From a virus (Duplodnaviria > Caudoviricetes): a DNA stretch of 64,000 bases. The translations under genes were made by a program, and so were the position numbers. The notes below the pieces were generated by a model. The model did no database searches, was not told the origin of the DNA, and saw only the letters and a list, made by a program, of their open reading frames with translations. Below, piece after piece: positions 1 through 64,000 of this stretch (within the stretch, counting starts at the first letter, position 1; each line of letters begins with the position of its first letter). The stretch spans positions 1 to 64,000 of IMG/VR virus record IMGVR_UViG_3300005440_000009. One strand, written 5' to 3'.

Positions 1-323
1 CGCTGGCGAATAACAGCGCGCACGGGCGGCGGAGACTCTTCGGCGAACGGTAGCGCTCCCGAAAACTCCTCGCTGACGAGATTGACGTTTCGTCGCGGTC
101 GCGGAGGAACACGAGTCGGGATCGAAGTCTCGTCGAGACCGACCACGGTCTGGACAAACTCTTCTTCGGTAAAAGTTTGTAGGGTCCGCCGACGGCGGGC
201 CGGAATTACTATTGGGGGCGGCGCCTCTTCTTCTGTCAGAAAGAGGGTTTCGTCGGCCTTCGTCGGCGCCCAGTTGGTGAACGGCCCGAAGGTCGCGAAG
301 CCCGGCCGCTTGCCGGCGGGCAT
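1..323 (-). CDS. hypothetical protein, truncated at window edge
   Basis: ATG at 323 overlaps the upstream TAA (TAATG); frame MPAGKRPGFATFGPF... is open to base 1; repeated EE(E)..P..R segments. Confidence 0.5.
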   Translation of the reverse strand, partial: MPAGKRPGFATFGPFTNWAPTKADETLFLTEEEAPPPIVIPARRRRTLQTFTEEEFVQTVVGLDETSIPTRVPPRPRRNVNLVSEEFSGALPFAEESPPPVRAVIRQ

Positions 324-886
324 TAGTTACACGCGACGGCCGAGTACTGGTGGAGGGTCATCGATCCGGTCGCGACGGTCTGCGTGAAAAACATATCGAC
401 GATGTTAGTCACCGTAGAATCGAAGTTGCCGCCGACCGCGGGCGCCGCGTTCCAGGGGAGGATGGCCGTCAGGGAGCCCTTCGGGGCCGCGGCAGGCGTG
501 CCGAGAATGTCCTCGCAAGTCCACTTGCCCTGACCCATGAAGTTTGCCGCGGTACCGATCGCGCGGCAGGTCATGAGGATCTCCAGATACCAACCCACGG
601 TCGTGTGGGCGGCCACGGTGTCGAGCAAGATCGCGAGCGAGTCGAATACGACGGTGTTTCCCGCGGCGCCCATGCGGATGTCGAAGCGTGCTGTGCCCGG
701 CGTCGTGATGACGCTTGAAATCCTGCCGCTCGCGGTGATCTTGAGCTGGCGGCCAATGGTCCAGTAGTTGGCAGGGAGCGTGAAGCGCGCGGTTGCGGGG
801 ATGCAGGTTGCCGCGGCGGCGGCAGTAAGAGTGGTGCCGTCCGTGGAGGCGACGATCAGCGTCTCGCGCCAAGTCTGTAGGCTCAT
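323..886 (-). CDS. putative beta-rich virion protein
   Basis: 187 aa Thr/Ala-rich, beta-strand pattern (TLPANYWTIGRQLKITASGRIS); in late operon. Confidence 0.55.
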   Translation of the reverse strand: MSLQTWRETLIVASTDGTTLTAAAAATCIPATARFTLPANYWTIGRQLKITASGRISSVITTPGTARFDIRMGAAGNTVVFDSLAILLDTVAAHTTVGWYLEILMTCRAIGTAANFMGQGKWTCEDILGTPAAAPKGSLTAILPWNAAPAVGGNFDSTVTNIVDMFFTQTVATGSMTLHQYSAVACN

Positions 887-892
887 TTCGCT

Positions 893-1372
893 TTACTCGA
901 CTGTGCCGACGGACAACTCGAAGTTCATGGAGGCGGCTCCGGAGGCGTTGAAGATGTCGAGGCTCTGGTTGGCGGCCGCGGGCAACGCGTAGCACTGGTC
1001 GAGAACTAGACCCATCCAGTTTCCGGGGCTGGTCGCGCCGCTGCCGATCGAAAGCATCAGCGTGGGGCCGCCGGTGCCGGAGGTGACCGCGCCGACGGCG
1101 AAGCCGGCCGTGTGGGTCGCGGCTTGGTAGCCAGGATCGTTCGGGGAAGGGGTGATCGCGGTGCCGCCGGACGAGCTCGTCGTGAACCATTTCTCGAGTC
1201 GATAGCTGATGCCCGAGATCGACGTGAGCAGAGCCCCGCGACCGGTCGGGTAAATGGCGTTCACCCAAAGCGTGCGTGTCGCGCCGGGCTTGACAAAGAA
1301 GCAGTCGTTGGCGGTCAGCGGCGTCGCGTTCGAGGTCTGGATCGCGCCCGGGACGTCTGTGTAATAGAGCAT
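893..1372 (-). CDS. putative beta-rich virion protein
   Basis: 159 aa, Gly/Thr/Ser-rich, tightly packed with neighbours. Confidence 0.55.
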   Translation of the reverse strand: MLYYTDVPGAIQTSNATPLTANDCFFVKPGATRTLWVNAIYPTGRGALLTSISGISYRLEKWFTTSSSGGTAITPSPNDPGYQAATHTAGFAVGAVTSGTGGPTLMLSIGSGATSPGNWMGLVLDQCYALPAAANQSLDIFNASGAASMNFELSVGTVE

Positions 1373-1375
1373 TTT

Positions 1376-1589
1376 CTAGTTCCTCGATCGGTAGCGCTCG
1401 GTCGTCGCGAAGGTGCGAGCGTCGTCCGAGTGGGGCCAGTTGCTGTGGTGGTCGCAGACGTTTAGGTTGGGGATGGCCTTGCGACCGAGTCCTTGCACGT
1501 CTTTCTCGGTGCCGTCGGTGCTATGGGTCGCGAACTTGCCGCAACCGTAGACGTCGCAGGGAACGGGATCCGCTTTGGGGTTGGGGCAT
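1376..1589 (-). other. small Cys/His ORF needing a +1 shift right after ATG (frameshift or assembly indel)
   Basis: ATG-CCC-C at 1589 (TAATG overlap); 0 frame stops after 22 aa; +1 frame gives PNPKADPVPCDVYGCGKF...VCDHH... to TAG at 1376. Confidence 0.4.
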
Positions 1590-1948
1590 TAGAATTTCCT
1601 CACGTGCTTGTCCCACTCCGCTTTGAGCTTGGAGTAGACCGAGCTCGGGTCCTCGAGTTGCTTGGCTAATATCTCAGGGGTGAGCGGCACACCCTGCTCG
1701 CGCTGTTCGTTTGCGATGCGCTCCCAGAACACGGCGTCTGGCTCCTTATGGAGATGTGCGACGCCGCCATGTTTCCCCTCGCAGTCGTCACAGAGCGCGA
1801 AGGCAAACGTGACGTGATGCTCGGGGACCATGCCCCATTGTTTTCCGCAGTTGGCACAGAAGATCGGGATCAGGTTACCGAACTTGGCCGAGCGCACGAC
1901 TCCACGCACCTCGCGAGCTCGGCTTTCCGGGAGCACGTCCTCGGCCAT
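1589..1948 (-). CDS. hypothetical protein with two CxxC motifs
   Basis: 119 aa; CANC and CDDC. Confidence 0.6.
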   Translation of the reverse strand: MAEDVLPESRAREVRGVVRSAKFGNLIPIFCANCGKQWGMVPEHHVTFAFALCDDCEGKHGGVAHLHKEPDAVFWERIANEQREQGVPLTPEILAKQLEDPSSVYSKLKAEWDKHVRKF

Positions 1949-2006
1949 CGGCGATAAGCCTACTTTTTAGTCGCCTCGGGCACAAGTCCCGACCAATTGG
2001 CCGCGC

Positions 2007-2390
2007 TTAGCAGCGCTCGACTTTGAAGTCCATCACGATTCCGCCCGCAGTCGGCGCCGAGAATGCGACTTGAAATCCGCTCGGGGCCTTGGCCGGGATC
2101 GCGAACGGCTGCAAGGTGCCCCCGAGCATGGTGCCGATCACGATGTAGTTGGTGTCGGGTTGCACACACCCAGCCGGGAACGGCACGAACTGACTCACCT
2201 GTCCGTTGGCGATCGGAACGTGAAGGAGACAGCAGCCGCCCGCCGCCGCGGCCGCGTCATCGCCACCCAGATTGCCGCCACCTAGACCAGCGACCGCTTG
2301 AGCCAAACGCATGAGAGCTCGGCCGAGCGGCGATCCAAGCTGCACTTGGCTGCCCACATTTTTGACGATGTCTTCGATTGCTGTTGCCAT
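2007..2390 (-). CDS. small spike/vertex-type protein with QLxSPxG N-terminal domain
   Basis: N-terminus EDIVKNVGSQVQLGSPLG aligns with ORFs 2702, 4373 and 18635; short beta-rich C-terminus. Confidence 0.55.
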   Translation of the reverse strand: MATAIEDIVKNVGSQVQLGSPLGRALMRLAQAVAGLGGGNLGGDDAAAAAGGCCLLHVPIANGQVSQFVPFPAGCVQPDTNYIVIGTMLGGTLQPFAIPAKAPSGFQVAFSAPTAGGIVMDFKVERC

Positions 2391-2405
2391 GATTTGTCTC
2401 CCTTA

Positions 2406-2705
2406 CTACTTCACCGGCACCGCGACGACCAGCGCGAGAGCGCCGTCCGGATCGTCGTAGGCGAATTTAGGGGTGTCCGAAGGGTCTTCGGGATCTCGCG
2501 GCAACTCGCGGCGCGCGGCGTTCCAGCCGTCATCGGTGTAAGCACGGCACTCGCCGGTCGCGTCGATCAGATGCGTGTGAAGGCTTCCCCTGTAGCCGAG
2601 CTCGGCGGCCGCCGCGTGCAGGATGTCACTTACGTCGTCGCCATCGAAGATGTTCGGGGGGTACGTTTTTCCAACGACTGTGATCGCGTAGGCCATGGGT
2701 TTCAC
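2406..2705 (-). CDS. hypothetical protein
   Basis: 99 aa, ATGA overlap with upstream gene. Confidence 0.55.
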   Translation of the reverse strand: MKPMAYAITVVGKTYPPNIFDGDDVSDILHAAAAELGYRGSLHTHLIDATGECRAYTDDGWNAARRELPRDPEDPSDTPKFAYDDPDGALALVVAVPVK

Positions 2706-4369
2706 CAGTATCCGTACATGTGGATAAAATCCATTTGGTTATTGGTGGCGCCCTTCGAGCTCTGCACGCAGGTCGGACGAAGATTGGTGGTGTTGAGCGG
2801 CAGCGTCGCGGAAATGTCTGCGTCGTGCACGACGGTGTTGGTAGAGCGATTGATCAGCGTCGTGTGGATCTTGGTGTCGTTGGGGAGCGCCCACATTTGC
2901 ACCTCGAACACGCAGGGGCCGGCCGTGTTTGGGTCGCCGGTCACGAGCGAAGCTTTGGTGATGATGGCGGCCGACTTGGTGCTCCCACCGACGTTGTCAG
3001 TGCTGATGACGGTGATGTTGGCGTCACCGGTGTCGGCGCCATAGACGACGCGGTTACCGGTCGCGCTCGGATTTGCCCCGCCTGCGATCACGGCGTTGTT
3101 GATGCCGATGGAAATGATCGAATCGGTTTGGATGACCGCGACCGCGAAGCGGAAGCAAACGAAGAATCCACCCACTCCCGCGACGGCACCGCGGCACATG
3201 CCGGGGTCGGTGAAGTTTTGGCCGACGAGAATGTTGGCCGACGAGGTCGTGGTGTTGTTGCGCGGGCTCGAGGTGCGGAGGTCGGTGTTGGTCGGCGAAA
3301 CGGTCGTCACGCCGGTCAGGGCGTTCGTGGTGAGGCCGAGGCTGTCTTGCAGACCGCCGTTGCTGCGCGGAATCACGTAGCGGAAAGAACGCGACAGGAC
3401 CGCGGTCCCCACTAGGGCTTGGGGGATGCGAGCGAACGAGGCGGTGGAAGCTCCTGCCTGAAGCGCCGCCGACACCTGCACGTCGTCGGCGTTGACGACC
3501 ACGGATCCATCGGCGTTTTGGCCGACGTCAAAGGTCCGATTGGCGGAGAGGTCTCCTCCGCCTGTGAGTCCAGCGCCGGCTGTCAGCGTGCGCGCGGGTT
3601 GCACACTGGTCGCTCCGAGCGCGGCGCCCGACTGGATCGCGGCGGACACCTGCACGTCGTTGGCGTTTACGACTACCGAGCCATCAGCATTTTGGCCGAC
3701 GTTGAAGGTGCGATCGGCGGAGAGATCGCCGCCGCCCGTCAGGCCAGCGCCGGCCGTCAGCGTGCGCGTGTTCGGGACGGAGAAGGCTACGAGAGAGTCG
3801 AGTGCGGCCTTGTCGGCCGCGGACATGAAGCCCGCGACGAGGTTGGTGGCTACGGCGTGGAGGGCGCCGCCAGAAAGGTTTCCGTGGTTTGCGTCGGTGA
3901 TGACGCCCACTTTGATATCGTCGGCTCCAACGATGATCGTGCCGTCAGCGGCGACGATGTTGAAAGTGCGATCGGCGGAGAGGTCGCCGCCGCCGGTCAT
4001 GCCGGCGCCCGCGGTCAGCGTGCGCGTGACCGGAACGTACGGCCCACCCGCCACCAGCGCATCGAGCGCGGCTTTGTCGAGGGCGGACATGAATCCCGCG
4101 ACCAGGGGCGTAGCGAGCGCGTGGAGCGTGCCGCCGGGAAGGGTTCCGTGAGCGTGCACATGATCGGAGCGCGATGCGAAGAATGAACTGCCGCCGGAGC
4201 CGACCACGCCGACCGGCATGGCAGAATTACCGAATGGAGTTGATCCGCCCGCGGCAATGATGCCCGCGTCGGCCAGGCGAGAGACCAACTGCATCCATAC
4301 GCCGACTGGCGAGGACAGTTGCACCTGTCCCGTCGTGGCTTTGAGAACGTCTTCGACTAATCCGGACAT
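2702..4369 (-). CDS. fibre/spike protein with shaft repeats
   Basis: 555 aa; QLxSPxG N-terminus; 3x RTLTAGAG(L/M)TGGGDLSA(D/N)RTF; 2x VAGFMSA(L/A)DKAALD; beta-rich head. Confidence 0.7.
   Translation of the reverse strand: MSGLVEDVLKATTGQVQLSSPVGVWMQLVSRLADAGIIAAGGSTPFGNSAMPVGVVGSGGSSFFASRSDHVHAHGTLPGGTLHALATPLVAGFMSALDKAALDALVAGGPYVPVTRTLTAGAGMTGGGDLSADRTFNIVAADGTIIVGADDIKVGVITDANHGNLSGGALHAVATNLVAGFMSAADKAALDSLVAFSVPNTRTLTAGAGLTGGGDLSADRTFNVGQNADGSVVVNANDVQVSAAIQSGAALGATSVQPARTLTAGAGLTGGGDLSANRTFDVGQNADGSVVVNADDVQVSAALQAGASTASFARIPQALVGTAVLSRSFRYVIPRSNGGLQDSLGLTTNALTGVTTVSPTNTDLRTSSPRNNTTTSSANILVGQNFTDPGMCRGAVAGVGGFFVCFRFAVAVIQTDSIISIGINNAVIAGGANPSATGNRVVYGADTGDANITVISTDNVGGSTKSAAIITKASLVTGDPNTAGPCVFEVQMWALPNDTKIHTTLINRSTNTVVHDADISATLPLNTTNLRPTCVQSSKGATNNQMDFIHMYGYW
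3526..4024 (-). repeat. three shaft-repeat units (approximate limits)
   Basis: RTLTAGAG units start at 4024, 3766 and 3592; a fourth starts at 5746 in the next gene. Confidence 0.85.
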
Positions 4370-4372
4370 GGT

Positions 4373-6031
4373 TTATGCGAACGCTACAATCATCGCGCCG
4401 TTGCCAGTGCCGACGGTCACGCCGTCGTAGCCGTTCATGTACGGGATCTGCGCCCAGGTGCGCGCAGTTCCGCCGACGTTAGCATCGCTCGCTCCGGTGA
4501 CCGTCGGTTTGGTCGTATACATCGTCTTGCCGCCAGACCGCACACGCATGCCGACCCCAGTCGAACCCGTTCCCCAGATCAGATCGTTGCCACTAAAGAG
4601 CGCAGCGGCTCGTACGTTACCGTCTTCGATGAGGAGACCATCGGCGCCGGCATCGAACACCGCCATCGTTGCGACACGCAGCACGCCGTTGTAGCGAACG
4701 CGGATACCGTCATTGCCGCTCTGGCTAAATAGCGTGTCGTAGTCGACGAAGAGGGTTGCCCCCGATTGCACCGACGGCCGCCCGCGCACGAGGCACGCGA
4801 AGAACGAGGGCGAGCTCGGCGCCGCCGCAATCACGACGCCCGTGTCGATGAAGCACCCGCATAGATTTGCGTTGAAGGGCGGATGCATGCGGCAGCCGTA
4901 GGCGACGGGCGCATTCGTAACCGTGCCGATCGGCAGCATCGAGATCGGGATGTCGCTCTGGGTCAGGTAAACATTTTGGAGGACAATCTGCGTGCCGTTC
5001 ACGCTGGCGGCGCCGCCGTACTGCGCACTGATGTTATTGAGCGTGAGGTAGCCGATCGTGGTCAGGCTCTCGACTACGAACGTGTTTCCGGCGGCGACGT
5101 TGACGGGCGTCGGCGTGAAGGGCAGCGGGTTTGCCGCGAACGACATCGTCGTCCATGGGCTCGTGCGGTACACGCCGCCGCCGAAGTCGCGATCCAACCA
5201 CGCAATGGCTCCAGTGCTTGCGCCGCTCGTTGCGCGGATGCGCTGACCGGTGCGGCCGGCTCCGAGGCCAGCCTCGGTGATCGCGCTCGCGGTTTGGGTC
5301 GCACGGTTCAGGTTCGTGACCGCGGAGAAGCCTCCGCCTGGTGACGTGTAGGTCGTCGTCGCGACGCCGGTGATGCGGAGCACGCCCGCTGACCCGAGGA
5401 TGAAGTTGAAAATGCACGGGTCGGTCGCGGGGACGTTATTGAGATAGGTGACGGTGGTGTCGGCTACGATGTTCCAGATCGTTCCGACGCGACGCTGACG
5501 TTCAGCGTCGTGCTGGATTGCAGTGCCCGCAGTGAGCCCGTCGTTCGCATCACTTCCTGCGACCGGATCGATAAACCAAACCGTCTGGGCTCGCGAAGCT
5601 ACATTGCCTACGCCGAGTGCCGGGTTTATTTGCAGGTCGTTCGCGTTGACAAGGATCGTTCCGTCAGCATTTGCGACAACATCGAATGTTCGGTTGGCGG
5701 AGAGATCGCCACCGCCGGTTAGACCGGCGCCGGCTGTGAGCGTGCGCGTGGGCTGCACAGCGGTCGCGCCAGCCGCGGAACCCGCTTGGATGGTCGGGTT
5801 CACTCGAATGTTGTCGCCGTTGACGATGATCGAGTTGTCGGGGTTTTGGCCGACGGCTAGTTGCGTTCCATCGGGCACGAGGCCCGGACCGGCGAGCGCG
5901 TTTACCTCGCCTGCGGCGAACGAGATAATTTGATCAGCGGCTTGCGAGACGGCAAGGATCCAATGCCCATGGCGACTCGCAAGCTGGAGCTCGCTTGCGA
6001 GGGACTTCGCTAGGTCGAGAATCTTTCCCAT
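4373..6031 (-). CDS. spike protein with probable beta-helix (depolymerase-like) domain
   Basis: 552 aa; QLxS anchor, one shaft repeat, WFIDPVAGSDANDG motif typical of beta-helix domain starts, C-terminal G/V/I coil pattern. Confidence 0.6.
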   Translation of the reverse strand: MGKILDLAKSLASELQLASRHGHWILAVSQAADQIISFAAGEVNALAGPGLVPDGTQLAVGQNPDNSIIVNGDNIRVNPTIQAGSAAGATAVQPTRTLTAGAGLTGGGDLSANRTFDVVANADGTILVNANDLQINPALGVGNVASRAQTVWFIDPVAGSDANDGLTAGTAIQHDAERQRRVGTIWNIVADTTVTYLNNVPATDPCIFNFILGSAGVLRITGVATTTYTSPGGGFSAVTNLNRATQTASAITEAGLGAGRTGQRIRATSGASTGAIAWLDRDFGGGVYRTSPWTTMSFAANPLPFTPTPVNVAAGNTFVVESLTTIGYLTLNNISAQYGGAASVNGTQIVLQNVYLTQSDIPISMLPIGTVTNAPVAYGCRMHPPFNANLCGCFIDTGVVIAAAPSSPSFFACLVRGRPSVQSGATLFVDYDTLFSQSGNDGIRVRYNGVLRVATMAVFDAGADGLLIEDGNVRAAALFSGNDLIWGTGSTGVGMRVRSGGKTMYTTKPTVTGASDANVGGTARTWAQIPYMNGYDGVTVGTGNGAMIVAFA

Positions 6032-6035
6032 GGCT

Positions 6036-6662
6036 TTAGCCTTGGGAACTTTGCACGATCGCGCCGACCGCTAGCCCTCCGACTACGGCTCCGACCGGAC
6101 CTCCCACGAGCGCGCCGATTGCGGCGCCAGCGGCGGCTCCGATGAGCGTCGCCGTACTGAGACCACCCTTGCTCGAGGCGACCGGAGTAATCGCTCCACC
6201 GCCCGCTCCCGAACCAAGCCGGGGCTTCAAGACGGCCCACGCGGAGTTTTGCTGGGCGAGCGTTTGCGCCGCTGCGCGACTTCCGACGACGAGCAAGTGG
6301 TAGAGCTCGCCGGGCTGGCCCTGCATCAACTTCAACGTGTCGTTGATGTCTGCGAGTGCGATCTGATCGGCCGGCAACTCTTGGAGTTGCTGCGCGGCGG
6401 TCGGCAAGCCCTCGAGTTGGATGCCTTGCTGGTTCAGGGCTTGCGGCGTGACGGCGATGTAGCCGGTGGCTCCCGCGACGCCCGTGTTCTGGGGATCGAG
6501 AACCACGTAGCGATTTTGCAAAAACAACATGACGTTGTTTGCAGCGTCAGCGCCGAGCTCCTGGACACCATCACTCGCGATCGAGCCGATCGATGGCGCG
6601 GGCGCGTCTTGCGACAAGCGGCCTTGGCCGCGGGGTGCGGCCAGATTCTGATACAAGTGCAT
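6036..6662 (-). CDS. membrane protein with C-terminal glycine-zipper helix
   Basis: LIGAAAGAAIGALVGGPVGAVVGGLAVGAIV; AGAGG-type RBS upstream. Confidence 0.65.
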   Translation of the reverse strand: MHLYQNLAAPRGQGRLSQDAPAPSIGSIASDGVQELGADAANNVMLFLQNRYVVLDPQNTGVAGATGYIAVTPQALNQQGIQLEGLPTAAQQLQELPADQIALADINDTLKLMQGQPGELYHLLVVGSRAAAQTLAQQNSAWAVLKPRLGSGAGGGAITPVASSKGGLSTATLIGAAAGAAIGALVGGPVGAVVGGLAVGAIVQSSQG

Positions 6663-6674
6663 GGTTTGGTCCTC

Positions 6675-7088
6675 TTAGTTCGGGGGCGCGGGAGTCGCGG
6701 TCTCTGGCTTCGGACTTTCGATCGGCTCGTCGTTTTGGACGATGACGATCGAAGACGAGGCACGCTTTTGATATTCGGTCGATTCGAGAAAAGCTCGAAC
6801 CGCTGCGCGCATGAAGACGAGAGACACCACAACTCCCACGGTCGACACCAAACCGAGCGCGTAAACCGAGTGGACGACTGAAATCACCGAGACGAACACG
6901 AGCACGCTCACGAAGAAACCGATCAGGGCGGCCGACGTGAAGGCGATCGCAAGCTCGGTGCGTCGCTTCAATTGGCCGTGGCTGAAGGCAGCTCGGAGGC
7001 TTTGCCCCTGCTCATCACGAATCGACTGAAGCCAATTATCCGCTTGATCACCGGGGGCTGTTTTGGCTTGCAGACTGGCGCTTTTCAT
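6675..7088 (-). CDS. two-TM membrane protein (start uncertain)
   Basis: two adjacent hydrophobic stretches IAFTSAALIGFFVSVLVFV / VYALGLVSTVGVVVSLVF. Confidence 0.55.
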   Translation of the reverse strand: MKSASLQAKTAPGDQADNWLQSIRDEQGQSLRAAFSHGQLKRRTELAIAFTSAALIGFFVSVLVFVSVISVVHSVYALGLVSTVGVVVSLVFMRAAVRAFLESTEYQKRASSSIVIVQNDEPIESPKPETATPAPPN

Positions 7089-7119
7089 CGTCGTTCTCAG
7101 AGCTTATGATGCGAGCACC

Positions 7120-8115
7120 ATGTCGGGCAAGCCGCGCGCACTCATCACGGGGATCACTGGGCAAGACGGATTTTACCTCACCCGCCTTTTGCTCGAAAAA
7201 GGCTACGAGGTTCATGGGGTTGTGAGACGGGGGCAAAACCCGGATTTGCCCGTGGGCGTGGGCGTCCATCTTGGGGATCTCACGGACCCGGCTACCATTT
7301 ACCAGGCGATCACCGACTCTGACCCGAGCGAGATTTACAACCTCGGTGCCCAAAGTCACGTCGGCGCGAGCTTCAAAGAAGCGTCGTACACGTTTCGCGC
7401 GACGGCCGAGCCGATCCTTACGATCCTCGAATGCCTCCGCGCGAACGGCGGCGCTGCGCGGGGCGTCCGCGTCTACCAAGCGAGCTCGAGTGAGATGTTC
7501 GGGGATGCGCCGGCGCCGCAAAACGAAAACTCGCCCTTCCGTCCGCAAAGTCCGTATGCGGTCGCGAAGGTCGCCGCGCATCACACCGTCAGTCTCTATC
7601 GCAAGGCGTACGGCCTGTTTGTGGTGGGCGGGATCTTGTTCAATCACGAGGGGCCGCGGCGGCCCCCGAGTTTCGTCACGCGCAAGATCACGCGCGGGGT
7701 CGCGCGGATTTTCTCAGGGAACGACGACTCCCTTACCTTGGGCAATCTCGATGCCTGTCGGGACTGGGGCTTTGCGGGCGACTACGTCAAAGCCATGTGG
7801 CTCATGCTCCAGCAGGACGTGCCGAAGGACTACATCGTGGCCACGGGCAATACGCATTCGGTGCGCGACTTCGTGATCGCCGCCTTCGATCACGCCAACC
7901 GGCTCACCGGCAGAAATCTCCAGTGGGAGATGTTCGTGAAGACGAGCGCCGACCTCCAACGTCCCTCGGAGGTGCCGCATTTGCTCGGCAACGCCAGCCG
8001 CACATGCCAAGAGCTCGGCTGGGCGCCGGAGGTCAATTTCGACGGCTTGGTCCGGATGATGGTCGAAGCGGATCTCGAAGACCACGGCGTCGCGTTGATC
8101 CGCGCGACCGGTTGA
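7120..8115 (+). CDS. gmd: GDP-mannose 4,6-dehydratase
   Basis: ALITGITGQDGFYL, YNLGAQSHV, YQASSSEMFG, SPYAVAK, FNHEGPRR, FVTRKIT, LGNLDACRDWG; ATG at 7120. Confidence 0.95.
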   Translation: MSGKPRALITGITGQDGFYLTRLLLEKGYEVHGVVRRGQNPDLPVGVGVHLGDLTDPATIYQAITDSDPSEIYNLGAQSHVGASFKEASYTFRATAEPILTILECLRANGGAARGVRVYQASSSEMFGDAPAPQNENSPFRPQSPYAVAKVAAHHTVSLYRKAYGLFVVGGILFNHEGPRRPPSFVTRKITRGVARIFSGNDDSLTLGNLDACRDWGFAGDYVKAMWLMLQQDVPKDYIVATGNTHSVRDFVIAAFDHANRLTGRNLQWEMFVKTSADLQRPSEVPHLLGNASRTCQELGWAPEVNFDGLVRMMVEADLEDHGVALIRATG

Positions 8116-8147
8116 CATCTTGTAGCAAGATGTTACATCTTGCTACA
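8112..8147 (+). promoter_or_regulatory. promoter overlapped by palindromic operator
   Basis: TTGACA at 8112-8117; perfect inverted repeat TGTAGCAAGATGT-T-ACATCTTGCTACA at 8121-8147 ending on the A of ATG; third ACATCTTG at 8115-8122. Confidence 0.75.
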
Positions 8148-8818
8148 TGGTGAAACTCTCGCATTCTTGGACCCATCAAGACATTCAACGCGTCTCGGCG
8201 GAGAGCCTGGTCGATACGCGGACGATCGAGCGGGCGCTGCGCGGCGATCCAATTCGACCGGGAAGCCGCACGCGCATCGTTGCCGCGGCGCGCGTCCTTC
8301 GTCTCAAGCTTCCGGCCGTGCTTTTGGCCGCTCTCTTGGCGTTCGGGTGCTCGCTCGATTCCGAGAGCTCGCGGCTTTTCGGGAGCGGTGGCGCCGCGGG
8401 CGCGGCGGTCGATAGCGCGGCCGGCGGCGTGTCGCTCGGGGGCGGCGCGGGCGCGGGCGGGAGCGCCGGGAGCATCAATACGGGAGGCGTTAGTGGCAGT
8501 CCGCCCGTGGATTCCGGGACAACGACGTGCAGCGACGGAGAAAAGCGACCGTGCGCCTGCATCGGGATCGAGGGCTCGGAGCGTTGCACCGGCGGCACTT
8601 GGGAAGTGTGCAAGGAAGTGCTCGGCGGGCTCTGTTGCAGTCAGCCCGGGGAATGGCTCGGCTGCTGGGGAAGCGGGTGTCTGGTTTGCCAACAGGATAT
8701 CGCAGGCTTTCCCCATTACATGGAGCACCACCCCGCTTGCGCGATCACCGATTGCGCGCCATCGGCGCGCGGCGCGTGTAACTCGGCTTGCCCCATGCCG
8801 ACGGCGGCCGACCAGTGA
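8147..8818 (+). CDS. LacI-like HTH fused to a lipoprotein signal and a Gly/Cys-rich domain
   Basis: IQRVSAESLVDTRTIERALRG..PGSRTRIVAAA; VLLAALLAFG-C lipobox; GGAAG linker; many Cys in the C-terminal half. Confidence 0.65.
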   Translation: MVKLSHSWTHQDIQRVSAESLVDTRTIERALRGDPIRPGSRTRIVAAARVLRLKLPAVLLAALLAFGCSLDSESSRLFGSGGAAGAAVDSAAGGVSLGGGAGAGGSAGSINTGGVSGSPPVDSGTTTCSDGEKRPCACIGIEGSERCTGGTWEVCKEVLGGLCCSQPGEWLGCWGSGCLVCQQDIAGFPHYMEHHPACAITDCAPSARGACNSACPMPTAADQ

Positions 8819-9702
8819 TCTCGTCGATTCGCGTCACCCGCGATTATCCGGTATCGATTGCGGACAACGACGAATGGGCGCTCGGCGCGTGCCGCGGCGA
8901 TGCGGATAACGTCAATTGGGACATGCTCTTTTCCCAAATCTCGCGCGATTGTTTGGTGGTCGACGTTGGCGCGCATCTTGGCACGTTCGCGGTGCGGGCG
9001 GCGGCGCTCGGCGCCATCGTCATCGCGATCGAAGCGGGAAGCTCGAATGTGGAGCACCTTCGGAGGACGGCGCGTCTCAACCCGGATCTACGGCTCGATG
9101 TCATCCACGGCGCGGCCTGGTCGGAATCCGGCAAAGTGCGCTTTCGCGAAGATCGCGCGTACGGAATGATCTCTCGGGAGGGCGGCGAAGAGGTCGAAGC
9201 CGTCACGGTCGACGATGTCGTGGGTCTCTACGATCCGCGCGCGATCCGCAATCCCGACGTTTTCATCAAAATCGATGTCGAAGGCTCCGAGCCTCAGGTG
9301 CTCCGCGGCATGAAGCGCCTCCTTGGCGCCAACTCCAATCCTCCGGTGGTTTTTTACGAAAGCAATTCACATACGCTCGCGCTCCAGGGCTCGGACATTC
9401 GCGAACCCCGGCGGATTCTCGCGGAGAGCGGCTACGTCAGCTTCTTGATCCACGAGGGCTTGCTCTATCGCCTCGGTCCGGAAGACTCACAGCCGACGGT
9501 TTACACCGACGTGATTGCTCTCAGGCGGGAGTCAGACATGGGCGACATTGCCGGAATGCCGCTTGCGCTCTTTCAATCGGCAATGCTTGCCGGTCCGACG
9601 CGGCTACCGATTCCCGATGAAGGCAAGGCGCACGTCCGGCGGGAGCTTCTCCGGCGGCCGGATCTCGCTAGCCCCGAGCTTCTCCATTTGATCGGCGAAT
9701 GA
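8815..9702 (+). CDS. FkbM-family methyltransferase
   Basis: VVDVGAHLGTF, VIAIEA, FIKIDVEGSEPQVLRG; GTG at 8815 overlaps the upstream TGA. Confidence 0.85.
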   Translation: MISSIRVTRDYPVSIADNDEWALGACRGDADNVNWDMLFSQISRDCLVVDVGAHLGTFAVRAAALGAIVIAIEAGSSNVEHLRRTARLNPDLRLDVIHGAAWSESGKVRFREDRAYGMISREGGEEVEAVTVDDVVGLYDPRAIRNPDVFIKIDVEGSEPQVLRGMKRLLGANSNPPVVFYESNSHTLALQGSDIREPRRILAESGYVSFLIHEGLLYRLGPEDSQPTVYTDVIALRRESDMGDIAGMPLALFQSAMLAGPTRLPIPDEGKAHVRRELLRRPDLASPELLHLIGE

Positions 9703-10942
9703 CTCGAAACTCGGGCAGCGGCACAATGAACGCCCCACCGGCATCGAGGTAGGCCGCTTCGCGCTCGAGAAACTCGTCTAGGAAGTGCCACGGCAAAACC
9801 AAGAAGTAGTCCGGCTTTTTCGCGCGCGCCTCTTCCTCGGAGATGATTGGGATTAACGAGCCGACGGTTTTCTTTCCCCACTTGTCTGGGTTTCGCTCGG
9901 CGGCGGCTGCGATCATCGGGTGCTTCAAGCCGACGTATTGGAGAAGCGTGTTGCCCTTGGTCGAGGCGCCGTAGACGTAAATGGTTTTGCCGCTCGAGAA
10001 TTCCTTGGTGATGAAACTCGCGAGCTCGGTGGTTTCGGAAATCACGCGCTCGGCGAAGGACGTATAGGCGTCGAGGCTATCGAGTCCCATCCGGAGCTCC
10101 TCTTCGCGCATTCGGAGCACCGACGGGGACGGCGAGCGGCCGAGCGCGGTCTTTCGCACGAACACGCGGATGCTGCCGCCGTTGACGTCGTTGTGCTCCA
10201 CGAATTCGACCGAAAACCCATGCGCGTCCAAGAGCCGCTCGAGCGAAAGCAGCGAGTAATATTCCAGGTGCTCGTGACAGATGTTGTCCCACATCGTTCG
10301 GTCGAGCATCGATTTCAAGTCGGCCATTTGGATAATCCAAACGCCATCGGGCGCGAGCACGCTCGCAACATCGCGCACGAACGCGTTCGGGTCGTCGAGG
10401 TCGTAGAACATCGCGATAGACGTCACGATGTCGGCGGGCACGCTCATTTTTTCGTGGTAGGCCGCCGCGTTGAAAAAGTCGTTGATGATGAGGTTATTTC
10501 CCTCGCTCGCGGCGGCGATCAGATTCTTCGCGGGCTCGAATCCGACGCGGGTGACGAAGTCGTCAGGGCGGCCAAGAGCGGCGCGGTAGGCGCGGAGCAA
10601 AGTCCCGTCGTTGGCGCCAATGTCGAGCGCGACCAACTTTTCGGGCAAGCGATCGCGCTCTTCAGCGATCCAGGTCACCGCCAAGGCGGCGATGTCCTCG
10701 AGCTCTTTCGTCATGGAGCGGTTGGTGCTCGAGCGATACCAGTAATGCCGATACATTTCCTCGGGAGGCACGGTGTGACGGAGTTGCACCAAGGTGCAGC
10801 CTCGGCAAAGAACCAAGTCGAGCGGATAGGACGGCACGACCGTTTCGTCATCGACGAAGGCCGACAAGTAGAGATCGCCTAGACCCAAGACTTCGATCAG
10901 ATCGGCGGAGTGACAGGCCCGGCAAACTTCGATGGTGCGCAT
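9668..10942 (-). CDS. NDP-hexose C-methyltransferase
   Basis: CRAC...YPLDLVLCRGCTLVQL zinc site, DIGANDGTLL, ICHEHLEYYS, YGASTKGNTLL. Confidence 0.9.
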   Translation of the reverse strand: MRTIEVCRACHSADLIEVLGLGDLYLSAFVDDETVVPSYPLDLVLCRGCTLVQLRHTVPPEEMYRHYWYRSSTNRSMTKELEDIAALAVTWIAEERDRLPEKLVALDIGANDGTLLRAYRAALGRPDDFVTRVGFEPAKNLIAAASEGNNLIINDFFNAAAYHEKMSVPADIVTSIAMFYDLDDPNAFVRDVASVLAPDGVWIIQMADLKSMLDRTMWDNICHEHLEYYSLLSLERLLDAHGFSVEFVEHNDVNGGSIRVFVRKTALGRSPSPSVLRMREEELRMGLDSLDAYTSFAERVISETTELASFITKEFSSGKTIYVYGASTKGNTLLQYVGLKHPMIAAAAERNPDKWGKKTVGSLIPIISEEEARAKKPDYFLVLPWHFLDEFLEREAAYLDAGGAFIVPLPEFRVIRRSNGEARG

Positions 10943-10982
10943 CTCGACCCCGAGTGTCGTTCGAGAGGACCGGTTTGGTCAA

Positions 10983-11483
10983 CTAACCGCGGGCAACCAG
11001 CGCGAGATTCGTGTCTTCTTCGACGATCGATTCCACGGCCATCCCGAGACCGGTCATGAGATCGAGGAGGCGCTCGTGGTCGAAGCCCGCAAAGTGCGCG
11101 TTGAGTCGCCAATTCTCTCGACCTACCACTGCTTCATGGCCGCCGTAGATCCAGAGGCTCGCCTCGCGCGCGTCGAAGGTCCCATCGAGATAACGCTGGC
11201 AGAGCACGCGCAAGTTCGGGACGCGGAGGGTCAGGCTTCCGCCGGGCTCCAAGACGCGTTTCCATTCGAACAGAACGGACTCCGTGTGCATCCAGGACGT
11301 GTGCTCGAGAATGTCACCCGCCAGGATCTCGGAGAACGCGCCGTCCGGCCACGGCAGCGGACCGAAGACATCGACTGTTTCGTCGCAAGGCATCCCTTCG
11401 GCGATGTCGACGTTCCAGAAGTCGTCTCGCCAGTCGGGACCGCAACCGAGGTTTAGCTTCTTGAAGTCTTCTCGTTGTCGCAT
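10983..11483 (-). CDS. class I SAM-dependent methyltransferase
   Basis: LNLGCGPD, NVDI, LPWPDGAFSEI..DILEH, RVLEPGGSLTLRVPN. Confidence 0.85.
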   Translation of the reverse strand: MRQREDFKKLNLGCGPDWRDDFWNVDIAEGMPCDETVDVFGPLPWPDGAFSEILAGDILEHTSWMHTESVLFEWKRVLEPGGSLTLRVPNLRVLCQRYLDGTFDAREASLWIYGGHEAVVGRENWRLNAHFAGFDHERLLDLMTGLGMAVESIVEEDTNLALVARG

Positions 11484-14400
11484 CTATTCGATTCCCATCG
11501 CGCGGAGCATGTTCGGGAAAGAGTGGCGGGCGGCATAGGCGGACTGGCGCGCGATCGCAGCTGCGCGCTTGTCGTCGTCTTCCAAGAGTTCTCTCACGAC
11601 CGCGTCCACTTCTTCTTTGTTTTCGTAGACGACGACCGCGCCAACGTGGCCGTGCAAGTCGAAGTAGGATTTGCTCCGGTCGACAACAAGCGGGATCTTG
11701 GCGGCCATGCAAAAGCGTGCCGAGGCCGACGAATAGGCGCGGCTCGTCGCGACACGCGCGAGCAAGGCGACGCGGTGACGCGCGAGCTCGGCTGCGCACT
11801 CGGCTTCGTTCATGAAGGCTCGTCGGGGGCGAAAGCGGCGCCAGCCGCGGGTTTCGTACCATGACGAGATTTGGTCGAGCCGCGGGCCGTAGCCGTAGAT
11901 CGGGACGCCGAGGCGCTCGGCGACGCCGACCAAAAGGTCGATGCGACGACTCGGATCGGCAAATCCCATGAAGGCCAGGCCGCCGAGCGGCTCACGGAAG
12001 GGCATTTCGAAGGACGGGACCGGCAACGGACAGTAGATGCCGCCGGCCCATTCGAGCGCCTCGGGATGATGGAAGACCAAGAGATCGGAGTGGTCGCGAT
12101 AGGCGTGCATGTTGTGCAGCCACTCGGGCGAGGCTTCCGCGTGGTGATAGTTCACGAAGATTTTTGCGCCGCGATTCCGAAGGACATCCAGATTTCGGAT
12201 GTCATCAGGGCTGAGCGCTTCGCCTGTTGGTTGGCAGCCCCACTGCACTTGCAAGATCACGGATTTCACCGGGCGCTCGTCAGATACTTGTCGAGCTACG
12301 TCGATGGAAGGCACCCAGGACGCGCGTTGGTGGGCGTCCCGCAAAAACATGGCGTGACTCGCGACTCCGTGAGGGACGGAATTCGGCCGGTAGACGATTA
12401 GGAGCTCGGACTTTTCTCGGGCGATGACTTCGGCGGCTTGGAGTGGGCGCTCGGCGTCGATCAATTCACGCAATGTGAAGGTCCGGGCGAGCTCGGCGAC
12501 GCGCTCGACGGGAGCCTCCCCGGTCCATTTTTCGAGAAGGGAGGCCGCGACCTGTTTCGGGAAAGCGGTGTTTGCGTGGCCGCGGATTTCTACCGCGTGG
12601 ACCTCGAGCGGGTGATGCACCTCGGCTGCCGGATCGGCGTAGATGGAATATCCCGCGCGTCGCATGTTCTTGGAGAAACCCACTACATCGTCGGTCTCAC
12701 TGAATCGCACGCCGCCGTAAATCGGAGCCGCGCGACAGAAGAGGACACTGCCCACGGACTCGAGCTCGATGGGCGATTGCGCGAACCTCGCGACCTCGTC
12801 GCGTGTTGGCCCTTTGCCAAAGAGCGGATCGAGGTGGCCGGCGCTTCGGCGGAAGGCCCATGAATCGTAAAATTGATTTCCACGCCAAACCATCGGCGCC
12901 ACGAGGCCCGCGCGGTGGCGCTCGTCGAGCGTGCGCTGAAGCCGCTTCGCCAGATCGGGCGCGTACATCAAATCGGAGGTCAGAAAGAGCACGTATTCCA
13001 CTTCGAGATGCTCGGTGATGAAGTTCAGGCCGACGTTGGACACGTGGGCGAGCGTCTTTAGGCGGACCGGGTTTAGCGTGGAGCCGAAGAGCGGGTTACC
13101 GAGCGAGACGTGCAACACGGATACCCGATCGTTCTCGCGCGCCCACGCATCCAACAACTCCGGCGTCTCGTCGGTGCTGTCGCCCTCGACGCACACCACG
13201 AAGGGACGCTCGGGCCAGTCGAGCGATTCGACATGCGCGCGATAGCGACGCACGACCTCGGGGCATTGACGGAAGAGCGAGACAATCGCGAGTCGGTTCT
13301 TCTTCACGTCGCGCGGCGGTGGGCGCGGCGCGACGCTAGCGATCGTCGGGGACACCAGATCGTCGAGGAGCGTGCGCATGAGCGCGCCGACGTCGGCCGA
13401 GGTGAAGCCCGCCCACGAACGGCGCTCCCTTTTCGGTAACGGATGGGCAGCGGCCTCCTGCATCGCGGCGGCGGCATGGTCGAGATCAAAGTCCCACCAC
13501 TTCGCATCAGGTTCCCAGCCGTAGACCGGATCGCACGGCAGCATCGCGCTCGCTTTCACGCGAATGTCGCCCTCGGCTGCAAACTCTTCGGGTCCGCCCG
13601 ACTCGGAATAGATCATCCGGTTTCCCGATAAGAGCGCGTCGAACGACGGCATGTCCCATCCCTCTCCGTGGGAGAGCGACAGATAAACGTCGCCGTCGCG
13701 GTGAAGCGCCAAGAGATCAGCCTCCGACCACACCTCGACGGGCACCCGCACCCACTGTCGTATTGACTCAGTCGTCCAGCCGTTCGCGCGCACTTCCGGA
13801 TCGGCTAGCAGCGTCCAAAGATCGGCGAGGCTCCCGGCAACGTGGGTCGTCTTCAGTGTGAGGCGCGCCTCGCCCGGACGGAACGCGCGCAAAAACGCAT
13901 GCAGGCTTTTCTTTTGGTCCTTTCGCGTGTCGAGTACGCCGATTCGATAGAAGTGGATCGGACCCGGCGAGCGCTCGCGACCCAGCAAGCCTAGATGCGG
14001 ATCGTTCGGGAAGAAGGGGACATGGACTTTGTGCAAACGGAAGTCCTGCACCCCGGAATTGCGAAAGGCGTCGATGTTCTTTTGGTTCGGGAGCCACCAT
14101 TGCTTGACGCGATTGGCCTGAGCGACGCTTTGAGGACCGATGCGGTCGCGCTCGATCATCGTCGTCAGCGCTACGGGCAGCGGGCGCGCAACGAGGCGAT
14201 TTATTTCGGCCGCTTGCTCAGCATCGCCTCGGGTCGGGAAGCCACCCACGAAGGCGCTGACGGGGAGCGCGCGCAGCATGTCCATCACTTCCGCCGCGGC
14301 CTCGGGGCGCGCGTGGCCGTAGAAAGGATCGAGCGTGAGATACACCGGGAGCCGCGTGTCGCTGAGAGCTCGCGCCAATCGTCGCCATGCCGCGCAGATG

Positions 14401-14603
14401 CCCACACCCCAAAGCGCCCACGGGGCGTGAAACTCCGCGGCGCTGAGAGCGCCAGGGGCAACGGGCGGGGGCGGCGGAGCCGGCGGAGGCGGATACTTCG
14501 CTGTTACGCGCACGGTCGGCTGCGCGCGATTTTTTCCGAAGCGTTGCTGCTGAAGCGCGCGGAGTTTTGATTGCCACTGATTGCGCTGCGTTTTGCTGTA
14601 CAT
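11484..14603 (-). CDS. three-domain glycosyltransferase (GT4-like + GT-A-like + GT-B-like)
   Basis: GDVYLSLSHGEGWDMP; VEGDSTDET..VLFLTSDL..FYDSWAFR; LAFMGF..RRIDLL; ATG at 14603 from TGATG overlap (track start 14621). Confidence 0.8.
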   Translation of the reverse strand: MYSKTQRNQWQSKLRALQQQRFGKNRAQPTVRVTAKYPPPPAPPPPPVAPGALSAAEFHAPWALWGVGICAAWRRLARALSDTRLPVYLTLDPFYGHARPEAAAEVMDMLRALPVSAFVGGFPTRGDAEQAAEINRLVARPLPVALTTMIERDRIGPQSVAQANRVKQWWLPNQKNIDAFRNSGVQDFRLHKVHVPFFPNDPHLGLLGRERSPGPIHFYRIGVLDTRKDQKKSLHAFLRAFRPGEARLTLKTTHVAGSLADLWTLLADPEVRANGWTTESIRQWVRVPVEVWSEADLLALHRDGDVYLSLSHGEGWDMPSFDALLSGNRMIYSESGGPEEFAAEGDIRVKASAMLPCDPVYGWEPDAKWWDFDLDHAAAAMQEAAAHPLPKRERRSWAGFTSADVGALMRTLLDDLVSPTIASVAPRPPPRDVKKNRLAIVSLFRQCPEVVRRYRAHVESLDWPERPFVVCVEGDSTDETPELLDAWARENDRVSVLHVSLGNPLFGSTLNPVRLKTLAHVSNVGLNFITEHLEVEYVLFLTSDLMYAPDLAKRLQRTLDERHRAGLVAPMVWRGNQFYDSWAFRRSAGHLDPLFGKGPTRDEVARFAQSPIELESVGSVLFCRAAPIYGGVRFSETDDVVGFSKNMRRAGYSIYADPAAEVHHPLEVHAVEIRGHANTAFPKQVAASLLEKWTGEAPVERVAELARTFTLRELIDAERPLQAAEVIAREKSELLIVYRPNSVPHGVASHAMFLRDAHQRASWVPSIDVARQVSDERPVKSVILQVQWGCQPTGEALSPDDIRNLDVLRNRGAKIFVNYHHAEASPEWLHNMHAYRDHSDLLVFHHPEALEWAGGIYCPLPVPSFEMPFREPLGGLAFMGFADPSRRIDLLVGVAERLGVPIYGYGPRLDQISSWYETRGWRRFRPRRAFMNEAECAAELARHRVALLARVATSRAYSSASARFCMAAKIPLVVDRSKSYFDLHGHVGAVVVYENKEEVDAVVRELLEDDDKRAAAIARQSAYAARHSFPNMLRAMGIE

Positions 14604-15793
14604 CAGAGTGTTTTCATCCACGTAACTATTTCGTTGCCGATGTGCTGAGCTCGGAAGCGATCGCGCGGCCAGTCGAGAACTTGCACGGGGGGCTCGCTAC
14701 GAACGCGAGCCATCGCCTCGACGAGTTTTTCTAAGTCATAGTCGGCGTAGGTCGACGAGTGCTCCCAGCCGTGCGCCGTGTAATCGGGATGCACCGGCAC
14801 CTTTCCCGTCGAGGGGATGAGGATGTCCTCGGATCCCAAGAAGTCGCGTGGTCCGCCGGAGTCGGTGGTGATGACGCGCCGCTTGGCGAGCTTGGCCGCG
14901 TAGGCGGGCATATCGAATCCCTCGCCACGCGAAGCGGAAACGTAAACGTCGCCCGGGGCGTGGATCAGTCGAATCAGATCGGGTCCGGACAGGGTGCGGC
15001 TCTCGATGCGGATCGATTCCGACCAGTTTTCTTTCGTCCAGCCGTTCGTGCCGAAACTCTCTGCCGCGACCGTTTCGGGCGCGGGCATGCTCCGGTGCAC
15101 GTATTGACGCTTGATCGTGAGCGTCGCGTCACCAGGACAAAACGCGCGCATGAAGGCTCGAATGAGATTGTCGGGCGCCTTGTGCGGACTCCAGGAACCG
15201 ATCCAGTAGAAGGACTTTGCCTCCCGCGGCGGCTCGAGGCGCAACAGCTCGTCATCGTCAAAGTGCGGGACGCCGAAGTGCCGGACGTTTTTCAGACCGA
15301 GCGCCTCGAGCGCCTCACGATTCGCGCTACAGGGCACCCAAACACCGACCAAGCGCGCGAGCGATGACGCGATCGCCGGGTCGAAATCTTGGCGCTCGAA
15401 CATCGTATGAAAAATGGTCTTCGGCTTGGTGGGCAGCGCTCGGATCGCGCGGCCAAGCTTTTGCGCGGTTGCAAACGAGCCGGACCACACGCGGATATCG
15501 ATATCCAAGGCGTTACACGGTTTGCCCAAGTGTCCGGCTTCCCTCGCCACTTCGTCAGACCGAGTCGGAATGGGCGGAAGCCGCACGTCGGCGCCGGCTA
15601 AAGCGAGAGCGCGCGCCCAAGCGCGGGCTGCGATGTCCCAGCCCACCTCGAGCCGACTCCAAGGAATATCGAAGCGCACGTAGGGATCGCCCGCGCGGGG
15701 CGGGATCACGGGCTCTACGCCCGGGCGAAATCGCTCCTCTTGGAGTTTTTTCAGGCGCTCAATCCAAGTTATTTCAGGCATCGCTCGATCCAC
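14603..15793 (-). CDS. GT4-like glycosyltransferase
   Basis: WIGSWSPHKAPDNLIRAF, GDVYVSASRGEGFDMP; alternative ATG at 15781. Confidence 0.8.
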   Translation of the reverse strand: MDRAMPEITWIERLKKLQEERFRPGVEPVIPPRAGDPYVRFDIPWSRLEVGWDIAARAWARALALAGADVRLPPIPTRSDEVAREAGHLGKPCNALDIDIRVWSGSFATAQKLGRAIRALPTKPKTIFHTMFERQDFDPAIASSLARLVGVWVPCSANREALEALGLKNVRHFGVPHFDDDELLRLEPPREAKSFYWIGSWSPHKAPDNLIRAFMRAFCPGDATLTIKRQYVHRSMPAPETVAAESFGTNGWTKENWSESIRIESRTLSGPDLIRLIHAPGDVYVSASRGEGFDMPAYAAKLAKRRVITTDSGGPRDFLGSEDILIPSTGKVPVHPDYTAHGWEHSSTYADYDLEKLVEAMARVRSEPPVQVLDWPRDRFRAQHIGNEIVTWMKTL

Positions 15794-16884
15794 TCACTGA
15801 ATTTTTTGGCCACAGCTTCAGGCCGGTGAGCTTCGGGCAACGCGCGCTTTTTCGGCGGCCTCTCCTTGGCTTCGCGAAGCGCCCACATGAGATCCGAGAG
15901 CGGATAGTCGATCAGCGATTGGCCCTCTCCCCAAATTCCGCCGTACTCGGGGGCCGCAATGGTGCCCGTGGCGTGCACCAAGATGTCGTCTTCGTCCAAG
16001 AAGTCTTCGGGGCCGCCCGAGGCGGACGTCACGATGCGCCGGCCGGCAAGGCGAGCGCGGAAAGCGGGTAGGTCGATCCCCTCGCCGCGGCTCGCAGAAG
16101 CGTAGATGTCGGTGCGCGCCTCGAGCGCAAGCATTTCCTCCGCAGACAGCGTGCCGTCGATGATCTCGATCGCTTGGTGCCAATTGTCGACACGCCAGCC
16201 GTTGTCTCGCGTCTCTCCGCACTCAAGCTCGGAAGCAATCACGAGCTCGGGGCCGGCGTAGACCGATCGCGTCCATTGGACGGCTCCGATCTTCAGAATG
16301 AGCTCCGCCTCCCCGAACTTGAAGGCACGCATGAACGCGCGAAGCAGTCGATCGGGGGCTTTACGTGGCTCCCACCGGCCGTGCCATGCGAACACGCGAG
16401 GGCGGTCGCTCGGAGGCGGCAGCGACAAATGGGGATCGTCGTCAAAGAACGGCAGCGGGATCACGCCAACGTCGTCGAGACCCGCGGCCGAGAGACGCTC
16501 GCCGTTCTTTTCGCAGGGGACGAATACGCCTTCGAGCTCGGCGAGCTCGGCGACCACTTCCTTCTGCACCGCGATGCGCTCGAACATCGTGTAAAACATG
16601 CGCGGCCGGCGAGAGGCGCGGAGCGCCTCGAAAACATGACCCATGTTGTGGATGCCGCCGAGTGGGCACGAAAAAATGTAGGCGTCCCACGAGCTCACCG
16701 GGATCGTGAGCGGCAAGTACTTTTTGATTTCGTCGTTCGGGGCCGATTCGGTGAAAACCTGCACCGGCGATTTCAGACGGACGTCCCAGCCAGCAAGAAG
16801 CATCGCGCGCGTGTAGGCCCGGGCAGCGATCGCCCAGCCGTCGGCGGGATTGGCCCAGAGGGTCTCGAAGACGAGCGTTTTCAC
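15769..16884 (-). CDS. GT4-like glycosyltransferase
   Basis: WHGRWEPRKAPDRLLRAF, DIYASASRGEGIDLP; paralogue of its two neighbours. Confidence 0.8.
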   Translation of the reverse strand: MKTLVFETLWANPADGWAIAARAYTRAMLLAGWDVRLKSPVQVFTESAPNDEIKKYLPLTIPVSSWDAYIFSCPLGGIHNMGHVFEALRASRRPRMFYTMFERIAVQKEVVAELAELEGVFVPCEKNGERLSAAGLDDVGVIPLPFFDDDPHLSLPPPSDRPRVFAWHGRWEPRKAPDRLLRAFMRAFKFGEAELILKIGAVQWTRSVYAGPELVIASELECGETRDNGWRVDNWHQAIEIIDGTLSAEEMLALEARTDIYASASRGEGIDLPAFRARLAGRRIVTSASGGPEDFLDEDDILVHATGTIAAPEYGGIWGEGQSLIDYPLSDLMWALREAKERPPKKRALPEAHRPEAVAKKFSEWIERCLK

Positions 16885-17201
16885 TTGCCGAGGCTTCGCC
16901 GGGCGAAGCCCGCGAGGAGGGAGAGGGCCGCCTGGCTCGCAGCTGTGCGCGCTTCCTTCGGATGTTCCTTGATGAATTTCCGGGTCTCGGCCGCGAGCTC
17001 GGCGGCTTTGCTCATGCCGTTTAGGACCTTTTCGGGGTTTTCCTCAGCTTGGGCGAGTAGAGCCAAGAGCGCCTTCTTGGCCTGAATCTCGAGCTCGGAG
17101 GGCTTTCGCGGAGCAAAGCCGAGCTCGATGCGGATCGGCCGCGTGGTCTTTTTCTTCAGTCGCCTCGGGCGGCGACCATTTTTTCGATTTGTTCGTTTCA
17201 T
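16881..17201 (-). CDS. basic hypothetical protein
   Basis: MKRTNRKNGRR start at 17201; GTGA coupling to the downstream GT gene. Confidence 0.5.
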   Translation of the reverse strand: MKRTNRKNGRRPRRLKKKTTRPIRIELGFAPRKPSELEIQAKKALLALLAQAEENPEKVLNGMSKAAELAAETRKFIKEHPKEARTAASQAALSLLAGFARRSLGK

Positions 17202-17282
17202 ACGCGCTCGTAGCCTACAACGGCTGTGCACTTTTTCGCTACTGGTGGCGCAGACCCCGGGGACCGCGCTACGGTCCCGGCC

Positions 17283-17879
17283 ATGGATCGCGACCCTACC
17301 GCTATCGTTTTTTCCCTTGGAATCCTGATCTTGGCTGCCGTTGCCATCGCGTTCGTCGGCATGTTCCTGCACCGACGCCGCGAAACGGAAAGCCCGGCAC
17401 TTCGGCGCGAGCGCGAGATTTCGCGAAAGCGGAGCCTCGATGCCGGAACCCATGTGGCGCTTTCAGATGGCTCGATCGTTCCATCCTGCGAAGTGAACGC
17501 GTGCAAATCGGCCGCGAAGTGCCGCCCGCTGAAGTTCGCGCGCGAAGAGGGGCTCGGGGATTTCGTGCGGCGGCTCTTTGGAGCTCCGCCGCGGCTTCGC
17601 GTGATCGAAGACGTTTGGGGCGAGCCGGTCCGCTGCGAAAGCCATCAGTTTTTGGCTCGTGAGGAAATGCGCCTCAAGCTCGCCGACGTCGAACGGCGCC
17701 GGCAAGAACATCAGCGCGACTCCGAAGTCGAGCTCGGCCAATTCGAGCGCACGCTGAAAGACCGCGTCAGCCTGGTCGTCAGCAAACACGAACGACAGCT
17801 CGGCGGACGCAAGCGCAAGAGCGACGCTGGGAACGTGCTCCCTTTTTCGTCGTCGCGGCCGACCGGCACTCAGGGGTAA
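17283..17879 (+). CDS. N-terminally anchored membrane protein with coiled coil
   Basis: TM IVFSLGILILAAVAIAFVGMFL; charged helical C-terminus. Confidence 0.6.
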   Translation: MDRDPTAIVFSLGILILAAVAIAFVGMFLHRRRETESPALRREREISRKRSLDAGTHVALSDGSIVPSCEVNACKSAAKCRPLKFAREEGLGDFVRRLFGAPPRLRVIEDVWGEPVRCESHQFLAREEMRLKLADVERRRQEHQRDSEVELGQFERTLKDRVSLVVSKHERQLGGRKRKSDAGNVLPFSSSRPTGTQG

Positions 17880-18314
17880 ATGAAAACTGCGGCGGCGATG
17901 TTTCTCGCGCTTCACCCGTGGTGGGCGACGATCAAACATGAGGCCCGCCGCGAGCACGTCGATCCCTACGCGCTCGCTGGGATCGTTTGGCACGAGAGCC
18001 GCGGCAACCCGAATGGGTTCTTTCAGGAGCGCGGGGGGCACTGCTCGATCGGGCTCGGGGGCGTTTTCGTAAAGAACTGCGATCCCGCGCGCGTGGCGGC
18101 GCTTCGCAATGGTCCCTACAACCTCCGCGTTTCGGCCAAGATCCTTTCGGGCTCGATCCGCTACTGCAAGGCGCATCGGCTCGAGCGGCGCTGCGCCGCG
18201 GGCGAACGCGTTTTCCCGGGCGGCGGAGGCGCCAACCTCTACGCGGGCAACACCACGCGATTCGCGGCGGAATTGGCGAAACTCCGACGCGACGTCCGGC
18301 GCGCCTTTCGCTAG
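17880..18314 (+). CDS. lytic transglycosylase (SLT-like)
   Basis: VDPYALAGIVWHESRGNP (catalytic Glu), GLGGV, YNLRVSAKIL. Confidence 0.8.
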   Translation: MKTAAAMFLALHPWWATIKHEARREHVDPYALAGIVWHESRGNPNGFFQERGGHCSIGLGGVFVKNCDPARVAALRNGPYNLRVSAKILSGSIRYCKAHRLERRCAAGERVFPGGGGANLYAGNTTRFAAELAKLRRDVRRAFR

Positions 18315-18634
18315 AGGTTCGGGTTTCTCACGCGCCAGCGCTGGGCGCCCGACGTGGATCGCGCTTTCGGGGTTTGCGATGGCGGTCGAGCCTTGGTCGG
18401 CCGGTCGCGTCGTGAAAGCTTGAGCGCGCGCACGAGCTCGGCATGGCGGCGGCGACGCCGATCGAGGAGATCGAGGTACGCCTCGAGCTCGCGGCGGAGT
18501 TTCTCGCGACGGATTTCTTCGGGATTCGCACGCCGCCAGAGGACACGTGGCGTATCCAGCCACGTCGCATCGGTGCTTGTGATTGTGATCTGCGATTCCG
18601 CGATAACCACAAACTCTGTCTGACCTGCGTACAC
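18311..18634 (-). CDS. basic hypothetical protein
   Basis: 107 aa Arg-rich with RRANP and RNP; abuts the upstream stop. Confidence 0.45.
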   Translation of the reverse strand: MYAGQTEFVVIAESQITITSTDATWLDTPRVLWRRANPEEIRREKLRRELEAYLDLLDRRRRRHAELVRALKLSRRDRPTKARPPSQTPKARSTSGAQRWRVRNPNL

Positions 18635-19255
18635 TTACCGAAGTTGCTTCACGACCGCGCCGAAAAAGTCGGCGGGGATCGACGCGGTGCCGGTGGCGTT
18701 GGTGACGCGGAGTTTCACTTGCGCGTCCGTCGAGCTCGAGGGGATGAAGACCGCGCGGGTGCGACCGCCGTTGCTCGAGGCGTTGGTTTGGGTCGATGGC
18801 TTGTAGATACCGGTGATGTTTCCGAAGAGCGGCACGTTGGTGTTCGCGTCGACCCAGTCGATCGCGAGGAAGCCGGCGGCCGCGTCGCTGAAGGTGCCGA
18901 CTGCACCCCCAGCGTCGAGCTCGTAGACTTTTCCGGGGATGAGCGTGTAAACGCCGGTGTTGAAGTTGTAGGTCGCGGAGCCGCGAATGAAGATCGTGTT
19001 GTTCAGGATGACATCCGAGCCGGTCGTCAGAAGCGTCTGATCGAGACCGGCGCGCTTGGTCTCGAGGATGTCGAGATCGAGGCTCGCGCCTCCGCCGCTT
19101 CCTCCGCCGCCTCCGACGGGCGTCACGCCGAGCGCGATCAAGAGCAGGTCCACCTGATCGATCACCTCGCTGACTTTTTGCGCCCAGTTTCCAACCGGAC
19201 TCGTCAGTTGGAGCTGCGAAGAGGCTGCTTTGAGTGCGTCGCGGATGCGTCCCAT
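18635..19255 (-). CDS. spike protein: QLxSPxG anchor plus C1q/TNF-like head
   Basis: DALKAASSQLQLTSPVGNW; Gly linker; YNFNTGVYTLIPGKVYEL resembles the C1q FNxxTGxFT..PGxY motif. Confidence 0.6.
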   Translation of the reverse strand: MGRIRDALKAASSQLQLTSPVGNWAQKVSEVIDQVDLLLIALGVTPVGGGGGSGGGASLDLDILETKRAGLDQTLLTTGSDVILNNTIFIRGSATYNFNTGVYTLIPGKVYELDAGGAVGTFSDAAAGFLAIDWVDANTNVPLFGNITGIYKPSTQTNASSNGGRTRAVFIPSSSTDAQVKLRVTNATGTASIPADFFGAVVKQLR

Positions 19256-19267
19256 GGTCGTTTGCTC

Positions 19268-19489
19268 CTACCAGTTTTTTTCTTCGGCCGCTGGAACCCA
19301 TGATCCACCTGTGCCCCACGTGTTCGGGGACCAGCGCCACCAGCGCTCATACAAGTACGGCGGCGCGATCGAGCAGAAAGTCGGCCCTTCGAAGGTGCAA
19401 TTGGGCGCGAAGGTGCGGACGTAGCCCTCGACGACGTGCACCCATTTGCCGTCAATCCACTGCTCTACGAGGCGGTAAAATAGGCTCAT
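19268..19489 (-). CDS. hypothetical Trp-rich small protein
   Basis: 73 aa, fills the gap in the operon. Confidence 0.5.
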   Translation of the reverse strand: MSLFYRLVEQWIDGKWVHVVEGYVRTFAPNCTFEGPTFCSIAPPYLYERWWRWSPNTWGTGGSWVPAAEEKNW

Positions 19490-19493
19490 GTGC

Positions 19494-20309
19494 TCACCGG
19501 GTGAGGAAGATCGCCGCGGCGGCGACGGCTAGAACGGCCAGGACGATGGGAACCGCGCTCGAAGAGCCCTGACTCGAGCTCGGCGCGGGAGTCGGCGCCG
19601 GCGGCACCGGGAGGGTTTGCGCCGGGGGCGGCAAGGGCGCCGGGGTCACCGGGATCGGCGGCAGCGGCAGCGGCCATGGAAGCTCGGCTGGGTAGCCCGG
19701 TGGCCGCGCTGGGGGCCACGGAGAGCACGGCCAAGTGCCCGGGAGCAAAAGCGAGCATGCGGGGGGAGGAGTCGCCGGAAAAGCGCCGGTGGGCGGCCAA
19801 TCGAGGCCGGTCGCTTCCTTCCAGCCGGGCGGCTCCGGAACGCCCGTCCAATTTTGCGGCGGCGTGGTTTGCCCTAGATGCCCGCTTTTGAGCGTCGTGA
19901 CAGCGGCCCAGGACGCGCAGTCTTTCTGCCAAAATCCCGCATCAGTGACGAAGGAAAACGCCTTTTTCCAGTAGCCCTCACCCGCGTACCACGCCTCGAT
20001 CGTGGTCGACGTGCCTGCGGGCAAGTGGGCTTTGACCCACTCGCATGCGGCAACGCGCGGATCTTCGTTCGGTTCGAGCTCGAGGTTTCCCGAGCTCGAG
20101 AAGCCGTTGACGACGAATTGCCAGATCGGACGCCTCGGCATGAGGTCCGAGGTGCTCATCGAGAAGACTTGGGAGGGGTTCGGGAGCGAGGAGCGAACGA
20201 GCCGGGGGATGGTCGTCTGTACTTGGACGCGCGAGGCGCTCGGCGCGACGACCACGGCGGAACGCACCACTTGTGCGCTGAGAGCGCCGGACCATTTCAA
20301 GAGGGCCAT
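19494..20309 (-). CDS. Trp-motif membrane protein (Pro-rich stalk, C-terminal TM)
   Basis: MALLKWSGAL; GHLGQ; AVPIVLAVLAVAAAAIFLTR. Confidence 0.65.
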   Translation of the reverse strand: MALLKWSGALSAQVVRSAVVVAPSASRVQVQTTIPRLVRSSLPNPSQVFSMSTSDLMPRRPIWQFVVNGFSSSGNLELEPNEDPRVAACEWVKAHLPAGTSTTIEAWYAGEGYWKKAFSFVTDAGFWQKDCASWAAVTTLKSGHLGQTTPPQNWTGVPEPPGWKEATGLDWPPTGAFPATPPPACSLLLPGTWPCSPWPPARPPGYPAELPWPLPLPPIPVTPAPLPPPAQTLPVPPAPTPAPSSSQGSSSAVPIVLAVLAVAAAAIFLTR

Positions 20310-20833
20310 TAGCTTTTATCCTTGGCAGTCGCGAAGGTTTGCACGAAGAGCTCGACAGCGGCGCTCGCCGCAAGCGAGTACTTCATGAGGGTTTTCGGAT
20401 CGCGGACGCCGATGGCAGCGAGACCGATGCCGACCTCGATCGCACGGGAGACGAACGACACGAAAAGCCGGAGCCATGCGCCGGACTTTCCCGCTCGTAT
20501 TTCGTCGGCAATCTCGCCGGATGGAAGCGGCTTTTGGCCGCGGTTGATGTAGGCGAAGGTCAGGACCGAAGCTTCGATCGCGCCGCCGGCCGCGAGCGAG
20601 TATTTCACGAGGTCCGTGCCGCGCGCGCCGGCCGCTGCGAGGCCGGCTCCGATGATGAAGGACCGGCCGAAGTAGTGGAGCATCACGGCCCAGAAGGCGC
20701 CTGGCTCTTTCTCGACGAAGGCGTTGGCGCTTTCTTCTGACGGCAGCGTCACGCCCAAAAAGGCGAGATCGATCGCGCGATCGGCGACCGCGATCGCCGT
20801 CGTGTCGATTGGGGTGTTCCACCGGAGCGCCAT
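20309..20833 (-). CDS. Trp-motif polytopic membrane protein with internal duplication
   Basis: MALRW; two halves GAGLAAAG..LVKYSLAAGGAIE / GIGLAAIG..LMKYSLAASAAVE. Confidence 0.65.
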   Translation of the reverse strand: MALRWNTPIDTTAIAVADRAIDLAFLGVTLPSEESANAFVEKEPGAFWAVMLHYFGRSFIIGAGLAAAGARGTDLVKYSLAAGGAIEASVLTFAYINRGQKPLPSGEIADEIRAGKSGAWLRLFVSFVSRAIEVGIGLAAIGVRDPKTLMKYSLAASAAVELFVQTFATAKDKS

Positions 20834-20842
20834 GGCCTCATT

Positions 20843-21250
20843 CTACCTTGAATCCGGGTCCTTCCCGCTTGGGGTGCGGGATCGGTAGCCGGTTTCGGTG
20901 CGAGGGAGCCGCACAACGGGTTGCTCGCGGTCGCTCGAGGGTCGGAAGCCGCCGAGGCGCTTGATTCCGTCGATGATCGATCGGTGTTCTTCGGCGGCGC
21001 TCTCGCCGGTCTGCTCGATGGAAGCCGTCAGGCCCTGGACGGCATTGGTCAGTGCTTGCAGCGCCTTGGTGTTGTCGCCGATCTGATCGGAGAGCTCCTT
21101 CATGCGCTCGAGCGTGCCCTCGATCAGACGTTCCTGGTTTTTGGCGGAGGACTGCACGTAGATGATCGCGATTTTTCCCGCGAACCAAATCACGACGAGC
21201 AGGACACCGAGCGCGCCGAATTGCAGGAGCGTGGGATCGATCACGTTCAC
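20843..21250 (-). CDS. holin-like single-TM coiled-coil protein
   Basis: LLQFGALGVLLVVIWFAG then heptads; next to the endolysin; GTG at 21250 by overlap. Confidence 0.5.
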   Translation of the reverse strand: MNVIDPTLLQFGALGVLLVVIWFAGKIAIIYVQSSAKNQERLIEGTLERMKELSDQIGDNTKALQALTNAVQGLTASIEQTGESAAEEHRSIIDGIKRLGGFRPSSDREQPVVRLPRTETGYRSRTPSGKDPDSR

Positions 21251-21636
21251 GGAATCACTTCTCCGTTCGTAATGTGACCGTGCCAGCAAGACGGCGTACC
21301 GACGTCGATCGACGGGGAGATCGACAAGTCGTCCAAACCGTTTCCGCTCATCTCCCAGCGCGGGCGCTGCGATGAATCATTCTTCGAGTGCGGTCCATGC
21401 TCCGATGGTAGTTCCGGAGCATTTCTCGGATTTCGAAAAGGCACCAGCACTGCGTGCGGGCGCCCGCCGTCGAGGGGAAACTCCGGCTTGCCGTAGCCGC
21501 AAGGGCACCAGAGCTGGAGTCCCTGCGCGCCCTCGATCTGATCTCCTTGGCGAGTATGCGTCATGCGTCCTTGCTCGTCTGCGCGCACGTTCCCGTAGAA
21601 CTTCGCCTCGAACCAGGGCTCAGTTAAGCGTGGCAT
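21247..21636 (-). CDS. DUF6527-like protein
   Basis: WCPCG...W..SG....LSISPSI....CWHGHITNGE. Confidence 0.65.
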   Translation of the reverse strand: MPRLTEPWFEAKFYGNVRADEQGRMTHTRQGDQIEGAQGLQLWCPCGYGKPEFPLDGGRPHAVLVPFRNPRNAPELPSEHGPHSKNDSSQRPRWEMSGNGLDDLSISPSIDVGTPSCWHGHITNGEVIP

Positions 21637-21662
21637 TCAGCGACTCTCCCACCACGTATCAG

Positions 21663-22442
21663 TCATGCGGCCAGCTTTTGCTTCGCGATCGCGAGCTCGG
21701 CCTCTTGGATCGCGTGCCAGGTGTCCATGCCGACGACGCCGTCGGGCTGTAGACCGTGATAGGCGATCTGGAACGCCTTGACCTTGGCGGCAGTCTTACT
21801 CCCGTACCAGCCGTCGTCGTCGATGCCCACGATGCGCTGGACGCGCTTGACGTCCTCGCCGCGACTCGGGATCGGGACGAGCCACGACCACTTCAGCACG
21901 CGCGCGAGCGGATCGAAGCCGTCGGGCATCTTTTCGCTGAGTGCGACCGCGGCGCGATTGACCGCCGAGCGGAGAGCCGCGTAGTGATGCGCGACGCGCT
22001 GCGCCTTGGTGGCGCCGAAACCCCGATAGTAGTTGGTGTCGTAAAGGGCTTCGCTCACCGCATACAGATCGCCGGTTTTGGCAGCCTCGAGCACCGAGGG
22101 GCGCTTCACGTACATCACGCGCACGAGGTCGGCCCAGCCGAGCTCGGGGGTTGCGTAGCGTCGGAAGCACACCTGATAGGGCACGTTCGTGCCGGTGTTG
22201 GTCGGGTTGGTGTCCGTGTAGAGAAAACTCGTTGCCGGATTGCAAGGTGGATTGCCAGCCTGGATCGCGCCGATGTTGTTCGAGCCCGCGCCGTCGCCGT
22301 GCCAGCCGGCGCCGTAATCGGTCTCGAGCCAGCCGACGCCTTGGCAGGCTTGCAAAACAGCGCGCAGCGGCTCAGCCTGGACGCCGAAGTTTTTTTCGTA
22401 GCCGCGCGTGGTGTAGAGGCGCGCGTCTTTGTGCGTCGTCAT
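21663..22442 (-). CDS. endolysin: lysozyme-like domain plus peptidoglycan-binding domain
   Basis: GWLETDYG..NNIGAIQ..FRRYATPELG; C-terminal VKRVQRIVG..DDGWYGSKT..VKAFQ..LQPDGVVGMDTW. Confidence 0.8.
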   Translation of the reverse strand: MTTHKDARLYTTRGYEKNFGVQAEPLRAVLQACQGVGWLETDYGAGWHGDGAGSNNIGAIQAGNPPCNPATSFLYTDTNPTNTGTNVPYQVCFRRYATPELGWADLVRVMYVKRPSVLEAAKTGDLYAVSEALYDTNYYRGFGATKAQRVAHHYAALRSAVNRAAVALSEKMPDGFDPLARVLKWSWLVPIPSRGEDVKRVQRIVGIDDDGWYGSKTAAKVKAFQIAYHGLQPDGVVGMDTWHAIQEAELAIAKQKLAA

Positions 22443-22582
22443 CGAGCCCTCCTTGCCATTTGCCAAAACAGCGCGATGAAGCCCACGACCAAAACGGCAC
22501 CGATGAAGGTCAAGCGCTCAGAGCGCGGCAGCCGATCGAATGGCAAGCCCAGCGTCATCGGTTTTTCCCAGCGGAGTATCAT
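22439..22582 (-). CDS. 47-aa Trp-motif membrane microprotein (below track cutoff)
   Basis: hand-translated MILRWEKPMTLGLPFDRLPRSERLTFIGAVLVVGFIALFWQMARRAR; ATGA overlaps at both ends. Confidence 0.75.
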   Translation of the reverse strand: MILRWEKPMTLGLPFDRLPRSERLTFIGAVLVVGFIALFWQMARRAR

Positions 22583-22830
22583 CCTCCGATTGGCTTCATT
22601 TGCAGCCACTCACCCGCGGCTTTCTTGTTCGCTATCTCGAAAGAAGCCGCCTCGAAGGCGCGCACCCAAACGGCCGGATCAGTGACCTTGCCGCTGGTTA
22701 GCGCGAAGTCGAGCGCGCTTTGAAGGATCGGCATGATCGTGTCGGCGACCAGCGGCTCCTGCTCGGCGAGGATCAACAAGCGATTGACCAGGCCGAGGTA
22801 GTTTTCCGGAATAGGGACGGGGACGTTCAT
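22579..22830 (-). CDS. hypothetical protein
   Basis: MNVPVPIPEN, ATG at 22830 with ATGA overlap. Confidence 0.55.
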   Translation of the reverse strand: MNVPVPIPENYLGLVNRLLILAEQEPLVADTIMPILQSALDFALTSGKVTDPAVWVRAFEAASFEIANKKAAGEWLQMKPIGG

Positions 22831-23045
22831 TTTTGGCACCTCACCCACTGCTTGAGCCGGTCGTGAAACTCGGCGTCGATTTCCTTCTTGGCTTCGCAGC
22901 GGTCGTCTTGGCCTTGGCATTTCTCGGCGAGGCTCGCGTGATACCACGCGCCGATCGCGGCCATGTCTTCGACCGAGCACGCTTCGTTGTGGACCGAAGC
23001 GCACGCGGAGGCGGCCATCGCTAGGAGCCCGATGAGGGCATGCGC
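22827..23045 (-). CDS. probable small lipoprotein (spanin-like); start unresolved
   Basis: ALIGLLAMAASA-C lipobox and paired Cys; no convincing in-frame start just before the signal. Confidence 0.4.
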   Translation of the reverse strand, partial: AHALIGLLAMAASACASVHNEACSVEDMAAIGAWYHASLAEKCQGQDDRCEAKKEIDAEFHDRLKQWVRCQK

Positions 23046-23311
23046 ACGCGATCGGTTAGAATTTTTATCTTTACCTGGACAGCGACGAAGCCGATCCGGA
23101 GACCGACATGCGGATCGCCGATCAGATAGGTCACTTGGACGTAGCAGGTCGGCCCCGTGTACTCGCCCACGTTCGAGGACCACTCCCGGAGCTTCAGGAT
23201 GTCGCCGAGGGCAATCGGCGGGTCCGCTTCGCAGATCAGGAAGTGGAGACGCTTCTCCGCGATCGCCCGATAGGTCGGGACCTGGAGTTTGATTTCTCGA
23301 AATGCGCTCAT
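23021..23311 (-). CDS. DUF3850 / ASCH-like protein
   Basis: GDILKLREW....GEYTG...VQVTYL. Confidence 0.7.
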   Translation of the reverse strand: MSAFREIKLQVPTYRAIAEKRLHFLICEADPPIALGDILKLREWSSNVGEYTGPTCYVQVTYLIGDPHVGLRIGFVAVQVKIKILTDRVRMPSSGS

Positions 23312-24000
23312 GCGGCACGACTCACCACTTTCGTTAGCACGTAGACCGCGCCAGCCGCCAAGGCCACCAGGGCGATCGCTCCTCCGGCGCTCGCTCCTTG
23401 GGCAACACCCGAAGAGCCGCCGCCGCTCGGCATCGGCTCGTTTCGCGCTTTGGTGATCGCCTGAAGGTTCTTGGTCATGGCGGCGATGTGTTTGCTCAGC
23501 GCGAGCTCGAAGTAGTGCGACTCGCGCATCACTTTGGAGAAATTCGCGATGTCGCCCACGTTGGCTGCCGCGAGCACTTTCGGACGCTGCTTGTAGAGCA
23601 CCTGGATGAAGTGCGTGAAGCCCTCATCGGGCGAGCCGTACTTACGGAAGCAAGCCTGGTAGGCCGTGCTTCCGTGCTCGGGACCGCGATGATCGGTCGC
23701 CTCGAAGCAGTTGCTCGAGCAGGGCGGCAGACCGCACTGCACTGCGCCCATGTTCCAGGTGTTGCAAGTGGTCGTGCCAGCGGGGATGTTTTTGTAGCAG
23801 GCTTGTCCGTAGTAGGACTCGCCGCGCGAAACGGCTTGCGCGAATTGGGCCTCTAGTAACGTCGGCGCTCGGCCGAAAACGACCTTGAACGCGTTTTCGA
23901 TGAAGGTGCGTGCGGAAACGTCGCTTATTTGTGCCGCACCGAGGCCGACTTGGCTCGCGCCAAGCACTCTCACCTCACCGAGCCAAAGAAGCTTGGACAT
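23308..24000 (-). CDS. membrane-anchored muramidase-like protein (candidate entry lysin)
   Basis: catalytic region aligns with the endolysin (GESYYG, NMGAVQCG, FRKYGSPDEG); MSKLLWLG start; C-terminal TM. Confidence 0.7.
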   Translation of the reverse strand: MSKLLWLGEVRVLGASQVGLGAAQISDVSARTFIENAFKVVFGRAPTLLEAQFAQAVSRGESYYGQACYKNIPAGTTTCNTWNMGAVQCGLPPCSSNCFEATDHRGPEHGSTAYQACFRKYGSPDEGFTHFIQVLYKQRPKVLAAANVGDIANFSKVMRESHYFELALSKHIAAMTKNLQAITKARNEPMPSGGGSSGVAQGASAGGAIALVALAAGAVYVLTKVVSRAA

Positions 24001-25667
24001 CAGCGTCTCCGGGAACGTTTCTTGCGCTTCTGTGCAGAGCGTCCAATGGATGCGTACCGCACATGCACCTGATGCTCCTGTTTCACCGGTCCTTGACCTA
24101 GATCGCGCACGCCTTCGCCATTTCGCCGATGCAGTTTCCGCGCGATAAAGTTGAATGCCGCTTTCTGGGATGGCGCGTGCGACACGCGATAGACGGTTCC
24201 GTCATGCTTGTCGTAAACAAAGAAGACGCCAGTGTCGTGGAGGCGATCGATTTCTTCGATTGAGTAGACGTTTTGCTGACCTTCGGCGGCTGTGTCGATC
24301 GGACTCTTTTTGAACCAACCGGACCAGAAGGCGTTCTCGTTGCTCGGATTCGAACGTGCCGCTGGTCGCTTCGGCGTGGCCGCTGTAGCACCGCCACTTC
24401 CGCCACCGAATATCGCCGCGCCGAGACCGAGGAGCGCGAGCGCCCCGACCGCAATCAGGATGCCAGTGTTTCCGCCACCTTCCGAGCTCGGGGGCGTTCC
24501 CCCGCCCGGGATCGGAGTCGGAGGGATCGGCAGGGGCGTCACGACGCAGAGCTTGCTCACCGGATCCCAATGGAAGCCGGGATCGCACTGCGTGACGTCG
24601 CTCGGATTTCCCGGAACGGGAGTCGGCACGCGCGGAAGCGGCACTTGCGGAGTCGGCGCCGACGGAACTGGAGCGGATGGCGCGGGCGCGCTCGGAAAAC
24701 CGGGGTTCGGGAGCTGGCCCGGGACGATCGTGATGCCTTTGGCCTGCGCCCAGACTTTCAACGAGTAAAGGCCCTGCGTCGTCAGGTCTTGCCACGCGAT
24801 TTCGTTTTTCGTGGTCGGATTCGGGAGCGGCGGCGCCCAGCCGGATTTATTCCACCAGTTGTAAAAGTTCGCGAGGGTCCAGCCGTCGCGATCGCCCCAA
24901 ACGAGCGAGATGTCGGCCGGCTGAAGACCATAGCTGCCGATCGAGTTATTTCCGTCCGTTCCGTTCCATGCGGCGAGAATCGCCTTGGCCATCGCGACGT
25001 CGGCGTCCGGAAGGGCTCCTAGCGTGCCTGGCACACCCCGCACGAACGTGGGCGGGCGGTAGCCGCTCGGCACCGTCATGGGGGCCACGGTCGTCACCGG
25101 CTGGCGGTAGCCGCGCGGGGTCGTGGTCGAGAACGTCTTCGTCTGCCCAGAGAAGTCTGCCGGACCTGGAACGTACGGTGCGACGCACCCGAAGCTGCCG
25201 TCGGGGTGGACGATCTTTACGTAATTAGGAGGGCAGGTCGTCTTGATCTGCGTGCCGGTCTTGGTGATCTCGGTGACCGTGTTCCCGTCAAAGCACCAAT
25301 ACTTTTCCTTGAAAGGGCCATCTCCGACCACTTCAACAGCGCACACCTTGATTGGTTTTGAGATTTTTTTCGCCCACTCTTGGTACAGCATTTTTAGGTG
25401 CTGCATGCCGACCCAGCGAAGAGCTGTCAAAGTGAACCCACCGGGAGGTTCCCAAATCCCGTGTTGTGGAAAGGATTCTTGGTAATAGCGATTTAACGGA
25501 GACGGATCCCCAGATTGCTCCGGAAAAGCCGTGCTCTGATCCAGCACGCTGATAAACCAACGCCCGCTCGTGTTCCACCACTGCCACTCGGCTGGCGTCA
25601 TGCCGATTTGTCCCGGCGCGCCGAGCACTTGGACCTTCTCTTCTAGCCATCGCATCGACATGGACAT
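24000..25667 (-). CDS. Trp-motif multidomain membrane protein with basic tail
   Basis: ATG at 25667 (TGATG); MRWLEEKVQVLGA; Pro stalk, TM, RSNP, ends KRKKRSRRR. Confidence 0.65.
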   Translation of the reverse strand: MSMSMRWLEEKVQVLGAPGQIGMTPAEWQWWNTSGRWFISVLDQSTAFPEQSGDPSPLNRYYQESFPQHGIWEPPGGFTLTALRWVGMQHLKMLYQEWAKKISKPIKVCAVEVVGDGPFKEKYWCFDGNTVTEITKTGTQIKTTCPPNYVKIVHPDGSFGCVAPYVPGPADFSGQTKTFSTTTPRGYRQPVTTVAPMTVPSGYRPPTFVRGVPGTLGALPDADVAMAKAILAAWNGTDGNNSIGSYGLQPADISLVWGDRDGWTLANFYNWWNKSGWAPPLPNPTTKNEIAWQDLTTQGLYSLKVWAQAKGITIVPGQLPNPGFPSAPAPSAPVPSAPTPQVPLPRVPTPVPGNPSDVTQCDPGFHWDPVSKLCVVTPLPIPPTPIPGGGTPPSSEGGGNTGILIAVGALALLGLGAAIFGGGSGGATAATPKRPAARSNPSNENAFWSGWFKKSPIDTAAEGQQNVYSIEEIDRLHDTGVFFVYDKHDGTVYRVSHAPSQKAAFNFIARKLHRRNGEGVRDLGQGPVKQEHQVHVRYASIGRSAQKRKKRSRRR

Positions 25668-26374
25668 CACCTCAAGAGCAGGGCAGCAAGCCCGAGCACC
25701 GCGCCGACGATCGCAAGTACGCCGACCGCTCCAATGCCCTCCGAGCTCGACGGAACTGACTGGATCGGCGCGGGCGGACTCGGAAGCGGCGGGATCGGAA
25801 CGGGCAATTCTGCTTCGGGACTCGGTCCGCACTGCTTAACGCACGCGACCAACGCAGTGGGGTCCGTCGCGTGCGCGGACAAGCACGCGGACTGGCACGC
25901 GGCGTAGGTCGCTGAATATGACGGCTGCGGCTGCGTTCTGGGGCCGCACGCCGCGAGGCATGCGCCGAGACTTGGCAGATCGCCCGCGTACTTCTGCTGG
26001 CACGCGAGCGCGCAATTGAGCGGAGGCGCGGGGCTCTGACCGGGATTGATGACGCCCTTTTCCACGCCCCATTGCAGAAGCGCCTGGAGATGCTCGGGCT
26101 TTAGATCGATCCATGTATACGAGCCGGGCGCGGGGAAGACCGCGGGCTGCTTATTGTTGGCCTTCCACCAATTGGCGAAGCAGGCGAGCGCGTTTCCATC
26201 GCGCGTTTTCCACGTGGTCGGATCTACGTCGTCCGGCTCGAGGCCGTAGCCGTTCACGCAATTTTGGCCGTCGGTCGTGTTGAATGACGCGAGCAAAGCT
26301 TTGGCTTGCGCGTTCGAGGCGGGGTCGAGCGCGCCGAGGAAGTCCACTTTCTTTTCGAGCCAACGCATCGCCAT
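25667..26374 (-). CDS. Trp-motif membrane protein with CX3C modules
   Basis: MAMRWLEKKVDFLGA; domain paralogous to ORF 24000; C-terminal TM. Confidence 0.65.
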   Translation of the reverse strand: MAMRWLEKKVDFLGALDPASNAQAKALLASFNTTDGQNCVNGYGLEPDDVDPTTWKTRDGNALACFANWWKANNKQPAVFPAPGSYTWIDLKPEHLQALLQWGVEKGVINPGQSPAPPLNCALACQQKYAGDLPSLGACLAACGPRTQPQPSYSATYAACQSACLSAHATDPTALVACVKQCGPSPEAELPVPIPPLPSPPAPIQSVPSSSEGIGAVGVLAIVGAVLGLAALLLR

Positions 26375-26386
26375 TTCGCGAATCCT

Positions 26387-26761
26387 TTAGCAGTACAAAG
26401 CATTGTAGGTAGCGGGGACTAAATCACCGACGATGTAGGAATAGGCTTCCGCGTATCGCTTCCATCCGGTCTTCGACCAATACCAAATCAGTTCGTAACG
26501 CCACGGCGGATTCTTTGCGACGACGTCGGGCGCCTCTGGCCAACCACCGCCGAACGCGGCCATGATGCCGACGTAAGGCCCTTTATCGCGAACTTTGTAC
26601 CAGCCCTTTGATCCCAAATCCCACTGCCACAGTTGGGAATAAAACCAGGCGACGAACGTGACGCCTGGATAGGGCGACGGAGCAAAGACGACGTCGCTCG
26701 GTTCATTTCCGCAGGTTTTCCCAAGCCAGCGCGGGACGATGCTTTCGATGGGATGATTCAT
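26387..26761 (-). CDS. aromatic-rich hypothetical protein
   Basis: 124 aa, in operon. Confidence 0.55.
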   Translation of the reverse strand: MNHPIESIVPRWLGKTCGNEPSDVVFAPSPYPGVTFVAWFYSQLWQWDLGSKGWYKVRDKGPYVGIMAAFGGGWPEAPDVVAKNPPWRYELIWYWSKTGWKRYAEAYSYIVGDLVPATYNALYC

Positions 26762-26768
26762 GGGCTAA

Positions 26769-27356
26769 TCACCGTGAGAGAAACAGGGCGGCGAGACCAA
26801 CCGCCACCGCAACCACTACGAGAGCAACGCCGCCGCCGACGGCCGCGGGCGTGGTCGCCACGAGTGGAGTGGTCGACGGTTTTTTGGTCGCCGGAGGTGA
26901 GTTCTTGACTGTTGAGCTTGCCGTGACAGCGGCGACGATGCCGCACTTCTTCAAGCAATCTCGTGCCGCTATTTTGAGCGCCTCTTCATCGGTTCCGAAG
27001 GATTCTTGAGCGTACGCGTCCATGCACTTCTTGATGCACGGGCTCAGCAGGACCCCGGCTTTTTTCATTTCTTTCGTTGTCGTCAACGGATTGCAGGGCC
27101 AACCAGTTGGCGGGAACTTGCAGGGGGGCAGAATTCCTTGGTTGCACATTTCGATCATGCACTGATTTTGACAGGGCGTGATCAGGACTGCTCCGTAGCC
27201 CGTGATGCCTGCCGCATAGCAAAGCTGGTTACAAGCGTCTTGATTGTAGAGGTCCGCCAGGCACTCAGCGGACGTCGTCTCTTCGAACAACCCGAGACGA
27301 CCGCTCCACTTCACCGAGGAACGCGGGCCGACCTGGCCGCGCCAAGCTACGATCAC
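26769..27356 (-). CDS. Trp-motif Cys-rich membrane protein
   Basis: GTG at 27356 (GTGA overlap): VIVAWRGQV..GRLGL; CX3C pairs; C-terminal TM. Confidence 0.65.
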   Translation of the reverse strand: MIVAWRGQVGPRSSVKWSGRLGLFEETTSAECLADLYNQDACNQLCYAAGITGYGAVLITPCQNQCMIEMCNQGILPPCKFPPTGWPCNPLTTTKEMKKAGVLLSPCIKKCMDAYAQESFGTDEEALKIAARDCLKKCGIVAAVTASSTVKNSPPATKKPSTTPLVATTPAAVGGGVALVVVAVAVGLAALFLSR

Positions 27357-27724
27357 GGGTTTGCTCTCATGTGCCCGCGTCCGCCCGCGAACATGATCGC
27401 CGCGGCGACCGCGAGCGCACCGCCCAGCAACCAAACGATCACGGGCACGCCGGACGAGGCCGACGAGCTCGCGGGAGCCGGTGCCGGCGCGGGGGTCGGG
27501 GGCGGGGTCGGCACGGGGACCGGAATGCCGGCGTTGATGACTTCGCCGATTTTCGCGGGGAGCTCCGCCGGGGTGAGGCCGCACGCTTTCAGGCACGGCT
27601 CGATGCACGTGAGGAACGGGCGGGCGTTGGCGCACGATTGCGCGCACAGCGCCTCGCAGTTCGAGAGGGCGCCGAGGCGCCCGTTCGGGCGGAGGGCGAC
27701 TTGTCCGGACCAGGATTGGATCAC
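27353..27724 (-). CDS. Trp-motif Cys-rich membrane protein
   Basis: MIQSWSGQV..GRLGA; CEALCAQSC..CIEPCLKAC; TM; ends RANP. Confidence 0.65.
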   Translation of the reverse strand: MIQSWSGQVALRPNGRLGALSNCEALCAQSCANARPFLTCIEPCLKACGLTPAELPAKIGEVINAGIPVPVPTPPPTPAPAPAPASSSASSGVPVIVWLLGGALAVAAAIMFAGGRGHMRANP

Positions 27725-29061
27725 GCTGCCGCCCTTCTACGCTTCGGGGCCGAGCGCCGACGCTTTTGCGAACGAGCTCGCGCCGCGCGCGCGGGCTGCT
27801 TCGGGAGGTTCGGGGCGCGCATGCCCAAGAAGATCGCGCCGACGGCCGCGCCGATGCCGAGGAGCCAGCCGAGGCCCGCTCCACCGCCAATGCCGGCGGT
27901 GGTCGCCGCAGTCACGCACGAGCCGTCGTCGGCTCGCTTGTAGCCGGTCGGGCACTTGTCGACGCATTTCGTGCCGAAGCAGTCTTGCGTGGGTCCGCAG
28001 CTCGTGGGCGTGCAGGGCGGCGGGGGCGGAGGCGTGCCGCCCCCACCGGTCTTGCAATCGGGATCGAAGGCCGACGAAGACGAGTTCGCGAGGATCGCGC
28101 CGCACGAGGGCGGGACATTGACCGACGAGTCGATGTTTTGCTGGACGTAGGCCGCGGCCGTGCACGTGGTCGGTCCGAGCTTTCCGTCGACTCCGATCGG
28201 GCAGATGTTTTGCGTGCCGAGTGCGTTGTTGATCTGCGTTTGCAGACCAGACACGTCTTGACCACCGGGGCCGACGGCTCCTGACGCTTTCGCTTTGCAG
28301 TCGAGATCGGCGGCTTGCACGCACACGTTTTGCGCGACCCAAGCCGAATAGCCGGGGCTTCCCGGAGTCGCATCGGCGCCGGGGTTTAGCGACACGCATT
28401 GCTGCTGACGCTGATTCATGCAGGTCTTGTAGGCGACCGAATCGGTCACGTCGCCGAGTCGGCCCTCGCCCGGTCCAAAGAGGAACGGCACCGGCGGGCG
28501 CGTAATGCGCGTCGAGAATTGCGTGGTCGTGACGGTCGTTCCGCCGAACGGCTGAGCCCCGAACGGGCTCAGCGGGATGCTTCGACGAATGAACGCCGTG
28601 AACGGAAACGGGTAAACGAACGGGATGGGATTCGGATTGGGAGGCGGAGGAGCGTTTCCGATCTGCGTCTTGACGCCGTCGTAGGTGCAATACCAGACCG
28701 GCTGCATCAGGATGTTGACCTTGGTGTACGCTCCGCACACGGACTTGTACGGCGCGGCGACCTGCCACGAGTTGAACGCCTGCGTAATGCCCGCGTAGCC
28801 TTGGGCGTGCGTCCGCAAGTGTGGACCGCTCGTGCCGACGAGCTGGCCGTTGTTGTAAAAGTAATAGGTCCAGTACTCGAGCTCGTAAGGCGCACCGACG
28901 CCTTCCTTCGGTCCGAGCAACTGCTGAGGCCCGCCGGCTCCGCCGCGATCGTGCAAGAACACCGGCCGGAGATTCGGCGGCATCACGGCGCTGCCGAAGT
29001 ACGCTCGCGCGCTCGGTCCGGTTTGCGTCTTCACCGGGTCAATCCATTTCACGAGCGCCAT
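27721..29061 (-). CDS. Trp-motif membrane protein with peptidoglycan-binding-like motif
   Basis: MALVKW (ATG at 29061, TGATG); GEGRLGD; VSGLQTQIN..IGVDGKLGPTT; TM; Arg-rich tail. Confidence 0.65.
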   Translation of the reverse strand: MALVKWIDPVKTQTGPSARAYFGSAVMPPNLRPVFLHDRGGAGGPQQLLGPKEGVGAPYELEYWTYYFYNNGQLVGTSGPHLRTHAQGYAGITQAFNSWQVAAPYKSVCGAYTKVNILMQPVWYCTYDGVKTQIGNAPPPPNPNPIPFVYPFPFTAFIRRSIPLSPFGAQPFGGTTVTTTQFSTRITRPPVPFLFGPGEGRLGDVTDSVAYKTCMNQRQQQCVSLNPGADATPGSPGYSAWVAQNVCVQAADLDCKAKASGAVGPGGQDVSGLQTQINNALGTQNICPIGVDGKLGPTTCTAAAYVQQNIDSSVNVPPSCGAILANSSSSAFDPDCKTGGGGTPPPPPPCTPTSCGPTQDCFGTKCVDKCPTGYKRADDGSCVTAATTAGIGGGAGLGWLLGIGAAVGAIFLGMRAPNLPKQPARAARARSQKRRRSAPKRRRAAA

Positions 29062-29951
29062 CAGCGTGGTCCTTTCGGTAAATCTTCGCAGCACGGGAAA
29101 AGCTCAACGGCCAAGCCGCCCGCAACGCGTCCGTACACGACCGGCAAGGGCGTATCGAGCTCCTCGAAGGCAGAGACGAATTGATCCTCGGGACGACCGA
29201 CGCCCGCAGGAATGTTGAGCGCGCAGCGGGTGACCGCGTTGGTCTGATGCACCGAGGCGTAGAAGGTCACGCGCCCAGGGCCGAGCACCGGGATCGAGAG
29301 CTCGCGCGCCGTCGGATCGAGATAGCGCATGTCGCGCCAAGTCCCGAGCAAGTCGACGTCAGCGCCGGGCGGGATGCCGGCGCCCGGGGGTGTGTACGGC
29401 AGGAAGGGCGGCACGTAGAGCAGGGCCGCGTCTTGGCCGCTCATCGACGGGCTCGTGCCGTCCGGTTGCGCGGGATCGTTGACCGACTCGGGGGAGAAGC
29501 GGTGGGGCTCGTAGCGCAAATGCCAGGAGATGTTGCCGTCCTGGAAGTGCCAGCCGGGGGACGTGATCTCGAGCTCGACCGGGACCGGTCCGCACTCGGG
29601 GCTGCGCGATTGCGGCACCGTGCGGATCGTCGCGTACTGCCAAATGCCGCGGATCACGATCGCGCGCTTCTTGTCGATTTCGACCTGAAGCAACCGAATC
29701 AAGTAGCGCTCGGCTTGCGATCGCGTCGCGTTGTCAGGAACGCGCACGCCGAGCGCGCTCGTATCGCCGAGCCACGGCGTCGATCCGATGCCGAGCAAGT
29801 CGGGATCGTAGGACTGCGTGAAGAGCTCGATCACCGCGCGGCAGTCCCAACGCGGATCGGCGCTTCCCAAAAATGAGGGATGGCCCACGACGCCCGCGCG
29901 CTTGGCGCGTTCGGCAGAGAGAGAGATTACGGATTTGGCGTTTGCCGACAC
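29061..29951 (-). CDS. beta-rich capsid-associated candidate (penton/minor capsid?)
   Basis: 296 aa, alternating hydrophobic strands, no TM; third gene of the capsid-candidate trio. Confidence 0.4.
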   Translation of the reverse strand: MSANAKSVISLSAERAKRAGVVGHPSFLGSADPRWDCRAVIELFTQSYDPDLLGIGSTPWLGDTSALGVRVPDNATRSQAERYLIRLLQVEIDKKRAIVIRGIWQYATIRTVPQSRSPECGPVPVELEITSPGWHFQDGNISWHLRYEPHRFSPESVNDPAQPDGTSPSMSGQDAALLYVPPFLPYTPPGAGIPPGADVDLLGTWRDMRYLDPTARELSIPVLGPGRVTFYASVHQTNAVTRCALNIPAGVGRPEDQFVSAFEELDTPLPVVYGRVAGGLAVELFPCCEDLPKGPR

Positions 29952-29965
29952 GGGCTATTCCCCTT

Positions 29966-30679
29966 TCAGGGGCAGCCCGGCCCCAAATCCCTCGGAGCGA
30001 AAACGCCCTCTGCCTGGAGCTCGTCGATGATCTGCGTGAAGTCGCAGCCGTTGTAGAGACCGGTCGGAAGCCGCGTCCCGTGAAACGTGATGATCGCCTC
30101 GGTCGGCACTTCGTCGGCTTGGAGCGTGCGGAGGTTGGTGAAGATCGCGTCGAAGGTCGCGGAGCACTTCAAGACCAGGCCGGCGGGACAGACGCACTCG
30201 AAGACCGCTTCGATGTTTTCGAGGGGGGTCGGCTCGGTGTTGATGAGATAGTTGCAGAACGAGTGGATGATGAGCGAGTTCAGGTCGATGTTGGGGTTCA
30301 GGCGATTGAAGTAATCGGACTGAGCCTTCCAGATCGATCCTGCGGCGAAGTTCGGGCGACGCACCGTATAGGTGACGCGCCGGATCCAAATGTCGCTTTC
30401 GACCGTGCCGAGCATCTGACCCAGCACGGGCTTGTCCGCCGTGGTCGCATCCCAACGCGCTTTCACGCTGAGCATCACCCAGCCGTTGGTCTCGGTCACC
30501 AGCCAGCCGTCGCCAGCCATGCGGTAGCCGAGACCCTTTTTCGCGGCCTGCAAGAGCGTGTGCGCCAGCCGTGGCTCTTGGAGGGCGATCCCTCCGAGCC
30601 ATTGCGGCGCCGCCGCTCGGCGCGCCCGGGCGAGCGCGGCCGAAACCTCGTCGCCCGGAGCTGTGTTGGGTGCGTTCAC
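29966..30679 (-). CDS. candidate single jelly-roll capsid protein
   Basis: 237 aa, beta-strand pattern (IWIRRVTYTV, AIITFHG), directly after the MCP candidate. Confidence 0.4.
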   Translation of the reverse strand: MNAPNTAPGDEVSAALARARRAAAPQWLGGIALQEPRLAHTLLQAAKKGLGYRMAGDGWLVTETNGWVMLSVKARWDATTADKPVLGQMLGTVESDIWIRRVTYTVRRPNFAAGSIWKAQSDYFNRLNPNIDLNSLIIHSFCNYLINTEPTPLENIEAVFECVCPAGLVLKCSATFDAIFTNLRTLQADEVPTEAIITFHGTRLPTGLYNGCDFTQIIDELQAEGVFAPRDLGPGCP

Positions 30680-30702
30680 TTAAAAAGCGCCTTCTCTGGA
30701 CC

Positions 30703-31887
30703 TTACTTCGCCGAGGCGAGGAGGTTGTCGAACTGCTTTTTGACGTCTTCCGGCAGGCCGTTCAGGGCGCCGCGGTTCGCGATGAGCTTGCTCGTCAGGT
30801 AGCTGCCGATGCCCACCTGCTGGTAGAGCATTTCGAGCGCGCTTCCCGAGGTCACGCCTGCGAGGTACTCCACGCAAGCCGCCGGCACGAGGTCGTAGCC
30901 CGCGAGGACCGCGCCGATCGTGAAGCAGCCACCCGGAACCGTGTAGATCCCGGCGTTGCCCGAGCCGCACTCGAGCGTGTCCGTGAACTGGCTGCTCGGC
31001 AGAGTCGGGCTCGCGCAGTCGAGGACCGCGTCGCGCCGCATCGCCGGGAAGAAGCAGCAATCCCCTTCGACGCGCGTGAAACGGACGTCGATGGTCATGC
31101 CGGGCAACCAGAGGATCGGGAACGGCAGCGGATAGCAGCGGTTCGAGATGCCCTTGGTGTGCTGGCTTCCCCACATCGCTTCCGCAGTCGGCGCGGGCAT
31201 GCACTCGCTGCCGGCGGCGGTGTTCTGGGGGATGAATTGCTTGTTGCAACCCTTGGCCACGAGCACGTCGTTGACGTCGCGATTGAACGGAGTCGTGGAG
31301 ATCAGCGAGTTGCCGCTCCCGACGAATTCCATGGTCGCGCCGACGAGACCCATCACGTGGGCCGCTTCCTCGAAAATCTGGAAGTGGCGCCCAATGAACA
31401 TCGAGACGCGATACGCCTGGAAGAACTTCTCGATGATGTTCCAGGTCGGGTAACCCCAAGCGAGCACCGCGTTGTGCTCGTCGAGCGCGCCCGTGCAACC
31501 GGTCACGCAAGGGGTCGGTCCACCCGAGGCGACCACGTTCTTCATCACGCCCGTGAGCGCGAAGCCCTGGCCCTCGGCTGTCGCCAAGATGCCGAAGCCC
31601 ATCATGAGGAACGGAGTCTCGACGGTCGTCCCGCGCGAGAGGTTGGTTTGACGACCGGGGCAGGCTTGCGGCTGGTCGAGCGTGAAGAGGCGGATTTCCC
31701 CGGGGAATGCCGCGTCGAATTCCTCGGGCGTCATCGGCAGTTGGTACTGCGCGATGTCGTAGAGGCGCGCGGTCAAGCGCGAGAGCGGGCTCTTGCCCGC
31801 CATGATCTGGCCGAGCATGCCGCCCTTGTGGGTCGGCTCGATCTGCGAAAACTGCTTGTGGTCTGCCTTGATAACTTCGGTCGCCAT
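30703..31887 (-). CDS. candidate jelly-roll major capsid protein
   Basis: 394 aa; LYD..F..TNL..PF..GFGI, YPLPFPILWLPG..IDVRF, IGAVLAGY strand pattern; GGA-containing RBS region; fold is inference. Confidence 0.5.
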   Translation of the reverse strand: MATEVIKADHKQFSQIEPTHKGGMLGQIMAGKSPLSRLTARLYDIAQYQLPMTPEEFDAAFPGEIRLFTLDQPQACPGRQTNLSRGTTVETPFLMMGFGILATAEGQGFALTGVMKNVVASGGPTPCVTGCTGALDEHNAVLAWGYPTWNIIEKFFQAYRVSMFIGRHFQIFEEAAHVMGLVGATMEFVGSGNSLISTTPFNRDVNDVLVAKGCNKQFIPQNTAAGSECMPAPTAEAMWGSQHTKGISNRCYPLPFPILWLPGMTIDVRFTRVEGDCCFFPAMRRDAVLDCASPTLPSSQFTDTLECGSGNAGIYTVPGGCFTIGAVLAGYDLVPAACVEYLAGVTSGSALEMLYQQVGIGSYLTSKLIANRGALNGLPEDVKKQFDNLLASAK

Positions 31888-31989
31888 TTTCTTTATCGAT
31901 CCTTTTTCAGCGGGGCCGGCCGGTGTACGTGCGCGGGCGACCCCGATGAATAAACGTGTTGGAGCAAACTTTTTGGTGAATTTTCGCGA

Positions 31990-33831
31990 TCAGACTTCTT
32001 GCGGCGCTTCGTCCATGTTCCAGAAGGAAATGGTCCCGGAGGGTCGCTGACGAGCAACGACCTTCTCAGGCTGGCCGTTCGACGCCTTTTCAGGGGCGGC
32101 GCCGGCCATCGTTCCGGCGGCGGTCATGACCGTCGTCGTGGGGGGCGTGATCAACACACGCTCCGGGCCGCCAGGAATGGGAGCGATGGTCTCGGTGACG
32201 ACCGTGCCCGAGGGGACATACGGAGTCGACGGAACGAGCGGCACACTGGCGGGGACTCCACCCTTGCGTTGCTCGACCACCAAGCACATGCCGTACGGCA
32301 AGCGCACCGAGTTTCCGACCACCCAGAAGGTGTCCGGAGTGCCACCATTCATGGCGGAGACTGCGTCGATCGAGACACCCCCGGCGGCGGCGATTTCGGC
32401 GAGATCATCGCCGACTTCCACCTCGTAGGTGCACTCGGTGTACGGGCGGTAGCTGTCGCCACAGCCCGGACAGAGCGATTGGCAGTCGCTGTAGCAACCG
32501 TCTTTTCCACCGCACGATTGGCAGTTTCCAAGACGGTTCGTTTGGAGGAACGTCCGCGGATTTTGGCCGGAACCCACACTGCCCGCGGGGTCAGTTAGGG
32601 CTTGCGCTTTTCCCTGGGGGTTTGCTCCCAAGACCGCGAGGTTGGTCGTCTGGTCGCCGAGCGGCGAGTTGATTTGAGACGCTTCCCCTTGCTGGCCCGC
32701 CGAAAGCGAGGGCACCGTCGCCCAAGCCTTGAACGACGCATCGATCGCCTTCTGCACCGAGTCCTGCTCGAGTGCATACATGCGATTCGCGAAGGACATC
32801 GGTTTGGCGGGGTCCACCTTCAGGATGGCCGGCATCAGGTACCAGTTAGCGAGCTTGAGGAGCGCGTTCGAGCCGAAGCCGAGCGCGATACCCGAAGCGA
32901 GCCACGGGATGATGCCGCGACCGCGCGTCCAAGCTGCGAGGCCGAGGGCGACGACGCCGCCCACAACCTGCACGCCGAGGCGCGTGGCGTCCGGCCGGCG
33001 GTAGATCGCGGCAGCCGCGTCTGCGCCGTACCAGGCATTTTTGCCGTCCTTCGGCTTCATGGTCGCGACGACGCGATCCACGAAGTCGGCGACCAAGAGC
33101 CCGATCGCTACGCCGGCCGCAGCCGTACCGTACCGAACGAGGTTTTCTCGGGTGTAGGGGCTCGCGGGGTTCGAGAGGAGCCCGCTGATCCCGGGATTTT
33201 CGAGCATGGCCATTTCGCGGCGGGTCAAACCACCGGCGAATTTGCCGCTGCGCGTACGTTTGTACTTGCAGGGCGGGCAACGCCGACGCGAAGACCGGCG
33301 GCGCGAAGCCGCTCGAGTCGTCCGGCGACGCTTCCGGCCTCCGCCGTGGCGGCGCTTGCGCCACCCCTTCCGGGCCGCTCGAGCGTGCCGGCGGGGCTGA
33401 CCCGACCAGGCATTCTCGAGGTTGATGGTGGTCGGATTTTCGTTCTGGGCCGCGGCGGCCGCTCGGCGCCGCTTCGGGCGTCGGCGCGCCTTTCGGCGGC
33501 GGCGGTTCTCTTCGTACCGCCCACGATTGTCTGCGACGCGGCGACGCTTGGCGTAGCGACGCTTTCGCGGATTGGCCGAGGCGCTCGCAGCGGCGCGGCG
33601 GCGACGGCCACCACGCTTCTTGCGACGAGCGGCTTGCGCCTTTCGGATGTTCTTTCGAGCAGCAGCGATCTGAGCGCGAGTTGCCATCTTGTTCTCTTCG
33701 TGGGCCTTCAGCGCGTCAGCACGACGCGGCGATTTGATGCCAGGATTTTCGAGATAACGAGCGATCTGCGCTTTTACGCGCAAAGCGACTTTCGTCGGCT
33801 CCGCACACGCACACGCCACGTTTCTCTTCAT
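31990..33831 (-). CDS. protamine-like basic domain + TM helices + CxxC + LysM protein
   Basis: Arg/Lys-rich block; two hydrophobic helices; CQSC..CPGC; YEVEVGDDLAEIA..GVSIDAVSAMN..VGNSVRLP (LysM). Confidence 0.75.
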   Translation of the reverse strand: MKRNVACACAEPTKVALRVKAQIARYLENPGIKSPRRADALKAHEENKMATRAQIAAARKNIRKAQAARRKKRGGRRRRAAASASANPRKRRYAKRRRVADNRGRYEENRRRRKARRRPKRRRAAAAAQNENPTTINLENAWSGQPRRHARAARKGWRKRRHGGGRKRRRTTRAASRRRSSRRRCPPCKYKRTRSGKFAGGLTRREMAMLENPGISGLLSNPASPYTRENLVRYGTAAAGVAIGLLVADFVDRVVATMKPKDGKNAWYGADAAAAIYRRPDATRLGVQVVGGVVALGLAAWTRGRGIIPWLASGIALGFGSNALLKLANWYLMPAILKVDPAKPMSFANRMYALEQDSVQKAIDASFKAWATVPSLSAGQQGEASQINSPLGDQTTNLAVLGANPQGKAQALTDPAGSVGSGQNPRTFLQTNRLGNCQSCGGKDGCYSDCQSLCPGCGDSYRPYTECTYEVEVGDDLAEIAAAGGVSIDAVSAMNGGTPDTFWVVGNSVRLPYGMCLVVEQRKGGVPASVPLVPSTPYVPSGTVVTETIAPIPGGPERVLITPPTTTVMTAAGTMAGAAPEKASNGQPEKVVARQRPSGTISFWNMDEAPQEV

Positions 33832-33841
33832 GCACGAAAAG

Positions 33842-33871
33842 ATTATGGCCAGCGAAATCCGTGCTCGTCAA
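33842..33871 (-). promoter_or_regulatory. sigma70-like promoter for the core/capsid operon
   Basis: TTGACG (33871-33866), 18 nt, CATAAT (33847-33842), 10 nt, ATG at 33831. Confidence 0.65.
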
Positions 33872-34430
33872 CAATGCAGCCGTGCGGAAGCGGCAAACGC
33901 CACCCCAAAGTGCGCTTGCTATAACGCACCTCAACGGGCGGATCGTATTCGTGCTCGAACGGTTTGTCGAAGCCCGGACGCCGATAGCGAATGAGACGCA
34001 CGCGCGCTAAGCGCGCCCACGGTCCCTCGGGAATTTCCACCGATCCGTAAGTGAGAGGAAGTGGGCGATCGTTCTGGTCGATGAAGTACTTTTCTGCGTC
34101 ATCGAGCACGTCAGCAGGTGCGTTTTTCGCACCTCCTCCGCGAGCTCGAACAATATACAAATCGCACCGGTCCAAAAGTGCGCCGGTCGTGTCGTGCACG
34201 AGCACATACCCCCGCGGGAAGGTCACGTCGGCCGCCGGCATGCGCGGTTCCCAGAAGACTTCGCGCTCTCCGTTTGGTCCGGTCGCGCGCACGATGCGGC
34301 GCGCGCCGGAGTTTCGCACGCGTTCGACGGACACGAATTGGATGTTCGTGCCGCGCACGATCATGTGGTGCGTGTAACACGCACCGGTCGTGCAATCTTC
34401 GGCTTCGACGATGCGGCCGGAGTCCGTCAT
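33843..34430 (-). CDS. hypothetical protein
   Basis: 195 aa; TAATG coupling. Confidence 0.6.
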   Translation of the reverse strand: MTDSGRIVEAEDCTTGACYTHHMIVRGTNIQFVSVERVRNSGARRIVRATGPNGEREVFWEPRMPAADVTFPRGYVLVHDTTGALLDRCDLYIVRARGGGAKNAPADVLDDAEKYFIDQNDRPLPLTYGSVEIPEGPWARLARVRLIRYRRPGFDKPFEHEYDPPVEVRYSKRTLGWRLPLPHGCIVDEHGFRWP

Positions 34431-35296
34431 TAGGCCGCTCGCGCCAATTGACGACTCGGCGGAAGCGCGCGCGAGCTCGAGCGTGCACCCGCTGGCGGCA
34501 CCAAGCGCACGAGTGCGTAAAGCACACCGAGACCGAGCGCGACCAGCGCGACGGTCTTAATCGTGTTCGTGATGTCGGTCGTGGGCTGACTGCCGGCTTT
34601 GATTTGCTCGACCTTCTGCGCGCGCACGGCAGCGGCGCCGGTGTAGATCGATTGGTTTAGCTTGGCGGCTTGGTCGGGCGTGCATTTTCCGGTCGTCACG
34701 CACTCGTAGGATTTCTCCGCGATCGTGCGCATCGTCTTTTGCTCGGCAACGTCAGTGATGTTGTTGACTGCTTTCTCGACCGCCCAGTACGCCGGGAGCG
34801 CGAGCACCGTGACGCCCAAGGTGGTAGCCCACACGATCGCGGGCACTCCAACTTGCCCTTGCACGTGCGTTTGCTCACCCGCGGGATTCACGATGATCGG
34901 CACGTCGCCATTGAGCGCCAAGCGCACGACGTCCGACGAGAGCCCCTCGATTTCGAATTGATTCTTTTCCGTGTTCCAGGCGACTTTGCGCTTTCCGGCG
35001 ATCGCGTCGTTTAGGGCGTCGGTGATGATCTTCACCATCGCCATCGCGTCGACTGCGTTCTGGTCGAGATCCGAGGACCATGCCGACGCGCTCGACATGC
35101 CCGGGGCGGCTCCACCCTCGGGGCCAGCGCCATCGACCAAGAACGGAAGGCCGAGGTTTTGGCGGACCGTCTTTAGCCCGGTGTAGGCGGCGACGGCTCG
35201 CGTCCACGACGCGCTCAGATTGTCGCGGAGCGCCGTCAGGTACGCTTCCCAGGCTTTTTCGTCGGCGGGTTGGCCCAGCCATCGCAGCTTTTTCAT
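34430..35296 (-). CDS. Trp-motif membrane protein, two hydrophobic helices
   Basis: MKKLRWLGQ (ATG at 35296); IVWATTLGVTVLALPAYW and VALVALGLGVLYALV. Confidence 0.65.
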   Translation of the reverse strand: MKKLRWLGQPADEKAWEAYLTALRDNLSASWTRAVAAYTGLKTVRQNLGLPFLVDGAGPEGGAAPGMSSASAWSSDLDQNAVDAMAMVKIITDALNDAIAGKRKVAWNTEKNQFEIEGLSSDVVRLALNGDVPIIVNPAGEQTHVQGQVGVPAIVWATTLGVTVLALPAYWAVEKAVNNITDVAEQKTMRTIAEKSYECVTTGKCTPDQAAKLNQSIYTGAAAVRAQKVEQIKAGSQPTTDITNTIKTVALVALGLGVLYALVRLVPPAGARSSSRALPPSRQLARAA

Positions 35297-35454
35297 TTGA
35301 TGAGTCTCGCGCGGTAGAGGTTGATTACCAGGGAAGTCGCTGAAATCAGCAGGCCCGCGATCGCGAACCACTCAATTCTCGAGAGCTTGTGGCCGTCGCC
35401 CGGGATCTCTTCCGGGGCGGCGGAAACCTGACCGGACCAGCGCAAAATGGCCAT
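35293..35454 (-). CDS. 53-aa Trp-motif membrane microprotein (below track cutoff)
   Basis: hand-translated MAILRWSGQVSAAPEEIPGDGHKLSRIEWFAIAGLLISATSLVINLYRARLIK; ATGA overlap with the next gene. Confidence 0.75.
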   Translation of the reverse strand: MAILRWSGQVSAAPEEIPGDGHKLSRIEWFAIAGLLISATSLVINLYRARLIK

Positions 35455-35464
35455 CGCTCGCCCT

Positions 35465-36457
35465 TTAGAGTAGCGCCCAAATTACGAGCGCGACAATGCC
35501 GGCGCCGATCGCCAAGGGCGCGATGCTCGAGCCGCCGCCCCCGCCACCGCTCCCGGCCGCGGCGATGTTCTTGAAGTCGATCTGCGATTTGAGCTTTTCG
35601 ATGAGCGGCTCCATCGCTTTGCTCGGGAGCTCCGTCAAGCACTGCGGATCTTCACCGTGCATGTTGCTCGGCGTCTTCGGGTCGAAGACGTTGAAGAATC
35701 CCGCCGGACAGTCGCCCTTACTCTGAAACCAGCTCGAGGCGTTCTCCATGCGCCCGACCGCGAACCAATCGATCGGCTCGCCGGGCTTGGCGATGGGGCC
35801 GAAGTTCCCGTTGAAGTAGGTCAGCCAAACGTAGTCCTTACACGTCAGCTTTTCGTTGACGATGCCGAGCTTCTTGGCGACGGCGCACTCGTCGAGCGCC
35901 GTCTTGGTGAGCTCGAACTTTTCATACGCAAGCGCGGCCGCGTAGCGCTCGGCGCTCGGCGCAAACTTCGAGAACACCGGCGCCGGTGGCAAGCCCGCTT
36001 CAGTCAGCGCCACGTCGGAAGCGCCTTGGCTGATGGCCAGATCGCGGAGCGTCAAATAGGACTTGACGGCGAGGATGCCCTTGGCCGCGCGCTTGGCTCG
36101 CGGCGCCGTGAAGTCGTTCCAGGTTTCCGAAACCAAGTCCTCCATGGTCGATCCCTTGGCCACAGGGATCGATTTTCCGATGAAGCCGCCGATGATGCCG
36201 CCCAAGATCGCGCAGCCGCCCGCGACTGGAGCAGTCACTACGAAGGCCGAGCACGCCGCAGCGCCACCAATTGCGCCGCCCACCTCGCCGTAGGCTTTCA
36301 GATCCGCCGAGCTCGTGCCGCCCTTCCGCTCGATGATCTCTCTCGTGAGCGGATTGGTTGCCTTGTCCATTCCGGAATACGCACCGAGGCCGACGGGCCG
36401 CCTCGAGCTCGGCGAAAGCACGAGCGGGACGGACGCATTCCAGATGAGGGCGGACAT
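35465..36457 (-). CDS. Trp-motif membrane protein with glycine zipper and C-terminal TM
   Basis: MSALIW..PVGLGA; GGAIGGAAAC..AILGGIIGGFIG; APLAIGAGIVALVIWALL. Confidence 0.65.
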   Translation of the reverse strand: MSALIWNASVPLVLSPSSRRPVGLGAYSGMDKATNPLTREIIERKGGTSSADLKAYGEVGGAIGGAAACSAFVVTAPVAGGCAILGGIIGGFIGKSIPVAKGSTMEDLVSETWNDFTAPRAKRAAKGILAVKSYLTLRDLAISQGASDVALTEAGLPPAPVFSKFAPSAERYAAALAYEKFELTKTALDECAVAKKLGIVNEKLTCKDYVWLTYFNGNFGPIAKPGEPIDWFAVGRMENASSWFQSKGDCPAGFFNVFDPKTPSNMHGEDPQCLTELPSKAMEPLIEKLKSQIDFKNIAAAGSGGGGGGSSIAPLAIGAGIVALVIWALL

Positions 36458-36476
36458 CGCCTCACCAGTTTAAGAG

Positions 36477-37223
36477 CTAGCCGGGACAGCGAGCAAGCGT
36501 GAGCGCTCTTTCGAGCGTCCGATCACCCGGCTTCCACACGACGCGAGCTCGGAGGCCGCGCAAGCCGTCAACGCCAATGAAAACGCCCTTGTCGACGAAG
36601 TTTAGCCGGTCGGGATCGAAGGACCTTCCGCCGCCCGCGCCGATGCACACTTCGTCGTCGCAAATCACCTTCACGTTTGGGACGGAGAGGATCCGCTCGT
36701 AGGTGAAGGGGACGCATTTGCCGAGCTGGTAGTCGGTCGACGGATCGCCGTAGTGCCAGCGGCCGTCCAAGTGCGCGGCGCACAGCACGTGCTCGATGTT
36801 GTGCTCGTCGTCGTAAGCATGGCCCACCACCAAGGTGTGGATCCCGACGGACATCCAAGCGGCGCCGAGGAGCGTCGCCACGCCGTCGCAATCGTCGCCA
36901 CGAATGCAAACCTTGTTGGGGTTTGTCTTCGGATCGCACGCGAGCAAGGTCGCCGCCGGCATGTATTCGGCCCCGATTGGGTCGGGCACCCACAATTTCT
37001 TCTGCACGGCGGACAGAAGAATGCGCGCGCGATCGTTCGGGGTCTTGGCGCTCGAGAGGCCGCGTTCGCGGGCGACGTCCAGCATTTCGATCGCCCAGGT
37101 GCGCACGCCCGGGTCGATCGCGCCCTTCGAGACGCGCTTGGCCACTTCGTCGAGCGAGCTATTGACGCCCTGCTTGCCGAACGGGTGCTCACGTTGCGTA
37201 ACGGCGGTCCAAGGGGCGGGCAT
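36477..37223 (-). CDS. transglutaminase-like cysteine protease domain protein
   Basis: GDDCDGVATLLGA (Cys), EHVLCAA (His), WHYGDPS (Asp). Confidence 0.8.
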   Translation of the reverse strand: MPAPWTAVTQREHPFGKQGVNSSLDEVAKRVSKGAIDPGVRTWAIEMLDVARERGLSSAKTPNDRARILLSAVQKKLWVPDPIGAEYMPAATLLACDPKTNPNKVCIRGDDCDGVATLLGAAWMSVGIHTLVVGHAYDDEHNIEHVLCAAHLDGRWHYGDPSTDYQLGKCVPFTYERILSVPNVKVICDDEVCIGAGGGRSFDPDRLNFVDKGVFIGVDGLRGLRARVVWKPGDRTLERALTLARCPG

Positions 37224-37240
37224 CGATTCAGTGTAACCCG

Positions 37241-37555
37241 CTACTTGACGGGCGTCAGCAACGCGCGCGGAAGCGACCAGCCGCGGGTCAATCGGTCATG
37301 GACGGTCGACTTCTTGAACCCGAACGCGCGAGCCTTGGCGGCGACGCTGCCGCATTTCTCCCACGGCTTGAAACGCCGGAAGCCGAGCTTCAGCGCTCGC
37401 CGACGCCGAGATCGGCAGTCTTTGCACTCGCCGCGCCGGCCATCAGCGCAACGGCCATCGCGCTGGAATTCATCGATCGGGAGCCACAGGCGACAGCGCG
37501 GATTGTTGCACCGCTTCAGACGTCCAGACCGCGGCTCGACGCGCGGGATCTCCAT
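37241..37555 (-). CDS. zinc finger + HTH homing-endonuclease remnant lacking the nuclease core
   Basis: CNNPRC..LPIDEF....ECKDC; STVHDRLTRGWSLPRALLTP. Confidence 0.55.
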   Translation of the reverse strand: MEIPRVEPRSGRLKRCNNPRCRLWLPIDEFQRDGRCADGRRGECKDCRSRRRRALKLGFRRFKPWEKCGSVAAKARAFGFKKSTVHDRLTRGWSLPRALLTPVK

Positions 37556-37806
37556 CAGCCGGTTTTGCCGCTCGCCACGCTCGAGGCCGCCTCGGCGAGC
37601 TCCCGCGTGACGCCGTCCACAAACGCCATACGCCCCGGATCTTCCTCACCGGGCACCTCGGCGTTAATCGCTCGCACGGCTTCGACGAGCTGCGCGGCGT
37701 GCTCGGGGCGCATCATGATCGCGACTTGCATCTGCACGAAGCGGCCGGCGGAGGCCGGCTCGCAGGCGACGCGGATGGTGACGTCCTTGGTCTGGTAGGT
37801 GTTCAA
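37555..37806 (-). CDS. hypothetical protein
   Basis: TTG at 37806 overlapping the upstream TGA. Confidence 0.45.
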   Translation of the reverse strand: MNTYQTKDVTIRVACEPASAGRFVQMQVAIMMRPEHAAQLVEAVRAINAEVPGEEDPGRMAFVDGVTRELAEAASSVASGKTG

Positions 37807-38243
37807 TGGAGGTTCCTTTCGGGGTGGGCGAAGTCTATGTGTGCGGCGCACGCGGCCGAGCACACCGCTTCGTGGTCTTCGTTGACGTACCAGTCGTGCT
37901 GGAAGGACACCCACTTCTGATCTCCGAGCACGACGACTTCGGATTTCTCTCCGCAACAAGCGCACGTCACCGGCATCAGGACGATGCCCTTTTCGCGCGC
38001 CCGTTTGGTCCAGAAGTTTAGGAGGGGTTGGGCGAGGAGACCGTGCAGCGGCCAGATCATCAATTGCACCAACAAACCGATCATCGACCACAACAGCACC
38101 CAGGCGCGCGCGGTCGGCCAGCGGCGCATCTGATTTTTCACCACGCTCTTTACGCCGCGGCCCACGTCGGGGTTGACGAGAAAGAGGAGCGCCTGGCCCG
38201 CAATCCCGCCCAGCCACAACCAAAGAAGCACCGACACGATCAC
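37803..38243 (-). CDS. membrane protein with C-terminal Cys cluster
   Basis: two hydrophobic stretches; CACC..CSAAC. Confidence 0.55.
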   Translation of the reverse strand: MIVSVLLWLWLGGIAGQALLFLVNPDVGRGVKSVVKNQMRRWPTARAWVLLWSMIGLLVQLMIWPLHGLLAQPLLNFWTKRAREKGIVLMPVTCACCGEKSEVVVLGDQKWVSFQHDWYVNEDHEAVCSAACAAHIDFAHPERNLH

Positions 38244-40144
38244 GCTCCGTCAGAAGGCGTAACCGGTGCGATGAAATCGGGCGGCGGCGGAAGCGGCTCG
38301 GGCTTCTCGGGCTCGGGTGCGGGAGCCGGCGGCGGAGGCGGCGCGACGGGCGCGCTCACCATGACGTGGCCAGCAGGCGGCGCAACGGGAGCCGCGTATT
38401 GCGTCGCCGGAACGAACGGAGGCGCGGGCGGAGGAGGGGGCGCCACGTACGGCGGTGGCGGCGGAGGCTGCGCCACGAACGGTGCCGGCGGCGGCGGCGT
38501 CACGAGCGGCGCCGCGCCCGCCATGCGCGTCGCTTCCGCTTTGATGACTTCGGATCGCGCGATGCGCTCTTGAGCCGTGGCCACGCGCTCGAGCACTTCG
38601 GCGCTCTTGATTTGCGCTTCGGCTTTCAGATTCGCGGCTTCCGCTTCGCGTGTGATCAGATCCATCTGATCTTTCTTCCGCTTGTCCATCATCTCGACGA
38701 ATTCCTTGACGGCGGCTTTGCCGAGGTCTTGGAACTTGTCGAAGTTGGATGCGACGAACGGACCGAAGCCCGTGACCATTTCGCCGTCGATCGCGGTCAC
38801 GCGAAACGGCCCGACGTCGCGGACCTTGAGCGGGAAGTCATCGTCGGCGGCGGGATTTTCCCGGTGTTCCGGGGTTTCACTCTTTTCAGGGGCGAGCGCC
38901 TCGCGGGTCTTGCCCATCAGGTTCGAGAGCTCGAGGACCGATTGCACCGATTGGCGCGCGGCTTCCATCGGCGTCAGTTGCACCGGAGCCGGCGCCGGTT
39001 TTTCTACCGGCGCAGCGGCGGGCTGCTGGAGCGGCGACCACGCGGAGCCGTTCCAGACGATCCATTGGCCGTTCCAGAAGATCGGCTGACCGGGGGCGGG
39101 GCCGGCTTGCTGTTGCGCTTGCGGTTGCTCGCGGCGGGCGGCGGAGAGCTCGGCGACGAGGCGGTCGTTCATGGTGATGAGGGCGGCGATCGCGGCGTCG
39201 TTGGTCGGCGCGGCAGCGGGCGGCGGCGGGGGCGGCGGCTGGTGCTGCGGGTGCTGGTATTGCGGACCGGCTACGCCGTTGGGCGGAGGCGGATACTGCG
39301 GACCAGGCGCGCCTTGGGGATACGCTGGCGGCGGAGCGTGCTGGGGCGGGTAGCCCGGAGGCGGATACGGCGCGGGAGCGGATTGAGGAGGAACGGCCCC
39401 CGGGGGATATCGCGGATCGTACGCTTGCTGCGGCGGGTAGCCAGCGGGCGGGTAACCCGCCGGCGGATAGCCGCCTTGGGTCGGGTAACCTTGCTGCGGC
39501 GGATAGCCGGGAGGAGCGCCGTAGCCGCCTTGCGGCGGGTAGCCTTGTTGCGGCGGATAGCCGGGCGGAGGGTAGCCGTTTCCTCGCTGACTCATTTCTC
39601 GGTCCTCTTCCTGCCAACGCGGATCGTCGAGCATGTAGATCATGCCCGTTGCCCAACATGGCTCCGTCGAATCTCCGATGGTCCACTTGCAAGTGCATTT
39701 CTTGCCCTGCGTGTATTCCGCTACAAAGCGCTGGAGGTCCCGCCAGTCGCGCAGCGATTCCACCGGCACCACGGGCAAGTGCGCGCGCGTCGGCTCCGTC
39801 ATCATGATCGTGACGGACGAATTTGGATGAAGCATCACCGCTTGCTGGTAGCGGAGCGGAAAGTCGGCGTTGAGCTTGACGTTGCGATCGCCGCGATGCT
39901 TCTGCGCGACCTGGCCGCGATACTGCTGAGAGATGACGGCTGCGGTCCTGTCGAGCGGAATGTTGAGCGCGTCTTCGGGCGAGACTTCGACTTCGTCTCC
40001 GATCGGCATGCCGTGAGCGTCAACCGGGAAGCCGTTGACGACCGCCTTTGCCGAGTCTTGGAGATCCGGCGGCGGCGCGGGCGGGTGACGCACGCGCGCC
40101 TCGCCGTTGGTTCCGTTTTCGAGACGTTTTCGACGACTTGCCAT
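38240..40144 (-). CDS. large Pro/Gly/Tyr/Gln-rich low-complexity protein
   Basis: 634 aa; tandem GYPP(Q/A/P) units, charged helical segment, poly-Pro tail. Confidence 0.7.
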   Translation of the reverse strand: MASRRKRLENGTNGEARVRHPPAPPPDLQDSAKAVVNGFPVDAHGMPIGDEVEVSPEDALNIPLDRTAAVISQQYRGQVAQKHRGDRNVKLNADFPLRYQQAVMLHPNSSVTIMMTEPTRAHLPVVPVESLRDWRDLQRFVAEYTQGKKCTCKWTIGDSTEPCWATGMIYMLDDPRWQEEDREMSQRGNGYPPPGYPPQQGYPPQGGYGAPPGYPPQQGYPTQGGYPPAGYPPAGYPPQQAYDPRYPPGAVPPQSAPAPYPPPGYPPQHAPPPAYPQGAPGPQYPPPPNGVAGPQYQHPQHQPPPPPPPAAAPTNDAAIAALITMNDRLVAELSAARREQPQAQQQAGPAPGQPIFWNGQWIVWNGSAWSPLQQPAAAPVEKPAPAPVQLTPMEAARQSVQSVLELSNLMGKTREALAPEKSETPEHRENPAADDDFPLKVRDVGPFRVTAIDGEMVTGFGPFVASNFDKFQDLGKAAVKEFVEMMDKRKKDQMDLITREAEAANLKAEAQIKSAEVLERVATAQERIARSEVIKAEATRMAGAAPLVTPPPPAPFVAQPPPPPPYVAPPPPPAPPFVPATQYAAPVAPPAGHVMVSAPVAPPPPPAPAPEPEKPEPLPPPPDFIAPVTPSDGA

Positions 40145-40156
40145 TTTGGTGCGCTA

Positions 40157-40495
40157 TCAAGTAACCACGGGCTCGGACGCCGTCACGGCCGCCGGCATCA
40201 ACGCGGCGAAGATTCGACCGAAGAGATTGCGGGTCGCCTTCTTCAAGAGCTCGTCGGTCGGGAAGGCGTAGTTGCCTTGGGCTTCCACGTCGAAGATCAG
40301 GCGGCGGCGGATTTGCCCGGAGAGCGGCGAAGCTTCGGTGACGTCGCCTGCGAGGTTTAGGCCGATGAGGGCGGCGGTCTCGCCGTTGTGATCGAAGACG
40401 ATGTCGCTCGCGCGCTGGAAAAGTTTGGTGCCCGATGCCGAGGGCTGGTTTCCGACATTCAGGTCGTAGATGAGCTCGATTTGATTTGCCATCAC
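40157..40495 (-). CDS. hypothetical protein
   Basis: 112 aa, GTGA overlap. Confidence 0.55.
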   Translation of the reverse strand: MMANQIELIYDLNVGNQPSASGTKLFQRASDIVFDHNGETAALIGLNLAGDVTEASPLSGQIRRRLIFDVEAQGNYAFPTDELLKKATRNLFGRIFAALMPAAVTASEPVVT

Positions 40496-40707
40496 TCAGC
40501 TGCCTTTCCGTTTACCGGCTCTTTGACGAGTCGGCCCTGCTTCACTTCGGCACGATGAAGCCTTGCAAGCGCGAGCGCAATCACCGCGCTTCGGTTGATG
40601 TCGTTGGAGTCGGCTAGCGACTCCAGATGGCGGAAGGATTTTGTATTCAGGAACACCACTACTCGAACACGATCCACCTGCCTGCGTTTGGCGGGGCGGG
40701 CGGCCAC
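40492..40707 (-). CDS. ribbon-helix-helix (CopG/Arc-like) regulator
   Basis: VRVVVFL strand, SFRHLESLA helix, INRSAVIALALARL helix. Confidence 0.7.
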   Translation of the reverse strand: MAARPAKRRQVDRVRVVVFLNTKSFRHLESLADSNDINRSAVIALALARLHRAEVKQGRLVKEPVNGKAAE

Positions 40708-40719
40708 TCATTTTCTCCT

Positions 40720-41295
40720 TTAGGGCGTGTCCATAGGCACGTTTGCGTAAATCTCGCGCTCGCGTTTGCGAAGGAATTCTCGGTAGTTTTCGAGCGCCAC
40801 CCGCGGTCCTTGTTCCCAGCCTTCGGATGATTTTTTCCCGACCTGGAATTCCTCGGCTCCGCTCGCCCACATGAGCGCTTCCGCGAGCTCATGCATGATG
40901 TTGCAGAGCTCGTTGCGCTCGACGCGTGCGCGGTCGCGCTCCGTGCGCATCGCGTCCCAGTGTTTCGTGGAGTCGGGATCGAGCTGACGCTCGCGGGCTT
41001 CGATGGTGAGTTGCGCGTCGCGAAGCTGGCGCGCCATCACATGAAACTCATGCGAGCGCGTGAGATCGTCGAGTTGCGCGCTCGTCAAGTCCGGCATTCG
41101 TCCGCGGCGCCGGATACGCCGGCGGGCGCCCGTGAATTTCTCGAAGACCATGGCGTTGCCGACGCCGTGCATGAAGTCCCAGTCATCACGCACGAGCTCT
41201 TGTATTTCTTTTTCGGCGGACACGCCGTCTTGGATCGTCAGGACTTTGATGAGGCGCGTCGTCGCCTCTTCGCCGATGGACTGTGACTTTTCCAT
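40720..41295 (-). CDS. hypothetical helical protein
   Basis: 191 aa. Confidence 0.55.
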   Translation of the reverse strand: MEKSQSIGEEATTRLIKVLTIQDGVSAEKEIQELVRDDWDFMHGVGNAMVFEKFTGARRRIRRRGRMPDLTSAQLDDLTRSHEFHVMARQLRDAQLTIEARERQLDPDSTKHWDAMRTERDRARVERNELCNIMHELAEALMWASGAEEFQVGKKSSEGWEQGPRVALENYREFLRKREREIYANVPMDTP

Positions 41296-41319
41296 GTTCC
41301 GTCTTTCGCTTTGGGTGGG

Positions 41320-41952
41320 CTAAGCGCGAGGCGCTTCGGTGGATCCGTTGTTTGGTTTGGCGACGACGGGCTCTTCGTCGTCGTCATCGTCGTCATCGTC
41401 GGCGGTCTCTTCGGCCTGCACGACTTCGATGAGCTCGACGAGCTCCTTGGCGAGAATGCGATCGACCTCGCAGAATTGCTTCAAGCGGGGGAAGCGCTCG
41501 TCGACCCAAGAGTTGATCTGCTCGTCGAGATCCGGATCGGGGCCGGGCGGGATCAAATCTTGATTGAGCGTATTCATCATTTTCCCGAACATATCGATGG
41601 CGTCGTTGAAGCCTTGCGTGCGGCAAAGGCGCGCCACGTTGTCGGCGGGGATCTCGTGCACTTGCGTCTCTTCGGGACACGCGGGGCAGCCCGCGCGGTT
41701 GAGGGGCTGGCACTCGGGGCACATGCCGGGGTTTTTGATGCCGTGCATGCCGGCGGCGTCGCGCATCAGCACGTAGTAGCGCTCGGGGCGAATGGTCTTG
41801 GTGAGCCCATGGAAACTTTCGACGATTTCCGACTCGTAGCCGATGAGCCAGATGATGCCGCGGATGTTTTCCTTGCCCGTGTTGGGCCATTCTTCGTTGC
41901 AGGTGTAAACCGTGCCGTCCTTGCAAATCAGGCGGAAGTACTGTCGTTGCAT
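41320..41952 (-). CDS. hypothetical protein with Cys cluster and acidic tail
   Basis: CPEC..CPAC; DDDDDDDE. Confidence 0.55.
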   Translation of the reverse strand: MQRQYFRLICKDGTVYTCNEEWPNTGKENIRGIIWLIGYESEIVESFHGLTKTIRPERYYVLMRDAAGMHGIKNPGMCPECQPLNRAGCPACPEETQVHEIPADNVARLCRTQGFNDAIDMFGKMMNTLNQDLIPPGPDPDLDEQINSWVDERFPRLKQFCEVDRILAKELVELIEVVQAEETADDDDDDDDEEPVVAKPNNGSTEAPRA

Positions 41953-42161
41953 CGATTACCGGCTCGCTTTCCCAGTGCACAAAATAGACACAAGCTCAGC
42001 GGGAGCGCCATAGGCCACAAATAAATCACGGCCACCCTCATGCCCCCGTCGGGTGGTGTTGCTTCCGCTATTTGCAGATGCGCCGACGAGCTACACGAGA
42101 ATGGCCGGGACGAGAATCCGCGGTGAGCAGTCCTCGAAGGCGAGACTATGCACTCTCACGG

Positions 42162-43670
42162 TCAGGCGCAAGTGTTTGAAGGGATATCGAAAAGCGGCAA
42201 TCCGGGTGGGCCGCGCGCTAACCCGGGACTTTCTTTGGGTCTTTCGTGGGGGCGGAGGGAATCGATCGCGCCGCAAGCTTGGCACTCGCAGTGCTGTTTT
42301 ACCCAGAATTTTCGGCTAGCTGTGATGAGTCGCCCCCGGTCGAGCCCGCGGTAAACGGCTGAAAAAAGCGATGGGTGCATCAGCACCTTGCACTCGGGAT
42401 CCTCGAAGTCTTTCGTGAGGTACTTCACAAGCTCCATCGCGAGATCGATGCCGTCGACCTCGGCGCCTTTGCCTCGGGAAGTGACCCGCTTGTAGTCGAC
42501 CCTCGGGTAAGGAATTTTTTTCGAACAGTTTTTTAGCCAGCGAAGGGCGGTCTCGTCGTTGGCTTTTTGGAGCTCGATGCGGAGATCGGCTTTGTCTTTC
42601 CATGCGTGCTCAGGCCAGAGCTCAAGCGGAAATCCGGATTTGATGAGCGCGCGCCCCCAGAGAGCGCGGATCACCTGAACGCGTGCGAACGGAGAGAGGA
42701 GCCAGCAATGAATGTGCACGTGGCCCGCTTCGTCGCGTCCGGTCGTCGCCTCGAGCACACGCACGAATGAGATCAGATCGAACCCTGGGTGCTTCCAATA
42801 TTTTCCGCGCCAGCGGTTGCGGAGCGAATTCATGAAACGCCGCCAGGCGTTTCTTACAAGCCAAGCTTGTGCTTCGGGACCGTAGAGTTTTCTAAACTCG
42901 CCATCTTCGTCTTCGATCGTGATGAATTGCTCGAGCGCTATATGCGGACAGGTGAGCGTCAAGAACCTCTCGACCATCGGATCGTGAGGTACCTGACCCG
43001 GACCCAACCTGCGATAGCGGACCCGTTGTAGTGCTTCGAGACGTGAATGCAAAAACCTTTTCCGGTTTTTCTTGATGCGGATCTGCCGGCAGTCCCAGCA
43101 GAGCAGAGTTGCTCCGCACATTTTTTTCAGGACGAGCGGATTGCCGTGCTTGTCCTGCGTGACTGTCTTGCAGTGCACACACACCAAGACTCCGCGCTCT
43201 TCGGCGCCACAGGCGCGCACGCGCATGAAGCGCTCGATTTGTCCCTTGCTTCGATCACGGTGCCACTTGCTGTCGCCTCGCCGGTCGGCTTCCTCAAAGA
43301 CGCGATCGCGGAAACTGTTTGTTGGCTCGTGCTCGTCGCGGAGGAGCCGATGCCGTCCTCGGCTGGTTTGTTTCTTCTGCGTGTCCCAGCGACGTAGGAT
43401 CTTTTTTACCTCGGGGGTCGATCCTGGGAGCGCTCGGAACTTCGCCAAAGGACCGAAGCCGATTTCGTCGTTGGACGCTTGGCGGATTTCGTCACGCAAG
43501 AAAAGCGCTTCATCGCTGCGCTCGACGCCGCGCGCGGAAATGCGGTTGGCGCGCCTGATTCGGTGCTCTCTCGTTTCTCGCTCGACAGTGAGGAGCCACG
43601 GGGCTGGCTTGATTCGTAGGCTCTTTGCGCGCGGCTCGGGATTGGTGAGCGCAAAGACAGCTTCGGGCAT
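42162..43670 (-). CDS. rep: HUH rolling-circle replication initiator
   Basis: motif I FLTLT, motif II GHVHIH, motif III VKYLTK; upstream CVHC..CWDC zinc finger. Confidence 0.85.
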   Translation of the reverse strand: MPEAVFALTNPEPRAKSLRIKPAPWLLTVERETREHRIRRANRISARGVERSDEALFLRDEIRQASNDEIGFGPLAKFRALPGSTPEVKKILRRWDTQKKQTSRGRHRLLRDEHEPTNSFRDRVFEEADRRGDSKWHRDRSKGQIERFMRVRACGAEERGVLVCVHCKTVTQDKHGNPLVLKKMCGATLLCWDCRQIRIKKNRKRFLHSRLEALQRVRYRRLGPGQVPHDPMVERFLTLTCPHIALEQFITIEDEDGEFRKLYGPEAQAWLVRNAWRRFMNSLRNRWRGKYWKHPGFDLISFVRVLEATTGRDEAGHVHIHCWLLSPFARVQVIRALWGRALIKSGFPLELWPEHAWKDKADLRIELQKANDETALRWLKNCSKKIPYPRVDYKRVTSRGKGAEVDGIDLAMELVKYLTKDFEDPECKVLMHPSLFSAVYRGLDRGRLITASRKFWVKQHCECQACGAIDSLRPHERPKESPGLARGPPGLPLFDIPSNTCA

Positions 43671-43679
43671 GACGGCCGA

Positions 43680-43997
43680 TCAGCCGGCAGCGCGGGCGAG
43701 ACAGAGCTCGCGGAGCGCCAGGCGTACGTCAAGAGCTGCCTGATGCCTCACCTCGAAGGGAGAGGCCATGGGAGCGCGTAAGCGCGCGTCAAAACGCGCT
43801 TGGTCGAAGATGTCGCGCGCGCTCGCGCTATCGATGCGCAGAAGCGCGAAGCAGTAGCGGAGCTCCGCTTCGAGAGCTAACGCCGCGGTCTCGAGCGCGG
43901 CGTCGCGAATAGCATCGGAGATTAAATCTTCGTCCGGCTCTGTGATTCGGTCGGACGGAAACCAGCCGTGAAGAAGCAACACCATCGGAACGGCCAA
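43680..43997 (-). CDS. hypothetical protein
   Basis: 105 aa directly upstream of rep. Confidence 0.45.
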   Translation of the reverse strand: MAVPMVLLLHGWFPSDRITEPDEDLISDAIRDAALETAALALEAELRYCFALLRIDSASARDIFDQARFDARLRAPMASPFEVRHQAALDVRLALRELCLARAAG

Positions 43998-44038
43998 CGT
44001 AAGCGGGCTCGGTCCGAAGGGTCAAATAAAAACGCGCC

Positions 44039-44052
44039 GGTGAAATTTCACC
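44039..44052. promoter_or_regulatory. 14-bp perfect palindrome GGTGAAATTTCACC
   Basis: self-complementary, in an AT-rich patch upstream of the rep genes; function unknown. Confidence 0.4.
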
Positions 44053-44497
44053 ACGATTTCTGGCGCCAATTTTTATCGGTGGTGTCGAGAATCGCCACAG
44101 CAAGCAATGCAATGCAGCGACGAATACGTGCAGCGTTTGCTGAAGAAATCGGATCGATCTGTCCGATCATCAAAAGCAAAGATGCGCCGCGCATGAACGA
44201 CGCGGCGTTACCGATCGCGGCGCCGGTCGCGACGTTTTCTTTCGAAGACCAATCGGGGGCGTTGTCTGCGCGGAGCGCGATCGTGAGTGCTTGCAGTCGC
44301 CGCTCGTTCCAGAAACCCTTGAGCTCGCCGCGCGCGGCGGTGGAGAGAGCTGCCGCCGCGTCGCTGTAGCCGCGCGCCTCGAGCCAGCGGGCCGCTCGAA
44401 GAAAATCGGTCGAAGCACGAAAGTGCTTCTCTTGGCCTCGGCTCGCTTTCCTGAAGCGATCGACGTCCGGCCCTTCAGGATCCTTGAAGTTGGCCAT
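44048..44497 (-). CDS. hypothetical protein
   Basis: 149 aa. Confidence 0.45.
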   Translation of the reverse strand: MANFKDPEGPDVDRFRKASRGQEKHFRASTDFLRAARWLEARGYSDAAAALSTAARGELKGFWNERRLQALTIALRADNAPDWSSKENVATGAAIGNAASFMRGASLLLMIGQIDPISSANAARIRRCIALLAVAILDTTDKNWRQKSW

Positions 44498-44672
44498 TCT
44501 CTTCGATTTTTTTCGGAGTTGGCTGATCTGCCGGCGCCGGATCTGTTGGGCGCTCGCCCGGATCGGTCGGATTTGGCGGAATGATCAGCGGCGGCATCGC
44601 CGGTGGCGTCGGTTTGTAGGGTTTCGACGGGGTTTCCGGCTTGGTCGGAGGCTCTTCTTCGGGAAATCTCAT
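44475..44672 (-). CDS. Pro-rich small hypothetical protein
   Basis: 65 aa, ATGA overlap. Confidence 0.4.
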   Translation of the reverse strand: MRFPEEEPPTKPETPSKPYKPTPPAMPPLIIPPNPTDPGERPTDPAPADQPTPKKIEENGQLQGS

Positions 44673-44962
44673 TCGGGGATCTCCAAAGTGTGGACTCCAG
44701 ATCGCCTTTTCACTCCCAACCCGTGGAGTTGTTTATCTATTTCTTCGATTTCGTTCTGCAAAATCCATCGCATGAGCAAGAGCGCGCCGAACTTTTCGCT
44801 CGGAACGCGCTCCGCCGGCACGTTGTCTGCGATTTCCTCGAATACTTGCATGCCGAGTAGGCACGCTTCGAGGCGATCTTGCGAGGTCTTTGACTCTGTC
44901 CGCTCGAAAAGAGCCTCGGCCTCGTGTCGGATCTCGTCTTCGGTCCACTCCAGTTTTGGCAC
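44669..44962 (-). CDS. hypothetical protein
   Basis: 97 aa; GAAAGGA RBS. Confidence 0.55.
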   Translation of the reverse strand: MPKLEWTEDEIRHEAEALFERTESKTSQDRLEACLLGMQVFEEIADNVPAERVPSEKFGALLLMRWILQNEIEEIDKQLHGLGVKRRSGVHTLEIPE

Positions 44963-45048
44963 GCTTCTTTCCTTTCAATCATTCCGCAGTGTTGATTTAA
45001 GAGGGTTGGCTGGTTTGGACGTTATTCCTTTCTTATCGAGCAGAGAGA

Positions 45049-45252
45049 TCAGATCGGAGGCGTCGTTTCACGCTCGTAAGTCTGACCGCACTGGCAGCGC
45101 TCCGGCGGCAGTCCAGAGGTCCCGATCTGAAACCCCCACGCCTTGCACTTCCAGCCCGGCACGGATCGCTTGTACGGCTCCGAGCCCGGGAAATCCTGCT
45201 CGGTATATTCGACCATGACGCCTTCCCACGCTTCTTCGAGTGTCATTTTCAT
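45049..45252 (-). CDS. small Cys-containing hypothetical protein
   Basis: WKCKAWG..CQCG. Confidence 0.5.
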   Translation of the reverse strand: MKMTLEEAWEGVMVEYTEQDFPGSEPYKRSVPGWKCKAWGFQIGTSGLPPERCQCGQTYERETTPPI

Positions 45253-45282
45253 TGCCTTTTCTTCGTTGTTTCAGAGACACTG

Positions 45283-45561
45283 TTGGTCGTGCAACATAAA
45301 TACACCGCGGCGCTTCGTAAGGCCCTAGCTGAAGCTTGGTGTTCTTTTCATCGGGACTATCATCCGCTCGAGGCGTTCGATTCTTGCCGCGGGGTGCGGC
45401 AGCGATATTGCCGAGCGGGAAGGCTCGAATACATGCGCCAGCGGAGGCTCGTCACGGGCGAAGCCGCCAAACTCCGTGAGCGCTATCGGACCGACGAAGC
45501 CTACCGCGAGCGCTGCAAGGCCAGGGCGCGCGAGACGATGCGGGCCTTTCGGTCCCGATAG
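45283..45561 (+). CDS. degenerate zinc-finger protein (endonuclease VII-type N-terminus, no nuclease)
   Basis: C..HPLEAF..RYCRAG..Y.R pattern; opposite strand to neighbours; start uncertain. Confidence 0.35.
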   Translation: MVVQHKYTAALRKALAEAWCSFHRDYHPLEAFDSCRGVRQRYCRAGRLEYMRQRRLVTGEAAKLRERYRTDEAYRERCKARARETMRAFRSR

Positions 45562-45597
45562 CGTTACGAGGTTCCGCACCATTCGTTAGCCCATCTT

Positions 45598-47269
45598 TCA
45601 CTTCCACTGCGTCGACCTATCCACGCAAAACTCCTCTCCTTTGGCGCGCACCATCTGCTCGCGGACGCTCCGAGCGACCGCGGCGGCGAGCGCGGGCGGC
45701 ATGGCTTGGCCGATCTGCGACCATCGCGAAATCTTCGTTTTCCCCGCGAACACCCATCCTTCAGGAAACCCTTGAAGGATCGCCGCGGCGAGCTCGGAAA
45801 GGACAACCGCGTTCGGCTGCGAGAGGATAGAGCCCGATTCGGGGTGATGGCCCGGCGGCGGAATGCCGGCGCGCGTGGTGACGGTGGTCGACGGCCGGTC
45901 CCATGGCCATTCGACGACGCAGGCGCCTTGGGCTCCGCGGCCGTCGCCTTTGGTGGTGACGGTGTAGGAGGGTTCGTCGGGGCGGCTCATCGGGTGGCGG
46001 GCGTGCTCGAGGAGGACGCGCTCGCGACCGGTGCGCGACGCCGTCACGGTTTTGCCGGGCTGATTCGGGACGTGCTCGCGCGTCGAGCCGTCTTTGCCCC
46101 GAAGTCGCCCGCGGGTTTTGACGGTGCGACCGATTTTCGCAGCGGGCAAATGCGAAAGCGCTGCCTTTAACCGTGACCCACGGCTCGAGGCTCGTGACTC
46201 CGGGCAAGCCGAGGAGATGAGGCGCGCAGTGCGTCCGCTCCGGCCAGCGAATGCAAGGCCCCGCGAGGTGCCCGTACCAAAAGGGCCGGACGCGGTGTTG
46301 CGGTGTTGCGTGAGACTTACAACCAGCGCAAGCCGCGACCTCTCTTGCGGCCTTTGAAATGTTTTCGCATGTGCTCGGAATTGTCCGCGTAGAGTTCGAG
46401 GTTTTCTGGCGCGTTGTTTCCGCGATTTTCGTCGCGGTGATGTACAACTTCGCTAGCTTTAAGCTTTCGCCCGATAGCTTTTTCCATGTTGACTCGATGT
46501 TGTCGTTTGTACTTTCCGTCGACTCGGATTCGCACATATCCGCGCTCGTCGAAGCGCTTGCCTCCCTTCCAGTTTGCGTTCGCCGGCCCTTTGGCTCCGC
46601 CAAAAGCTCTTCCCACTTTTTTAGCGTTACATTGCCGACAATATCCGGTCGTATTGTCCTTGCCGAGTTGAACCCCGCAAGCAGCGCAGACTCCGTAGGC
46701 GTGCGCGCTCCTCTTCGGCGTATGCTTTCGGCAGTATCCCGAACGATTGTCGAAGCGGAGAGCGTGTCCACAAAGTGCGCATGATTTTCGCATAGTTCTA
46801 CCCAACCGAAATCCGCGGCATCGAGGCTCGCGTAGTCGAGCACGCAATACCCTTCTTTCGAAAGAAAGGTGCCGATCAATTCTTGGACGATCGGCCAGTT
46901 GTCGGCGGTGTCGAGTCCCGGAACGTTGCCGATGAGGTACGCGCGTGGCCGAAGGAGCGCGATCAATTCGCACGTCTGTCGGAGCATGTCGCGTTCGTCT
47001 TTGGGGCCGAGGCGTTTGCCGGCGAGCGAGTACGGCGTGCACGGCGGATCGGCGACGATCAAGTCGAGCTCCCCGTGCATTCCCCATCCGTCTTTCACCA
47101 TGCGCAGGAGATCGCGCACATCGATGCAGATGGGGCGGTGGCCGAGATTCTCTTCGTACGAGGCGACCGCATTCGGGTCCTTGTCGAACGCGAACGCGAA
47201 TTCGATGCCGGCGCGGCGGAAGCCCTCGGCCATCCCGCCGGAGCAACAAAATACTTCGATCGCTCTCAT
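45598..47269 (-). CDS. C5 cytosine DNA methyltransferase with a 166-codon insert and a +1 frameshift near 46167
   Basis: FCCSGG, DPPCTPYS, IGNV, DAADFG|insert|TPQHRVR; C-terminal LQGFP..QIGQAMPP lies in the +1 frame (45598-46149). Confidence 0.8.
46317..46793 (-). CDS. HNH homing endonuclease nested in the -1 frame of the methyltransferase
   Basis: own ATG at 46793 and TAA at 46317; CALC..YC, CAAC..YC; NWKGG..GYVRI..HRVNME..VVHHRDENRGNN..NL. Confidence 0.9.
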   Translation of the reverse strand: MRKSCALCGHALRFDNRSGYCRKHTPKRSAHAYGVCAACGVQLGKDNTTGYCRQCNAKKVGRAFGGAKGPANANWKGGKRFDERGYVRIRVDGKYKRQHRVNMEKAIGRKLKASEVVHHRDENRGNNAPENLELYADNSEHMRKHFKGRKRGRGLRWL

Positions 47270-48273
47270 TGCGGGTAACCGTCGAACGTACGCCCGTCGA
47301 GCCAGCGCCCTGCGAGTTTCTTCGTCGTCTTGCGCATGATGACGGCTTGCGCGAATGCCCACTCGCGCAGTGTCGTGTAGGGCTTGTCCGCAATCGAAGC
47401 GACGATCGGCGCATGGTTCGATGGGAGCCACGGCACGATCGTTCCGTCCGGGTAGACCCACAGATCGCCTTTCTTTGGAGGTCCCAAAACGGCTTGCCAT
47501 GCGCCCCACTGCTTGAAAAAGAATGGAAGGCGTCGCGAGGCGCATTGGTCCGCGAGGGAGAGCGGCCAAGCGGGATGCATCGGGCGGGCGCCGTGTCCGC
47601 TTTCGCCCCCGGCGATCACCCAATCGAGTGTCGACTCGAGGTGCTTTTCGATCGTCATCGGCCCGAGGAGCGGCTCGGCGCTCAAGAAGTGGATCGCGGC
47701 GGGCGTGTGCATCAAGTCGACGATCAATTCATCGAATGACTCCTGCCGCCCCGCCGAGCAGCCGAGCCAAACGTTTTGAAGCGGCCACTTGAAATCAGTG
47801 ACGTGCTTTTGCCACTCGACGCCCGCCATCTCGAACGCAGCTTTGCCGATCACGTCCCGCTCGCCATCCCGCGACTCGTCACGTTCCCAGTGAAACCAGT
47901 CTCGAGCTCGCTTCGTCCTCTTGGTCAGAATCTGAAACGTGTGCCGCGGGCAAGCGGCCATGACGCCGAAGACAGCTGCGATGTCTTCATTCGGGAGCGA
48001 CTCGTGGAAGAGATCGCTCATGGAGTCGACTAAGATCCGCCGCGGCGCTTTCCAGTGCAGGGGCGCGTCGAGCGCATCCGGCACGAGGCGCGCCATGCCG
48101 GCCCAGTCGACGCCGTGCTTTCCGATGCGTGTCAAGCCCGCATAGGCGCCGCCCGGCACGTCTTGCCGGCGGGCTTGGCGCATCGCATAGCAGTTATCGC
48201 AATCGGTGTTGACGCGGGAGCAGCCGCGCGTCGCGTTCCAAACTTCGTTCGTCCATTCGATTTTGGTGCTCAC
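47266..48273 (-). CDS. phage Gp37/Gp68 (DUF5131) protein
   Basis: MSTKIEWT..WN..RGC....CDNCYA, SMSDLFH, HTFQILTKR, SAEPLLG, DWVIAGGESG, PFFFKQWG. Confidence 0.9.
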   Translation of the reverse strand: MSTKIEWTNEVWNATRGCSRVNTDCDNCYAMRQARRQDVPGGAYAGLTRIGKHGVDWAGMARLVPDALDAPLHWKAPRRILVDSMSDLFHESLPNEDIAAVFGVMAACPRHTFQILTKRTKRARDWFHWERDESRDGERDVIGKAAFEMAGVEWQKHVTDFKWPLQNVWLGCSAGRQESFDELIVDLMHTPAAIHFLSAEPLLGPMTIEKHLESTLDWVIAGGESGHGARPMHPAWPLSLADQCASRRLPFFFKQWGAWQAVLGPPKKGDLWVYPDGTIVPWLPSNHAPIVASIADKPYTTLREWAFAQAVIMRKTTKKLAGRWLDGRTFDGYPQ

Positions 48274-48482
48274 CGCGTTCTCTCCTTCATGATTTCGCGT
48301 AAACGCGCCTCGGCTACTTCGCGCGTCAAGTACGCTTTGTCAGGTGGTATGGGCAGCAATTGTCCGACTCCCACGACGACTAGGACTTCGTCGTTGCTCT
48401 CGGACCACACCTCAGCCTCGAACACCTGCGGGTCTCCGCGGTCTTCACGACCGATCACGTAAACCCGGCGTCGGGTGTTCAT
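48270..48482 (-). CDS. hypothetical protein
   Basis: ATG at 48482 with ATGA overlap. Confidence 0.5.
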   Translation of the reverse strand: MNTRRRVYVIGREDRGDPQVFEAEVWSESNDEVLVVVGVGQLLPIPPDKAYLTREVAEARLREIMKERTR

Positions 48483-48856
48483 GCTTGGGCGCCTTCGTGG
48501 ATTTGCACCCGCACGCGCGCCCAGCCGCGTTGCGTGTCTCGACAGTAGCCCACCACGCAGCGAAGCATCCCCATGGCTTCGACGCTGTCGACCTGGCAGA
48601 GCCACGGCGCGATCTCCCCGAACATCTCCGGCACGTCGTCCCGGAGCTCGGCGATGAAGCTCGCGCGCTTTTCGAGCGGCATCACCATCAGGGAAATGTC
48701 CGTCTCGAGGCAAAAGATAAACCCGAACAAGTTCCCGAGATCGAGCTCGGTCTCCTCGACCTTGGCGCACAGCGTTTCGTGCGAGCTCTCGATGATGCTA
48801 TTGATCAGGCGCTCGTCGGCGTCGGCCGCGTTATCCGTCAAGCATTTAATCGCCAT
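48479..48856 (-). CDS. hypothetical protein
   Basis: 125 aa acidic, coupled. Confidence 0.55.
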   Translation of the reverse strand: MAIKCLTDNAADADERLINSIIESSHETLCAKVEETELDLGNLFGFIFCLETDISLMVMPLEKRASFIAELRDDVPEMFGEIAPWLCQVDSVEAMGMLRCVVGYCRDTQRGWARVRVQIHEGAQA

Positions 48857-49238
48857 CGGCGGGCTCCGCTTTTAGGTGGTGCAATTGCTTCACGCACTCG
48901 TGGAGTTTGCCATCGGCCGTTTCGATTTGCCGCACGCGCCGCTCGATCTCGTTTCGGCCGAGCGCGGGCAAATCGCGATTGAGCGCGCGCCTCGCTTCGC
49001 GGACTTCAGCGCGGGCGCGCTCCACGGTCTCGGTCCACTTGTTGATTTCACGTTGGCGCTCGCGAGCGCGGCTGGTCTTTTTGCAAGCGAGGCCGTAGTC
49101 GCGCGCCTCCCGGAAGGCATTGGCGTTGGCCACGCGGTAGGCCACGGCGGAGCGATTGAGCCCGGCACGATTGGCCGCCATCGTGATGTCGCCATCGACG
49201 CGGAGTGACTCGATCGCTTTCTTCCAGCGCTTTTTCAC
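48846..49238 (-). CDS. HTH + coiled-coil protein
   Basis: GDITMAANRAGLNRSAVAYR; GTG at 49238 by GTGA overlap. Confidence 0.55.
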   Translation of the reverse strand: MKKRWKKAIESLRVDGDITMAANRAGLNRSAVAYRVANANAFREARDYGLACKKTSRARERQREINKWTETVERARAEVREARRALNRDLPALGRNEIERRVRQIETADGKLHECVKQLHHLKAEPADGD

Positions 49239-49462
49239 GACCGCACCGGCACCCACAGCGGATACGAAATCTCTCCCTTGGTGGCGCGATGGATCTTGTC
49301 CGCGAATTCGACGCTGACGCGGCGCTCGGGATCTTTCAGCTGCATCAAGTGCCGGAAGTCGCGATCGGAAAGGCCCGCCGCTTTCGCGAACGCCGTGCGC
49401 GTTAGGCCGTGGTCGCTGATCCAGCGGTCTAGGATGTCGTAAGCCAGGATTTGGCAAGCCAT
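49235..49462 (-). CDS. Cro/XRE-type HTH regulator
   Basis: GLTRTAFAKAAGLS..F....RRVSVEFADKIHRATKGEI. Confidence 0.75.
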   Translation of the reverse strand: MACQILAYDILDRWISDHGLTRTAFAKAAGLSDRDFRHLMQLKDPERRVSVEFADKIHRATKGEISYPLWVPVRS

Positions 49463-49674
49463 GGGGCCTTCCCTCCGTGGGTACACCACTCACGCAGTCC
49501 GCGCACGGTCGCCTCGAGCTCGTGAATGCGCTCGAGCGGCGCTGCTTCGGCGTCGACTTGCGTGACGCTCACAACGGCACCCGGGTGCCAGCACGCGGCC
49601 TCGGCCCACCATGAGCCGCCGCGCATCGTGACGCAGAGCACGCCATATTCGTCGACTTCCGCTTCTATTTTCAT
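49429..49674 (-). CDS. hypothetical protein
   Basis: ATGA-coupled; 3' end overlaps the Cro gene start. Confidence 0.4.
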   Translation of the reverse strand: MKIEAEVDEYGVLCVTMRGGSWWAEAACWHPGAVVSVTQVDAEAAPLERIHELEATVRGLREWCTHGGKAPWLAKSWLTTS

Positions 49675-49889
49675 TTCTCACCCAACATGCGTTTGATTTC
49701 TTCCCAACCGAAGCCGGCGTTACTGCCGAGGTAGCCGAGCGCGTAGGCGGCGCGTTCGGTCAAGCTTCCATCGATGGATCTCGCGACTCGACACGCGCGC
49801 CGAAAGGTTTCGCGCTTTCGCACCTTCGGGTTTCGGTGCGGCCGCTCGTGGCGGCGGCGCGGCGGCCGGTGGCGATGCTTCCGAATCAT
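49671..49889 (-). CDS. basic hypothetical protein
   Basis: MIRKHRHR, ATG at 49889. Confidence 0.45.
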   Translation of the reverse strand: MIRKHRHRPPRRRHERPHRNPKVRKRETFRRACRVARSIDGSLTERAAYALGYLGSNAGFGWEEIKRMLGEK

Positions 49890-49932
49890 GGCCGAAGCCC
49901 GAGGAGCGCGCGAGCATCGAGGAGAAGCCGCG

Positions 49933-50124
49933 TCATTTCTTGTAGCTCCACCATCGAGCCTCGTCGCGCTCAGCACGAGCTTCGCGAAACCGCGCGACGT
50001 GGGGATGCCCGCGCACATAGCCCATCGGCGACATGCACGGGTGATCCGGGAACGCGTGGCAGTGGGGGCACCATGCGCGATTGGCCTCGGCCTCCGTTAC
50101 GCGCTCGGAATCCTTCCGTTCCAT
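49933..50124 (-). CDS. small zinc-finger protein
   Basis: WCPHC..HPC....HPHVAR. Confidence 0.5.
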   Translation of the reverse strand: MERKDSERVTEAEANRAWCPHCHAFPDHPCMSPMGYVRGHPHVARFREARAERDEARWWSYKK

Positions 50125-50384
50125 CAGTCATCCTCCAATCGCTCCACATGGATCCGGTAAACCGCGCTCCGCTTCGTTTCCACGAACACCGTCCGCTTGC
50201 CACGTTTCCGCGGCCGCGCGACAACGGCGCATCCCTGCTTCGGATCGAAGTCCGAATCCCAAAAGGCCCCTTCACCGAAGAGCTCGCGAAGGGCGGCCGT
50301 GCGGGCCTCGAGTTTGTCGTCGGCTTCCACCTTGCACTCGAGCGTGGAGCCGCGGCGTGTCAGTTGGACCATAAACTGGCTCAT
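50124..50384 (-). CDS. hypothetical protein
   Basis: 86 aa, coupled. Confidence 0.5.
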   Translation of the reverse strand: MSQFMVQLTRRGSTLECKVEADDKLEARTAALRELFGEGAFWDSDFDPKQGCAVVARPRKRGKRTVFVETKRSAVYRIHVERLEDD

Positions 50385-50614
50385 TGGGGGTTAGCCCATT
50401 TGTTTTCGGTTTCCATGATGCGCTTTGCGCAGTCTCGCTGGACGCGGAGCCGCTCGGCGCCGTTCGCGGGATAGCTTCCACGATTTCCAGCAGCCTCGTG
50501 CGAGGCGCGAAGATACTCCGGGATCCACTCAACGATAACCGTCTGTCCGCGAGGGCCGCTCCAAGAGCAGCGCTCGCCATAGACACGGCCACATTCGCAA
50601 TGCACTCGGCTCAT
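50381..50614 (-). CDS. hypothetical Cys-containing protein
   Basis: CECG....RCSW; coupled. Confidence 0.5.
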   Translation of the reverse strand: MSRVHCECGRVYGERCSWSGPRGQTVIVEWIPEYLRASHEAAGNRGSYPANGAERLRVQRDCAKRIMETENKWANPQ

Positions 50615-50931
50615 TCTTTCAACCCTTTCGCTTTCTCACCATCGCCGACCCCTTTCCGAATCTCGATCTCCCGAGCCGCGTCCTTCCCAAGCGCCCGCGC
50701 GTCCTGGTCGTAGCTAATCGTCGGCTTCCGAGCGGTACGCATATTCAAGCTTTTGGGGAGCGCCATGACTTGTTGGACCAAACTCCGCCGAAAACTCTCG
50801 GCAGCGTCGTCTCCCGCAACTTCTCGGATCGCCTCCAAAACGCGCTCGCCGAGATGTTTTCGCTTGGCGGGGTCACGAAGAATCGCGGTCGCTACAGCGG
50901 CGCCGACCAGGTCCCACTCCCAGCCGTTCAT
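50611..50931 (-). CDS. hypothetical protein
   Basis: 106 aa, coupled. Confidence 0.5.
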   Translation of the reverse strand: MNGWEWDLVGAAVATAILRDPAKRKHLGERVLEAIREVAGDDAAESFRRSLVQQVMALPKSLNMRTARKPTISYDQDARALGKDAAREIEIRKGVGDGEKAKGLKE

Positions 50932-51089
50932 GCGCCGCCCTCCAGCCTTTTGACTTTCCGCGACAACTCGCGGCCAAGCGCGAGAAAAGCGTCGGCCAAG
51001 AATTGGTGATGCTCGGCAGCGCGGAACGCCTTACGGGCATCGCGCCGGAGCTTGCGTAGCTCGGTCGGCCGCTTGCGGACGCCCATCAC
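50928..51089 (-). CDS. small basic helical protein
   Basis: GTGA overlap; MGVRKRPTELRK. Confidence 0.45.
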   Translation of the reverse strand: MMGVRKRPTELRKLRRDARKAFRAAEHHQFLADAFLALGRELSRKVKRLEGGA

Positions 51090-51916
51090 TCGCGCTCCGC
51101 GCGGATCCACTCATCGTCGACCAGTTCGCGGACCTCGAATCCGCAGAGCAGGTGACCGCGGTTGCGCTGATGGAGTTGTTCGTTCGCCAGGTCGACCGCT
51201 GCCTCGGCCTGGTCGCGGGTCGCGTAGCGCTCACGGGGGCCCGAATCGTCCAGCGAGGTCGACCAGTAAACACACCACGCGCCGTCCGAATCTTCTTCGC
51301 CAACGCGCTCTTGCTTCTGTCGGCGAAGATAATCCTCAGCGTCTTCGCCGTCATTGGCCTCATTGGCGGCCGTCGCGAATTCCTCGGCCGCCGCGATTGC
51401 CTCAGCCTCCGTCGAGTAGGACGTGTCGTCACATTCGTCGCTCCCGCCCGCGTCGTCGCGCGTTCGGAGATACCAGACGCCGGCCACCTCGCCGACCTGG
51501 ACCTCTACGTCACACGCTCCGTCCGAGCCGTAACAATCGCTGGCGTCCGGGTAAGTTTGCACGTAGGTCGCCTCGGTCGACCAGGACCGGACGCCGCTCT
51601 TGTCGGCGCCGAGATCCTCAGCCGACAGATCGTGCGTGAGGCGCGCGATCACCTGCCCATCCGCATCCCACACGAGCGCGTAGATCGTCTGTCCGACCTC
51701 GTACCCGTCGCTCGGGGACAGGCCGGCGGCCTCGACGTCCAGCTCCGCGGCTACGTCCGAGACCGCGTCTTCGGACGAGTCCGCCTCGATTTCGAGGTCC
51801 TCGTGTGAGGGCCACGCACTGGGGCCACTCACGGCGGGGTCGGCGTCAAATATGGTATATGTGTAACGCCGCGTGTCGCGATATTTGACGTCGCGGATTT
51901 CGATCGTGCGGCTCAT
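51086..51916 (-). CDS. highly acidic hypothetical protein
   Basis: 276 aa Asp/Glu-rich; ATGA overlap with the RadC gene. Confidence 0.6.
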   Translation of the reverse strand: MSRTIEIRDVKYRDTRRYTYTIFDADPAVSGPSAWPSHEDLEIEADSSEDAVSDVAAELDVEAAGLSPSDGYEVGQTIYALVWDADGQVIARLTHDLSAEDLGADKSGVRSWSTEATYVQTYPDASDCYGSDGACDVEVQVGEVAGVWYLRTRDDAGGSDECDDTSYSTEAEAIAAAEEFATAANEANDGEDAEDYLRRQKQERVGEEDSDGAWCVYWSTSLDDSGPRERYATRDQAEAAVDLANEQLHQRNRGHLLCGFEVRELVDDEWIRAERE

Positions 51917-52350
51917 GACAGCACCGAACGCGTGCGGCCCGAGACGACCGCCACCACGATATGGTCACAGAACGCGAGCCCGACCGCGTCACACCCCGCG
52001 CGCACGGCTTCCGTCATGAAGCGATCTTCCGGCGACGGCGTAGGATCCTCGCTTGGATGATTGTGAGAGAGAATGATCCGCGAAGCGTTCAAGGTGAGCG
52101 CCGCGCGAAGCACGTCTGCAACGGTCACCGCGCAACCATGCAAGCCGCCCCGCGCTACCTCGACAAGCCCGATCACATTGTTTCGGGCGTCGAGCCCGAG
52201 AAGTAGCAGGCACTCCCCCGCCGGTCGCATGACGCGGAACCACGCTAAAAGCGTGCGCGTGGCGTGATCGAAGTCCGGCGCGCTCGCTTCGGCGACGTTT
52301 AGAACGCGTTCACGCCGTAGCGTGAGCCGATACTGGATAACCTTGGACAC
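51913..52350 (-). CDS. radC: RadC-like JAB domain protein
   Basis: E..LLLGLDARN, IILSHNHPSEDPTPSPED, CDHIVV; GTG at 52350 after the start motif. Confidence 0.85.
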   Translation of the reverse strand: MSKVIQYRLTLRRERVLNVAEASAPDFDHATRTLLAWFRVMRPAGECLLLLGLDARNNVIGLVEVARGGLHGCAVTVADVLRAALTLNASRIILSHNHPSEDPTPSPEDRFMTEAVRAGCDAVGLAFCDHIVVAVVSGRTRSVLS

Positions 52351-52353
52351 TTT

Positions 52354-52384
52354 CTCACCGCTTTCTTTCGGGACAAGCCCCGAA
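52354..52384 (-). repeat. start-associated motif plus hairpin, copy 1
   Basis: AGAAAGCGGTGAG at 52366-52354; stem 52367-72 / 52379-84. Confidence 0.8.
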
Positions 52385-52529
52385 GCCTCGAACGCTGGCG
52401 CTAATCCTTTGGTCAGGCACCCGCCAAAGCGGTGAAACCAAAGCGGGCCGTTTCCCTTGGTGCTCGGCCCAGCGTTCGAGACTTCGAAGCGCGAGCCATG
52501 GTGGCTCGCGCCCGAAGCGCCGCGCCCGC

Positions 52530-53147
52530 TTAGATGCGCGCGGGCATCACTATGATCGTCGCTTCTCCCTGATAGTCCGCGTTTTCCCCCATGAACGAAG
52601 CATCCACGCGGGCCGGATCTAACTCTTGACCAAGTCGCAACTGGCACAGAGTCGTGCGACACCCATGGCTTTCTGCAATCTCGCCAAGCACACCGAGTGC
52701 CGCGAGATAGAAGGCGTTAAATCCGACGCATGCGGCCGGCTGAGGCATGTTCGCGATCGTCGGAATGACTTGATCCGCGGCCGGGAAAGTCGCGTCTACT
52801 TTCGGAAGCGCGGCTTGTACGTCACCCGACGCGATCGTAAAGCCCTTTTCCCCTGGGGTGACGCGCACCTTTGTGCGCTTGCTTCCCAAGCCCTTCAGCG
52901 CGGCTTGGAGCTTTTTGGCATTGACTAGGTGCTCCACGGCTTCCTTCGTATCGTTGTCGCGTGGCTCCGTCGACTTGGCCGCGTCGATCTTGATCAACCG
53001 GTGCCCGTCCGTTGCGACGACGCGCCCGCGACCCGTATCGAAACAGACACTGGCAATGTTGACGCGCGTGAAGTCCGAGCTTGCGTAGGACGTCACCGCG
53101 CGAAGCTCCGCGATCGTTGCCTCGAACGTTCCGTTTTCGTATTTCAT
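52530..53147 (-). CDS. DNA polymerase III beta-clamp-like protein (about 205 aa)
   Basis: RVVATDGHRL signature, FPAADQVIP, GFNAFYL; shorter than a full three-domain DnaN. Confidence 0.65.
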   Translation of the reverse strand: MKYENGTFEATIAELRAVTSYASSDFTRVNIASVCFDTGRGRVVATDGHRLIKIDAAKSTEPRDNDTKEAVEHLVNAKKLQAALKGLGSKRTKVRVTPGEKGFTIASGDVQAALPKVDATFPAADQVIPTIANMPQPAACVGFNAFYLAALGVLGEIAESHGCRTTLCQLRLGQELDPARVDASFMGENADYQGEATIIVMPARI

Positions 53148-53151
53148 TTGG

Positions 53152-53185
53152 CTCACCGCTTTCTATGTCGGGCTCGATTGCCCGA
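53152..53185 (-). repeat. start-associated motif plus hairpin, copy 2
   Basis: AGAAAGCGGTGAG at 53164-53152; stem 53168-73 / 53180-85. Confidence 0.8.
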
Positions 53186-53230
53186 TTCGACGCGCTAGCG
53201 TGGCTGGCGCGCCGAGTCGGTCTCGCGAGG

Positions 53231-53605
53231 CTACTTGGGGAAGTCCGGCAATCCGTGCGCCCGGAGCCAAGGGTAGACACGAAGCGCCGAACGGATTGAA
53301 ACGTTGGCCGCTTTCCGTGCGTCGCCGAACGTTCGGCGCCAGTAGTCGATCAACGCCTCGAAGTCCGCGCGGACTTCCACCGGCTTTTCGGCCGTTGTCT
53401 CGCGCTCGTTTCGGGCGCGGCATGTCTCGCAAAGCTCGGCGCCTTCGAAAGCGTTATCGCCTTCGAATTGTGCGCGCATGGCGGCTGCATCTTGCGTGCT
53501 CACGCGAGACCAGCGCTCCCAGACCCAAGAGTCGGATCCGCGCATGGGCGCGTGTTTTTCGCATGCGATCGCGCCCCTTTCGCTCCAAAACAATGTTTTT
53601 CCCAT
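53231..53605 (-). CDS. hypothetical protein
   Basis: ATG at 53605 after the motif; CEKH..CETC. Confidence 0.6.
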   Translation of the reverse strand: MGKTLFWSERGAIACEKHAPMRGSDSWVWERWSRVSTQDAAAMRAQFEGDNAFEGAELCETCRARNERETTAEKPVEVRADFEALIDYWRRTFGDARKAANVSIRSALRVYPWLRAHGLPDFPK

Positions 53606-53608
53606 TGG

Positions 53609-53641
53609 CTCACCGCTTTTTTCGCTCCACTTGTCGGAGCG
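53609..53641 (-). repeat. start-associated motif plus hairpin, copy 3
   Basis: AAAAAGCGGTGAG at 53621-53609; stem 53623-28 / 53636-41. Confidence 0.8.
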
Positions 53642-53692
53642 GACCGAATCGCGTACCGGTAAAACCCCGGTGCGCGGCCGGTGCCGCACCGG

Positions 53693-53926
53693 CTAGTAAA
53701 ACCCCCAACGATTGGCGAGACGGACGGGAGCGTCGACCGCTTCGACGCGGGCCGGTTTTCCGTAACAGGTTTTACCCCGCGCGAAGGCTTCGGCGTCTCG
53801 TTTCGAGTTATGGCGAGACACCATGTGGCCGTCGCCCATGGGTCCGCTCCCGCCATCGTCGCCCAAGTAGTGTAAAACCTCGTAAACTCGTATCGTTCTC
53901 TCGGCTCGCGCGCTTGACCTGGCCAT
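53693..53926 (-). CDS. hypothetical protein
   Basis: ATG at 53926 after the motif. Confidence 0.6.
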   Translation of the reverse strand: MARSSARAERTIRVYEVLHYLGDDGGSGPMGDGHMVSRHNSKRDAEAFARGKTCYGKPARVEAVDAPVRLANRWGFY

Positions 53927-53929
53927 GTT

Positions 53930-53959
53930 CTCACCGCTTTCTGTGCGCCCGACTCGGGC
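53930..53959 (-). repeat. start-associated motif plus hairpin, copy 4
   Basis: AGAAAGCGGTGAG at 53942-53930; stem 53947-51 / 53955-59. Confidence 0.8.
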
Positions 53960-54128
53960 TCGTACGGACATCTAGCACCGGACATGCCACACCGGACCGG
54001 TGCGCCAAGCGCCCGAAACTACTAGAACACCGTTGTTTTACCGCGTAGGCCGGTGCGCACTTGGCGCCCGACGGTTCGCACTCGGAGCGAACTACGGTTC
54101 GCCTGTCTTTTTGACCTGGGTCCAACGG

Positions 54129-54374
54129 TCAAAACGACCGTTTTTTCCAGGTACGGCCGGAGAGGATCGCCTTGATCGTTTCGTGCGACACGCCGAAAAG
54201 AGCGCCGATGGCTTTCCGCTTGGCTCCTAGCTTGGCGAGCCTGCGGATGAATCGGACGTCCCTCTCGGTCAGTTTTCGCTTTCCAGTGCCGCTCGCCTTG
54301 GCGGTAGCGGCCTTTTCTGGCCAGATCAGGCATGAGTCCGATTGCTTCGTTTTCGACCAGAACCACTCATCCAC
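54129..54374 (-). CDS. HNH-derived HTH protein with the nuclease core missing
   Basis: FWSKTKQSDSCLIW joined almost directly to KLTERDVRFIR..IGALFGVSHETIKAILSGRTWK; start (GTG at 54374) uncertain. Confidence 0.6.
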   Translation of the reverse strand: MDEWFWSKTKQSDSCLIWPEKAATAKASGTGKRKLTERDVRFIRRLAKLGAKRKAIGALFGVSHETIKAILSGRTWKKRSF

Positions 54375-54529
54375 GGCGCTTAGCGGCGATTGTAGCGCTC
54401 TAACACAGAATTTTTCGCGCCTTTTGGTCAGTCGTTTTTTGGTGATTTCGTTACGGGGTTCCGCAACTTTCGGGATCCGCGGCCGCTTATCCGCCGCGGC
54501 ACCGCCGCGGAGCCGCCGCAAGCCGGCCA

Positions 54530-54558
54530 TTGCGCGGCCGCTACGGCGATGTTATACC
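54530..54558 (+). promoter_or_regulatory. sigma70-like promoter of the right arm
   Basis: TTGCGC, 17 nt, extended TG-T-TATACC; ATG 8 nt downstream at 54567. Confidence 0.5.
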
Positions 54559-54566
54559 CGGCGCTT

Positions 54567-54809
54567 ATGAGCAATGAGACGGTGAGCAGCGGCCCCGATT
54601 TCGACTTCGATCCCGATCGCACCGATTGCAAGAAGTGTGGGCGGCAGAATTGCCCAGACTTCCGCCGGCGCCCTGACGGCGGCGTGACCATCGGAGAGCA
54701 CGTGGACGCGCTCGAGGGGCTCGAGGAGCCGCGGGTGGGCATCAATTTCAATGACGAGCAGGCGCGCGACCTGTGCGCTTGGCTCCGAAAACACGGCTAC
54801 GGCGACTGA
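54567..54809 (+). CDS. small zinc-finger protein
   Basis: CKKCG..CPD; first gene of the right arm. Confidence 0.55.
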   Translation: MSNETVSSGPDFDFDPDRTDCKKCGRQNCPDFRRRPDGGVTIGEHVDALEGLEEPRVGINFNDEQARDLCAWLRKHGYGD

Positions 54810-54816
54810 GGCGCCC

Positions 54817-55176
54817 GTGGACCTCTGGCTTTTGGCCTTCCAGGCCGCGGCGATGACGTTCGTGGTGACGCGAAGCGGGCTTTTTGCTCCGCTCCGAGAG
54901 CACGGCCCCGCGGGGTGGCGCTCCTTTATAGGGTGCTCGCTTTGCGTCGGGGTGTGGGTGGGGATGCTACTCACCGCGGCGCAGCTCGCGGCGGCGGGCT
55001 ATCGGCCGGCGAGCTCCGCGGTCTTCTGCTCTTGGGCGCTGATGGCGCTCGGCACCGGCGCTCTTTCGGGCGTGGTCGCCCTCGGCTTCACCGTGGCGAT
55101 CGACTTTGCCGACGGCGTCGCGAGCTCAGTGGAAAAGCTCGCAACGCGTCCGATCGCCGAACGCAAAAACGAATAG
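54817..55176 (+). CDS. DUF1360-like membrane protein
   Basis: APLRE..FIGCSLCVGVWVG plus TM helices. Confidence 0.55.
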   Translation: MDLWLLAFQAAAMTFVVTRSGLFAPLREHGPAGWRSFIGCSLCVGVWVGMLLTAAQLAAAGYRPASSAVFCSWALMALGTGALSGVVALGFTVAIDFADGVASSVEKLATRPIAERKNE

Positions 55177-55188
55177 CGAGACGGATCG

Positions 55189-55440
55189 ATGGTGCACACG
55201 AAAATCCGCGGTGAACTAACGAGCTTTACTCTGAGCTCGAAAGGCGAGGCTCTCCCCGGCGAATACGCCGAGGCGAGGAGCGCGCGGCGCGCGCTGCAAT
55301 TCTGCAAGCACACGCTTCAAATGCTCGAGGACACGATCAACGTCGGCGAGCATCGCTTGATCACGAGCGTGGACCTCCGCTGCTATTCGCGGCTCTGCCA
55401 CGACTGCTCCATGGCCAAGGCGCGGGAGGCGTTCAAGTGA
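55189..55440 (+). CDS. hypothetical protein
   Basis: 83 aa with Cys cluster. Confidence 0.5.
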   Translation: MVHTKIRGELTSFTLSSKGEALPGEYAEARSARRALQFCKHTLQMLEDTINVGEHRLITSVDLRCYSRLCHDCSMAKAREAFK

Positions 55441-55544
55441 TCGACTGGGCGTGGATCGTGATCGACCTGCTCATTCTCTACGTAGCGGCGGGCGTCGGCT
55501 ATCAGATCGGCGTCGTGGTTGGCCGGCGGGAGCATCGCAAGTGA
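55437..55544 (+). CDS. 35-aa TM microprotein
   Basis: hand-translated MIDWAWIVIDLLILYVAAGVGYQIGVVVGRREHRK; GTGA overlaps at both ends. Confidence 0.55.
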   Translation: MIDWAWIVIDLLILYVAAGVGYQIGVVVGRREHRK

Positions 55545-55762
55545 CGCCGCCGCTCGTGACGGTGCATTGGTCGGAGTGGCTGCTCGTCCCGACGACCGTG
55601 AAGATCGGCTGCGACGAGTCGAGCTCGAGCATTGCGATGATGACCGCAGACGGGCAAAGCGGGCTCGATGACTCGAGCCGCCGCTTCGACTTCGACACGA
55701 CGCGCGTCACTTGCGCCGACTGCAAAGCGCTAATCGCCGAAGCGCTCCAGGTGCGGCCGTGA
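55541..55762 (+). CDS. hypothetical protein
   Basis: VTCADC; GTGA-coupled. Confidence 0.5.
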   Translation: MTPPLVTVHWSEWLLVPTTVKIGCDESSSSIAMMTADGQSGLDDSSRRFDFDTTRVTCADCKALIAEALQVRP

Positions 55763-55887
55763 AACGCGCTTGTCCGTTCTGTGGGCGGACGCTCCGCTAT
55801 CGGAGTCGGCATGCTTGTTACAAGTGCTTGCCGCAACTCGTGTCGGCGTTGATTGCTCTCAGCAAGTTCGCGCGGAGTCTCCGGTGA
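55759..55887 (+). CDS. 42-aa zinc-finger microprotein
   Basis: hand-translated MKRACPFCG..ACYKC; GTGA overlaps at both ends. Confidence 0.55.
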   Translation: MKRACPFCGRTLRYRSRHACYKCLPQLVSALIALSKFARSLR

Positions 55888-56081
55888 GCTACGACAAGAC
55901 CCCAATTCCGGTGACCTGGACGCACGCTTGCGGCTTTCGCGAAGTGGTGTGCGGCAAGCGCACGGCGGACACGACGCTTTACTGTCCGCGGCACCGCATT
56001 TGGACTGCGGAGCTCTGCCATGCGTGCAGGCGCTGCGCAGAGTGCAAAGCCGCCCGCCGTGGCCTGGAGTTTTCGCGGTGA
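55884..56081 (+). CDS. Cys-rich microprotein
   Basis: CHACRRCAEC; GTGA-coupled. Confidence 0.5.
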   Translation: MSYDKTPIPVTWTHACGFREVVCGKRTADTTLYCPRHRIWTAELCHACRRCAECKAARRGLEFSR

Positions 56082-56296
56082 AATGCGAGGCGCAATGGTT
56101 TTGCATCAACAACAACGGCAAGCGCCCGACGCCGTGCAAACAGCCGGCGTCGATCGAGATCGACGGGCGTCGACTCTGCTACGTGCACCATTCGGTCGTG
56201 AAGGCGGGTTACGCGACCCTCGCGCAAGTGCTCGCGGGAGAGCGACCGCGGCGCGCCACCGATCACTCTTCACCGCCTGGGGACGTGGTCTCGTGA
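56078..56296 (+). CDS. Cys/His microprotein
   Basis: CEA..C..PCKQPA..LCYVH. Confidence 0.5.
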   Translation: MKCEAQWFCINNNGKRPTPCKQPASIEIDGRRLCYVHHSVVKAGYATLAQVLAGERPRRATDHSSPPGDVVS

Positions 56297-56511
56297 CCGA
56301 CAAGCAACGCCCGTCGGTCGTTTCGCTAAACGGCATCTGCTCGAGTTGCTCTCGGATGGAGCCGCTCTTCCGGAACCCGCTCGGCCCCTTGGCGCTTTGC
56401 TACGAGTGCTTACGAGACCGCGAGCCGCTCGCGAGCGAGAGCCAGTGCATGTGTCCGCAGTGGGTGATTCGGGGCGATTGCCCGACTCATGGTTTTCCGA
56501 TTCCGAGGTAG
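56293..56511 (+). CDS. Cys-rich microprotein
   Basis: CSSC..LCYEC..CMC..DCPTHG. Confidence 0.5.
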   Translation: MTDKQRPSVVSLNGICSSCSRMEPLFRNPLGPLALCYECLRDREPLASESQCMCPQWVIRGDCPTHGFPIPR

Positions 56512-56529
56512 CGACGAGAGGAGAATGCG

Positions 56530-56712
56530 GTGAGCGACGACAAACGGTGTAACCACGGATTTCTGCGCGGTCTCTGCGTCATGAATAACCGCGCCCACTT
56601 CGATGGCGCGAGCGATTGGAAAGCGCGGCTCAAGACGCGCTTCAGCCACGCCAAGGGTGACGGGCGCGTAATTCGGGTCAAGAGCGTCACGCAAAAGGAG
56701 CGGGTGCGATGA
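56530..56712 (+). CDS. hypothetical protein
   Basis: GAGGAG RBS; CNHG..LC. Confidence 0.5.
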   Translation: MSDDKRCNHGFLRGLCVMNNRAHFDGASDWKARLKTRFSHAKGDGRVIRVKSVTQKERVR

Positions 56713-57485
56713 GCGACGAAGCACGCGCAGCGGTCGCTTACATCGAGCGCGATTCCGATCACCGCATCCTATGCGTCTGGAACAAACGTTACGGCGGATG
56801 GGGGATGCCGGGCGGAAAGGTCGAAGACAATGAGACCGTGGTGCAGGCGCTTGCTCGCGAGCTCGGCGAGGAAACCGGTCTATCGATCGCGGGGCAGCCC
56901 GAGGCGATTTACGATGCGCCGCACAGGACCAAGCCGATTCCCGGAGTCAGCGGCCGCGGCTCGCGGGTGCTCGTGTTTCGCGTTTGGGCACGCGGGGAGC
57001 CCAAGGAAATGGAACCGGGGTGTCCGGTTACTTGGCTCACGCGCGAGGAATTCCTTCGGTGGTCGCCGTTCCGGGATTTTTATGAGCTGATGTTCGAGAC
57101 GATTTTTCCTCCGGAGTGCAGCTGTGCGGAAATTCAGCGGCAAGATCCGAAGCGGCATTTCAAGGGGTGCGCTCTCCGCGTCGAGATCGCTGAAGCGCGC
57201 TGCTGTTGCGCGAAGATTCACTTCCCGTCGGGCGAGGTTTTCGGAAATCCCTGCCCCGCCTGTCCGCTCCACGGCGACAACGCTGTGCATGCAGCCCAAC
57301 TTGGCCAGCGGCTGACCGGCGGCGGCCCGCTCACTTATCCCGACGGGAGTCTCGTCGAGGGGCCTCGGTGCACTTGCCCCCAGCTCGCCGATGGCTCCGA
57401 TCGAATCACCAACTCAGGCTGTCCAGTCCACGCATCGACCGTTGCGGTGACGGAAGGCTTTCAGGAGCGAAAACCAAATGGCTAA
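56709..57485 (+). CDS. NUDIX hydrolase with Cys-rich C-terminal extension
   Basis: Nudix box GGKVEDNETVVQALARELGEETG; three CxC..C(P)xH units. Confidence 0.85.
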   Translation: MSDEARAAVAYIERDSDHRILCVWNKRYGGWGMPGGKVEDNETVVQALARELGEETGLSIAGQPEAIYDAPHRTKPIPGVSGRGSRVLVFRVWARGEPKEMEPGCPVTWLTREEFLRWSPFRDFYELMFETIFPPECSCAEIQRQDPKRHFKGCALRVEIAEARCCCAKIHFPSGEVFGNPCPACPLHGDNAVHAAQLGQRLTGGGPLTYPDGSLVEGPRCTCPQLADGSDRITNSGCPVHASTVAVTEGFQERKPNG

Positions 57486-57747
57486 ACCCATCGAATACGA
57501 AAACGTCGCGGGTGGGGAACGCTTCCCTGATGGCGTTAAGAAACCCGAAGCGCCGACTCTCCTTCCGATCCCGATGCTCATCTGGTGTCCGATGTGCTCG
57601 GCGCGGCATATCGACGTCGGGGAATTCGCGACGAAGCACCATCACACGCACTCGTGTCAAAAATGCGGCCTCACTTGGCGGCCGGCGATCGTGCCCACGG
57701 TCGGCGTCGCGTTTCTGCCGGGGTTTAAGGACGTGGAGGAGCCATGA
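57478..57747 (+). CDS. zinc-ribbon protein
   Basis: WCPMC..HID..HSCQKCG. Confidence 0.55.
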   Translation: MAKPIEYENVAGGERFPDGVKKPEAPTLLPIPMLIWCPMCSARHIDVGEFATKHHHTHSCQKCGLTWRPAIVPTVGVAFLPGFKDVEEP

Positions 57748-57911
57748 TCGGCGACCACCAACCCGGCTGTCCGCTCGGCTCGGCGCTCGGTCCGGTTGCG
57801 ATCGAGTGCAAGCACGGCTTCGACGTTTGCCCACAATGCGATCCGTGTCTCTGCGAAGAGATTGAGACGGATCTACTCGCTCGCGAAAGCAATGCAGCCG
57901 AGGAGACATGA
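57744..57911 (+). CDS. 55-aa Cys-rich microprotein
   Basis: hand-translated MIGDHQPGC..ECKHGFDVCPQCDPCLC; ATGA overlaps at both ends. Confidence 0.55.
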   Translation: MIGDHQPGCPLGSALGPVAIECKHGFDVCPQCDPCLCEEIETDLLARESNAAEET

Positions 57912-58282
57912 TGCGCCTAACGATCAGAAAGAGTGATTGGACCGACGATTGGTGGCTGATCGAACGCGCCGAACACGACGGCCGCGTATGGATGGAGCCA
58001 GTCGCCCCGCACGTGATGGCGCTCCGCACGAGCTCCCGGTTTTCGGATGCGGACGTAGAAGGCTACGGCTCGGAGATGCTCGCGATCGCGGCGGCGATCA
58101 CCGCGCGCTCGAGCTTTCGAGCGAAGCGGTGCGCCGTCGAGGTCATGGGCGACGTTGTCGCATTCCGGTCGCCACGCAATAGCCAAGAGGACGGCATCGT
58201 CACGCTCGCGGAGGCGGACGAGATCGCGGCGGAGATTGTCGCGACCGTTCCCCAAAGCAATGAAACCACGGAGCGCAAATGA
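57908..58282 (+). CDS. hypothetical protein
   Basis: 124 aa, coupled. Confidence 0.55.
   Translation: MMRLTIRKSDWTDDWWLIERAEHDGRVWMEPVAPHVMALRTSSRFSDADVEGYGSEMLAIAAAITARSSFRAKRCAVEVMGDVVAFRSPRNSQEDGIVTLAEADEIAAEIVATVPQSNETTERK
58250..58282 (+). repeat. gene-junction repeat (further copies at 59058, 60114, 61255, 61661)
   Basis: CCCCAAAGCAATGAAACCACGGAGCGCAAATGA; 28/33 identical to 59058-59090. Confidence 0.75.
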
Positions 58283-58737
58283 AAGTCGGAGTCCGCTACG
58301 AACCCGTGCTCGACGCTAATGGCCAACCGTTGCTCAACGAGGACGCGCAGCCGCTCACGCGAGAGGTATTGGCCGATCCGATGACCAGCGTGCTGCTGAA
58401 CGCGGACAAGATCGCTGCTTTCGCTCAAGAGTATCTTGCTCGCTTCGAAGCGTTGATTGAGGCGCGCACGCTTTGGCACACGAGCATCGCTCGCGCGAGT
58501 CAACGCTTGCGCACGTTTTGCAAAGACAATGAGATCCTGAGCTTTGAAGCGCTAGCCGCTACCAGCGTCCGAGCGATGCTGCGCACGCCAAACGTCGGCC
58601 GGAAGACAGTGAAGGAAGCTCATTGTCTTTGCGCCGATCAGGGTCTCGACCTTGTCGATTACGCCGAGTGGCGCGAAGCCGGATACCCGCAAGGGTGGGG
58701 CGCCCCCGAAGACAACACAACCAAGGAGCCAAGGTGA
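58279..58737 (+). CDS. RNA polymerase alpha-subunit CTD homologue
   Basis: ASQRLRTFCKDNEILSFEAL..RAMLRTPNVGRKTVKE..GLDL matches the alpha-CTD HhH pattern. Confidence 0.75.
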   Translation: MKVGVRYEPVLDANGQPLLNEDAQPLTREVLADPMTSVLLNADKIAAFAQEYLARFEALIEARTLWHTSIARASQRLRTFCKDNEILSFEALAATSVRAMLRTPNVGRKTVKEAHCLCADQGLDLVDYAEWREAGYPQGWGAPEDNTTKEPR

Positions 58738-59090
58738 TGGCGCGCTGTTCGTCGAAAAGCGGGCGACACCAATGCGAGGCACGGAAGGGCCATCGGGGGT
58801 TCCACTACTCTGGAAACCCGCGGGGCGGCTCGCAGATTGTTTGGAAGAACATTGCACGCCGCCGCGCTCGTCGCCCAAAAGACACCACCAGCCGCACTGA
58901 ACTTGCTGCGGCTCACGTGCTTTTCGGAATGCTCGAGCTTGGGAGCATCTACCTCGGGGAACACGTCACCGAAAACCTGATGCTGATGGCGTTCGGGCTT
59001 CCACCGAAGCTTCCAGGCGAGACACATGCAGCGTGGACGGCACGCAACAAGATCGCCCCCCAAAGCACCCAAACCCCGGAGCCCAAATGA
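58737..59090 (+). CDS. hypothetical protein
   Basis: TGATG coupling. Confidence 0.5.
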   Translation: MARCSSKSGRHQCEARKGHRGFHYSGNPRGGSQIVWKNIARRRARRPKDTTSRTELAAAHVLFGMLELGSIYLGEHVTENLMLMAFGLPPKLPGETHAAWTARNKIAPQSTQTPEPK

Positions 59091-59494
59091 AAAAGATGCA
59101 GTTCGATTATTACGAAGTTCCGGAAACGGGCTTCGAGGTCACCTCTTGGTGTCCAGCTCCGGAGCCAGTCGTGCCATGCACGCAAGTGCACTTGGCGATT
59201 CCGGCTCCGGGTGGAAAGGCGCTGATTCGCTTCAAGTCGCCGAAGACGCTCGACCGCTTGATCGAAGCGCTCATCGACAATCGCGTGCACGTCTGGGGCG
59301 AGCCCACCGACGCAGACTTCAAGCGTGCTCGCGCTGGACTGATTGATCTCGGTCCGGGCGAACCCGGGCCGAGCGGTCCGGGGTGCACGTGCGGGGTCAT
59401 GATTGCAACCGCGATGACGACCGACGGAAGCGTGATCCCGCACGCGCCAGGATGTCCGGCTGGCAAAGTGACCGGGCTCGCTCCGGTGAAGTGA
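59087..59494 (+). CDS. hypothetical protein
   Basis: ATGA coupling. Confidence 0.5.
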   Translation: MKKMQFDYYEVPETGFEVTSWCPAPEPVVPCTQVHLAIPAPGGKALIRFKSPKTLDRLIEALIDNRVHVWGEPTDADFKRARAGLIDLGPGEPGPSGPGCTCGVMIATAMTTDGSVIPHAPGCPAGKVTGLAPVK

Positions 59495-59760
59495 TGGCGA
59501 CCACCGAGGTTTGCATGAGTCTTTTGGATGCCGACGGTTTCGTCGGCCGGGGTACAGGATCTTCCGAACACCTCGGCGTGCAGCTCGAATCGGCTGGGGC
59601 GGCATTGCGCCTCGCAAAGCTCCTACGCGAGTGGGCGGATTTCGTTGAAGAGCAAACTCAGAACCCGTGCTCGCTCGACACCTGGGCGCGCCTGGGCACC
59701 GCCGCTGAACCCGAGACGATTGCGGAGTACGGAATGCCACCGGCGGAGTCGAAGAAATGA
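59494..59760 (+). CDS. hypothetical protein
   Basis: TGATG coupling. Confidence 0.5.
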   Translation: MATTEVCMSLLDADGFVGRGTGSSEHLGVQLESAGAALRLAKLLREWADFVEEQTQNPCSLDTWARLGTAAEPETIAEYGMPPAESKK

Positions 59761-60152
59761 GCGAGGGCTGGTCGTGGCTCGCGCTCGCGTCTGCGATGGG
59801 CCACGAGGGCGCGACGCAAGTACTCGAGGAGCACGCCCGCGAATGCTTCAAAGACTGGAAACCCGCGGACACCCTAAAAGCGGAGAACCCAATGGACGAA
59901 CCCATCCCCGATCTTCTGCTCAAAGTCGCCGACGTGCTGCATTTCCTCGGCCGCTACCGCGAAGCTAACGTCCTGACTCTTCTCTCGCGCTGGCTCCGAG
60001 CTCGCGGCATAGAGACCGACGAAGCGCTCGAGGCCGCCGTGCGCACCGCGGAGCGGGACGCTGAAGATATCGCCGCCCGCCGAGAGCGCGTGGAGAGGCT
60101 GTGCGCAGCCGCAGAACCCGAAAGTACGGAAACCCCGGAGCCCTCCAAATGA
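59757..60152 (+). CDS. hypothetical helical protein
   Basis: 131 aa, coupled. Confidence 0.5.
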   Translation: MSEGWSWLALASAMGHEGATQVLEEHARECFKDWKPADTLKAENPMDEPIPDLLLKVADVLHFLGRYREANVLTLLSRWLRARGIETDEALEAAVRTAERDAEDIAARRERVERLCAAAEPESTETPEPSK

Positions 60153-60168
60153 TGCGCCGGGTCCGCAC

Positions 60169-60378
60169 GTGAAGCAGATCGAGCGGCTCGACGTCCGGAC
60201 GATCATCACGATTTGCAACGGGTGCGGCCGCGAGCTCACGCACAAGCCCGATGGGGTGCTGGAAGGGGCGGAGGCGCTGATCGGGTGGATGCAGACTCAC
60301 CTTCGTCCGTGCATCTGCGGGGCTAAAACCTGCGACGTGAAGATCCCGATCGTATCCACAACCGCGGAGCAAGAGTGA
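60169..60378 (+). CDS. zinc-finger microprotein
   Basis: CNGCG..CICG..TC. Confidence 0.5.
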   Translation: MKQIERLDVRTIITICNGCGRELTHKPDGVLEGAEALIGWMQTHLRPCICGAKTCDVKIPIVSTTAEQE

Positions 60379-60827
60379 TGGTGGACATGAAGCGAGTGCA
60401 AGCGCTGGTGCCGAGTGGAACGGGCATCACCGCGCGACTCTGGCCCTTCGATCGCTCGAACCCCGTGCTCGTGGTGGGGCTCATGCTGATGCCGAAAGCG
60501 TTTTTGGAATTGCCCGAGGGGGTAAGTCGCTGGGACGAGTACGCCTCCTTTGGCGAGTACACCCGCTTCCATGGGCTCAATGGATGCACCGGTGGCGAAG
60601 CGGCGCGCGTCCGGTTTTCGATCGACGGTGAGCTTTGCATCGACGAAGAAGTCGACATGGTGGTTGGCAATCGGCTCATGCATTGCTTGCCGCGCCCGGT
60701 GCTCTTGTCGCGGTTCTCGGAGGTGGTTTGCGAGTTTTCCCACAAGGAGCTCGACGAGATTCTTTGCCCGATCATCTTCTGTGTCTCAGCGCTTCAGGCC
60801 GTCGCATCCACGGAGTCCCCGCGATGA
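60375..60827 (+). CDS. hypothetical protein
   Basis: 150 aa, coupled. Confidence 0.5.
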   Translation: MMVDMKRVQALVPSGTGITARLWPFDRSNPVLVVGLMLMPKAFLELPEGVSRWDEYASFGEYTRFHGLNGCTGGEAARVRFSIDGELCIDEEVDMVVGNRLMHCLPRPVLLSRFSEVVCEFSHKELDEILCPIIFCVSALQAVASTESPR

Positions 60828-61039
60828 AATACGAAGTTATCGCAGGCGTTGAAATGGCGCCGGCCAACGCTTGCATCGTGTGCGCCAAGACACGCCCAGC
60901 CGCCGTCAACGACTGGGGGATTTACCTCGCGGGCGCCGTTCCGCTCGGCGCTATCGTTTGCTCGGCGAAGTGCGCTCTCGTTGCTGCTCAGCGCATGGTA
61001 ACGACGGGCCGAGTCGACGCGGGGGAGCCGAAGCGATGA
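60824..61039 (+). CDS. zinc-finger microprotein
   Basis: CIVC..VCSAKC; ATGA. Confidence 0.5.
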   Translation: MKYEVIAGVEMAPANACIVCAKTRPAAVNDWGIYLAGAVPLGAIVCSAKCALVAAQRMVTTGRVDAGEPKR

Positions 61040-61290
61040 AGATCGAAGTGCGCCGAACGCATCCCCACGGGATCTTCCCAGACACCACGCTGGCGACAAC
61101 TTCGCTTGCAAAATTCGCCATCGAGGATGACGTCGGCGTGATCATCGACTTCGATGCGGGAACGGATTTTTATGTCCACTGCAATCACAAGGACCGCGAT
61201 GAGCTAGCGGCATGGTTTGCCTCCGTCGCCCTGTCTTTGTCAGTGCGTCAGACCGAACCCGAAAGTCCTGCAACCACGGAGGGCAAGTGA
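61036..61290 (+). CDS. hypothetical protein
   Basis: ATGA coupling. Confidence 0.5.
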   Translation: MKIEVRRTHPHGIFPDTTLATTSLAKFAIEDDVGVIIDFDAGTDFYVHCNHKDRDELAAWFASVALSLSVRQTEPESPATTEGK

Positions 61291-61490
61291 TGCCTGTTAT
61301 TTACGAATTTCGCAAAGCCGAATTGCTCAAGCGTGTAGCGGCGTGGGTGGACAACTGCGCGGCGCGTGCCGAGTCGTGCTCCGAGCTCGGCGAGCTTCGC
61401 CTGCAAGCCTTCGGTGCACAGCATGACGACGAAGTCACCTACGAGGTCGATATCGTGGTGACCGAGACTCTACCCGTGGAGCGCATGTGA
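61290..61490 (+). CDS. hypothetical protein
   Basis: TGATG coupling. Confidence 0.5.
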   Translation: MPVIYEFRKAELLKRVAAWVDNCAARAESCSELGELRLQAFGAQHDDEVTYEVDIVVTETLPVERM

Positions 61491-61696
61491 TGGCCGGCTG
61501 TCCAAACTGCTCGGACCTGGCGATTCAGCCCATTGCCTTTGGTGAATTCCGCGAACCGGCGTGGACCGCCGTCGGTTGGAAGAACGAAGAGGACTACGCC
61601 CACGATCAGGAAATTGATTTTTGCCCCTTTTGCGGTTTTGCGTTGCTGCCGAGCACCGCAGCCGAAAGTCTTGAATCCTCGGAGCGCAGCAAGTGA
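61487..61696 (+). CDS. zinc-finger microprotein
   Basis: CPNC..IDFCPFCG. Confidence 0.55.
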   Translation: MMAGCPNCSDLAIQPIAFGEFREPAWTAVGWKNEEDYAHDQEIDFCPFCGFALLPSTAAESLESSERSK

Positions 61697-61986
61697 GCCA
61701 GCGTAACCGCTTTGCGCGCGGCGGCAGACGTCTGGCAGTCGAGGAGCGACTGCAAGAGTGGTTACGCGCGCCGCTCGGACCTCCCTCGGCGGGTGTCGCG
61801 TTGATTTTGGCGGACGCGGGGATCGGGGCGGGCGACGTCCACAACTACATTGCAGAGCTTCCGATGAGACTCAGCCCGAACGATCTTCGCTCGTGCGCGA
61901 TCGAACACGTCTACAACACTGCAAGCAAGGCTCAGATCGGTCGATATTGGCGCTTGCTCAATCTCGAATCCCCGGAGCACAAATGA
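61693..61986 (+). CDS. hypothetical protein
   Basis: GTGA coupling. Confidence 0.5.
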   Translation: MSQRNRFARGGRRLAVEERLQEWLRAPLGPPSAGVALILADAGIGAGDVHNYIAELPMRLSPNDLRSCAIEHVYNTASKAQIGRYWRLLNLESPEHK

Positions 61987-62165
61987 AAGCGGACCTTCCG
62001 GCCGACGTGCATGCGGAGTGCCCATGGTGCGAGCTAACTCTGTGCGACAATGAGGTCCGCGCGGGGCGCTGCTACCTCTGCGGGTGGCGCGGCAACCCGC
62101 GACTCGTGAGCCACATTTCAGAGGATGTGCTGAAAGCTCTCGCAAGCCCGGAGCGGAAGCCATGA
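61983..62165 (+). CDS. zinc-finger microprotein
   Basis: CPWC..RCYLCG. Confidence 0.55.
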   Translation: MKADLPADVHAECPWCELTLCDNEVRAGRCYLCGWRGNPRLVSHISEDVLKALASPERKP

Positions 62166-62362
62166 GGGTATCTTGCTCGATCAGCGAGGTGACGCTCGAG
62201 GGCGATTACGGCGAGGTCGACGGAGTTTCTGCCGAATGCTCACGCTGCGGTCACGAGACGGAATCCTTCGGCACCAGCGAAGCGAGCATCAAGCGCTGTC
62301 TCGTGCTGCTTCGCGAGGAGTGCCCGAACGGCGAGAACAACTTTTACACGGACGAGCAATGA
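62162..62362 (+). CDS. zinc-finger microprotein
   Basis: CSRCG..ECPNG. Confidence 0.55.
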   Translation: MRVSCSISEVTLEGDYGEVDGVSAECSRCGHETESFGTSEASIKRCLVLLREECPNGENNFYTDEQ

Positions 62363-62484
62363 ACTTCTGGCAGTGGCTCGATCACAACGGCTGCGGAGCG
62401 CTGATTGCGCTCATCGCGGTCCTGATGACGCTCACCGAGATCGCCTACGCCATCGCAGGCAAAGGACGGCGCTCCGATGAGTGA
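62359..62484 (+). CDS. 41-aa TM microprotein
   Basis: MNFWQWL..ALIALIAVLMTL; ATGA. Confidence 0.5.
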   Translation: MNFWQWLDHNGCGALIALIAVLMTLTEIAYAIAGKGRRSDE

Positions 62485-62493
62485 AAAGATTCT

Positions 62494-62631
62494 GGCAGAC
62501 GCGGGCATGCGGGTTCGATTCCCGTTGGAAGGGGAATCTTCGCTCCCCCTCTGGACTCCCCCGCGAAGGGCACGAAGCCGCGTGCCCTCGAATCCCGAGC
62601 GGTCTTTGCGCCCGCCGGTTCTTTCGCTGCC
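62494..62631 (+). ncRNA. candidate multibranch structured RNA with a tRNA-like T-arm
   Basis: GGCAG/CTGCC and GCGGG/CCCGC outer stems enclose GCGGG-TTCGATT-CCCGT, GGGGA/TCCCC and AGGGCACG/CGTGCCCT hairpins. Confidence 0.4.
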
Positions 62632-62682
62632 GAGCGCGCAATTTTCGTTACTGGTAACCCAACTTTTGAGGAGCGGTGAGCC

Positions 62683-62778
62683 ATGTACCCCTTGACCTGT
62701 CAGAAGTGCGGCACCGTCGACTGCAAGCGGCATCCGCTGCACATGATTTGGCTCCGGCTCCGGTGGCTTTTTTCTTGA
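62683..62778 (+). CDS. 31-aa microprotein
   Basis: GAGGAGCGGTGAGCC-ATG; MYPLTCQKCGTVDCKRHPLHMIWLRLRWLFS; TGA overlaps the HNH TTG. Confidence 0.45.
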   Translation: MYPLTCQKCGTVDCKRHPLHMIWLRLRWLFS

Positions 62779-63383
62779 AGCAGATCACCCAAAGACGTTT
62801 TGGACGACTTCTGATCGTTCGCCGGCTGCCGCCAAGCGCAAGCGGATGTGTCCGCGTTGTAGTGCGTTGCGACTGCGGCATCAGCAAAACAGTGGCTCTC
62901 GGGAAGCTGTGCTCCGGGAACACGCGCTCATGCGGATGTCTGCGCCGAGAACTACAAACGATTCATGGACACGGCAGGAGCGGCGCGCAAAGCCCGGAGT
63001 ATTTGGCGTGGGCAAATATGCTCAAGCGTTGTCTCCGCCCCAACTACGCCATTTTCGCAAGTTACGGCGGCCGCGGAATTAGCGTCACCAAGAGGTGGCT
63101 GAGCTTCCCTAACTTCTTGGCTGATATGGGGTTGCGACCGAGTCCCAAACACTCATTAGATCGTCGCAACAACGACAAGGGCTATTCCAAGCGCAACTGC
63201 CGATGGGCGACCCGCACTCAGCAGATGCGCAACACGCGCAGTAGCGTATGCGTTCGATACCGCGGTCAGGTCCGCTCGTTACCTGAGTGCGCAGAACTCA
63301 GCGGAATCCGTGTGTCTACTCTGCGGACCCGCCTGCGGCGAGGCTGGGAACTTCATCGTTTGTTTACAAGGGAGACGAGATGA
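62775..63383 (+). CDS. HNH homing endonuclease
   Basis: RFGRL..CDCG..TRSCGC..EYLAWANMLKRC..YGGRGI..SLDRRNNDKGYSKRNCRWAT..RGW. Confidence 0.9.
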   Translation: MKQITQRRFGRLLIVRRLPPSASGCVRVVVRCDCGISKTVALGKLCSGNTRSCGCLRRELQTIHGHGRSGAQSPEYLAWANMLKRCLRPNYAIFASYGGRGISVTKRWLSFPNFLADMGLRPSPKHSLDRRNNDKGYSKRNCRWATRTQQMRNTRSSVCVRYRGQVRSLPECAELSGIRVSTLRTRLRRGWELHRLFTRETR

Positions 63384-63760
63384 AACCAAGTGAAGTGCTT
63401 CTAGACGGCGGCGGCATGCCGTTCCCCGACACGTTCGGGCGGACGGACTTCGAAATGGCCGCGGCAATGATCGTGACCGCATGCGCGCTCTACGACGACA
63501 AATGGCAGCCCGTGAGCGGGCCGCAGATCGCTTTTGCGCTGACGCAAAACATCAAAGCAGCGCGGCAGCCATGGGCGGCGCTTCGCCTAAACCCCGCTCG
63601 GCCTACGCCGTCGTTTATGGCGCTGGCGGACAAGGGCTATGCGCGTTTCACCGAGTCGGATCGCGAGCGGAGCCCGATCGAGCTCACCGACAAGGCGCTC
63701 GATATCATCCGCGCCAAGTGGTTTCGGCCGGGTGGCGCCGCTGCCGCGGTGAAGTCGTGA
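63380..63760 (+). CDS. hypothetical protein
   Basis: ATGA coupling, GGGAG RBS. Confidence 0.55.
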   Translation: MKPSEVLLDGGGMPFPDTFGRTDFEMAAAMIVTACALYDDKWQPVSGPQIAFALTQNIKAARQPWAALRLNPARPTPSFMALADKGYARFTESDRERSPIELTDKALDIIRAKWFRPGGAAAAVKS

Positions 63761-64000
63761 ACAAGCCCACACCGGAGCAAGTGGACGCGGCCGGGCCGCG
63801 CACGGTGGAACTCCTCGCGAGACTCGAGGCGGCCGTGGACGAGCACATGGCCGCTCATGCCGCACTGCCGCTGTCGGATCGACGCTGCGATGTATTCACA
63901 GCGATCGTCCGCATGCTCGTCGCCCGCGTCGAGGGCCACGGCCTCGATCGTCTTAGGATTCTTCAGGTGCTAGCCGACGAGCTCGGCGTGGAAACGATCA
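63757..64000 (+). CDS. hypothetical protein, truncated at window edge
   Basis: GTGA overlap; frame open to the window end. Confidence 0.5.
   Translation, partial: MNKPTPEQVDAAGPRTVELLARLEAAVDEHMAAHAALPLSDRRCDVFTAIVRMLVARVEGHGLDRLRILQVLADELGVETI

Follow-up and report, generated by a model that had tools for sequence, protein, structure and literature searches.

The DNA considered here raises the question of what kind of particle, if any, is specified by a long block of late genes, which an earlier note had assigned to a tailless virus containing a membrane. The window, i.e. the whole stretch of 64,000 nucleotides that was analysed, corresponds to positions 1 to 64,000 of the record IMGVR_UViG_3300005440_000009, the source contig being 77,617 bp long. 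A sister record of 73,644 bp, about 95% identical to the contig and collinear with it, bears a 123-bp terminal repeat, and in this record the two ends of the contig adjoin each other. Collinearity with a terminally repeated record means that the genome is circular and complete, so that the size of "at least 64 kb" proposed earlier is replaced by a circle of about 74-78 kb (CheckV completeness 100), and the window covers most of a complete circular soil virus genome. The late block occupies the minus strand from 43,670 down to 1 and from there extends past the circular junction as far as contig position 72,802 (Table 1); the repeat-rich gene at the left edge of the window runs across the junction into contig positions 75740-77617, and the assembly break falls there. 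A tyrosine integrase and a NUDIX gene are also present. The genome far exceeds those of PRD1-, PM2- and P23-77-type viruses, in line with the previous supposition of a much larger lineage, and the trio of capsid candidates described below recurs in a large uncultured group with contigs of up to 119 kb and a complete relative of 93.4 kb having identical ends of 3,726 bp.

Table 1. Features of the late region (coordinates of the window; aa, amino acids)
Coordinates	Strand	Feature	Remarks
1..323	-	Repeat-rich gene, 5' part; EEFSG.LPFAEES repeats, poly-Pro	Membrane-anchored at the C-terminus; basic tail
323..1372	-	Pair of small beta-rich products (187 and 159 aa)	High GC3
2007..6031	-	Spike/fibre genes (127, 555 and 552 aa) plus a 99-aa ORF	Common N-terminal anchor segment
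7063..16884	.	Glycan module	GDP-mannose 4,6-dehydratase (+), FkbM methyltransferase (+), C-methyltransferase, three glycosyltransferase genes
18635..19255	-	Fifth spike (206 aa)	Same N-terminal anchor, Gly linker
19494..21289	-	Three membrane proteins	Two with N-terminal Trp tag
21663..24000	-	Cell-wall enzymes (267 aa and 230-aa paralogue)	Small ORFs between
24000..29094	-	Five C-terminally anchored proteins, tagged and rich in Cys/Pro	Starts near 25664, 26374, about 27300, 27724, 29061
29061..29951	-	Capsid candidate (296 aa)	Most widely conserved gene of the lineage
29966..30679	-	Single jelly-roll protein (237 aa)	Core at residues 64-205 (model)
30703..31887	-	Jelly-roll capsid candidate (394 aa)	GC3 0.88, highest in genome
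31990..33831	-	Membrane protein (613 aa)	Polybasic N-domain, membrane helices, Cys cluster, weak LysM-like C-domain
33843..36457	-	Soluble protein (195 aa), conserved; two tagged multi-pass or tail-anchored membrane proteins (313 and 330 aa)	
36477..37223	-	Transglutaminase-like Cys/His/Asp enzyme (248 aa)	Homologous to SSIP-1 gp34
37803..40144	-	Membrane protein (146 aa); 634-aa protein with Pro/Gln-rich and coiled-coil region	Both conserved in relatives
42162..43670	-	502-aa protein with HUH-type motifs in pC194-Rep order (FLTLT, HVHIH, KYLTK)	

The earlier note recognised no HK97 capsid, portal, large terminase, sheath or tube in the late block, and the same was found for the complete genome. 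PHROGs and Pfam profiles applied to every ORF from about 200 aa upwards gave no match to capsid, portal, terminase, sheath or tube families, and six-frame searches, in which the entire genome and three relatives were compared with Phage_capsid, Phage_portal, Terminase_6N, FtsK_SpoIIIE and Pox_A32, were all blank, while control genomes gave matches in the searches for the tailed-phage families. Of the two packaging systems between which it was suggested to discriminate, i.e. an A32/FtsK-like ATPase or a terminase with portal, neither was found in the contig, no frame of its 77.6 kb containing a credible Walker A motif, and the P-loop proteins of the complete 93.4-kb relative are replication helicases only. 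A tailed phage so divergent that no profile recognises its HK97 capsid, portal and terminase could account for fibre repeats matching PHROG "tail protein" families and for the SLT and DarA_C domains that relatives carry and that are common in tailed phages. We hold it to be highly improbable given that to our knowledge every large terminase has a Walker A motif, that the profiles blank here did respond to control genomes, and that after subtraction of fibres, glycosyltransferases, membrane proteins and the Rep-like protein only two soluble unknowns of more than 300 aa are left, one being a jelly roll.

Three beta-rich products had been proposed as capsid candidates, and for the two of them that were modelled (394 and 237 aa) structure prediction combined with Foldseek returned jelly rolls. 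With the model of the 394-aa protein (pLDDT 75.5, pTM 0.74) the capsid protein of archaeal virus SPV1 comes first among PDB entries (E 2.4e-4) and PRD1 P3 next, and the viral structure library yields capsid proteins as matches; with the 237-aa model (pLDDT 86, pTM 0.80) SPV1 is again on top (E 1.9e-3, probability 0.92). VIA-align gave for the larger protein PRD1 P3 (Z 6.6, 160 aligned residues), SPV1 (Z 6.5, 151/178), PR772 (Z 6.2) and poxvirus D13 (Z 5.0-6.2), and for the smaller one EhV-201 MCP (Z 6.8), PBCV-1 (6.2), SPV1 (6.1-6.5), ASFV p72 (5.7) and HHIV-2 (5.3), and, since no value reaches 8 and the viral jelly rolls are equalled by non-viral ones (PHM, DBH), these scores establish the fold and prove neither homology nor a capsid role. 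Single jelly-roll targets align over residues 36-334 of the 394-aa model as well as PRD1 P3 or D13 do, which suggests one roll with insertions rather than an established double jelly roll. Sequence comparison linked the trio to no solved capsid protein or PDB chain, SPV1 and VP16/VP17 included. The order of the three genes is constant in every relative read, the 296-aa family comprises 416 representative clusters, and in one relative the 237- and 296-aa families are fused into a single protein of 489 aa. The two adjacent conserved jelly-roll genes (394 and 237 aa) are probably highly expressed.

An A32/FtsK-type ATPase is a defining trait of PRD1-, Bam35-, PM2- and P23-77-type viruses. Its absence means that this is not a typical PRD1-, PM2- or P23-77-type virus, and without a packaging motor the genome would not be pumped into a preformed shell. 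By analogy with SPV1, the same absence points to assembly around condensed DNA; as negative evidence it also leaves room for a host ATPase or a very deviant one, either of which may serve. The product encoded directly upstream of the trio, in a position always preceding the shell genes, is the 613-aa protein, of which the N-terminal 236 aa contain 33% Arg+Lys (net charge +64); this polybasic domain is kept in seven of eight relatives with net charges from +23 to +90. Its previous description as a LysM membrane protein stands as far as the membrane is concerned, the LysM part corresponding to one weak NCBIfam match (2e-4). A Kyte-Doolittle scan reproduced the count of more than 10 membrane proteins in the structural block, most of them C-terminally anchored. 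More than ten anchored proteins of the block have an N-terminal Trp/Leu-Gly tag in common, tagged tail-anchored proteins occur in relatives too, and no signal peptides were found in the tagged proteins. Two of the five tagged proteins encoded between the cell-wall enzymes and the trio end in strongly basic tails (net +13 each), and in many cases an ectodomain-like Cys-rich part precedes a Pro/Ser/Thr stalk and the anchor. The 634-aa protein is a candidate scaffold or matrix protein.

We infer that the membrane may lie inside the shell, the sequence fitting either placement: since basic tails, the polybasic domain and shell proteins devoid of signals should face the cytoplasm, an outer envelope fits as well as an inner membrane. 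Accordingly, an enveloped or pleomorphic virus has to be weighed, plasmavirus- or pleolipovirus-like rather than PRD1-like, whose outer envelope with tail-anchored proteins would be gained when the genome, condensed by protamine and possibly enclosed in an inner jelly-roll shell, is wrapped at the cytoplasmic membrane. The positive-inside rule, under which polybasic domain and basic C-tails belong on the cytoplasmic (DNA) side, is consistent with it, as are the likeness of Cys-rich parts, stalks and anchor to envelope glycoproteins, the large glycosylation module and the missing motor. Nevertheless, such a virus appears unlikely, because the bulk of tagged proteins lacking signal peptides should stay cytoplasmic, the spikes have no membrane anchor, the two strongly conserved jelly rolls best match shell proteins of internal-membrane viruses, and SSIP-1, the sole cultured virus sharing a structural protein, has an internal membrane.

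The spikes postulated earlier were recovered as five fibre-like proteins having in common an N-terminal segment of about 40 aa (window positions 2007, 2702, 4373 and 18635; contig position 74283), of which the 555-aa product of ORF 2702 matches PHROG tail-fibre repeats. An ORF of 625 aa (17463-19340) overlapping the 206-aa spike was set aside as a spurious-looking Arg-rich frame. The segment encoding the 187- and 159-aa beta-rich proteins is the sole late region not aligning with the 95%-identical sister genome, and these are possibly variable vertex or receptor-binding parts. One of the three glycosyltransferase genes of the glycan module specifies a multidomain product of 1045 aa. The enzymes named before, like the LysM protein and the Rep, are less well supported than had been stated. 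For the muramidase, the 267-aa protein matches PG_binding_1 (4e-10), but its glucosaminidase-like N-domain is weak (Glucosaminidase 0.0099), and the membrane-anchored protein is its paralogue (ORF 23308), which is tagged and C-terminally anchored; the transglutaminase-like assignment rests on a Transglut_core match of a homologue (8e-4) and on the Cys/His/Asp core common with SSIP-1 gp34. For the presumed rolling-circle Rep of pC194/pUB110 type the three motifs (II being HxHxH, III having Tyr in KYxxK) do occur in order, but searches of Pfam, NCBIfam and PDB with the 502-aa protein were blank, and PHROGs gave one weak match, to a family of unknown function. It is absent from the complete 93-kb relative, which uses PolA, helicases and primase, and the gene is not conserved across the lineage.

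Rep-like gene of plasmid type, integrase and NUDIX gene would suit a large integrative plasmid-like element having no virion at all and spreading by vesicles or cell contact, in which jelly rolls serve as surface lectins or adhesins and membrane proteins remodel the envelope; lack of a packaging ATPase and of a recognisable capsid family, and the Z-scores shared with non-viral jelly rolls, agree with this possibility. We give it little credence, as neither conjugation ATPases nor a relaxase profile nor a partition ATPase was found in the genome, which does encode a homologue of a proven SSIP-1 virion protein, besides five fibre-like proteins united by a common anchor and bearing phage tail-fibre repeats. 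Moreover, lysis/entry enzymes and operon order are kept across genomes with quite different replication modules, as is typical of a virion module, and IMG/VR and CheckV class these genomes as complete viral ones.

Among known systems, SPV1 possesses a membrane and a nucleoprotein core of DNA wound with basic protein, proteins bridging membrane and shell, single jelly-roll shell proteins, circular dsDNA and glycosyltransferase and methyltransferase genes, a packaging ATPase not being among its assigned functions (PMC8459092). Circular dsDNA, both kinds of genes, a polybasic protein and the lack of a packaging ATPase recur here, as read from the genes, and with both models Foldseek ranks the SPV1 capsid first among PDB entries, its Z of 6.1-6.5 being below the level at which kinship with VP4/VP10 could be told from a common fold. 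In contrast, SPV1 infects a hyperthermophilic archaeon, and its 20-kb genome is without sequence similarity to this one, which has the basic domain as part of a membrane protein and encodes in addition an integrase, cell-wall enzymes and five spikes; the modelled likeness shows a common fold, not common descent. The only cultured sequence match is gp34, a virion protein of SSIP-1, homologous to the 248-aa protein (pairwise E 9e-12, 24% identity over 234 aa) with the Cys/His/Asp core kept. SSIP-1 infects bacteria, has no tail, and combines a membrane inside the particle with circular dsDNA and with MCPs of two types, both presumed single jelly rolls; a series of tail-anchored membrane proteins occurs in it too. 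It differs in genome size (43.8 kb), in its halophilic Bacteroidota-type host and in structural protein gp40, which has a Walker A motif and no counterpart here. Profiles of the trio found no match among SSIP-1 ORFs (hmmsearch E > 0.2, hhalign probability at most 17%). Adjacent genes for two different jelly-roll proteins are a trait of Helvetiavirae (P23-77, IN93, HHIV-2, SH1), likewise membrane-containing and tailless, with weak structural matches (HHIV-2 Z 5.0-6.0, HCIV-1 5.4, P23-77 VP17 5.1, VP16 4.8), but those have a conserved packaging ATPase beside the MCP genes and genomes of 17-31 kb, against no ATPase, a third conserved gene in the shell block and 74-93 kb here. Vertex spikes and virion-associated lytic enzymes are found in Tectiviridae and Corticoviridae, PM2 also having circular DNA and RCR Rep; compared with PRD1 and PM2, the FtsK/A32 ATPase is missing and the genome is 5-7 times larger.

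The sequence is present in several rhizosphere and soil runs. Binning assigned it to a Gemmatimonadaceae MAG, in which the virus contig is the free circle, and another MAG of Gemmatimonadota contains a distant relative; the search for a CRISPR spacer or an integration site linking virus to host found none. Binning makes a soil Gemmatimonadota bacterium the likely host, and the two bins lead away from the Myxococcota hinted at before.

Taken together, gene absences, two jelly rolls and the set of membrane proteins support the tailless, membrane-containing reading by computation, and it is rather probable that we deal with a bacterial virus, temperate and with 74-78 kb of circular dsDNA, belonging to a large uncultured soil lineage and forming tailless particles with a jelly-roll shell and a lipid membrane, at about twice the genome size of the largest phage of such a build in culture, these particles, their lipid and proteins being predicted throughout from the genome. 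In such a particle the polybasic domain of the 613-aa protein and other anchored basic tails would condense DNA on one face of the membrane, which would close round it, while the 394-, 237- and 296-aa proteins would form an icosahedral lattice, a build as in SPV1. N-terminal Trp...Leu-Gly tags may dock membrane proteins to the shell or may be leaders removed by the transglutaminase-like enzyme. In poxviruses a membrane protein holds D13 at the membrane through its own N-terminus and is later cut by a cysteine protease, which offers a possible analogy for tag and enzyme. The vertices would bear five spikes with one common anchor, the two cell-wall enzymes would serve entry or exit, products of the glycan genes may decorate the particle, and the tyrosine integrase would lead to lysogeny.

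More tentatively, as a plausible proposal rather than a probable one, the lineage may constitute a new group of bacterial viruses, of high rank and without detectable sequence kinship to any classified virus, in which an icosahedral jelly-roll shell, assembled with no motor, and a membrane enclose a circular genome of 74-119 kb condensed by a membrane-anchored protamine-like protein. If true, it would be a bacterial counterpart of archaeal SPV1 with a genome four to five times as large, and a dozen membrane proteins would be linked to the shell through a system of tags.

The virus record, of which the window covers bases 1-64,000, comprises 77,617 bp; its G+C content is 63% and it carries no tRNA genes. 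When mapped on a collinear sister record of 73,644 bp (~95% identical, with a 123-bp terminal repeat), the two ends of the contig, as we call the whole record, adjoin each other, so that the genome is circular and essentially complete, its CheckV completeness being 100. A DTR at the contig ends was rejected, the apparent end match being a repeated coding motif: the assembly break lies inside a repeat-rich gene spanning the circular junction (EEFSG.LPFAEES repeats plus a poly-Pro run), which accounts for the 90% match of the first 136 bases with contig positions 77,342-77,478. Nearly all genes of the late block are read from the minus strand, while outside it small early genes, two HNH endonucleases, a DUF5131 protein, RadC, a NUDIX protein and a tyrosine integrase are found. 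Scanning of every ORF of ~200 aa or more against PHROGs and Pfam gave late-block matches limited to fibres (see table), glycan genes (three glycosyltransferases and a GDP-mannose 4,6-dehydratase), methyltransferases (a C-methyltransferase and an FkbM methyltransferase) and a PG_binding_1 domain. Five fibre-like proteins have one N-terminal segment in common.

Positions of the features discussed (window coordinates unless a contig or the locus of a relative is named)
Feature	Position	Strand	Observation
Late block	43,670 down to 1, over the junction to contig 72,802	mostly -	~48 kb
Rep-like gene	42162-43670	-	
Transglutaminase-like protein	36477-37223	-	248 aa
Polybasic membrane protein	31990-33831	-	613 aa
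Shell candidate	30703-31887	-	394 aa
Shell candidate	29966-30679	-	237 aa
Shell candidate	29061-29951	-	296 aa
Fibre gene	2702-4369		fibre repeats (PHROGs/Pfam)
Fibre gene	contig 74283		collagen-like fibre head (PHROGs/Pfam)
Variable segment	1-2003		sole late-block part not aligning with the 95%-identical sister; encodes two short beta-rich proteins and the beginning of the repeat gene; possibly an exchangeable cassette for host range
223-aa ORF	8147-8818	+	no Pfam match at E ≤ 0.01
625-aa ORF	17463-19340	-	Arg-rich; looks like a spurious frame
Spike gene	18635-19255	-	seems a real gene within 17463-19340
Small ORF	17880-18314	+	perhaps a real gene within 17463-19340
Methyltransferase-like ORF	45598-47414	-	C-terminal cytosine-5 DNA methyltransferase motifs (weak dcm match); overlapped by a 365-aa HNH endonuclease gene, which may truncate or interrupt it
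Pro/Gln-rich, poly-Pro runs	38240-40144	-	long coding run
Pro/Gln-rich, poly-Pro runs	contig 76496-76575		long coding run
Fusion gene P0227	L038:1628-3097		489 aa, distant relative
Lytic genes of relatives	L026:15373-17259; L028:8204-9130		SLT lytic transglycosylase (one with DarA_C) and GDSL lipase domains in structural blocks, in the place of the glucosaminidase-like pair of the window's genome
TnpB/Cas12f-like gene	L032:8355-10121		weak TNB-domain match; end of a distant relative's contig

Six-frame searches of the genome and three relatives for Phage_capsid, Phage_portal, Terminase_6N, FtsK_SpoIIIE and Pox_A32 gave no match, control genomes having given matches, and no credible Walker A motif was seen in any frame of the contig. 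With fibres, glycosyltransferases, membrane proteins and the Rep-like protein excluded, only two soluble proteins of unknown function exceed 300 aa, so that a terminase and a portal cannot both fit. Neither the late block nor any of the three adjacent shell candidates (394, 237 and 296 aa) matched the phage collection in megablast and tblastn comparisons. Thus the description of the late genes in the earlier note, with many membrane proteins and no recognisable tailed-phage genes, was confirmed by PHROGs, Pfam, six-frame searches and hydropathy, and the HK97 capsid, portal and large terminase genes that would speak against it were found nowhere on the contig. Its comparison with viruses of PRD1, PM2 and P23-77 type, which have a packaging ATPase, is corrected in that the virus is not a typical one of these, all searches for such an enzyme being blank. 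A conjugative element was set aside, as the genome encodes no ATPase of any kind.

The jelly-roll nature of the shell candidates, expected from the earlier note, was borne out by structure prediction and Foldseek for two of the three. For the 394-aa protein, 21 homologues were collected from 5.8 billion sequences, and the AlphaFold2 model built on this alignment is mainly beta (pLDDT 75.5, pTM 0.74). Foldseek placed first the capsid protein of SPV1, the archaeal Sulfolobus polyhedral virus 1 of Portogloboviridae (E 2.4e-4), followed by those of PRD1 (P3), PR772, poxvirus (D13), PBCV-1, iridovirus and STIV, and a viral structure library returned CRESS-virus and tectivirus capsids. By VIA-align the model scored Z 6.6 with PRD1 P3 (160 aligned, rmsd 5.2), 6.5 with SPV1 (151/178), 6.2 with PR772 and 5.0-6.2 with D13; an unbiased search gave SPV1 6.1, HHIV-2 6.0, HCIV-1 5.4 and P23-77 VP17 5.1 together with non-viral jelly rolls at 6.2-6.7. 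Single-roll targets align over residues 36-334, a span that points to one roll bearing large insertions in the predicted structure and not to a double roll. With at least 81 family members, the 237-aa protein gave a better model (pLDDT 86, pTM 0.80), presenting a single eight-stranded roll at residues 64-205, again with SPV1 on top in Foldseek (E 1.9e-3, probability 0.92) and with Z 5.3-6.8 for capsid proteins of EhV-201, PBCV-1, SPV1, ASFV (p72), faustovirus and HHIV-2. The models thus support both proteins as jelly rolls of viral-capsid kind, a term that, all Z-scores being below 8, denotes a fold and not homology to a particular family. When the three families were compared with PDB as profiles, no solved structure was matched by sequence; in ESM Atlas the 394-aa protein showed nothing beyond a below-threshold likeness in features to jelly-roll capsids of RNA viruses (0.78) and the 296-aa protein had no match. 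The idea that the three are divergent paralogues is unsupported, since hhalign detected no relation between any of the families.

A hydropathy scan revealed more than ten membrane proteins, most with a C-terminal anchor. Nine proteins with membrane segments start with M-x(1-5)-[LIVMRK]-x-W, followed in most by a Leu-Gly junction, and two relatives bear a clearer tag, MxVxWV...WLG...LG, also on tail-anchored proteins. The product of the gene directly upstream of the shell candidates has, ahead of its first membrane helix, an N-domain with 26-41% Arg+Lys and a net charge of +23 to +90 in 7 of 8 relatives (236 aa and +64 in the window's genome), and basic tails of +8 to +13 end three other anchored proteins. 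Since no packaging motor was found, we infer that these basic parts would condense the genome against the membrane, which would then enclose it. According to the main rival reading the membrane ends up outside the shell and not inside; by the positive-inside rule the basic parts should face the cytoplasm, as should the shell proteins, which carry no signal peptide, so that the sequence fits either arrangement. The core of the earlier interpretation, a tailless, jelly-roll, membrane-rich and unusually large virus, is supported. Its muramidase, LysM, transglutaminase and Rep assignments stand at the level of weak matches or motifs.

Two cultured viruses, SSIP-1 and SPV1, serve for comparison. 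SSIP-1 is a tailless phage with an internal membrane, T=49, ~100 nm in size, with a 44-kb genome and two MCP types. Its virion protein gp34 matches the transglutaminase-like protein (24% identity over 234 aa, pairwise E 9e-12), the Cys, His and Asp positions being conserved, this being the sole protein with a match to SSIP-1; a homologue in a Gemmatimonadota MAG matches Transglut_core. Profiles of the shell candidates found no match among SSIP-1 ORFs, and SSIP-1 gp46 and gp47 gave no match with the 237 and 296 families (hmmsearch E > 0.2; hhalign probability below 1%), gp47 having no other homologue for building a profile. SSIP-1 possesses a Walker A structural protein, gp40, whose counterpart is absent from the window's genome. 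SPV1 is the closest in build to the predicted particle: it combines circular DNA, single jelly-roll shell proteins, a membrane and a nucleoprotein core, and no ATPase is among its assigned functions (PMC8459092).

The order of polybasic membrane protein, ~400-aa, ~230-aa and ~290-aa proteins is the same in every relative read, contigs of 63-119 kb included. The lineage is large, as the 296-aa family embraces 416 representative clusters (E ≤ 1e-3; 1.84 billion representatives). In the fusion protein P0227 the first half belongs to the 237 family (hhalign probability 99.4%) and the second to the 296 family, and its gene adjoins that of a 375-aa member of the 394 family; this naturally occurring fusion speaks for joint action of the two proteins. 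One relative, recorded as "linear, 57% complete", has identical first and last 3,726 bp in its 97,101 bp (loci L013-L017) and is therefore a complete genome of ~93.4 kb. It has the structural block in common with the window's genome, and terminase, portal and packaging ATPase were likewise not found in it, but its replication genes are PolA, UvrD-type and other helicases, a primase-helicase and ThyX. The Rep-like gene, a candidate RCR Rep by its motifs, is missing there and hence not conserved. Since the structural block is kept while replication genes differ, the virion module forms the constant core and the replication module can be swapped, a pattern also known from other virus groups.

The virus was present in several rhizosphere and soil sequencing runs, no RNA data set being among the runs listed. 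A 99%-identical copy is a free 73.6-kb contig binned in a Gemmatimonadaceae MAG, and HMM scans of 401 Gemmatimonadota genomes located the three shell genes in two places only, this MAG and one 54.6-kb contig of a second MAG, also wholly viral in appearance. This is a modest hint at a Gemmatimonadota host; the myxobacterial host suggested earlier gained no support. In the same 401 genomes neither a CRISPR spacer nor a provirus was found, and DNA matches amounted to nothing but Pro-rich low-complexity stretches and chance 25-26-mers. The Pro/Gln-rich and poly-Pro runs of the virus give dozens of spurious matches to high-GC bacterial genomes, which are mistakable for host links.

Tailless membrane-containing phages are represented by few isolates, with genome sizes of 10-44 kb in the accounts that quote them, and literature searches returned no description of the present lineage. 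A widespread soil lineage with complete genomes of 74-93 kb and contigs of up to 119 kb would roughly double this size ceiling. These genomes are devoid of any marker used by phage-finding pipelines; virome surveys of soil probably count too few of them or assign them wrongly. The natural joining of a single jelly-roll protein (237 family) to its neighbour from the shell block (296 family) is relevant to an old proposal, in which double jelly-roll capsid proteins stem from the fusion of two single ones. Motorless assembly, if true, would be a first among bacterial dsDNA viruses this large and would offer a bacterial test case for the formation of SPV1-like nucleoprotein cores.

Follow-up and report, generated by a model that had tools for sequence, protein, structure and literature searches.

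Lipoprotein signal peptides are usually viewed as short, disposable address labels, which begin with an n-region of usually 5-7 residues and which, like other cleaved signal peptides, are usually broken down fast. Processing of such leaders by signal peptidase II and then by a site-2 protease can also yield active peptides (PMC10202637). Examples are the peptide pheromones of enterococci and staphylococci, which are lipoprotein signal peptides cut by signal peptidase II and then by Eep/RseP (PMC10202637, PMC7157817) and which leave the cell as hydrophobic peptides of 7-8 residues to act on other cells. PMC5727409 and works cited there also report stable signal peptides that have their own function, including that of the pCloDF13 bacteriocin release lipoprotein, whose signal peptide is described in that source as stable and functional. 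Under the 'NtraC' model, long signal peptides consist of an N-domain and a targeting C-domain (PMC2447879). The membrane regulators ToxR, TcpP and CadC, together with RIP-released regulators, join a cytoplasmic DNA-binding domain to a single hydrophobic segment and extracytoplasmic cysteines (PMC10202637).

The headpieces of the LacI/GalR family (CytR, CcpA, PurR and LacI; PF00356) are three-helix DNA-binding domains that target short inverted repeats. When isolated from the hinge helix or dimerisation core, a LacI headpiece binds DNA weakly. Small HTH genes that have boxes over their own promoter and a leaderless mRNA include lambda cI, as expressed from PRM. Restriction-modification C proteins share this arrangement, in which repeated boxes over the promoter of a small HTH gene set the level or timing of what lies behind it, and the strong promoter of the autoregulating C.PvuII gives rise to a leaderless mRNA (PMC2175313).

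Here we describe a viral gene in which a whole DNA-binding domain lies within a predicted lipoprotein signal peptide, is maintained by selection in a lineage of viruses and is paired with a conserved site over its own promoter. The window that we analysed is a stretch of 64,000 nucleotides (positions 1 to 64,000 of IMG/VR record IMGVR_UViG_3300005440_000009). Its source is a soil virus with a genome of 77.6 kb. A literature search of a limited library turned up no report of a bacterial signal peptide that contains a DNA-binding domain, and we know of no earlier prokaryotic or phage case of a signal peptide that serves as a transcription factor; we regard the design as not described before.

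Results

All features reported below lie on the plus strand of the window. The sole long open frame that makes sense at the locus is ORF 8147-8818, which encodes 223 amino acids followed by a stop and contains, in the order given by an earlier, sequence-only reading, an HTH, a hydrophobic segment (h-region), a lipobox, a Gly-containing linker and a Cys-rich domain (the passenger). Immediately 5' of this gene is gmd, which encodes a GDP-mannose 4,6-dehydratase (7120-8115; PF16363, E 5.8e-107). On its 3' side, the GTG start of an FkbM-type methyltransferase gene (8815-9702; Pfam PF05050, E 7.5e-15) overlaps the stop of ORF 8147-8818 by 4 nt (GTGA), which suggests that the two genes are probably co-transcribed. 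The identical overlap is present in the gene calls of four related contigs (L004-L007). Both genes lie within the glycan-synthesis cluster of the virus.

The HTH occupies residues 1-55 (8147-8311), with a core at residues 9-55. Scans of the query protein alone against Pfam, PHROG, NCBIfam and PADLOC returned no significant match. A profile of 77 relatives, compared with the PDB, matched the DNA-binding domains of CytR (E 7.6e-5), CcpA (4.9e-4) and other LacI-family proteins, and 11 of these 77 relatives touched the Pfam LacI model (PF00356; best E 4.8e-6). AlphaFold2 modelled helices at residues 10-20, 24-31 and 38-50 with pLDDT values of 92-97, and the best structural matches of this model (Z 5-6.2) were to the headpieces of CelR (Z 6.2, rmsd 2.7, 48 aligned), CcpA (Z 5.8) and the Lac repressor (Z 5.2), while the top rows of a Foldseek search with the HTH model were all LacI-family. 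The recognition-helix motif R-T-[IV]-x-R, which is invariant in close relatives, is akin to the T-[VI]-x-R of LacI/GalR headpieces. On the strength of the profile, the three-helix model and the headpiece matches, the description of the domain as LacI-like holds at the family level. The HTH falls into a large but unnamed family of free-standing proteins of 50-80 aa, for which there is no Pfam model and whose members stop at L-K-L-P, just where the h-region begins in ORF 8147-8818. Here, helix 3 is followed by L-K-L-P and then by the h-region, with neither a hinge helix nor an effector-binding/dimerisation core. Because these LacI/GalR elements are missing and the stand-alone relatives end at L-K-L-P, the domain is a headpiece relative rather than a LacI-family repressor proper. 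Taken together, the profile and the structural model indicate that the HTH is a genuine relative of the LacI headpiece.

Alignment with plain-lipoprotein homologues places the h-region PAVLLAALLAFG and the lipobox Cys68 (TGC, 8348-8350) at residues 56-68 (8312-8350). The hydrophobic stretch and lipobox read LPAVLLAALLAFG-C68, which amounts to 12-13 hydrophobic residues ending in A-F-G-C68, and they align column for column with two classical type II signal peptides that precede the same passenger (P0002, LLVAC; P0004, LCLAC). Within the stretch, the modelled helix covers residues 57-65 only. Across the fused forms, the h-region comprises 10-14 uncharged residues that each time close with x-x-G-C, of which G-C is invariant, and the charges are R/K just before the stretch (here R49, R52 and K54) and D/E after it. 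The lipoboxes of the homologues are M-F-G-C, L-F-G-C, V-I-G-C, A-L-G-C and A-S-G-C. Judged by eye, these sequences fit the relaxed PROSITE pattern PS51257, whereas the strict pattern [LVI][ASTVI][GAS]C is fitted by V-I-G-C only; the lipobox here departs from the usual L-A/S at positions -3 and -2, where it has A-F. The n-region, with 55 residues, is a folded domain in place of the few residues typical of lipoproteins, and it is far outside normal signal peptides. A search of the virus genome for an LspA or M50 protease gene found neither.

Downstream of Cys68, a Gly/Ala/Ser linker (residues 69-124; 8351-8518) opens with SLDSESSRLFGS and is predicted to be disordered (pLDDT <50); the post-Cys motif at its start is common to P0003 and P0004. 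The passenger (residues 125-223; 8519-8815) contains 14 Cys, as compared with 0 in the HTH, and is composed of a small beta module and an 8-Cys module of ~60 aa. Fold searches with its confident model (pLDDT 86.5) using Foldseek and VIA-align yielded nothing informative, with Z <=2.7 at best, for fibronectin type I modules. A passenger profile had no match among PDB sequences, a word-indexed search with residues 124-223 matched P0001 and P0002 only, and the ESM Atlas returned weak leads only (score 0.80). The disulfide-rich 8-Cys module is also attached to secreted enzymes of soil bacteria (Myxococcota where named). For the earlier suggestion that the lipoprotein is an exclusion factor, we found no support; PADLOC and PHROG had no match to the passenger, an absence that weighs little given the diversity of phage superinfection-exclusion lipoproteins (Llp, Cor) and defence proteins.

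A -35-like hexamer, TTGACA (8112-8117), shares bases with the TGA stop codon of gmd (8113-8115), and TTGAC(A/T) is present upstream of all six fused homologues (6/6). Between this hexamer and the gene lies a perfect 13-1-13 inverted repeat, TGTAGCAAGATGT-T-ACATCTTGCTACA (8121-8147), the last base of which is the A of the ATG; such a repeat arose in 0 of 100 shuffles of the window and occurs a single time in the 77.6-kb genome. Its conserved part is a 17-bp core dyad, CAAGATGT-T-ACATCTTG (8126-8142), which comprises half-sites 2 and 3 (8126-8133 and 8135-8142) and is identical in the window, L004, L010 and L012, has one mismatch in L009 and takes a variant form in L003. Half-site 1, ACATCTTG (8115-8122), overlaps the -35 and is exact in L004, with 7/8 bases retained in L012, L010 and L003. 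Three alternating 8-mers (ACATCTTG/CAAGATGT) thus span 8115-8142 and are conserved while the flanks vary, and the outer 5 bp of each repeat arm are specific to the window virus. The palindromic operator proposed from the sequence needs one correction: the TTGACA and the perfect repeat are present, but the conserved unit is the 8-mer in three copies and not the whole repeat. No further copies of the core dyad with <=3 mismatches were found in the 77.6-kb genome, which gives no support for a wider viral regulon. We consider the three 8-mers over the gene's own promoter to be the putative operator of the HTH.

The 20 nt before the ATG contain no purine-rich Shine-Dalgarno sequence, in agreement with the earlier observation that the gene has no RBS. 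Read from the sequence, a candidate extended -10 (TG-t-TACATC, 8131-8139) follows 16 nt after the -35, and the resulting order of TTGACA, 16 nt, TACATC, 7 nt and ATG would put the transcript start at ~8146-8147, which suggests a leaderless mRNA. A consensus promoter scanner did not call a promoter upstream of ORF 8147-8818, because the candidate -10 ends in C rather than T. TACATC is a poor -10, and the spacing between the -35 and the dyad varies. In L009, the triple site has moved by one unit relative to both the -35 and the ATG, a shift that speaks for a site bound by protein and against a -10 box. When folded as RNA, the 13-1-13 repeat of the window reaches -23.9 kcal/mol (z -5.7), as opposed to -8.5 kcal/mol (z +1.1) for its equivalent in L003; given the lack of a fold in L003 and the variable outer arms, we rejected an RNA hairpin as the conserved feature. 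No RNA runs containing the locus were listed.

Five further homologues, which are 45-64% identical in the HTH part, all keep the HTH, the short hydrophobic stretch and the G-C, and all six divergent fused homologues are in frame. Wherever the contig shows neighbours, fused members sit in or beside a gmd or sugar-methyltransferase neighbourhood; gmd, in the same orientation, immediately precedes the fused gene in L004-L007, L010 and L011 and is nearby in L003 and L009. Codon differences from L004 have a synonymous to non-synonymous ratio of 10:1. The comparison with L003 yields 26 synonymous-only codons, and that of residues 1-55 gives 15 identical codons, 18 that are synonymous-only and 20 that are non-synonymous. 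These alignments indicate that the fused architecture is real and under purifying selection and that six or more divergent viral homologues retain it. Searches of IMG/VR, GTDB genomes and JGI metagenomes revealed no further fused relatives beyond a sister virus that is 95-99% identical.

The possibility that an assembly error or frameshift fused two genes, one for a small HTH and one for a lipoprotein, was raised with the original observation, and it draws some support from a related virus (L015) in which the two are separate. In this split form, a stand-alone HTH gene with its own dyad adjoining the ATG leads the operon, and a plain lipoprotein is last. Contigs of independent runs cover 7900-8573, 7963-8413 and 8092-8454 without indels, and the junction between HTH and lipoprotein is bridged, again with no indel, by contigs from four other runs. 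The same fused frame is present in JGI, ENA, NCBI and Logan assemblies, and a 95%-identical fused form appears in four independent assemblies. Together with the six in-frame divergent homologues, these contigs and assemblies effectively refute an artefact. The sequence-only reading had also asked whether homologues are always split, and we found them to be mostly fused, with L015 as the one split case.

The fused N-module recurs with two unrelated passengers, which are another Cys-rich domain and an M10 metalloprotease. P0003 has the same N-module attached to the different Cys-rich passenger, and P0035/P0122 represent a distant form in which an HTH and LASGC precede the metalloprotease. Upstream of the metalloprotease fusion (L013/L016), no clear equivalent of the promoter or dyad was found.

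Discussion

Based on the joining of an HTH to a lipoprotein export signal and on the conserved repeated site, we propose that one gene probably makes both an exported protein and its own repressor. In our model, to which we assign a probability of about 0.4, the gene would be self-repressed and probably leaderless, and its signal peptide would be the repressor, cut from the lipoprotein by signal peptidase II. More tentatively, the cleavable signal peptide would itself be the transcription factor, such that signal peptidase II yields an exported lipoprotein and a cytoplasmic repressor of its own promoter, counted 1:1. On this reading, the presence of the design on three or more unrelated passengers suggests that it may be a portable 'self-limiting export cassette'. 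The proposal of the sequence-only reading that one gene gives a lipoprotein and a signal-peptide-borne repressor is upheld as to the architecture, the HTH and the conserved site, whereas binding and processing are predictions.

The translation product would be a prolipoprotein in which a complete LacI-headpiece-type DNA-binding domain replaces the usual short n-region. Judging from the promoter spacing and absent Shine-Dalgarno sequence, the TTGACA promoter would probably produce an mRNA with little or no leader. The basic end of the HTH (R49, R52 and K54) and the h-region would bring the chain to Sec with its N-terminus inside, and, by analogy with the plain-lipoprotein homologues, Lgt would lipidate Cys68 and LspA would cut before it, which would leave the mature Cys-rich lipoprotein on the outer side of the membrane. 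The 67-aa leader would stay on the cytoplasmic side, where a host signal-peptide peptidase or site-2 protease may clip its hydrophobic tail, and the clipped product would equal a normal stand-alone member of the HTH family. As the conservation of the site suggests, this HTH would occupy the three 8-mers, which cover the -35, spacer and -10, and would turn its own promoter off. Each exported lipoprotein would thereby deliver one repressor, and expression of ORF 8147-8818 and the methyltransferase gene would be self-limiting.

This predicted scheme resembles peptide pheromone production in that the signal peptide is a second functional product of signal peptidase II and an intramembrane protease, and it differs in that the product would be a folded DNA-binding domain of 55 aa that acts in the cytoplasm. 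As cited in PMC5727409, the pCloDF13 lipoprotein is likewise a mobile-element lipoprotein whose signal peptide has its own job after cleavage, and the NtraC division into N-domain and targeting C-domain corresponds to the layout here; in contrast, neither of these has a recognisable DNA-binding fold or matching operator. C proteins resemble the locus in their repeated boxes and leaderless mRNA, a trait only inferred here, but they are of the XRE type and soluble, and they are not joined to the downstream gene.

It is unlikely, though worth weighing, that the HTH represses only while it remains on the unexported or uncleaved precursor and that the leader is degraded after cleavage. Saturation of export or of LspA would then cause precursor to accumulate, bind the operator and stop synthesis. 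The same architecture and operator evidence applies to such a sensor of export backlog, which also fits the usual fast breakdown of cleaved signal peptides and the finding that secretion stress can be signalled by preproteins that accumulate (PMC5727409). The likeness of the predicted clipped leader to stand-alone family members fits a released product somewhat better. An uncleaved, membrane-tethered regulator of the ToxR/CadC/TcpP kind is improbable. In this case, the hydrophobic stretch would be an anchor, the Cys-rich domain an outside sensor and the HTH would act at the membrane, an order of N-terminal DNA-binding domain, one hydrophobic segment and extracytoplasmic Cys-containing domain in which ToxR and TcpP, both RseP substrates, are also built (PMC10202637), and site-2 protease release may be common to both. 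However, hydrophobic segments of 10-14 residues are too short for a stable transmembrane helix (~18-20 or more), the invariant G-C aligns with the lipobox of plain-lipoprotein homologues, the passenger elsewhere follows ordinary type II signal peptides, and a 55-residue disordered linker comes after the Cys. In ToxR, TcpP and CadC, moreover, the DNA-binding domain is an OmpR-type winged helix, the transmembrane helix is full-length and a lipobox is absent, as opposed to the LacI-headpiece fold, signal-peptide length and G-C found here.

The HTH may instead have no part in regulating its own promoter, with the repeat being a promoter element or, in gmd read-through transcripts, forming an RNA hairpin that masks the AUG; the HTH would then make a protein contact, tether viral DNA to the viral membrane or bind a host target. 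The strength of the window hairpin, which buries the A of the AUG, speaks for this quite improbable reading, as does the N-terminus MVKLSHSW, which is loosely like the 'Trp tag' of the virus's virion proteins. Against the latter, the Trp is the hydrophobic position before the helix 1 N-cap, a place taken by V-T in LacI and by L/I/W in the family. The hairpin is not shared by L003, and conservation falls on the 8-mer unit, whose three alternating copies persist even where they are shifted relative to the promoter and ATG. We consider it very improbable that the frame has two products, namely the full-length protein and a lipoprotein from an internal start at GTG (V58) or TTG (L60), which the sequence-only reading had also considered. 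GTG and TTG codons do lie in the h-region, and P0007 has an ATG at the h-region start, but there is no ATG, GTG or TTG between codons 2 and 58 and no Shine-Dalgarno sequence before the h-region, the positions of these codons are not conserved, and the resulting signal peptide would lack a charged n-region.

If processing frees the HTH as our model predicts, the locus would represent a very simple coupling of gene expression to protein export. It would also extend two themes, which are the active peptides made from lipoprotein signal peptides and the membrane regulators released by proteolysis, and would serve protein engineers as a compact secretion module that limits itself. The analysis further defines two unnamed families, the stand-alone LacI-headpiece mini-proteins and, in soil bacteria, an extracellular module with 8 Cys. 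As to the host, binning placed a near-identical virus contig with a Gemmatimonadaceae MAG, whereas the passenger relatives are in Myxococcota.

An N-terminal HTH of the LacI-headpiece type

The DNA examined comprises 64 kb from the start of a 77.6-kb IMG/VR virus record (63% G+C; rhizosphere and soil samples). The gene under study, an ORF of 223 aa on the + strand (8147-8818), lies directly 3' of gmd (GDP-mannose 4,6-dehydratase), and its stop codon shares GTGA with the start codon of an FkbM-type methyltransferase gene. The TGA stop of gmd falls within a TTGACA hexamer (8112-8117), which confirms the hexamer that a sequence-only reading had placed directly upstream. That reading also saw no ribosome-binding site, and indeed no Shine-Dalgarno sequence was found upstream of the ATG at 8147; such sequences are present at several neighbouring genes and at the plain-lipoprotein homologue in locus L008. 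The start of gmd likewise has none and lies 9 nt past a promoter-like TTTTCA-17-TATGAT (region 7082-7122); leaderless or very short-leader mRNAs may be general for operon-first genes of this virus.

Family models (Pfam, PHROG, NCBIfam) gave no match to the query alone. A profile search with residues 1-80 against 1.84 billion representative proteins, with a cut-off of E <= 1e-3, retrieved 116 relatives, nearly all of which are stand-alone proteins of 50-80 aa that consist of the HTH and nothing else. When compared with the PDB, a profile built from 77 relatives matched the DNA-binding domain of CytR (E 7.6e-5), CcpA (4.9e-4) and further LacI-family proteins, and 11 family members individually touch the Pfam LacI model. 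In the AlphaFold2 model, residues 10-50 form three helices (pLDDT 92-97), and structural comparison by two methods places headpieces of the LacI family first (CelR, Z 6.2; CcpA, 5.8; Lac repressor, 5.2). Alignment places the motif R-T-[IV]-x-R, which does not vary in close relatives, on the recognition helix of the LacI family (CytR and CcpA have T-V-S-R there). The module is therefore a LacI-headpiece relative in fold and family, as had been proposed from the sequence. Whereas LacI repressors proper have a hinge helix and an effector core, this HTH has neither, which indicates a headpiece-only mini-family.

The N-termini MVKLSHSW (8147-8170), MVKLSWS (related locus L003, 1273-1293) and MAKQLWS (related locus L010, 4463-4483) loosely resemble a viral "Trp tag" (MALLKW, MALVKW, MKKLRW) found at the start of roughly twelve of its membrane proteins (19.5-36.5 kb). 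The Trp occupies a hydrophobic position ahead of HTH helix 1, which suggests that the likeness may be chance.

The hydrophobic segment resembles a lipoprotein signal peptide

In six forms that fuse HTH, h-region and lipobox in one frame, the uncharged stretch is just 10-14 residues long, ends in x-x-G-C and is flanked by basic residues before and acidic residues after. Two homologues of the passenger, the Cys-rich C-terminal domain, carry ordinary type II signal peptides (P0002, LLVAC; P0004, LCLAC), whose h-region and Cys, together with the linker after the Cys (N-x-x-LFG-GG-AG), match the fused forms in every column of the alignment. The h-region and lipobox thus have signal-peptide character and are conserved, which bears out the earlier assignment; from these alignments, the segment is best read as an h-region with a lipobox and not as a membrane anchor. 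The passenger contains 14 Cys and the HTH none, consistent with a passenger in an oxidising exterior and an HTH in the cytoplasm. Residues 69-124 are disordered in the AlphaFold2 model. Within the linker, D-S-A (8388-8398) matches D-[ST]-[AILVMT], the O-glycosylation motif of Bacteroidota; that the linker is glycosylated, the gene being in a glycan-synthesis cluster, is pure speculation.

A genuine, old and modular fusion

The sequence-only reading had raised both a fusion artefact and homologues that are always split. Contigs of four other sequencing runs cover the HTH-lipoprotein junction without an indel, and independent JGI, ENA, NCBI and Logan assemblies contain the fused gene at 95% identity with its gene order unchanged, so that an artefact has a negligible probability. 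Over the first 90 codons, comparison with this sister virus shows 10 synonymous differences and a single replacement; in the comparison with L003, 22 codons of the N-module are identical, 26 differ by synonymous changes only and 29 by replacements. These patterns indicate that the HTH is translated in this frame under purifying selection; that the lipoprotein is made from an internal start is very improbable.

Divergent homologues are also fused in frame, so a split arrangement is not the rule. Four further homologues, 52-64% identical in the HTH (P0003, P0006, P0007 and P0008), all have this form, and their genes lie in or beside the same gmd/sugar-methyltransferase neighbourhood in all contigs with visible neighbours. 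P0003 has the same N-module up to and including the Cys, and also the LDSE..LFGS linker, but a different Cys-rich passenger behind them. In a distant family member (P0035/P0122), found on phage-like contigs with many small genes, the HTH runs through LKLVLPVAIAAILASG-C into an M10 (matrixin-like) metalloprotease; the architecture may have arisen independently in this HTH-LASG-C-M10 fusion (L013, 488-1234; L016, 4379-5134; L017, 1272-2027).

One relative, L015 (1-2296), is split: a stand-alone HTH (P0010, 55-225) is followed by five small genes and then by the plain lipoprotein P0004 with its own Shine-Dalgarno sequence, 1.5 kb downstream in the same operon. Its arrangement suggests how the fusion may have arisen. 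The stand-alone HTH lies behind TTGACG and a 9-4-9 inverted repeat (GTTGCTACA/TGTAGCAAC); this repeat and the outer arms of the window repeat both contain TGTAGCAA, in opposite arrangement. In L003, the fused gene is directly followed by a 59-aa ORF (1880-2059) with two CxxC-like pairs and a signal peptide of the classical lipoprotein type (MRTLVASVALVAC).

A conserved 8-mer recurs over the promoter

A palindromic operator ending on the start codon had been proposed. The perfect inverted repeat (8121-8147, its last base the A of ATG) is there, occurs once in the virus genome and was matched in 0 of 100 shuffles; what is conserved is a shorter unit. Aligned upstream regions share TTGAC(A/T) and then a core, CAAGATGT-T-ACATCTTG, while the bases flanking the core and the outer 5 bp of the 13-bp arms vary. 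The site consists of three alternating 8-mers: ACATCTTG at 8115 (over the -35), 3 nt, CAAGATGT at 8126, 1 nt, and ACATCTTG at 8135. Related locus L009 has the same triple in mirrored order, shifted by one unit, with the start codon inside the last copy. The 8-mer is thus constant in sequence but not in its distance from the -35 and ATG, for which a protein-binding site is a better explanation than a -10 box. A relative from sequencing run X4 aligns to the window solely across 8112-8142, an island of conservation. No further copy of the core was found in the virus genome with up to 3 mismatches, which leaves the promoter of this ORF as the only evident target within the virus.

The repeat could form an RNA hairpin in the window (-23.9 kcal/mol), which is absent in L003 and so is not what is conserved; translation from read-through gmd transcripts might nevertheless be blocked by it. 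The sequence TG-t-TACATC, 16 nt past the -35 and 7 nt ahead of the ATG, is a putative -10 that would give a leaderless mRNA. In related locus L012 (473-500), a fourth near-copy of the 8-mer (CAAGGTGT) in codons 5-8 can pair with the third across the start codon (overall RNA fold, -22.5 kcal/mol).

A proposed processing-coupled repressor and its alternatives

We infer DNA binding, lipidation and cleavage, the fate of the leader, and leaderless transcription. The leading model, to which we give a probability of about 0.4, is that the leader of an exported lipoprotein represses its own promoter. The precursor would insert with its N-terminus inside, Lgt and LspA would act at Cys68, and the Cys-rich lipoprotein would remain outside. 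The 67-aa leader, its hydrophobic tail probably removed by a signal-peptide peptidase or site-2 protease of the host, would then equal a normal-looking stand-alone family member and act as the repressor. Neither LspA nor an M50 protease was found encoded by the virus, so processing would fall to host enzymes.

It is unlikely, although the foremost alternative, that the HTH is active solely in un-exported precursor and so senses export backlog. An uncleaved, ToxR-like tethered regulator is somewhat less probable, being disfavoured by the shortness of the hydrophobic stretch and by the lipobox alignment. Slightly more doubtful again is that the HTH serves some other purpose, with the repeat acting as a promoter or RNA element.

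Each part of the processing-coupled model has precedent. SPase II and Eep/RseP process lipoprotein signal peptides to active peptides (PMC10202637, PMC7157817), some signal peptides are stable and have functions of their own (PMC5727409 and works cited there), two-domain long signal peptides exist (PMC2447879), site-2 proteases release membrane-bound regulators (PMC10202637), and small autoregulated HTH genes can have leaderless mRNA (PMC2175313). The literature searched held no description of a DNA-binding domain within a bacterial or phage signal peptide.

The passenger and the host

The passenger model is confident (pLDDT 86.5), with no informative fold match in the PDB. Its C-terminal module of ~60 aa and 8 Cys (8660-8815, aa 172-223; W-x-GC-x3-GC-x-VC ... 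Y-x3-HP-x-C ... C-x3-CP-x-P-x3-D) is covered by no Pfam model and likewise lacks a fold match. Among its carriers (P0005, P0123-P0143), mostly on unnamed metagenome contigs, it forms tandem repeats in hypothetical proteins, including those of Polyangia and Myxococcales MAGs (many repeats in one 1348-aa Polyangia protein), and is likewise attached to metalloproteases of the reprolysin-like type, to FG-GAP/VCBS proteins and to a caspase-like protein. It resembles a module for extracellular binding. No support was obtained for the exclusion factor suggested earlier, and PADLOC gave no match. The near-identical sister virus L021 (DASRAP010000433.1, 73,663 bp) is deposited among the contigs of a Gemmatimonadaceae MAG, which, since the contig is as large as the whole virus, is at best a binning hint on the host. 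The passenger relatives point instead to Myxococcota, at odds with that binning.

Follow-up and report, generated by a model that had tools for sequence, protein, structure and literature searches.

A tryptophan tag that is probably a common address or clipping signal for particle building in an uncultured tail-less bacterial virus

Tagged genes of the structural module

The window analysed here is a stretch of 64,000 nucleotides from an uncultured tail-less bacterial virus. A preliminary description of this DNA listed eleven proteins with a tryptophan (Trp) tag at the start, as well as a weaker twelfth (MSALIW), and all twelve were found on the minus strand where they had been placed, as are the window genes described below. 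Ten of the tagged genes begin with ATG and two with GTG (27356 and 27724). The chosen starts are supported by gene overlaps, since 8 of the 12 starts share bases with the preceding gene's stop codon (as ATGA, as GTGA, or by a single base).

At one end of the module lie a 271-aa protein (19494..20309; MALLKWSGAL, a Pro-rich linker, a C-terminal transmembrane (TM) segment, and an ATGA overlap with the upstream gene) and a 174-aa protein with TM segments (20309..20833), in which MALRWNTPI is followed by FLGV at residues 25-28; orthologues of the latter in the related viruses L007 and L003 retain both elements of the tag, as defined below. The tagged muramidase-like protein (23308..24000, 230 aa; MSKLLWLGEVRVLGA, C-terminal TM segment) is a paralogue of the endolysin 21663-22466 (32% identity, E 2e-20). 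The next tagged protein (24000..25667, 555 aa; MSMSMRWLEEKVQVLGA) has a TM segment at residues 402-420 and a 135-aa tail with a basic stretch at its end, and has one domain in common with its 235-aa neighbor (25667..26374; MAMRWLEKKVDFLGA, 10 Cys, C-terminal TM segment). A thirteenth carrier, absent from the preliminary description, is a 124-aa protein with PRWLGK at residues 10-15 and no TM segment (26387..26761). It is followed by a 195-aa protein (26769..27356; GTG start, VIVAWRGQV, a second copy VKWSGRLG, 12 Cys, C-terminal TM segment), a Cys-rich 123-aa protein (27353..27724; GTG start, MIQSWSGQV and then RLGA, TM segment), and a 446-aa protein (27721..29061; MALVKWIDPV, 16 Cys, a TM segment, and a 32-aa tail with 13 K/R), whose orthologue in L007 starts with MGALKWLDPV. 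Further tagged genes encode a 288-aa core protein with two TM segments (34430..35296; MKKLRWLGQ) and a 330-aa protein with three (35465..36457), in which MSALIWNAS is followed by GLGA at residues 22-25.

Of the two hidden microproteins proposed earlier, the one at 35293..35454 (53 aa; MAILRWSGQV, one TM segment) has orthologues at the same position in four relatives (L007, L009, L010, and L003, where it is uncalled). The other, at 22439..22582 (47 aa; MILRWEKPMTLGL, one TM segment, basic end), stays a candidate, supported by an ATGA overlap at either end, one shared with the stop of the gene upstream and the other with the start codon of the endolysin gene; its codon score is neutral, and an orthologue search detected none.

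A TM segment was predicted by the Kyte-Doolittle scale in 12/12 tagged proteins, and at a threshold of 1.8 in 11 of the 12, compared with 1 of 13 untagged proteins of the module (Fisher p = 3e-5). The claim that nearly all of these segments are C-terminal proved too broad, as about 9 of the 12 are truly so; the exceptions are 24000 (135 aa after the TM segment), 20309 (mid-protein segment, 33-aa tail), and 34430 (two segments). No hydrophobic segment occurs within the first 23 residues of any of the 12 proteins, and therefore they have no classical signal peptide, as had been noted. The ectodomains are indeed mostly unrelated: with the first 25 residues removed, just two pairs are paralogous (21663/23308 and 24000/25667). 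The idea of a sorting code of membrane proteins agrees with the strong TM association in this genome, but the tag also occurs on TM-free proteins, namely 26387 and the SLT enzyme L005:8204-9130, and seven small FFWQNP proteins in L010 likewise count against a membrane-only tag.

Anatomy, enrichment and conservation of the tag

The tag consists of two parts that were not distinguished earlier. The Trp element lies near the N-terminus (most carriers have their W at residues 3-12) and has the pattern hydrophobic, basic or aromatic, W, and then [L/S]-G or x-x-P-[V/I]. The LG element has the pattern hydrophobic, L-G, [Q/A/E/V]. The two elements are either fused (R-W-L-G-Q; WLG) or 8-25 aa apart. 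The position after the tag Gly is variable (Q, A, E, V, G, D, or K), and several tags have no LG element at all, e.g., that of 27721 (WIDPV). The codons of the tag vary synonymously (CTC, TTG, CTT, and CTG for Leu; CGG, CGC, CGA, and CGT for Arg; GGC, GGT, and GGA for Gly), and therefore conservation acts at the amino-acid level.

Each of the three jelly-roll capsid proteins also has an LG element, 22-28 aa from its N-terminus. In the major capsid protein candidate (30703..31887, 394 aa, jelly-roll model) it is GMLGQ at residues 23-27, within a low-confidence N-terminal arm of the model; among 21 homologues, [ST]-[LI]-G-[QE] was found in 11 and [LI]-G in 14. The second capsid-module protein (29966..30679, 237 aa) contains QWLGG at residues 26-30, with LG present in 4/4 orthologues (WLGN, FLGE, TLGE, and TLGE), and the third (29061..29951, 296 aa) contains SFLGS at residues 26-30. 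In total, [WF][LS]G occurs within the first 40 aa of 11/25 module proteins, including, at residue 27, the capsid proteins 29061 and 29966, against 0.8 expected.

Trp at residues 4-7 was observed in 12 of 24 genes within 19494-36457 and in 12 of 93 genes elsewhere (Fisher p = 2e-4); with a per-gene expectation of 0.08, the binomial p-value is 7e-8. A scoring matrix trained on the window gave 9 N-terminal matches in 72 proteins of the relatives (0.86 expected), and the reverse model, from the relatives to the window, gave 8 matches, all within the module (1.4 expected). The enrichment over other genes that the preliminary description had put forward as a check is thus present and cross-validated with the relatives, and a Trp motif that is real and specific to the structural module is supported.

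The tag is kept in five related viruses, both on orthologues and on unrelated proteins. The major capsid proteins of relatives that keep it are 38-75% identical, and this distribution agrees with a common signal on virion proteins. Among 27 orthologues of 34430, at an overall identity of only 35-89%, the tag Leu is invariant and W is mostly kept, with 3-13 residues preceding W (or its substitute). In the relatives, proteins that start with the tag include SLT, CHAP-like, and GDSL-lipase proteins, of which some lack a TM helix, and L009:11512-11733 carries three tandem copies. Tag-less orthologues of 34430 and 35465 in L004 begin at about the point where the proteins of the window resume after the tag.

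A transglutaminase-like enzyme at the head of the operon

The gene at 36477..37223 encodes a 248-aa transglutaminase-like enzyme with a Cys112-His145-Asp160 triad; the protein starts with MPAPW and has RVVWKPG near its C-terminus. Among 70 homologues, C112 and H145 are invariant and D160 is nearly so, and 11 of 20 homologues match PF01841. The AF2 model (pLDDT 90.9) was matched by Foldseek with probability 1.0 to the putative cysteine proteases 3kd4 and 3isr, PNGase, and TG2, and with 0.98-0.99 to structures of the site-specific protease LapG; the protein Atlas assigned it at 0.96 to Transglut_core clusters. The C-terminal motif is of low confidence in the model and is not docked in the active site.

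The motif is coupled to the enzyme by position. In 147 diverse homologues, 32 of 47 occurrences of W[LSIV]G, frequently in tandem, fall within the 40 aa that follow the enzyme domain. In at least one fused homologue, P0077, a domain homologous to 35465-36457 begins just after the motif; by eye, other fused homologues look similar. In the window the enzyme and 35465-36457 are two genes split in that linker, with the remnant RVVWKPG closing the enzyme and MSALIW opening the next gene. The enzyme of the more distant virus L011 has an SGLIG repeat in its linker, and the neighbors of that enzyme show no obvious matching tag, so that no co-variation of enzyme and tag emerges from this virus. The enzyme 36477-37223 is a candidate reader or protease of the Trp/LG motif.

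Candidate roles of the tag

The Trp tag is probably a common address or clipping signal for particle building. We tentatively favor, at somewhat less than an even chance, a more specific form, in which the tag would be a short linear mark on proteins bound for the virus particle, recognized and probably clipped by the transglutaminase-like enzyme. Recognition and probable cleavage are favored because the tag has TM-free carriers, LG elements occur in the capsid proteins, and the motif stands right after the Cys-His-Asp domain in homologues whose domain is fused to the next protein. The enzyme, whose gene heads this operon, would cut at or next to the LG element. The entry and ancillary proteins anchored in the membrane would thereby lose short N-terminal leaders, and the three jelly-roll capsid proteins arms of 22-28 residues; where the enzyme is fused to the next protein, as in some relatives, it would set itself free by a cut at its C-terminal end. 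Until clipping takes place, the Trp element would probably help to draw cargo into the assembling particle, as an analogue of the T4 capsid targeting sequence. The analysis shows the motif with its enrichment and conservation, its link to TM proteins and entry enzymes, the enzyme's fold and catalytic triad, and the way in which motif and enzyme domain are coupled in position, whereas proteolysis, the exact scissile bond, and the recruitment step are inferred. Against clipping, the roles of transglutaminase-like domains include those of amidases, crosslinkers, and inert scaffolds, and there seems to be little gain in losing a leader of 5-8 residues that has no task beforehand. The tandem copies in L009 suit binding avidity at least as well as cleavage, and the variable residue after Gly, the LG-less tags, the L011 neighbors, and the undocked, low-confidence C-terminal motif of the enzyme model also speak against it.

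The preliminary description inferred a sorting or capsid-docking code. We regard pure docking as possible but less probable: an uncut tag would bind a putative site that recurs on the capsid lattice or an assembly factor, with a capsid protein or the conserved soluble protein 33843-34430 as candidate receptors, and membrane-anchored cargo would be gathered under the shell. An aromatic anchor with hydrophobic positions is typical of docking peptides, and a multimeric receptor would be bound more avidly by the tandem copies found in L009 and the enzyme linkers. The geometry also fits, with the tag at one end, a TM helix, and post-TM tails that are never net-acidic, are strongly basic in 27721 and 24000, and could face DNA; the enzyme's own W element at its start looks as if it too needed loading. 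Encapsulin cargo peptides are a precedent: cargo-loading peptides of encapsulins and encapsulation peptides of microcompartments are short, stay uncleaved at a terminus of soluble enzymes, and attach this varied cargo to the inside of an HK97-fold or BMC shell. They share no sequence similarity with the Trp tag, and those systems have no membrane. Another precedent is adenovirus polypeptide VI, part of which, possibly the N-terminal peptide, lies in the hexon cavity before maturation (PMC4246237). However, the capsid proteins themselves bear the LG element, and the sharp motif peak at the C-terminal boundary of the Cys-His-Asp domain, with the gene split there, is more easily explained by processing.

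A signal for membrane insertion or topology, through which large N-terminal domains without signal peptides would be exported or inserted unconventionally (N-out, C-in in the host membrane), is unlikely. The short post-TM residues lack acidic residues, K+R ≥ D+E in 12/12 tagged proteins, and the positive-inside rule would put the tail in the cytoplasm; the ectodomains are Cys-rich (6-16 Cys) or cell-wall hydrolases working outside the cytoplasm, and a signal peptide is absent. Nonetheless, the tag has neither a hydrophobic core nor a twin-arginine motif, it is not confined to membrane proteins but also occurs inside capsid proteins and in the enzyme linker, and no export machinery is encoded nearby. 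Similarly unlikely is a transglutaminase substrate tag, in which Gln after Gly (WLGQ, WSGQ, MLGQ) would be an acyl donor crosslinked to a partner Lys, so that cargo would become covalently fixed within the particle. In the window and in the 34430 family, Gly is most often followed by Gln, and the enzyme has a transglutaminase fold and triad, but about half of the tags have A, E, V, D, G, S, N, T, or K instead, even within one orthologous family, and most microbial proteins with this fold are probably hydrolases. It is very improbable that the tag has no present function, being either left over from common descent or from a polyprotein ancestor, or a signal in the nucleotides of the start region. 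Gene fusion and fission around the motif in the enzyme family would suit a vestige, as would the two paralogous pairs of tagged or neighboring genes; against it stand the invariant Leu in the diverged orthologues of 34430 and the unrelated domains (SLT, CHAP-like, GDSL, Cys-rich) headed by the motif across different viruses. A nucleotide-level signal is ruled out by synonymous codon variation and the variable leader length.

Recognition and probable clipping by the transglutaminase-like enzyme have partial counterparts in known systems. The T4 leader brings proteins into the particle during assembly, after which it is cut off by the virion protease gp21, a herpesvirus-type serine protease that cuts after Glu; the short consensus of this prohead protease also lies within the T4 major capsid protein. 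The T4 leader and the Trp tag have no sequence similarity, and the head of T4, which has a scaffolding core, is of the HK97 fold; the present virus has jelly-roll capsid proteins and mostly membrane-anchored cargo, and its presumed cleavage would fall to a transglutaminase-like Cys-His-Asp enzyme. In both viruses a short N-terminal leader alone is common to otherwise diverse proteins, as the capsid targeting sequence is the only common part of the T4 internal proteins (PMC3012670). Many virion precursors of adenovirus are cut by a single cysteine protease, the adenovirus protease (AVP), at a short consensus that contains Gly, e.g., IVGL/G, the slash marking the cut (PMC4246237). AVP differs in fold from the enzyme considered here, the host of the present virus is bacterial, and the residue after the presumed cut would be V, I, L, or P instead of Gly; no adenain-type family was found among the ~50 proteins scanned. 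The core of the tag (large hydrophobic, x, G, x) resembles the AVP consensus pattern, with a hydrophobic residue at P4 and Gly at P2.

LapG, which cuts at a di-alanine site near the N-terminus of its substrate, has the same fold and Cys-His-Asp triad as 36477-37223. It is a regulated periplasmic host enzyme with few adhesin substrates, whereas the gene of the viral enzyme belongs to a structural operon, and the enzyme's putative substrates number a dozen and bear the Trp/LG motif. Excerpts of two reports describe LapG as a periplasmic protease cleaving surface adhesins (PMC3032545, PMC4694147), and a transglutaminase-like fold is thus able to act as a site-specific protease.

Enrichment and anatomy of the N-terminal tag

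The region between 19.5 and 37.2 kb is a single operon on the minus strand, with tightly packed genes and frequent ATGA and GTGA start-stop overlaps. The source record is 77,617 bp long, and the window, with a G+C content of about 63%, covers its first 64 kb. Almost all operon products are orphans. Among the proteins of the structural module, the only Pfam families matched were DUF6527, DUF3850, and PG_binding_1 (a peptidoglycan-binding endolysin), and a PHROGs scan of ten structural proteins gave zero matches, with no terminase and no portal among those ten.

Twelve N-termini of this region, one of them a weaker candidate, had been listed in the preliminary description as sharing a Trp motif, and all of them were found in the sequence as described. 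Trp is enriched at residues 4-7, occurring there in 12 of the 24 genes of 19494-36457, compared with 12 of 93 elsewhere (binomial p = 7e-8 against the proteome Trp frequency). A thirteenth carrier, overlooked in that list, is 26387-26761, which has PRWLGK at residues 10-15 and lacks a transmembrane (TM) helix. A position matrix derived from the window yielded 9 N-terminal matches among 72 independently called proteins of related viruses (0.86 expected), and the reverse matrix, derived from these matches, yielded 8 N-terminal matches in this genome, all within the module. A chance origin of the tag was ruled out by the enrichment and the cross-matrix counts. Simple paralogy was also rejected: once the first 25 residues are removed, only two pairs align (the muramidases 21663/23308, and 24000/25667), and the bodies are thus mostly unrelated, as had been claimed. 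Codons at aligned tag positions differ synonymously, and therefore selection acts on the peptide; this variation, together with the varying leader length, excludes a nucleotide-level signal.

In the consensus of fifty instances, Trp (position 0) is preceded by Arg, Lys, or an aromatic residue at -1 and by a hydrophobic residue at -2, and it is followed by one of two forms, [L/S]-G-[Q/A/E]-[V/I] or x-x-P-[V/I/M]. A second, LG element is present in many tags 8-25 residues further on, formed by a hydrophobic residue, L-G, and [A/V/Q] (e.g., RWLEEKVQVLGA and IWQKPLALRSLGA); the shortest tags merge both elements into RWLGQ. Counted over the first 40 residues, the pattern [WF][LS]G is present in 11 of 25 module proteins, where 0.8 would be expected, in 2 of the 92 other proteins, and in 14 of 72 proteins of the relatives (2.7 expected). 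Two of the three capsid-module proteins carry it, at residue 27, and LG is present in all four orthologues of the second of these proteins (29966). The candidate major capsid protein (30703-31887) has GMLGQ at residues 23-27, in the low-confidence N-terminal arm of its model, and the same place is occupied by [ST]-[LI]-G-[QE] in 11 of 21 homologues and by [LI]-G in 14 of 21.

A TM segment is found in all twelve listed proteins, in agreement with their description as membrane proteins; at a threshold of 1.8, the count is 11 of the 12 tagged proteins and 1 of the 13 module proteins without a tag (p = 3e-5). The reported lack of a classical signal peptide was also borne out, in that a Kyte-Doolittle segment of at least 1.6 never starts before residue 24 in the tagged proteins, and the Tat pattern RR-x-F-L-K is absent from the tagged N-termini.

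Related viruses and the type of virion

Contigs of related viruses encode major capsid proteins with identities of 69% (L007), 58% (L003), 42% (L004), and 38% (L005 and L006) to that of the window. In all of them gene order is kept, and many module proteins are again tagged at the N-terminus. Among 27 orthologues of 34430-35296, the tag Leu is invariant and Trp is present in most, preceded by 3-13 residues. Recognisable entry-type enzymes headed by the tag in the relatives include SLT lytic transglycosylases (one with a DarA_C domain), a protein with a weak CHAP match, and a GDSL lipase. In L004, the orthologues of 34430 and 35465 lack the tag and start at about the place where the window proteins continue past their tags; a search of the 34430 family for longer, fused members found none, which is weak evidence. 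In a comparison for co-variation of tag and enzyme in the more distant viruses L011 and L012, the linker motif of the transglutaminase-like protein differs (an SGLIG repeat in L011), and the neighbouring N-termini have no clear matching tag.

The association of the tag with membrane proteins thus holds for this genome and not as a defining trait, as some tagged proteins of the relatives have no TM helix. These TM-free carriers therefore indicate that the tag marks virion-module proteins and not membrane proteins as such. A distant relative (L010:4831-7607) has a row of seven small genes (65-123 aa), all of which start with M-x-[FY]-F-W-[QE]-N-P. Judged from its sequence, this FFWQNP start is a lineage-specific Trp element on proteins without an evident TM helix.

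The candidate major capsid protein (394 aa, 21 homologues) is predicted by AlphaFold to form a jelly-roll beta-sandwich (pLDDT 75). The best viral matches of this model are capsid proteins of membrane-containing viruses, all with weak scores in a range shared with unrelated folds: SPV1 (Foldseek E 2e-4; VIA Z 6.1), HHIV-2 (Z 6.0), HCIV-1 (Z 5.4), P23-77 VP17 (Z 5.1), and PRD1 P3 (Foldseek probability 0.5). From the many small TM proteins of the structural operon we infer a particle that would contain a lipid membrane. A Walker A motif such as that of an FtsK/HerA-type packaging ATPase, a trait of tail-less membrane-containing jelly-roll viruses (tectivirus-, sphaerolipovirus-, or portoglobovirus-like), was looked for in all plausible genes of the 77.6-kb record and not found, a search that a divergent or uncalled gene could escape.

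The search for a host or provirus returned only a free contig with 99% identity and no integration. A Gemmatimonadaceae MAG includes this near-identical 73.6-kb contig (L008, DASRAP010000433.1; capsid gene 99% identical), which gives a weak hint of the host or reflects a binning artefact. The 634-aa product of gene 38240-40144 (minus strand) combines long Pro/Gly/Tyr/Gln repeats (PPGYPPQQGY type) with a coiled-coil-like centre; it has no family match and a weak homologue in L004, and may function as a scaffold or matrix.

The transglutaminase-like enzyme and possible uses of the tag

The upstream end of the operon is occupied by gene 36477-37223, which is conserved in the relatives compared over this region; its family comprises 470 representative clusters. 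Among 70 homologues, a Cys-His-Asp triad occurs in conserved order, with C112 and H145 invariant and D160 at least 90% conserved. Transglut_core (PF01841) was matched by 11 of 20 homologues (best E 3.5e-8), the window protein itself falling below the Pfam threshold. Its AF2 model (pLDDT 90.9) matched 3kd4 and 3isr (putative cysteine proteases), PNGase, and TG2 with a Foldseek probability of 1.0, and LapG with 0.98-0.99; sequence and profile searches of the PDB gave nothing meaningful, the fold search alone being informative. The protein Atlas agrees with a transglutaminase-like assignment. By its triad and predicted fold, the protein belongs to the transglutaminase-like (PF01841) cysteine protease superfamily. 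The enzyme (minus strand) and its homologues P0051-P0070 also carry W-x-P-x-[V/I] at their own N-terminus, 3-12 residues from the start and ahead of a conserved HPFGE block, which by its sequence is a variant of the Trp element.

Most homologues are longer than the window protein. In these, the domain end FVGV[DN]G is directly followed by one or two copies of the motif (e.g., VEWLGQ, VRWLGEVRWLGD, or FAWLRSPAPQMLGQ) and then by a further part, which usually ends in a TM helix. In 147 representatives, 32 of the 47 occurrences of W[LSIV]G lie at most 40 residues past the domain end. The part that follows the motif in homologue P0077 is homologous to window gene 35465-36457, and this was the sole significant match of that gene to the C-terminal parts of fused homologues. 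In the window a gene boundary runs through the linker and leaves the two parts as separate genes: soon after RVVWKPG the enzyme ends, and MSALIW opens the following gene.

The position of the motif at the C-terminal boundary of the Cys-His-Asp domain and near the N-termini of virion and capsid proteins, together with gene fission at that boundary, resembles the pattern of a virion maturation protease and its consensus site. What we infer beyond sequence, fold, and statistics is that the Trp element would help to recruit cargo into the particle, and that the putative protease would then read and probably clip the tag, a reading to which we give slightly less than even confidence. The scissile bond could follow Gly or Trp. 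The sorting or capsid-docking code of the preliminary description would operate without cleavage; tandem tag copies and an aromatic anchor both suit binding, and we rate this reading as less likely but as a serious rival. An export or topology signal appears improbable, the tagged proteins differing from those with Sec/Tat signal peptides in having neither a hydrophobic core in the first ~30 residues nor a twin-Arg motif. Use of the tag as a Gln donor for crosslinking would sit poorly with the variable residue after Gly and is harder still to credit, and that a peptide kept by selection is a mere vestige seems to us the least probable of these readings. Extended to the whole group, the reading of a recruited and clipped tag would describe a widespread, uncultured, tail-less lineage of bacterial jelly-roll viruses, in which a putative virion transglutaminase-like cysteine protease reads a bipartite address and thereby selects, loads, and then clips its targets: a dozen entry proteins with membrane anchors, the capsid proteins, and its own chain. 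This wider picture is possible and more tentative.

In phage T4, the capsid targeting sequence is removed by the prohead protease, and to our knowledge the tag bears no similarity to this leader. Diverse internal proteins of T4 have only that N-terminal sequence in common (PMC3012670), just as a short N-terminal leader is present on 12-13 otherwise unrelated window proteins and likewise in the relatives. The capsid model obtained here is a jelly-roll, whereas T4 has an HK97-fold head, a scaffolding core, and a prohead serine protease. By analogy, T4 would provide the closest logic to a tag coupled with an enzyme. Adenovirus has a single cysteine protease for a whole set of precursors, and the short consensus at which it cuts contains Gly (PMC4246237). 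The tag motif, [W/F/M/T]-[L/S]-G-[Q/A/E]-[V/I/P], resembles the consensus of this adenain (AVP), (M/I/L)-x-G-x|G or (M/I/L)-x-G-G|x, in its hydrophobic P4-like and Gly P2-like positions, but no Gly follows in the tag and it does not conform to the AVP consensus. Pfam scans of about 50 window proteins, covering part of the small ORFs and open to escape by divergent members, revealed no clan CE adenain/Ulp1-like protease. LapG is an example of a transglutaminase-like fold that acts as a site-specific protease (PMC3032545).

Terminal targeting and processing peptides are already known; new here are the sequence, the virus lineage, and the type of coupled enzyme. How membrane-containing phages choose the proteins of the viral membrane patch is not understood, and we know of no consensus-site maturation protease from prokaryotic membrane-containing viruses. 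If clipping of the tag is true, the enzyme would be the first to present knowledge, and the tag would offer a direct handle on the choice of membrane proteins by such viruses. A review of membrane-containing phages names only PRD1 protein P10, which acts in assembly, and describes no targeting or comparable signal (PMC6356626), and maturation proteases are discussed for eukaryotic jelly-roll viruses only (PMC6260650). A transferable short tag on a dozen virion proteins, coupled to a conserved Cys-His-Asp enzyme, makes both questions testable by co-expression and reporters. The tag would also flag entry enzymes (muramidase, SLT, lipase) and might permit the loading of foreign proteins into such particles.

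Microproteins, lysis genes, and basic tails

The tag would be useful for finding short virion genes in metagenomic viruses, and one conserved microprotein was found in this way. Two hidden genes had been proposed from the motif, of which 35293-35454 is, from its orthologues, a real gene, whereas 22439-22582 is plausible and not confirmed. Orthologues of 35293-35454, each with a tag and one TM helix, are found at the corresponding position of L007, L009, and L010, as well as of L003, where the ORF (2549-2803) was left uncalled by the source pipeline. The L003 orthologue has MADLRRVRWLGE followed by the TM helix; gene callers miss members of this family. The L009 orthologue (11512-11733, 73 aa) carries three tandem tags (RWLGEV, RWLEAP, and RWLGQ) before its TM helix.

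At both ends 22439-22582 has ATGA overlaps, its start being shared with the upstream stop and its end with the endolysin ATG. The codon score of this ORF is neutral, and a search for orthologues yielded none at E < 0.3. The ATG of the endolysin gene (21663-22466, minus strand), at 22442, overlaps the stop of this tagged 47-aa TM microprotein, which could double as a holin-like lysis component. Further downstream, the 135-aa product of 20843-21250 (minus strand) has a TM helix at its N-terminus.

Two tagged proteins encoded on the minus strand have basic tails after the TM helix. The tail of 27721-29061 contains 13 K/R in 32 aa, and that of 24000-25667 is 135 aa long and ends in KRKKRSRRR; both could contact DNA across the membrane.
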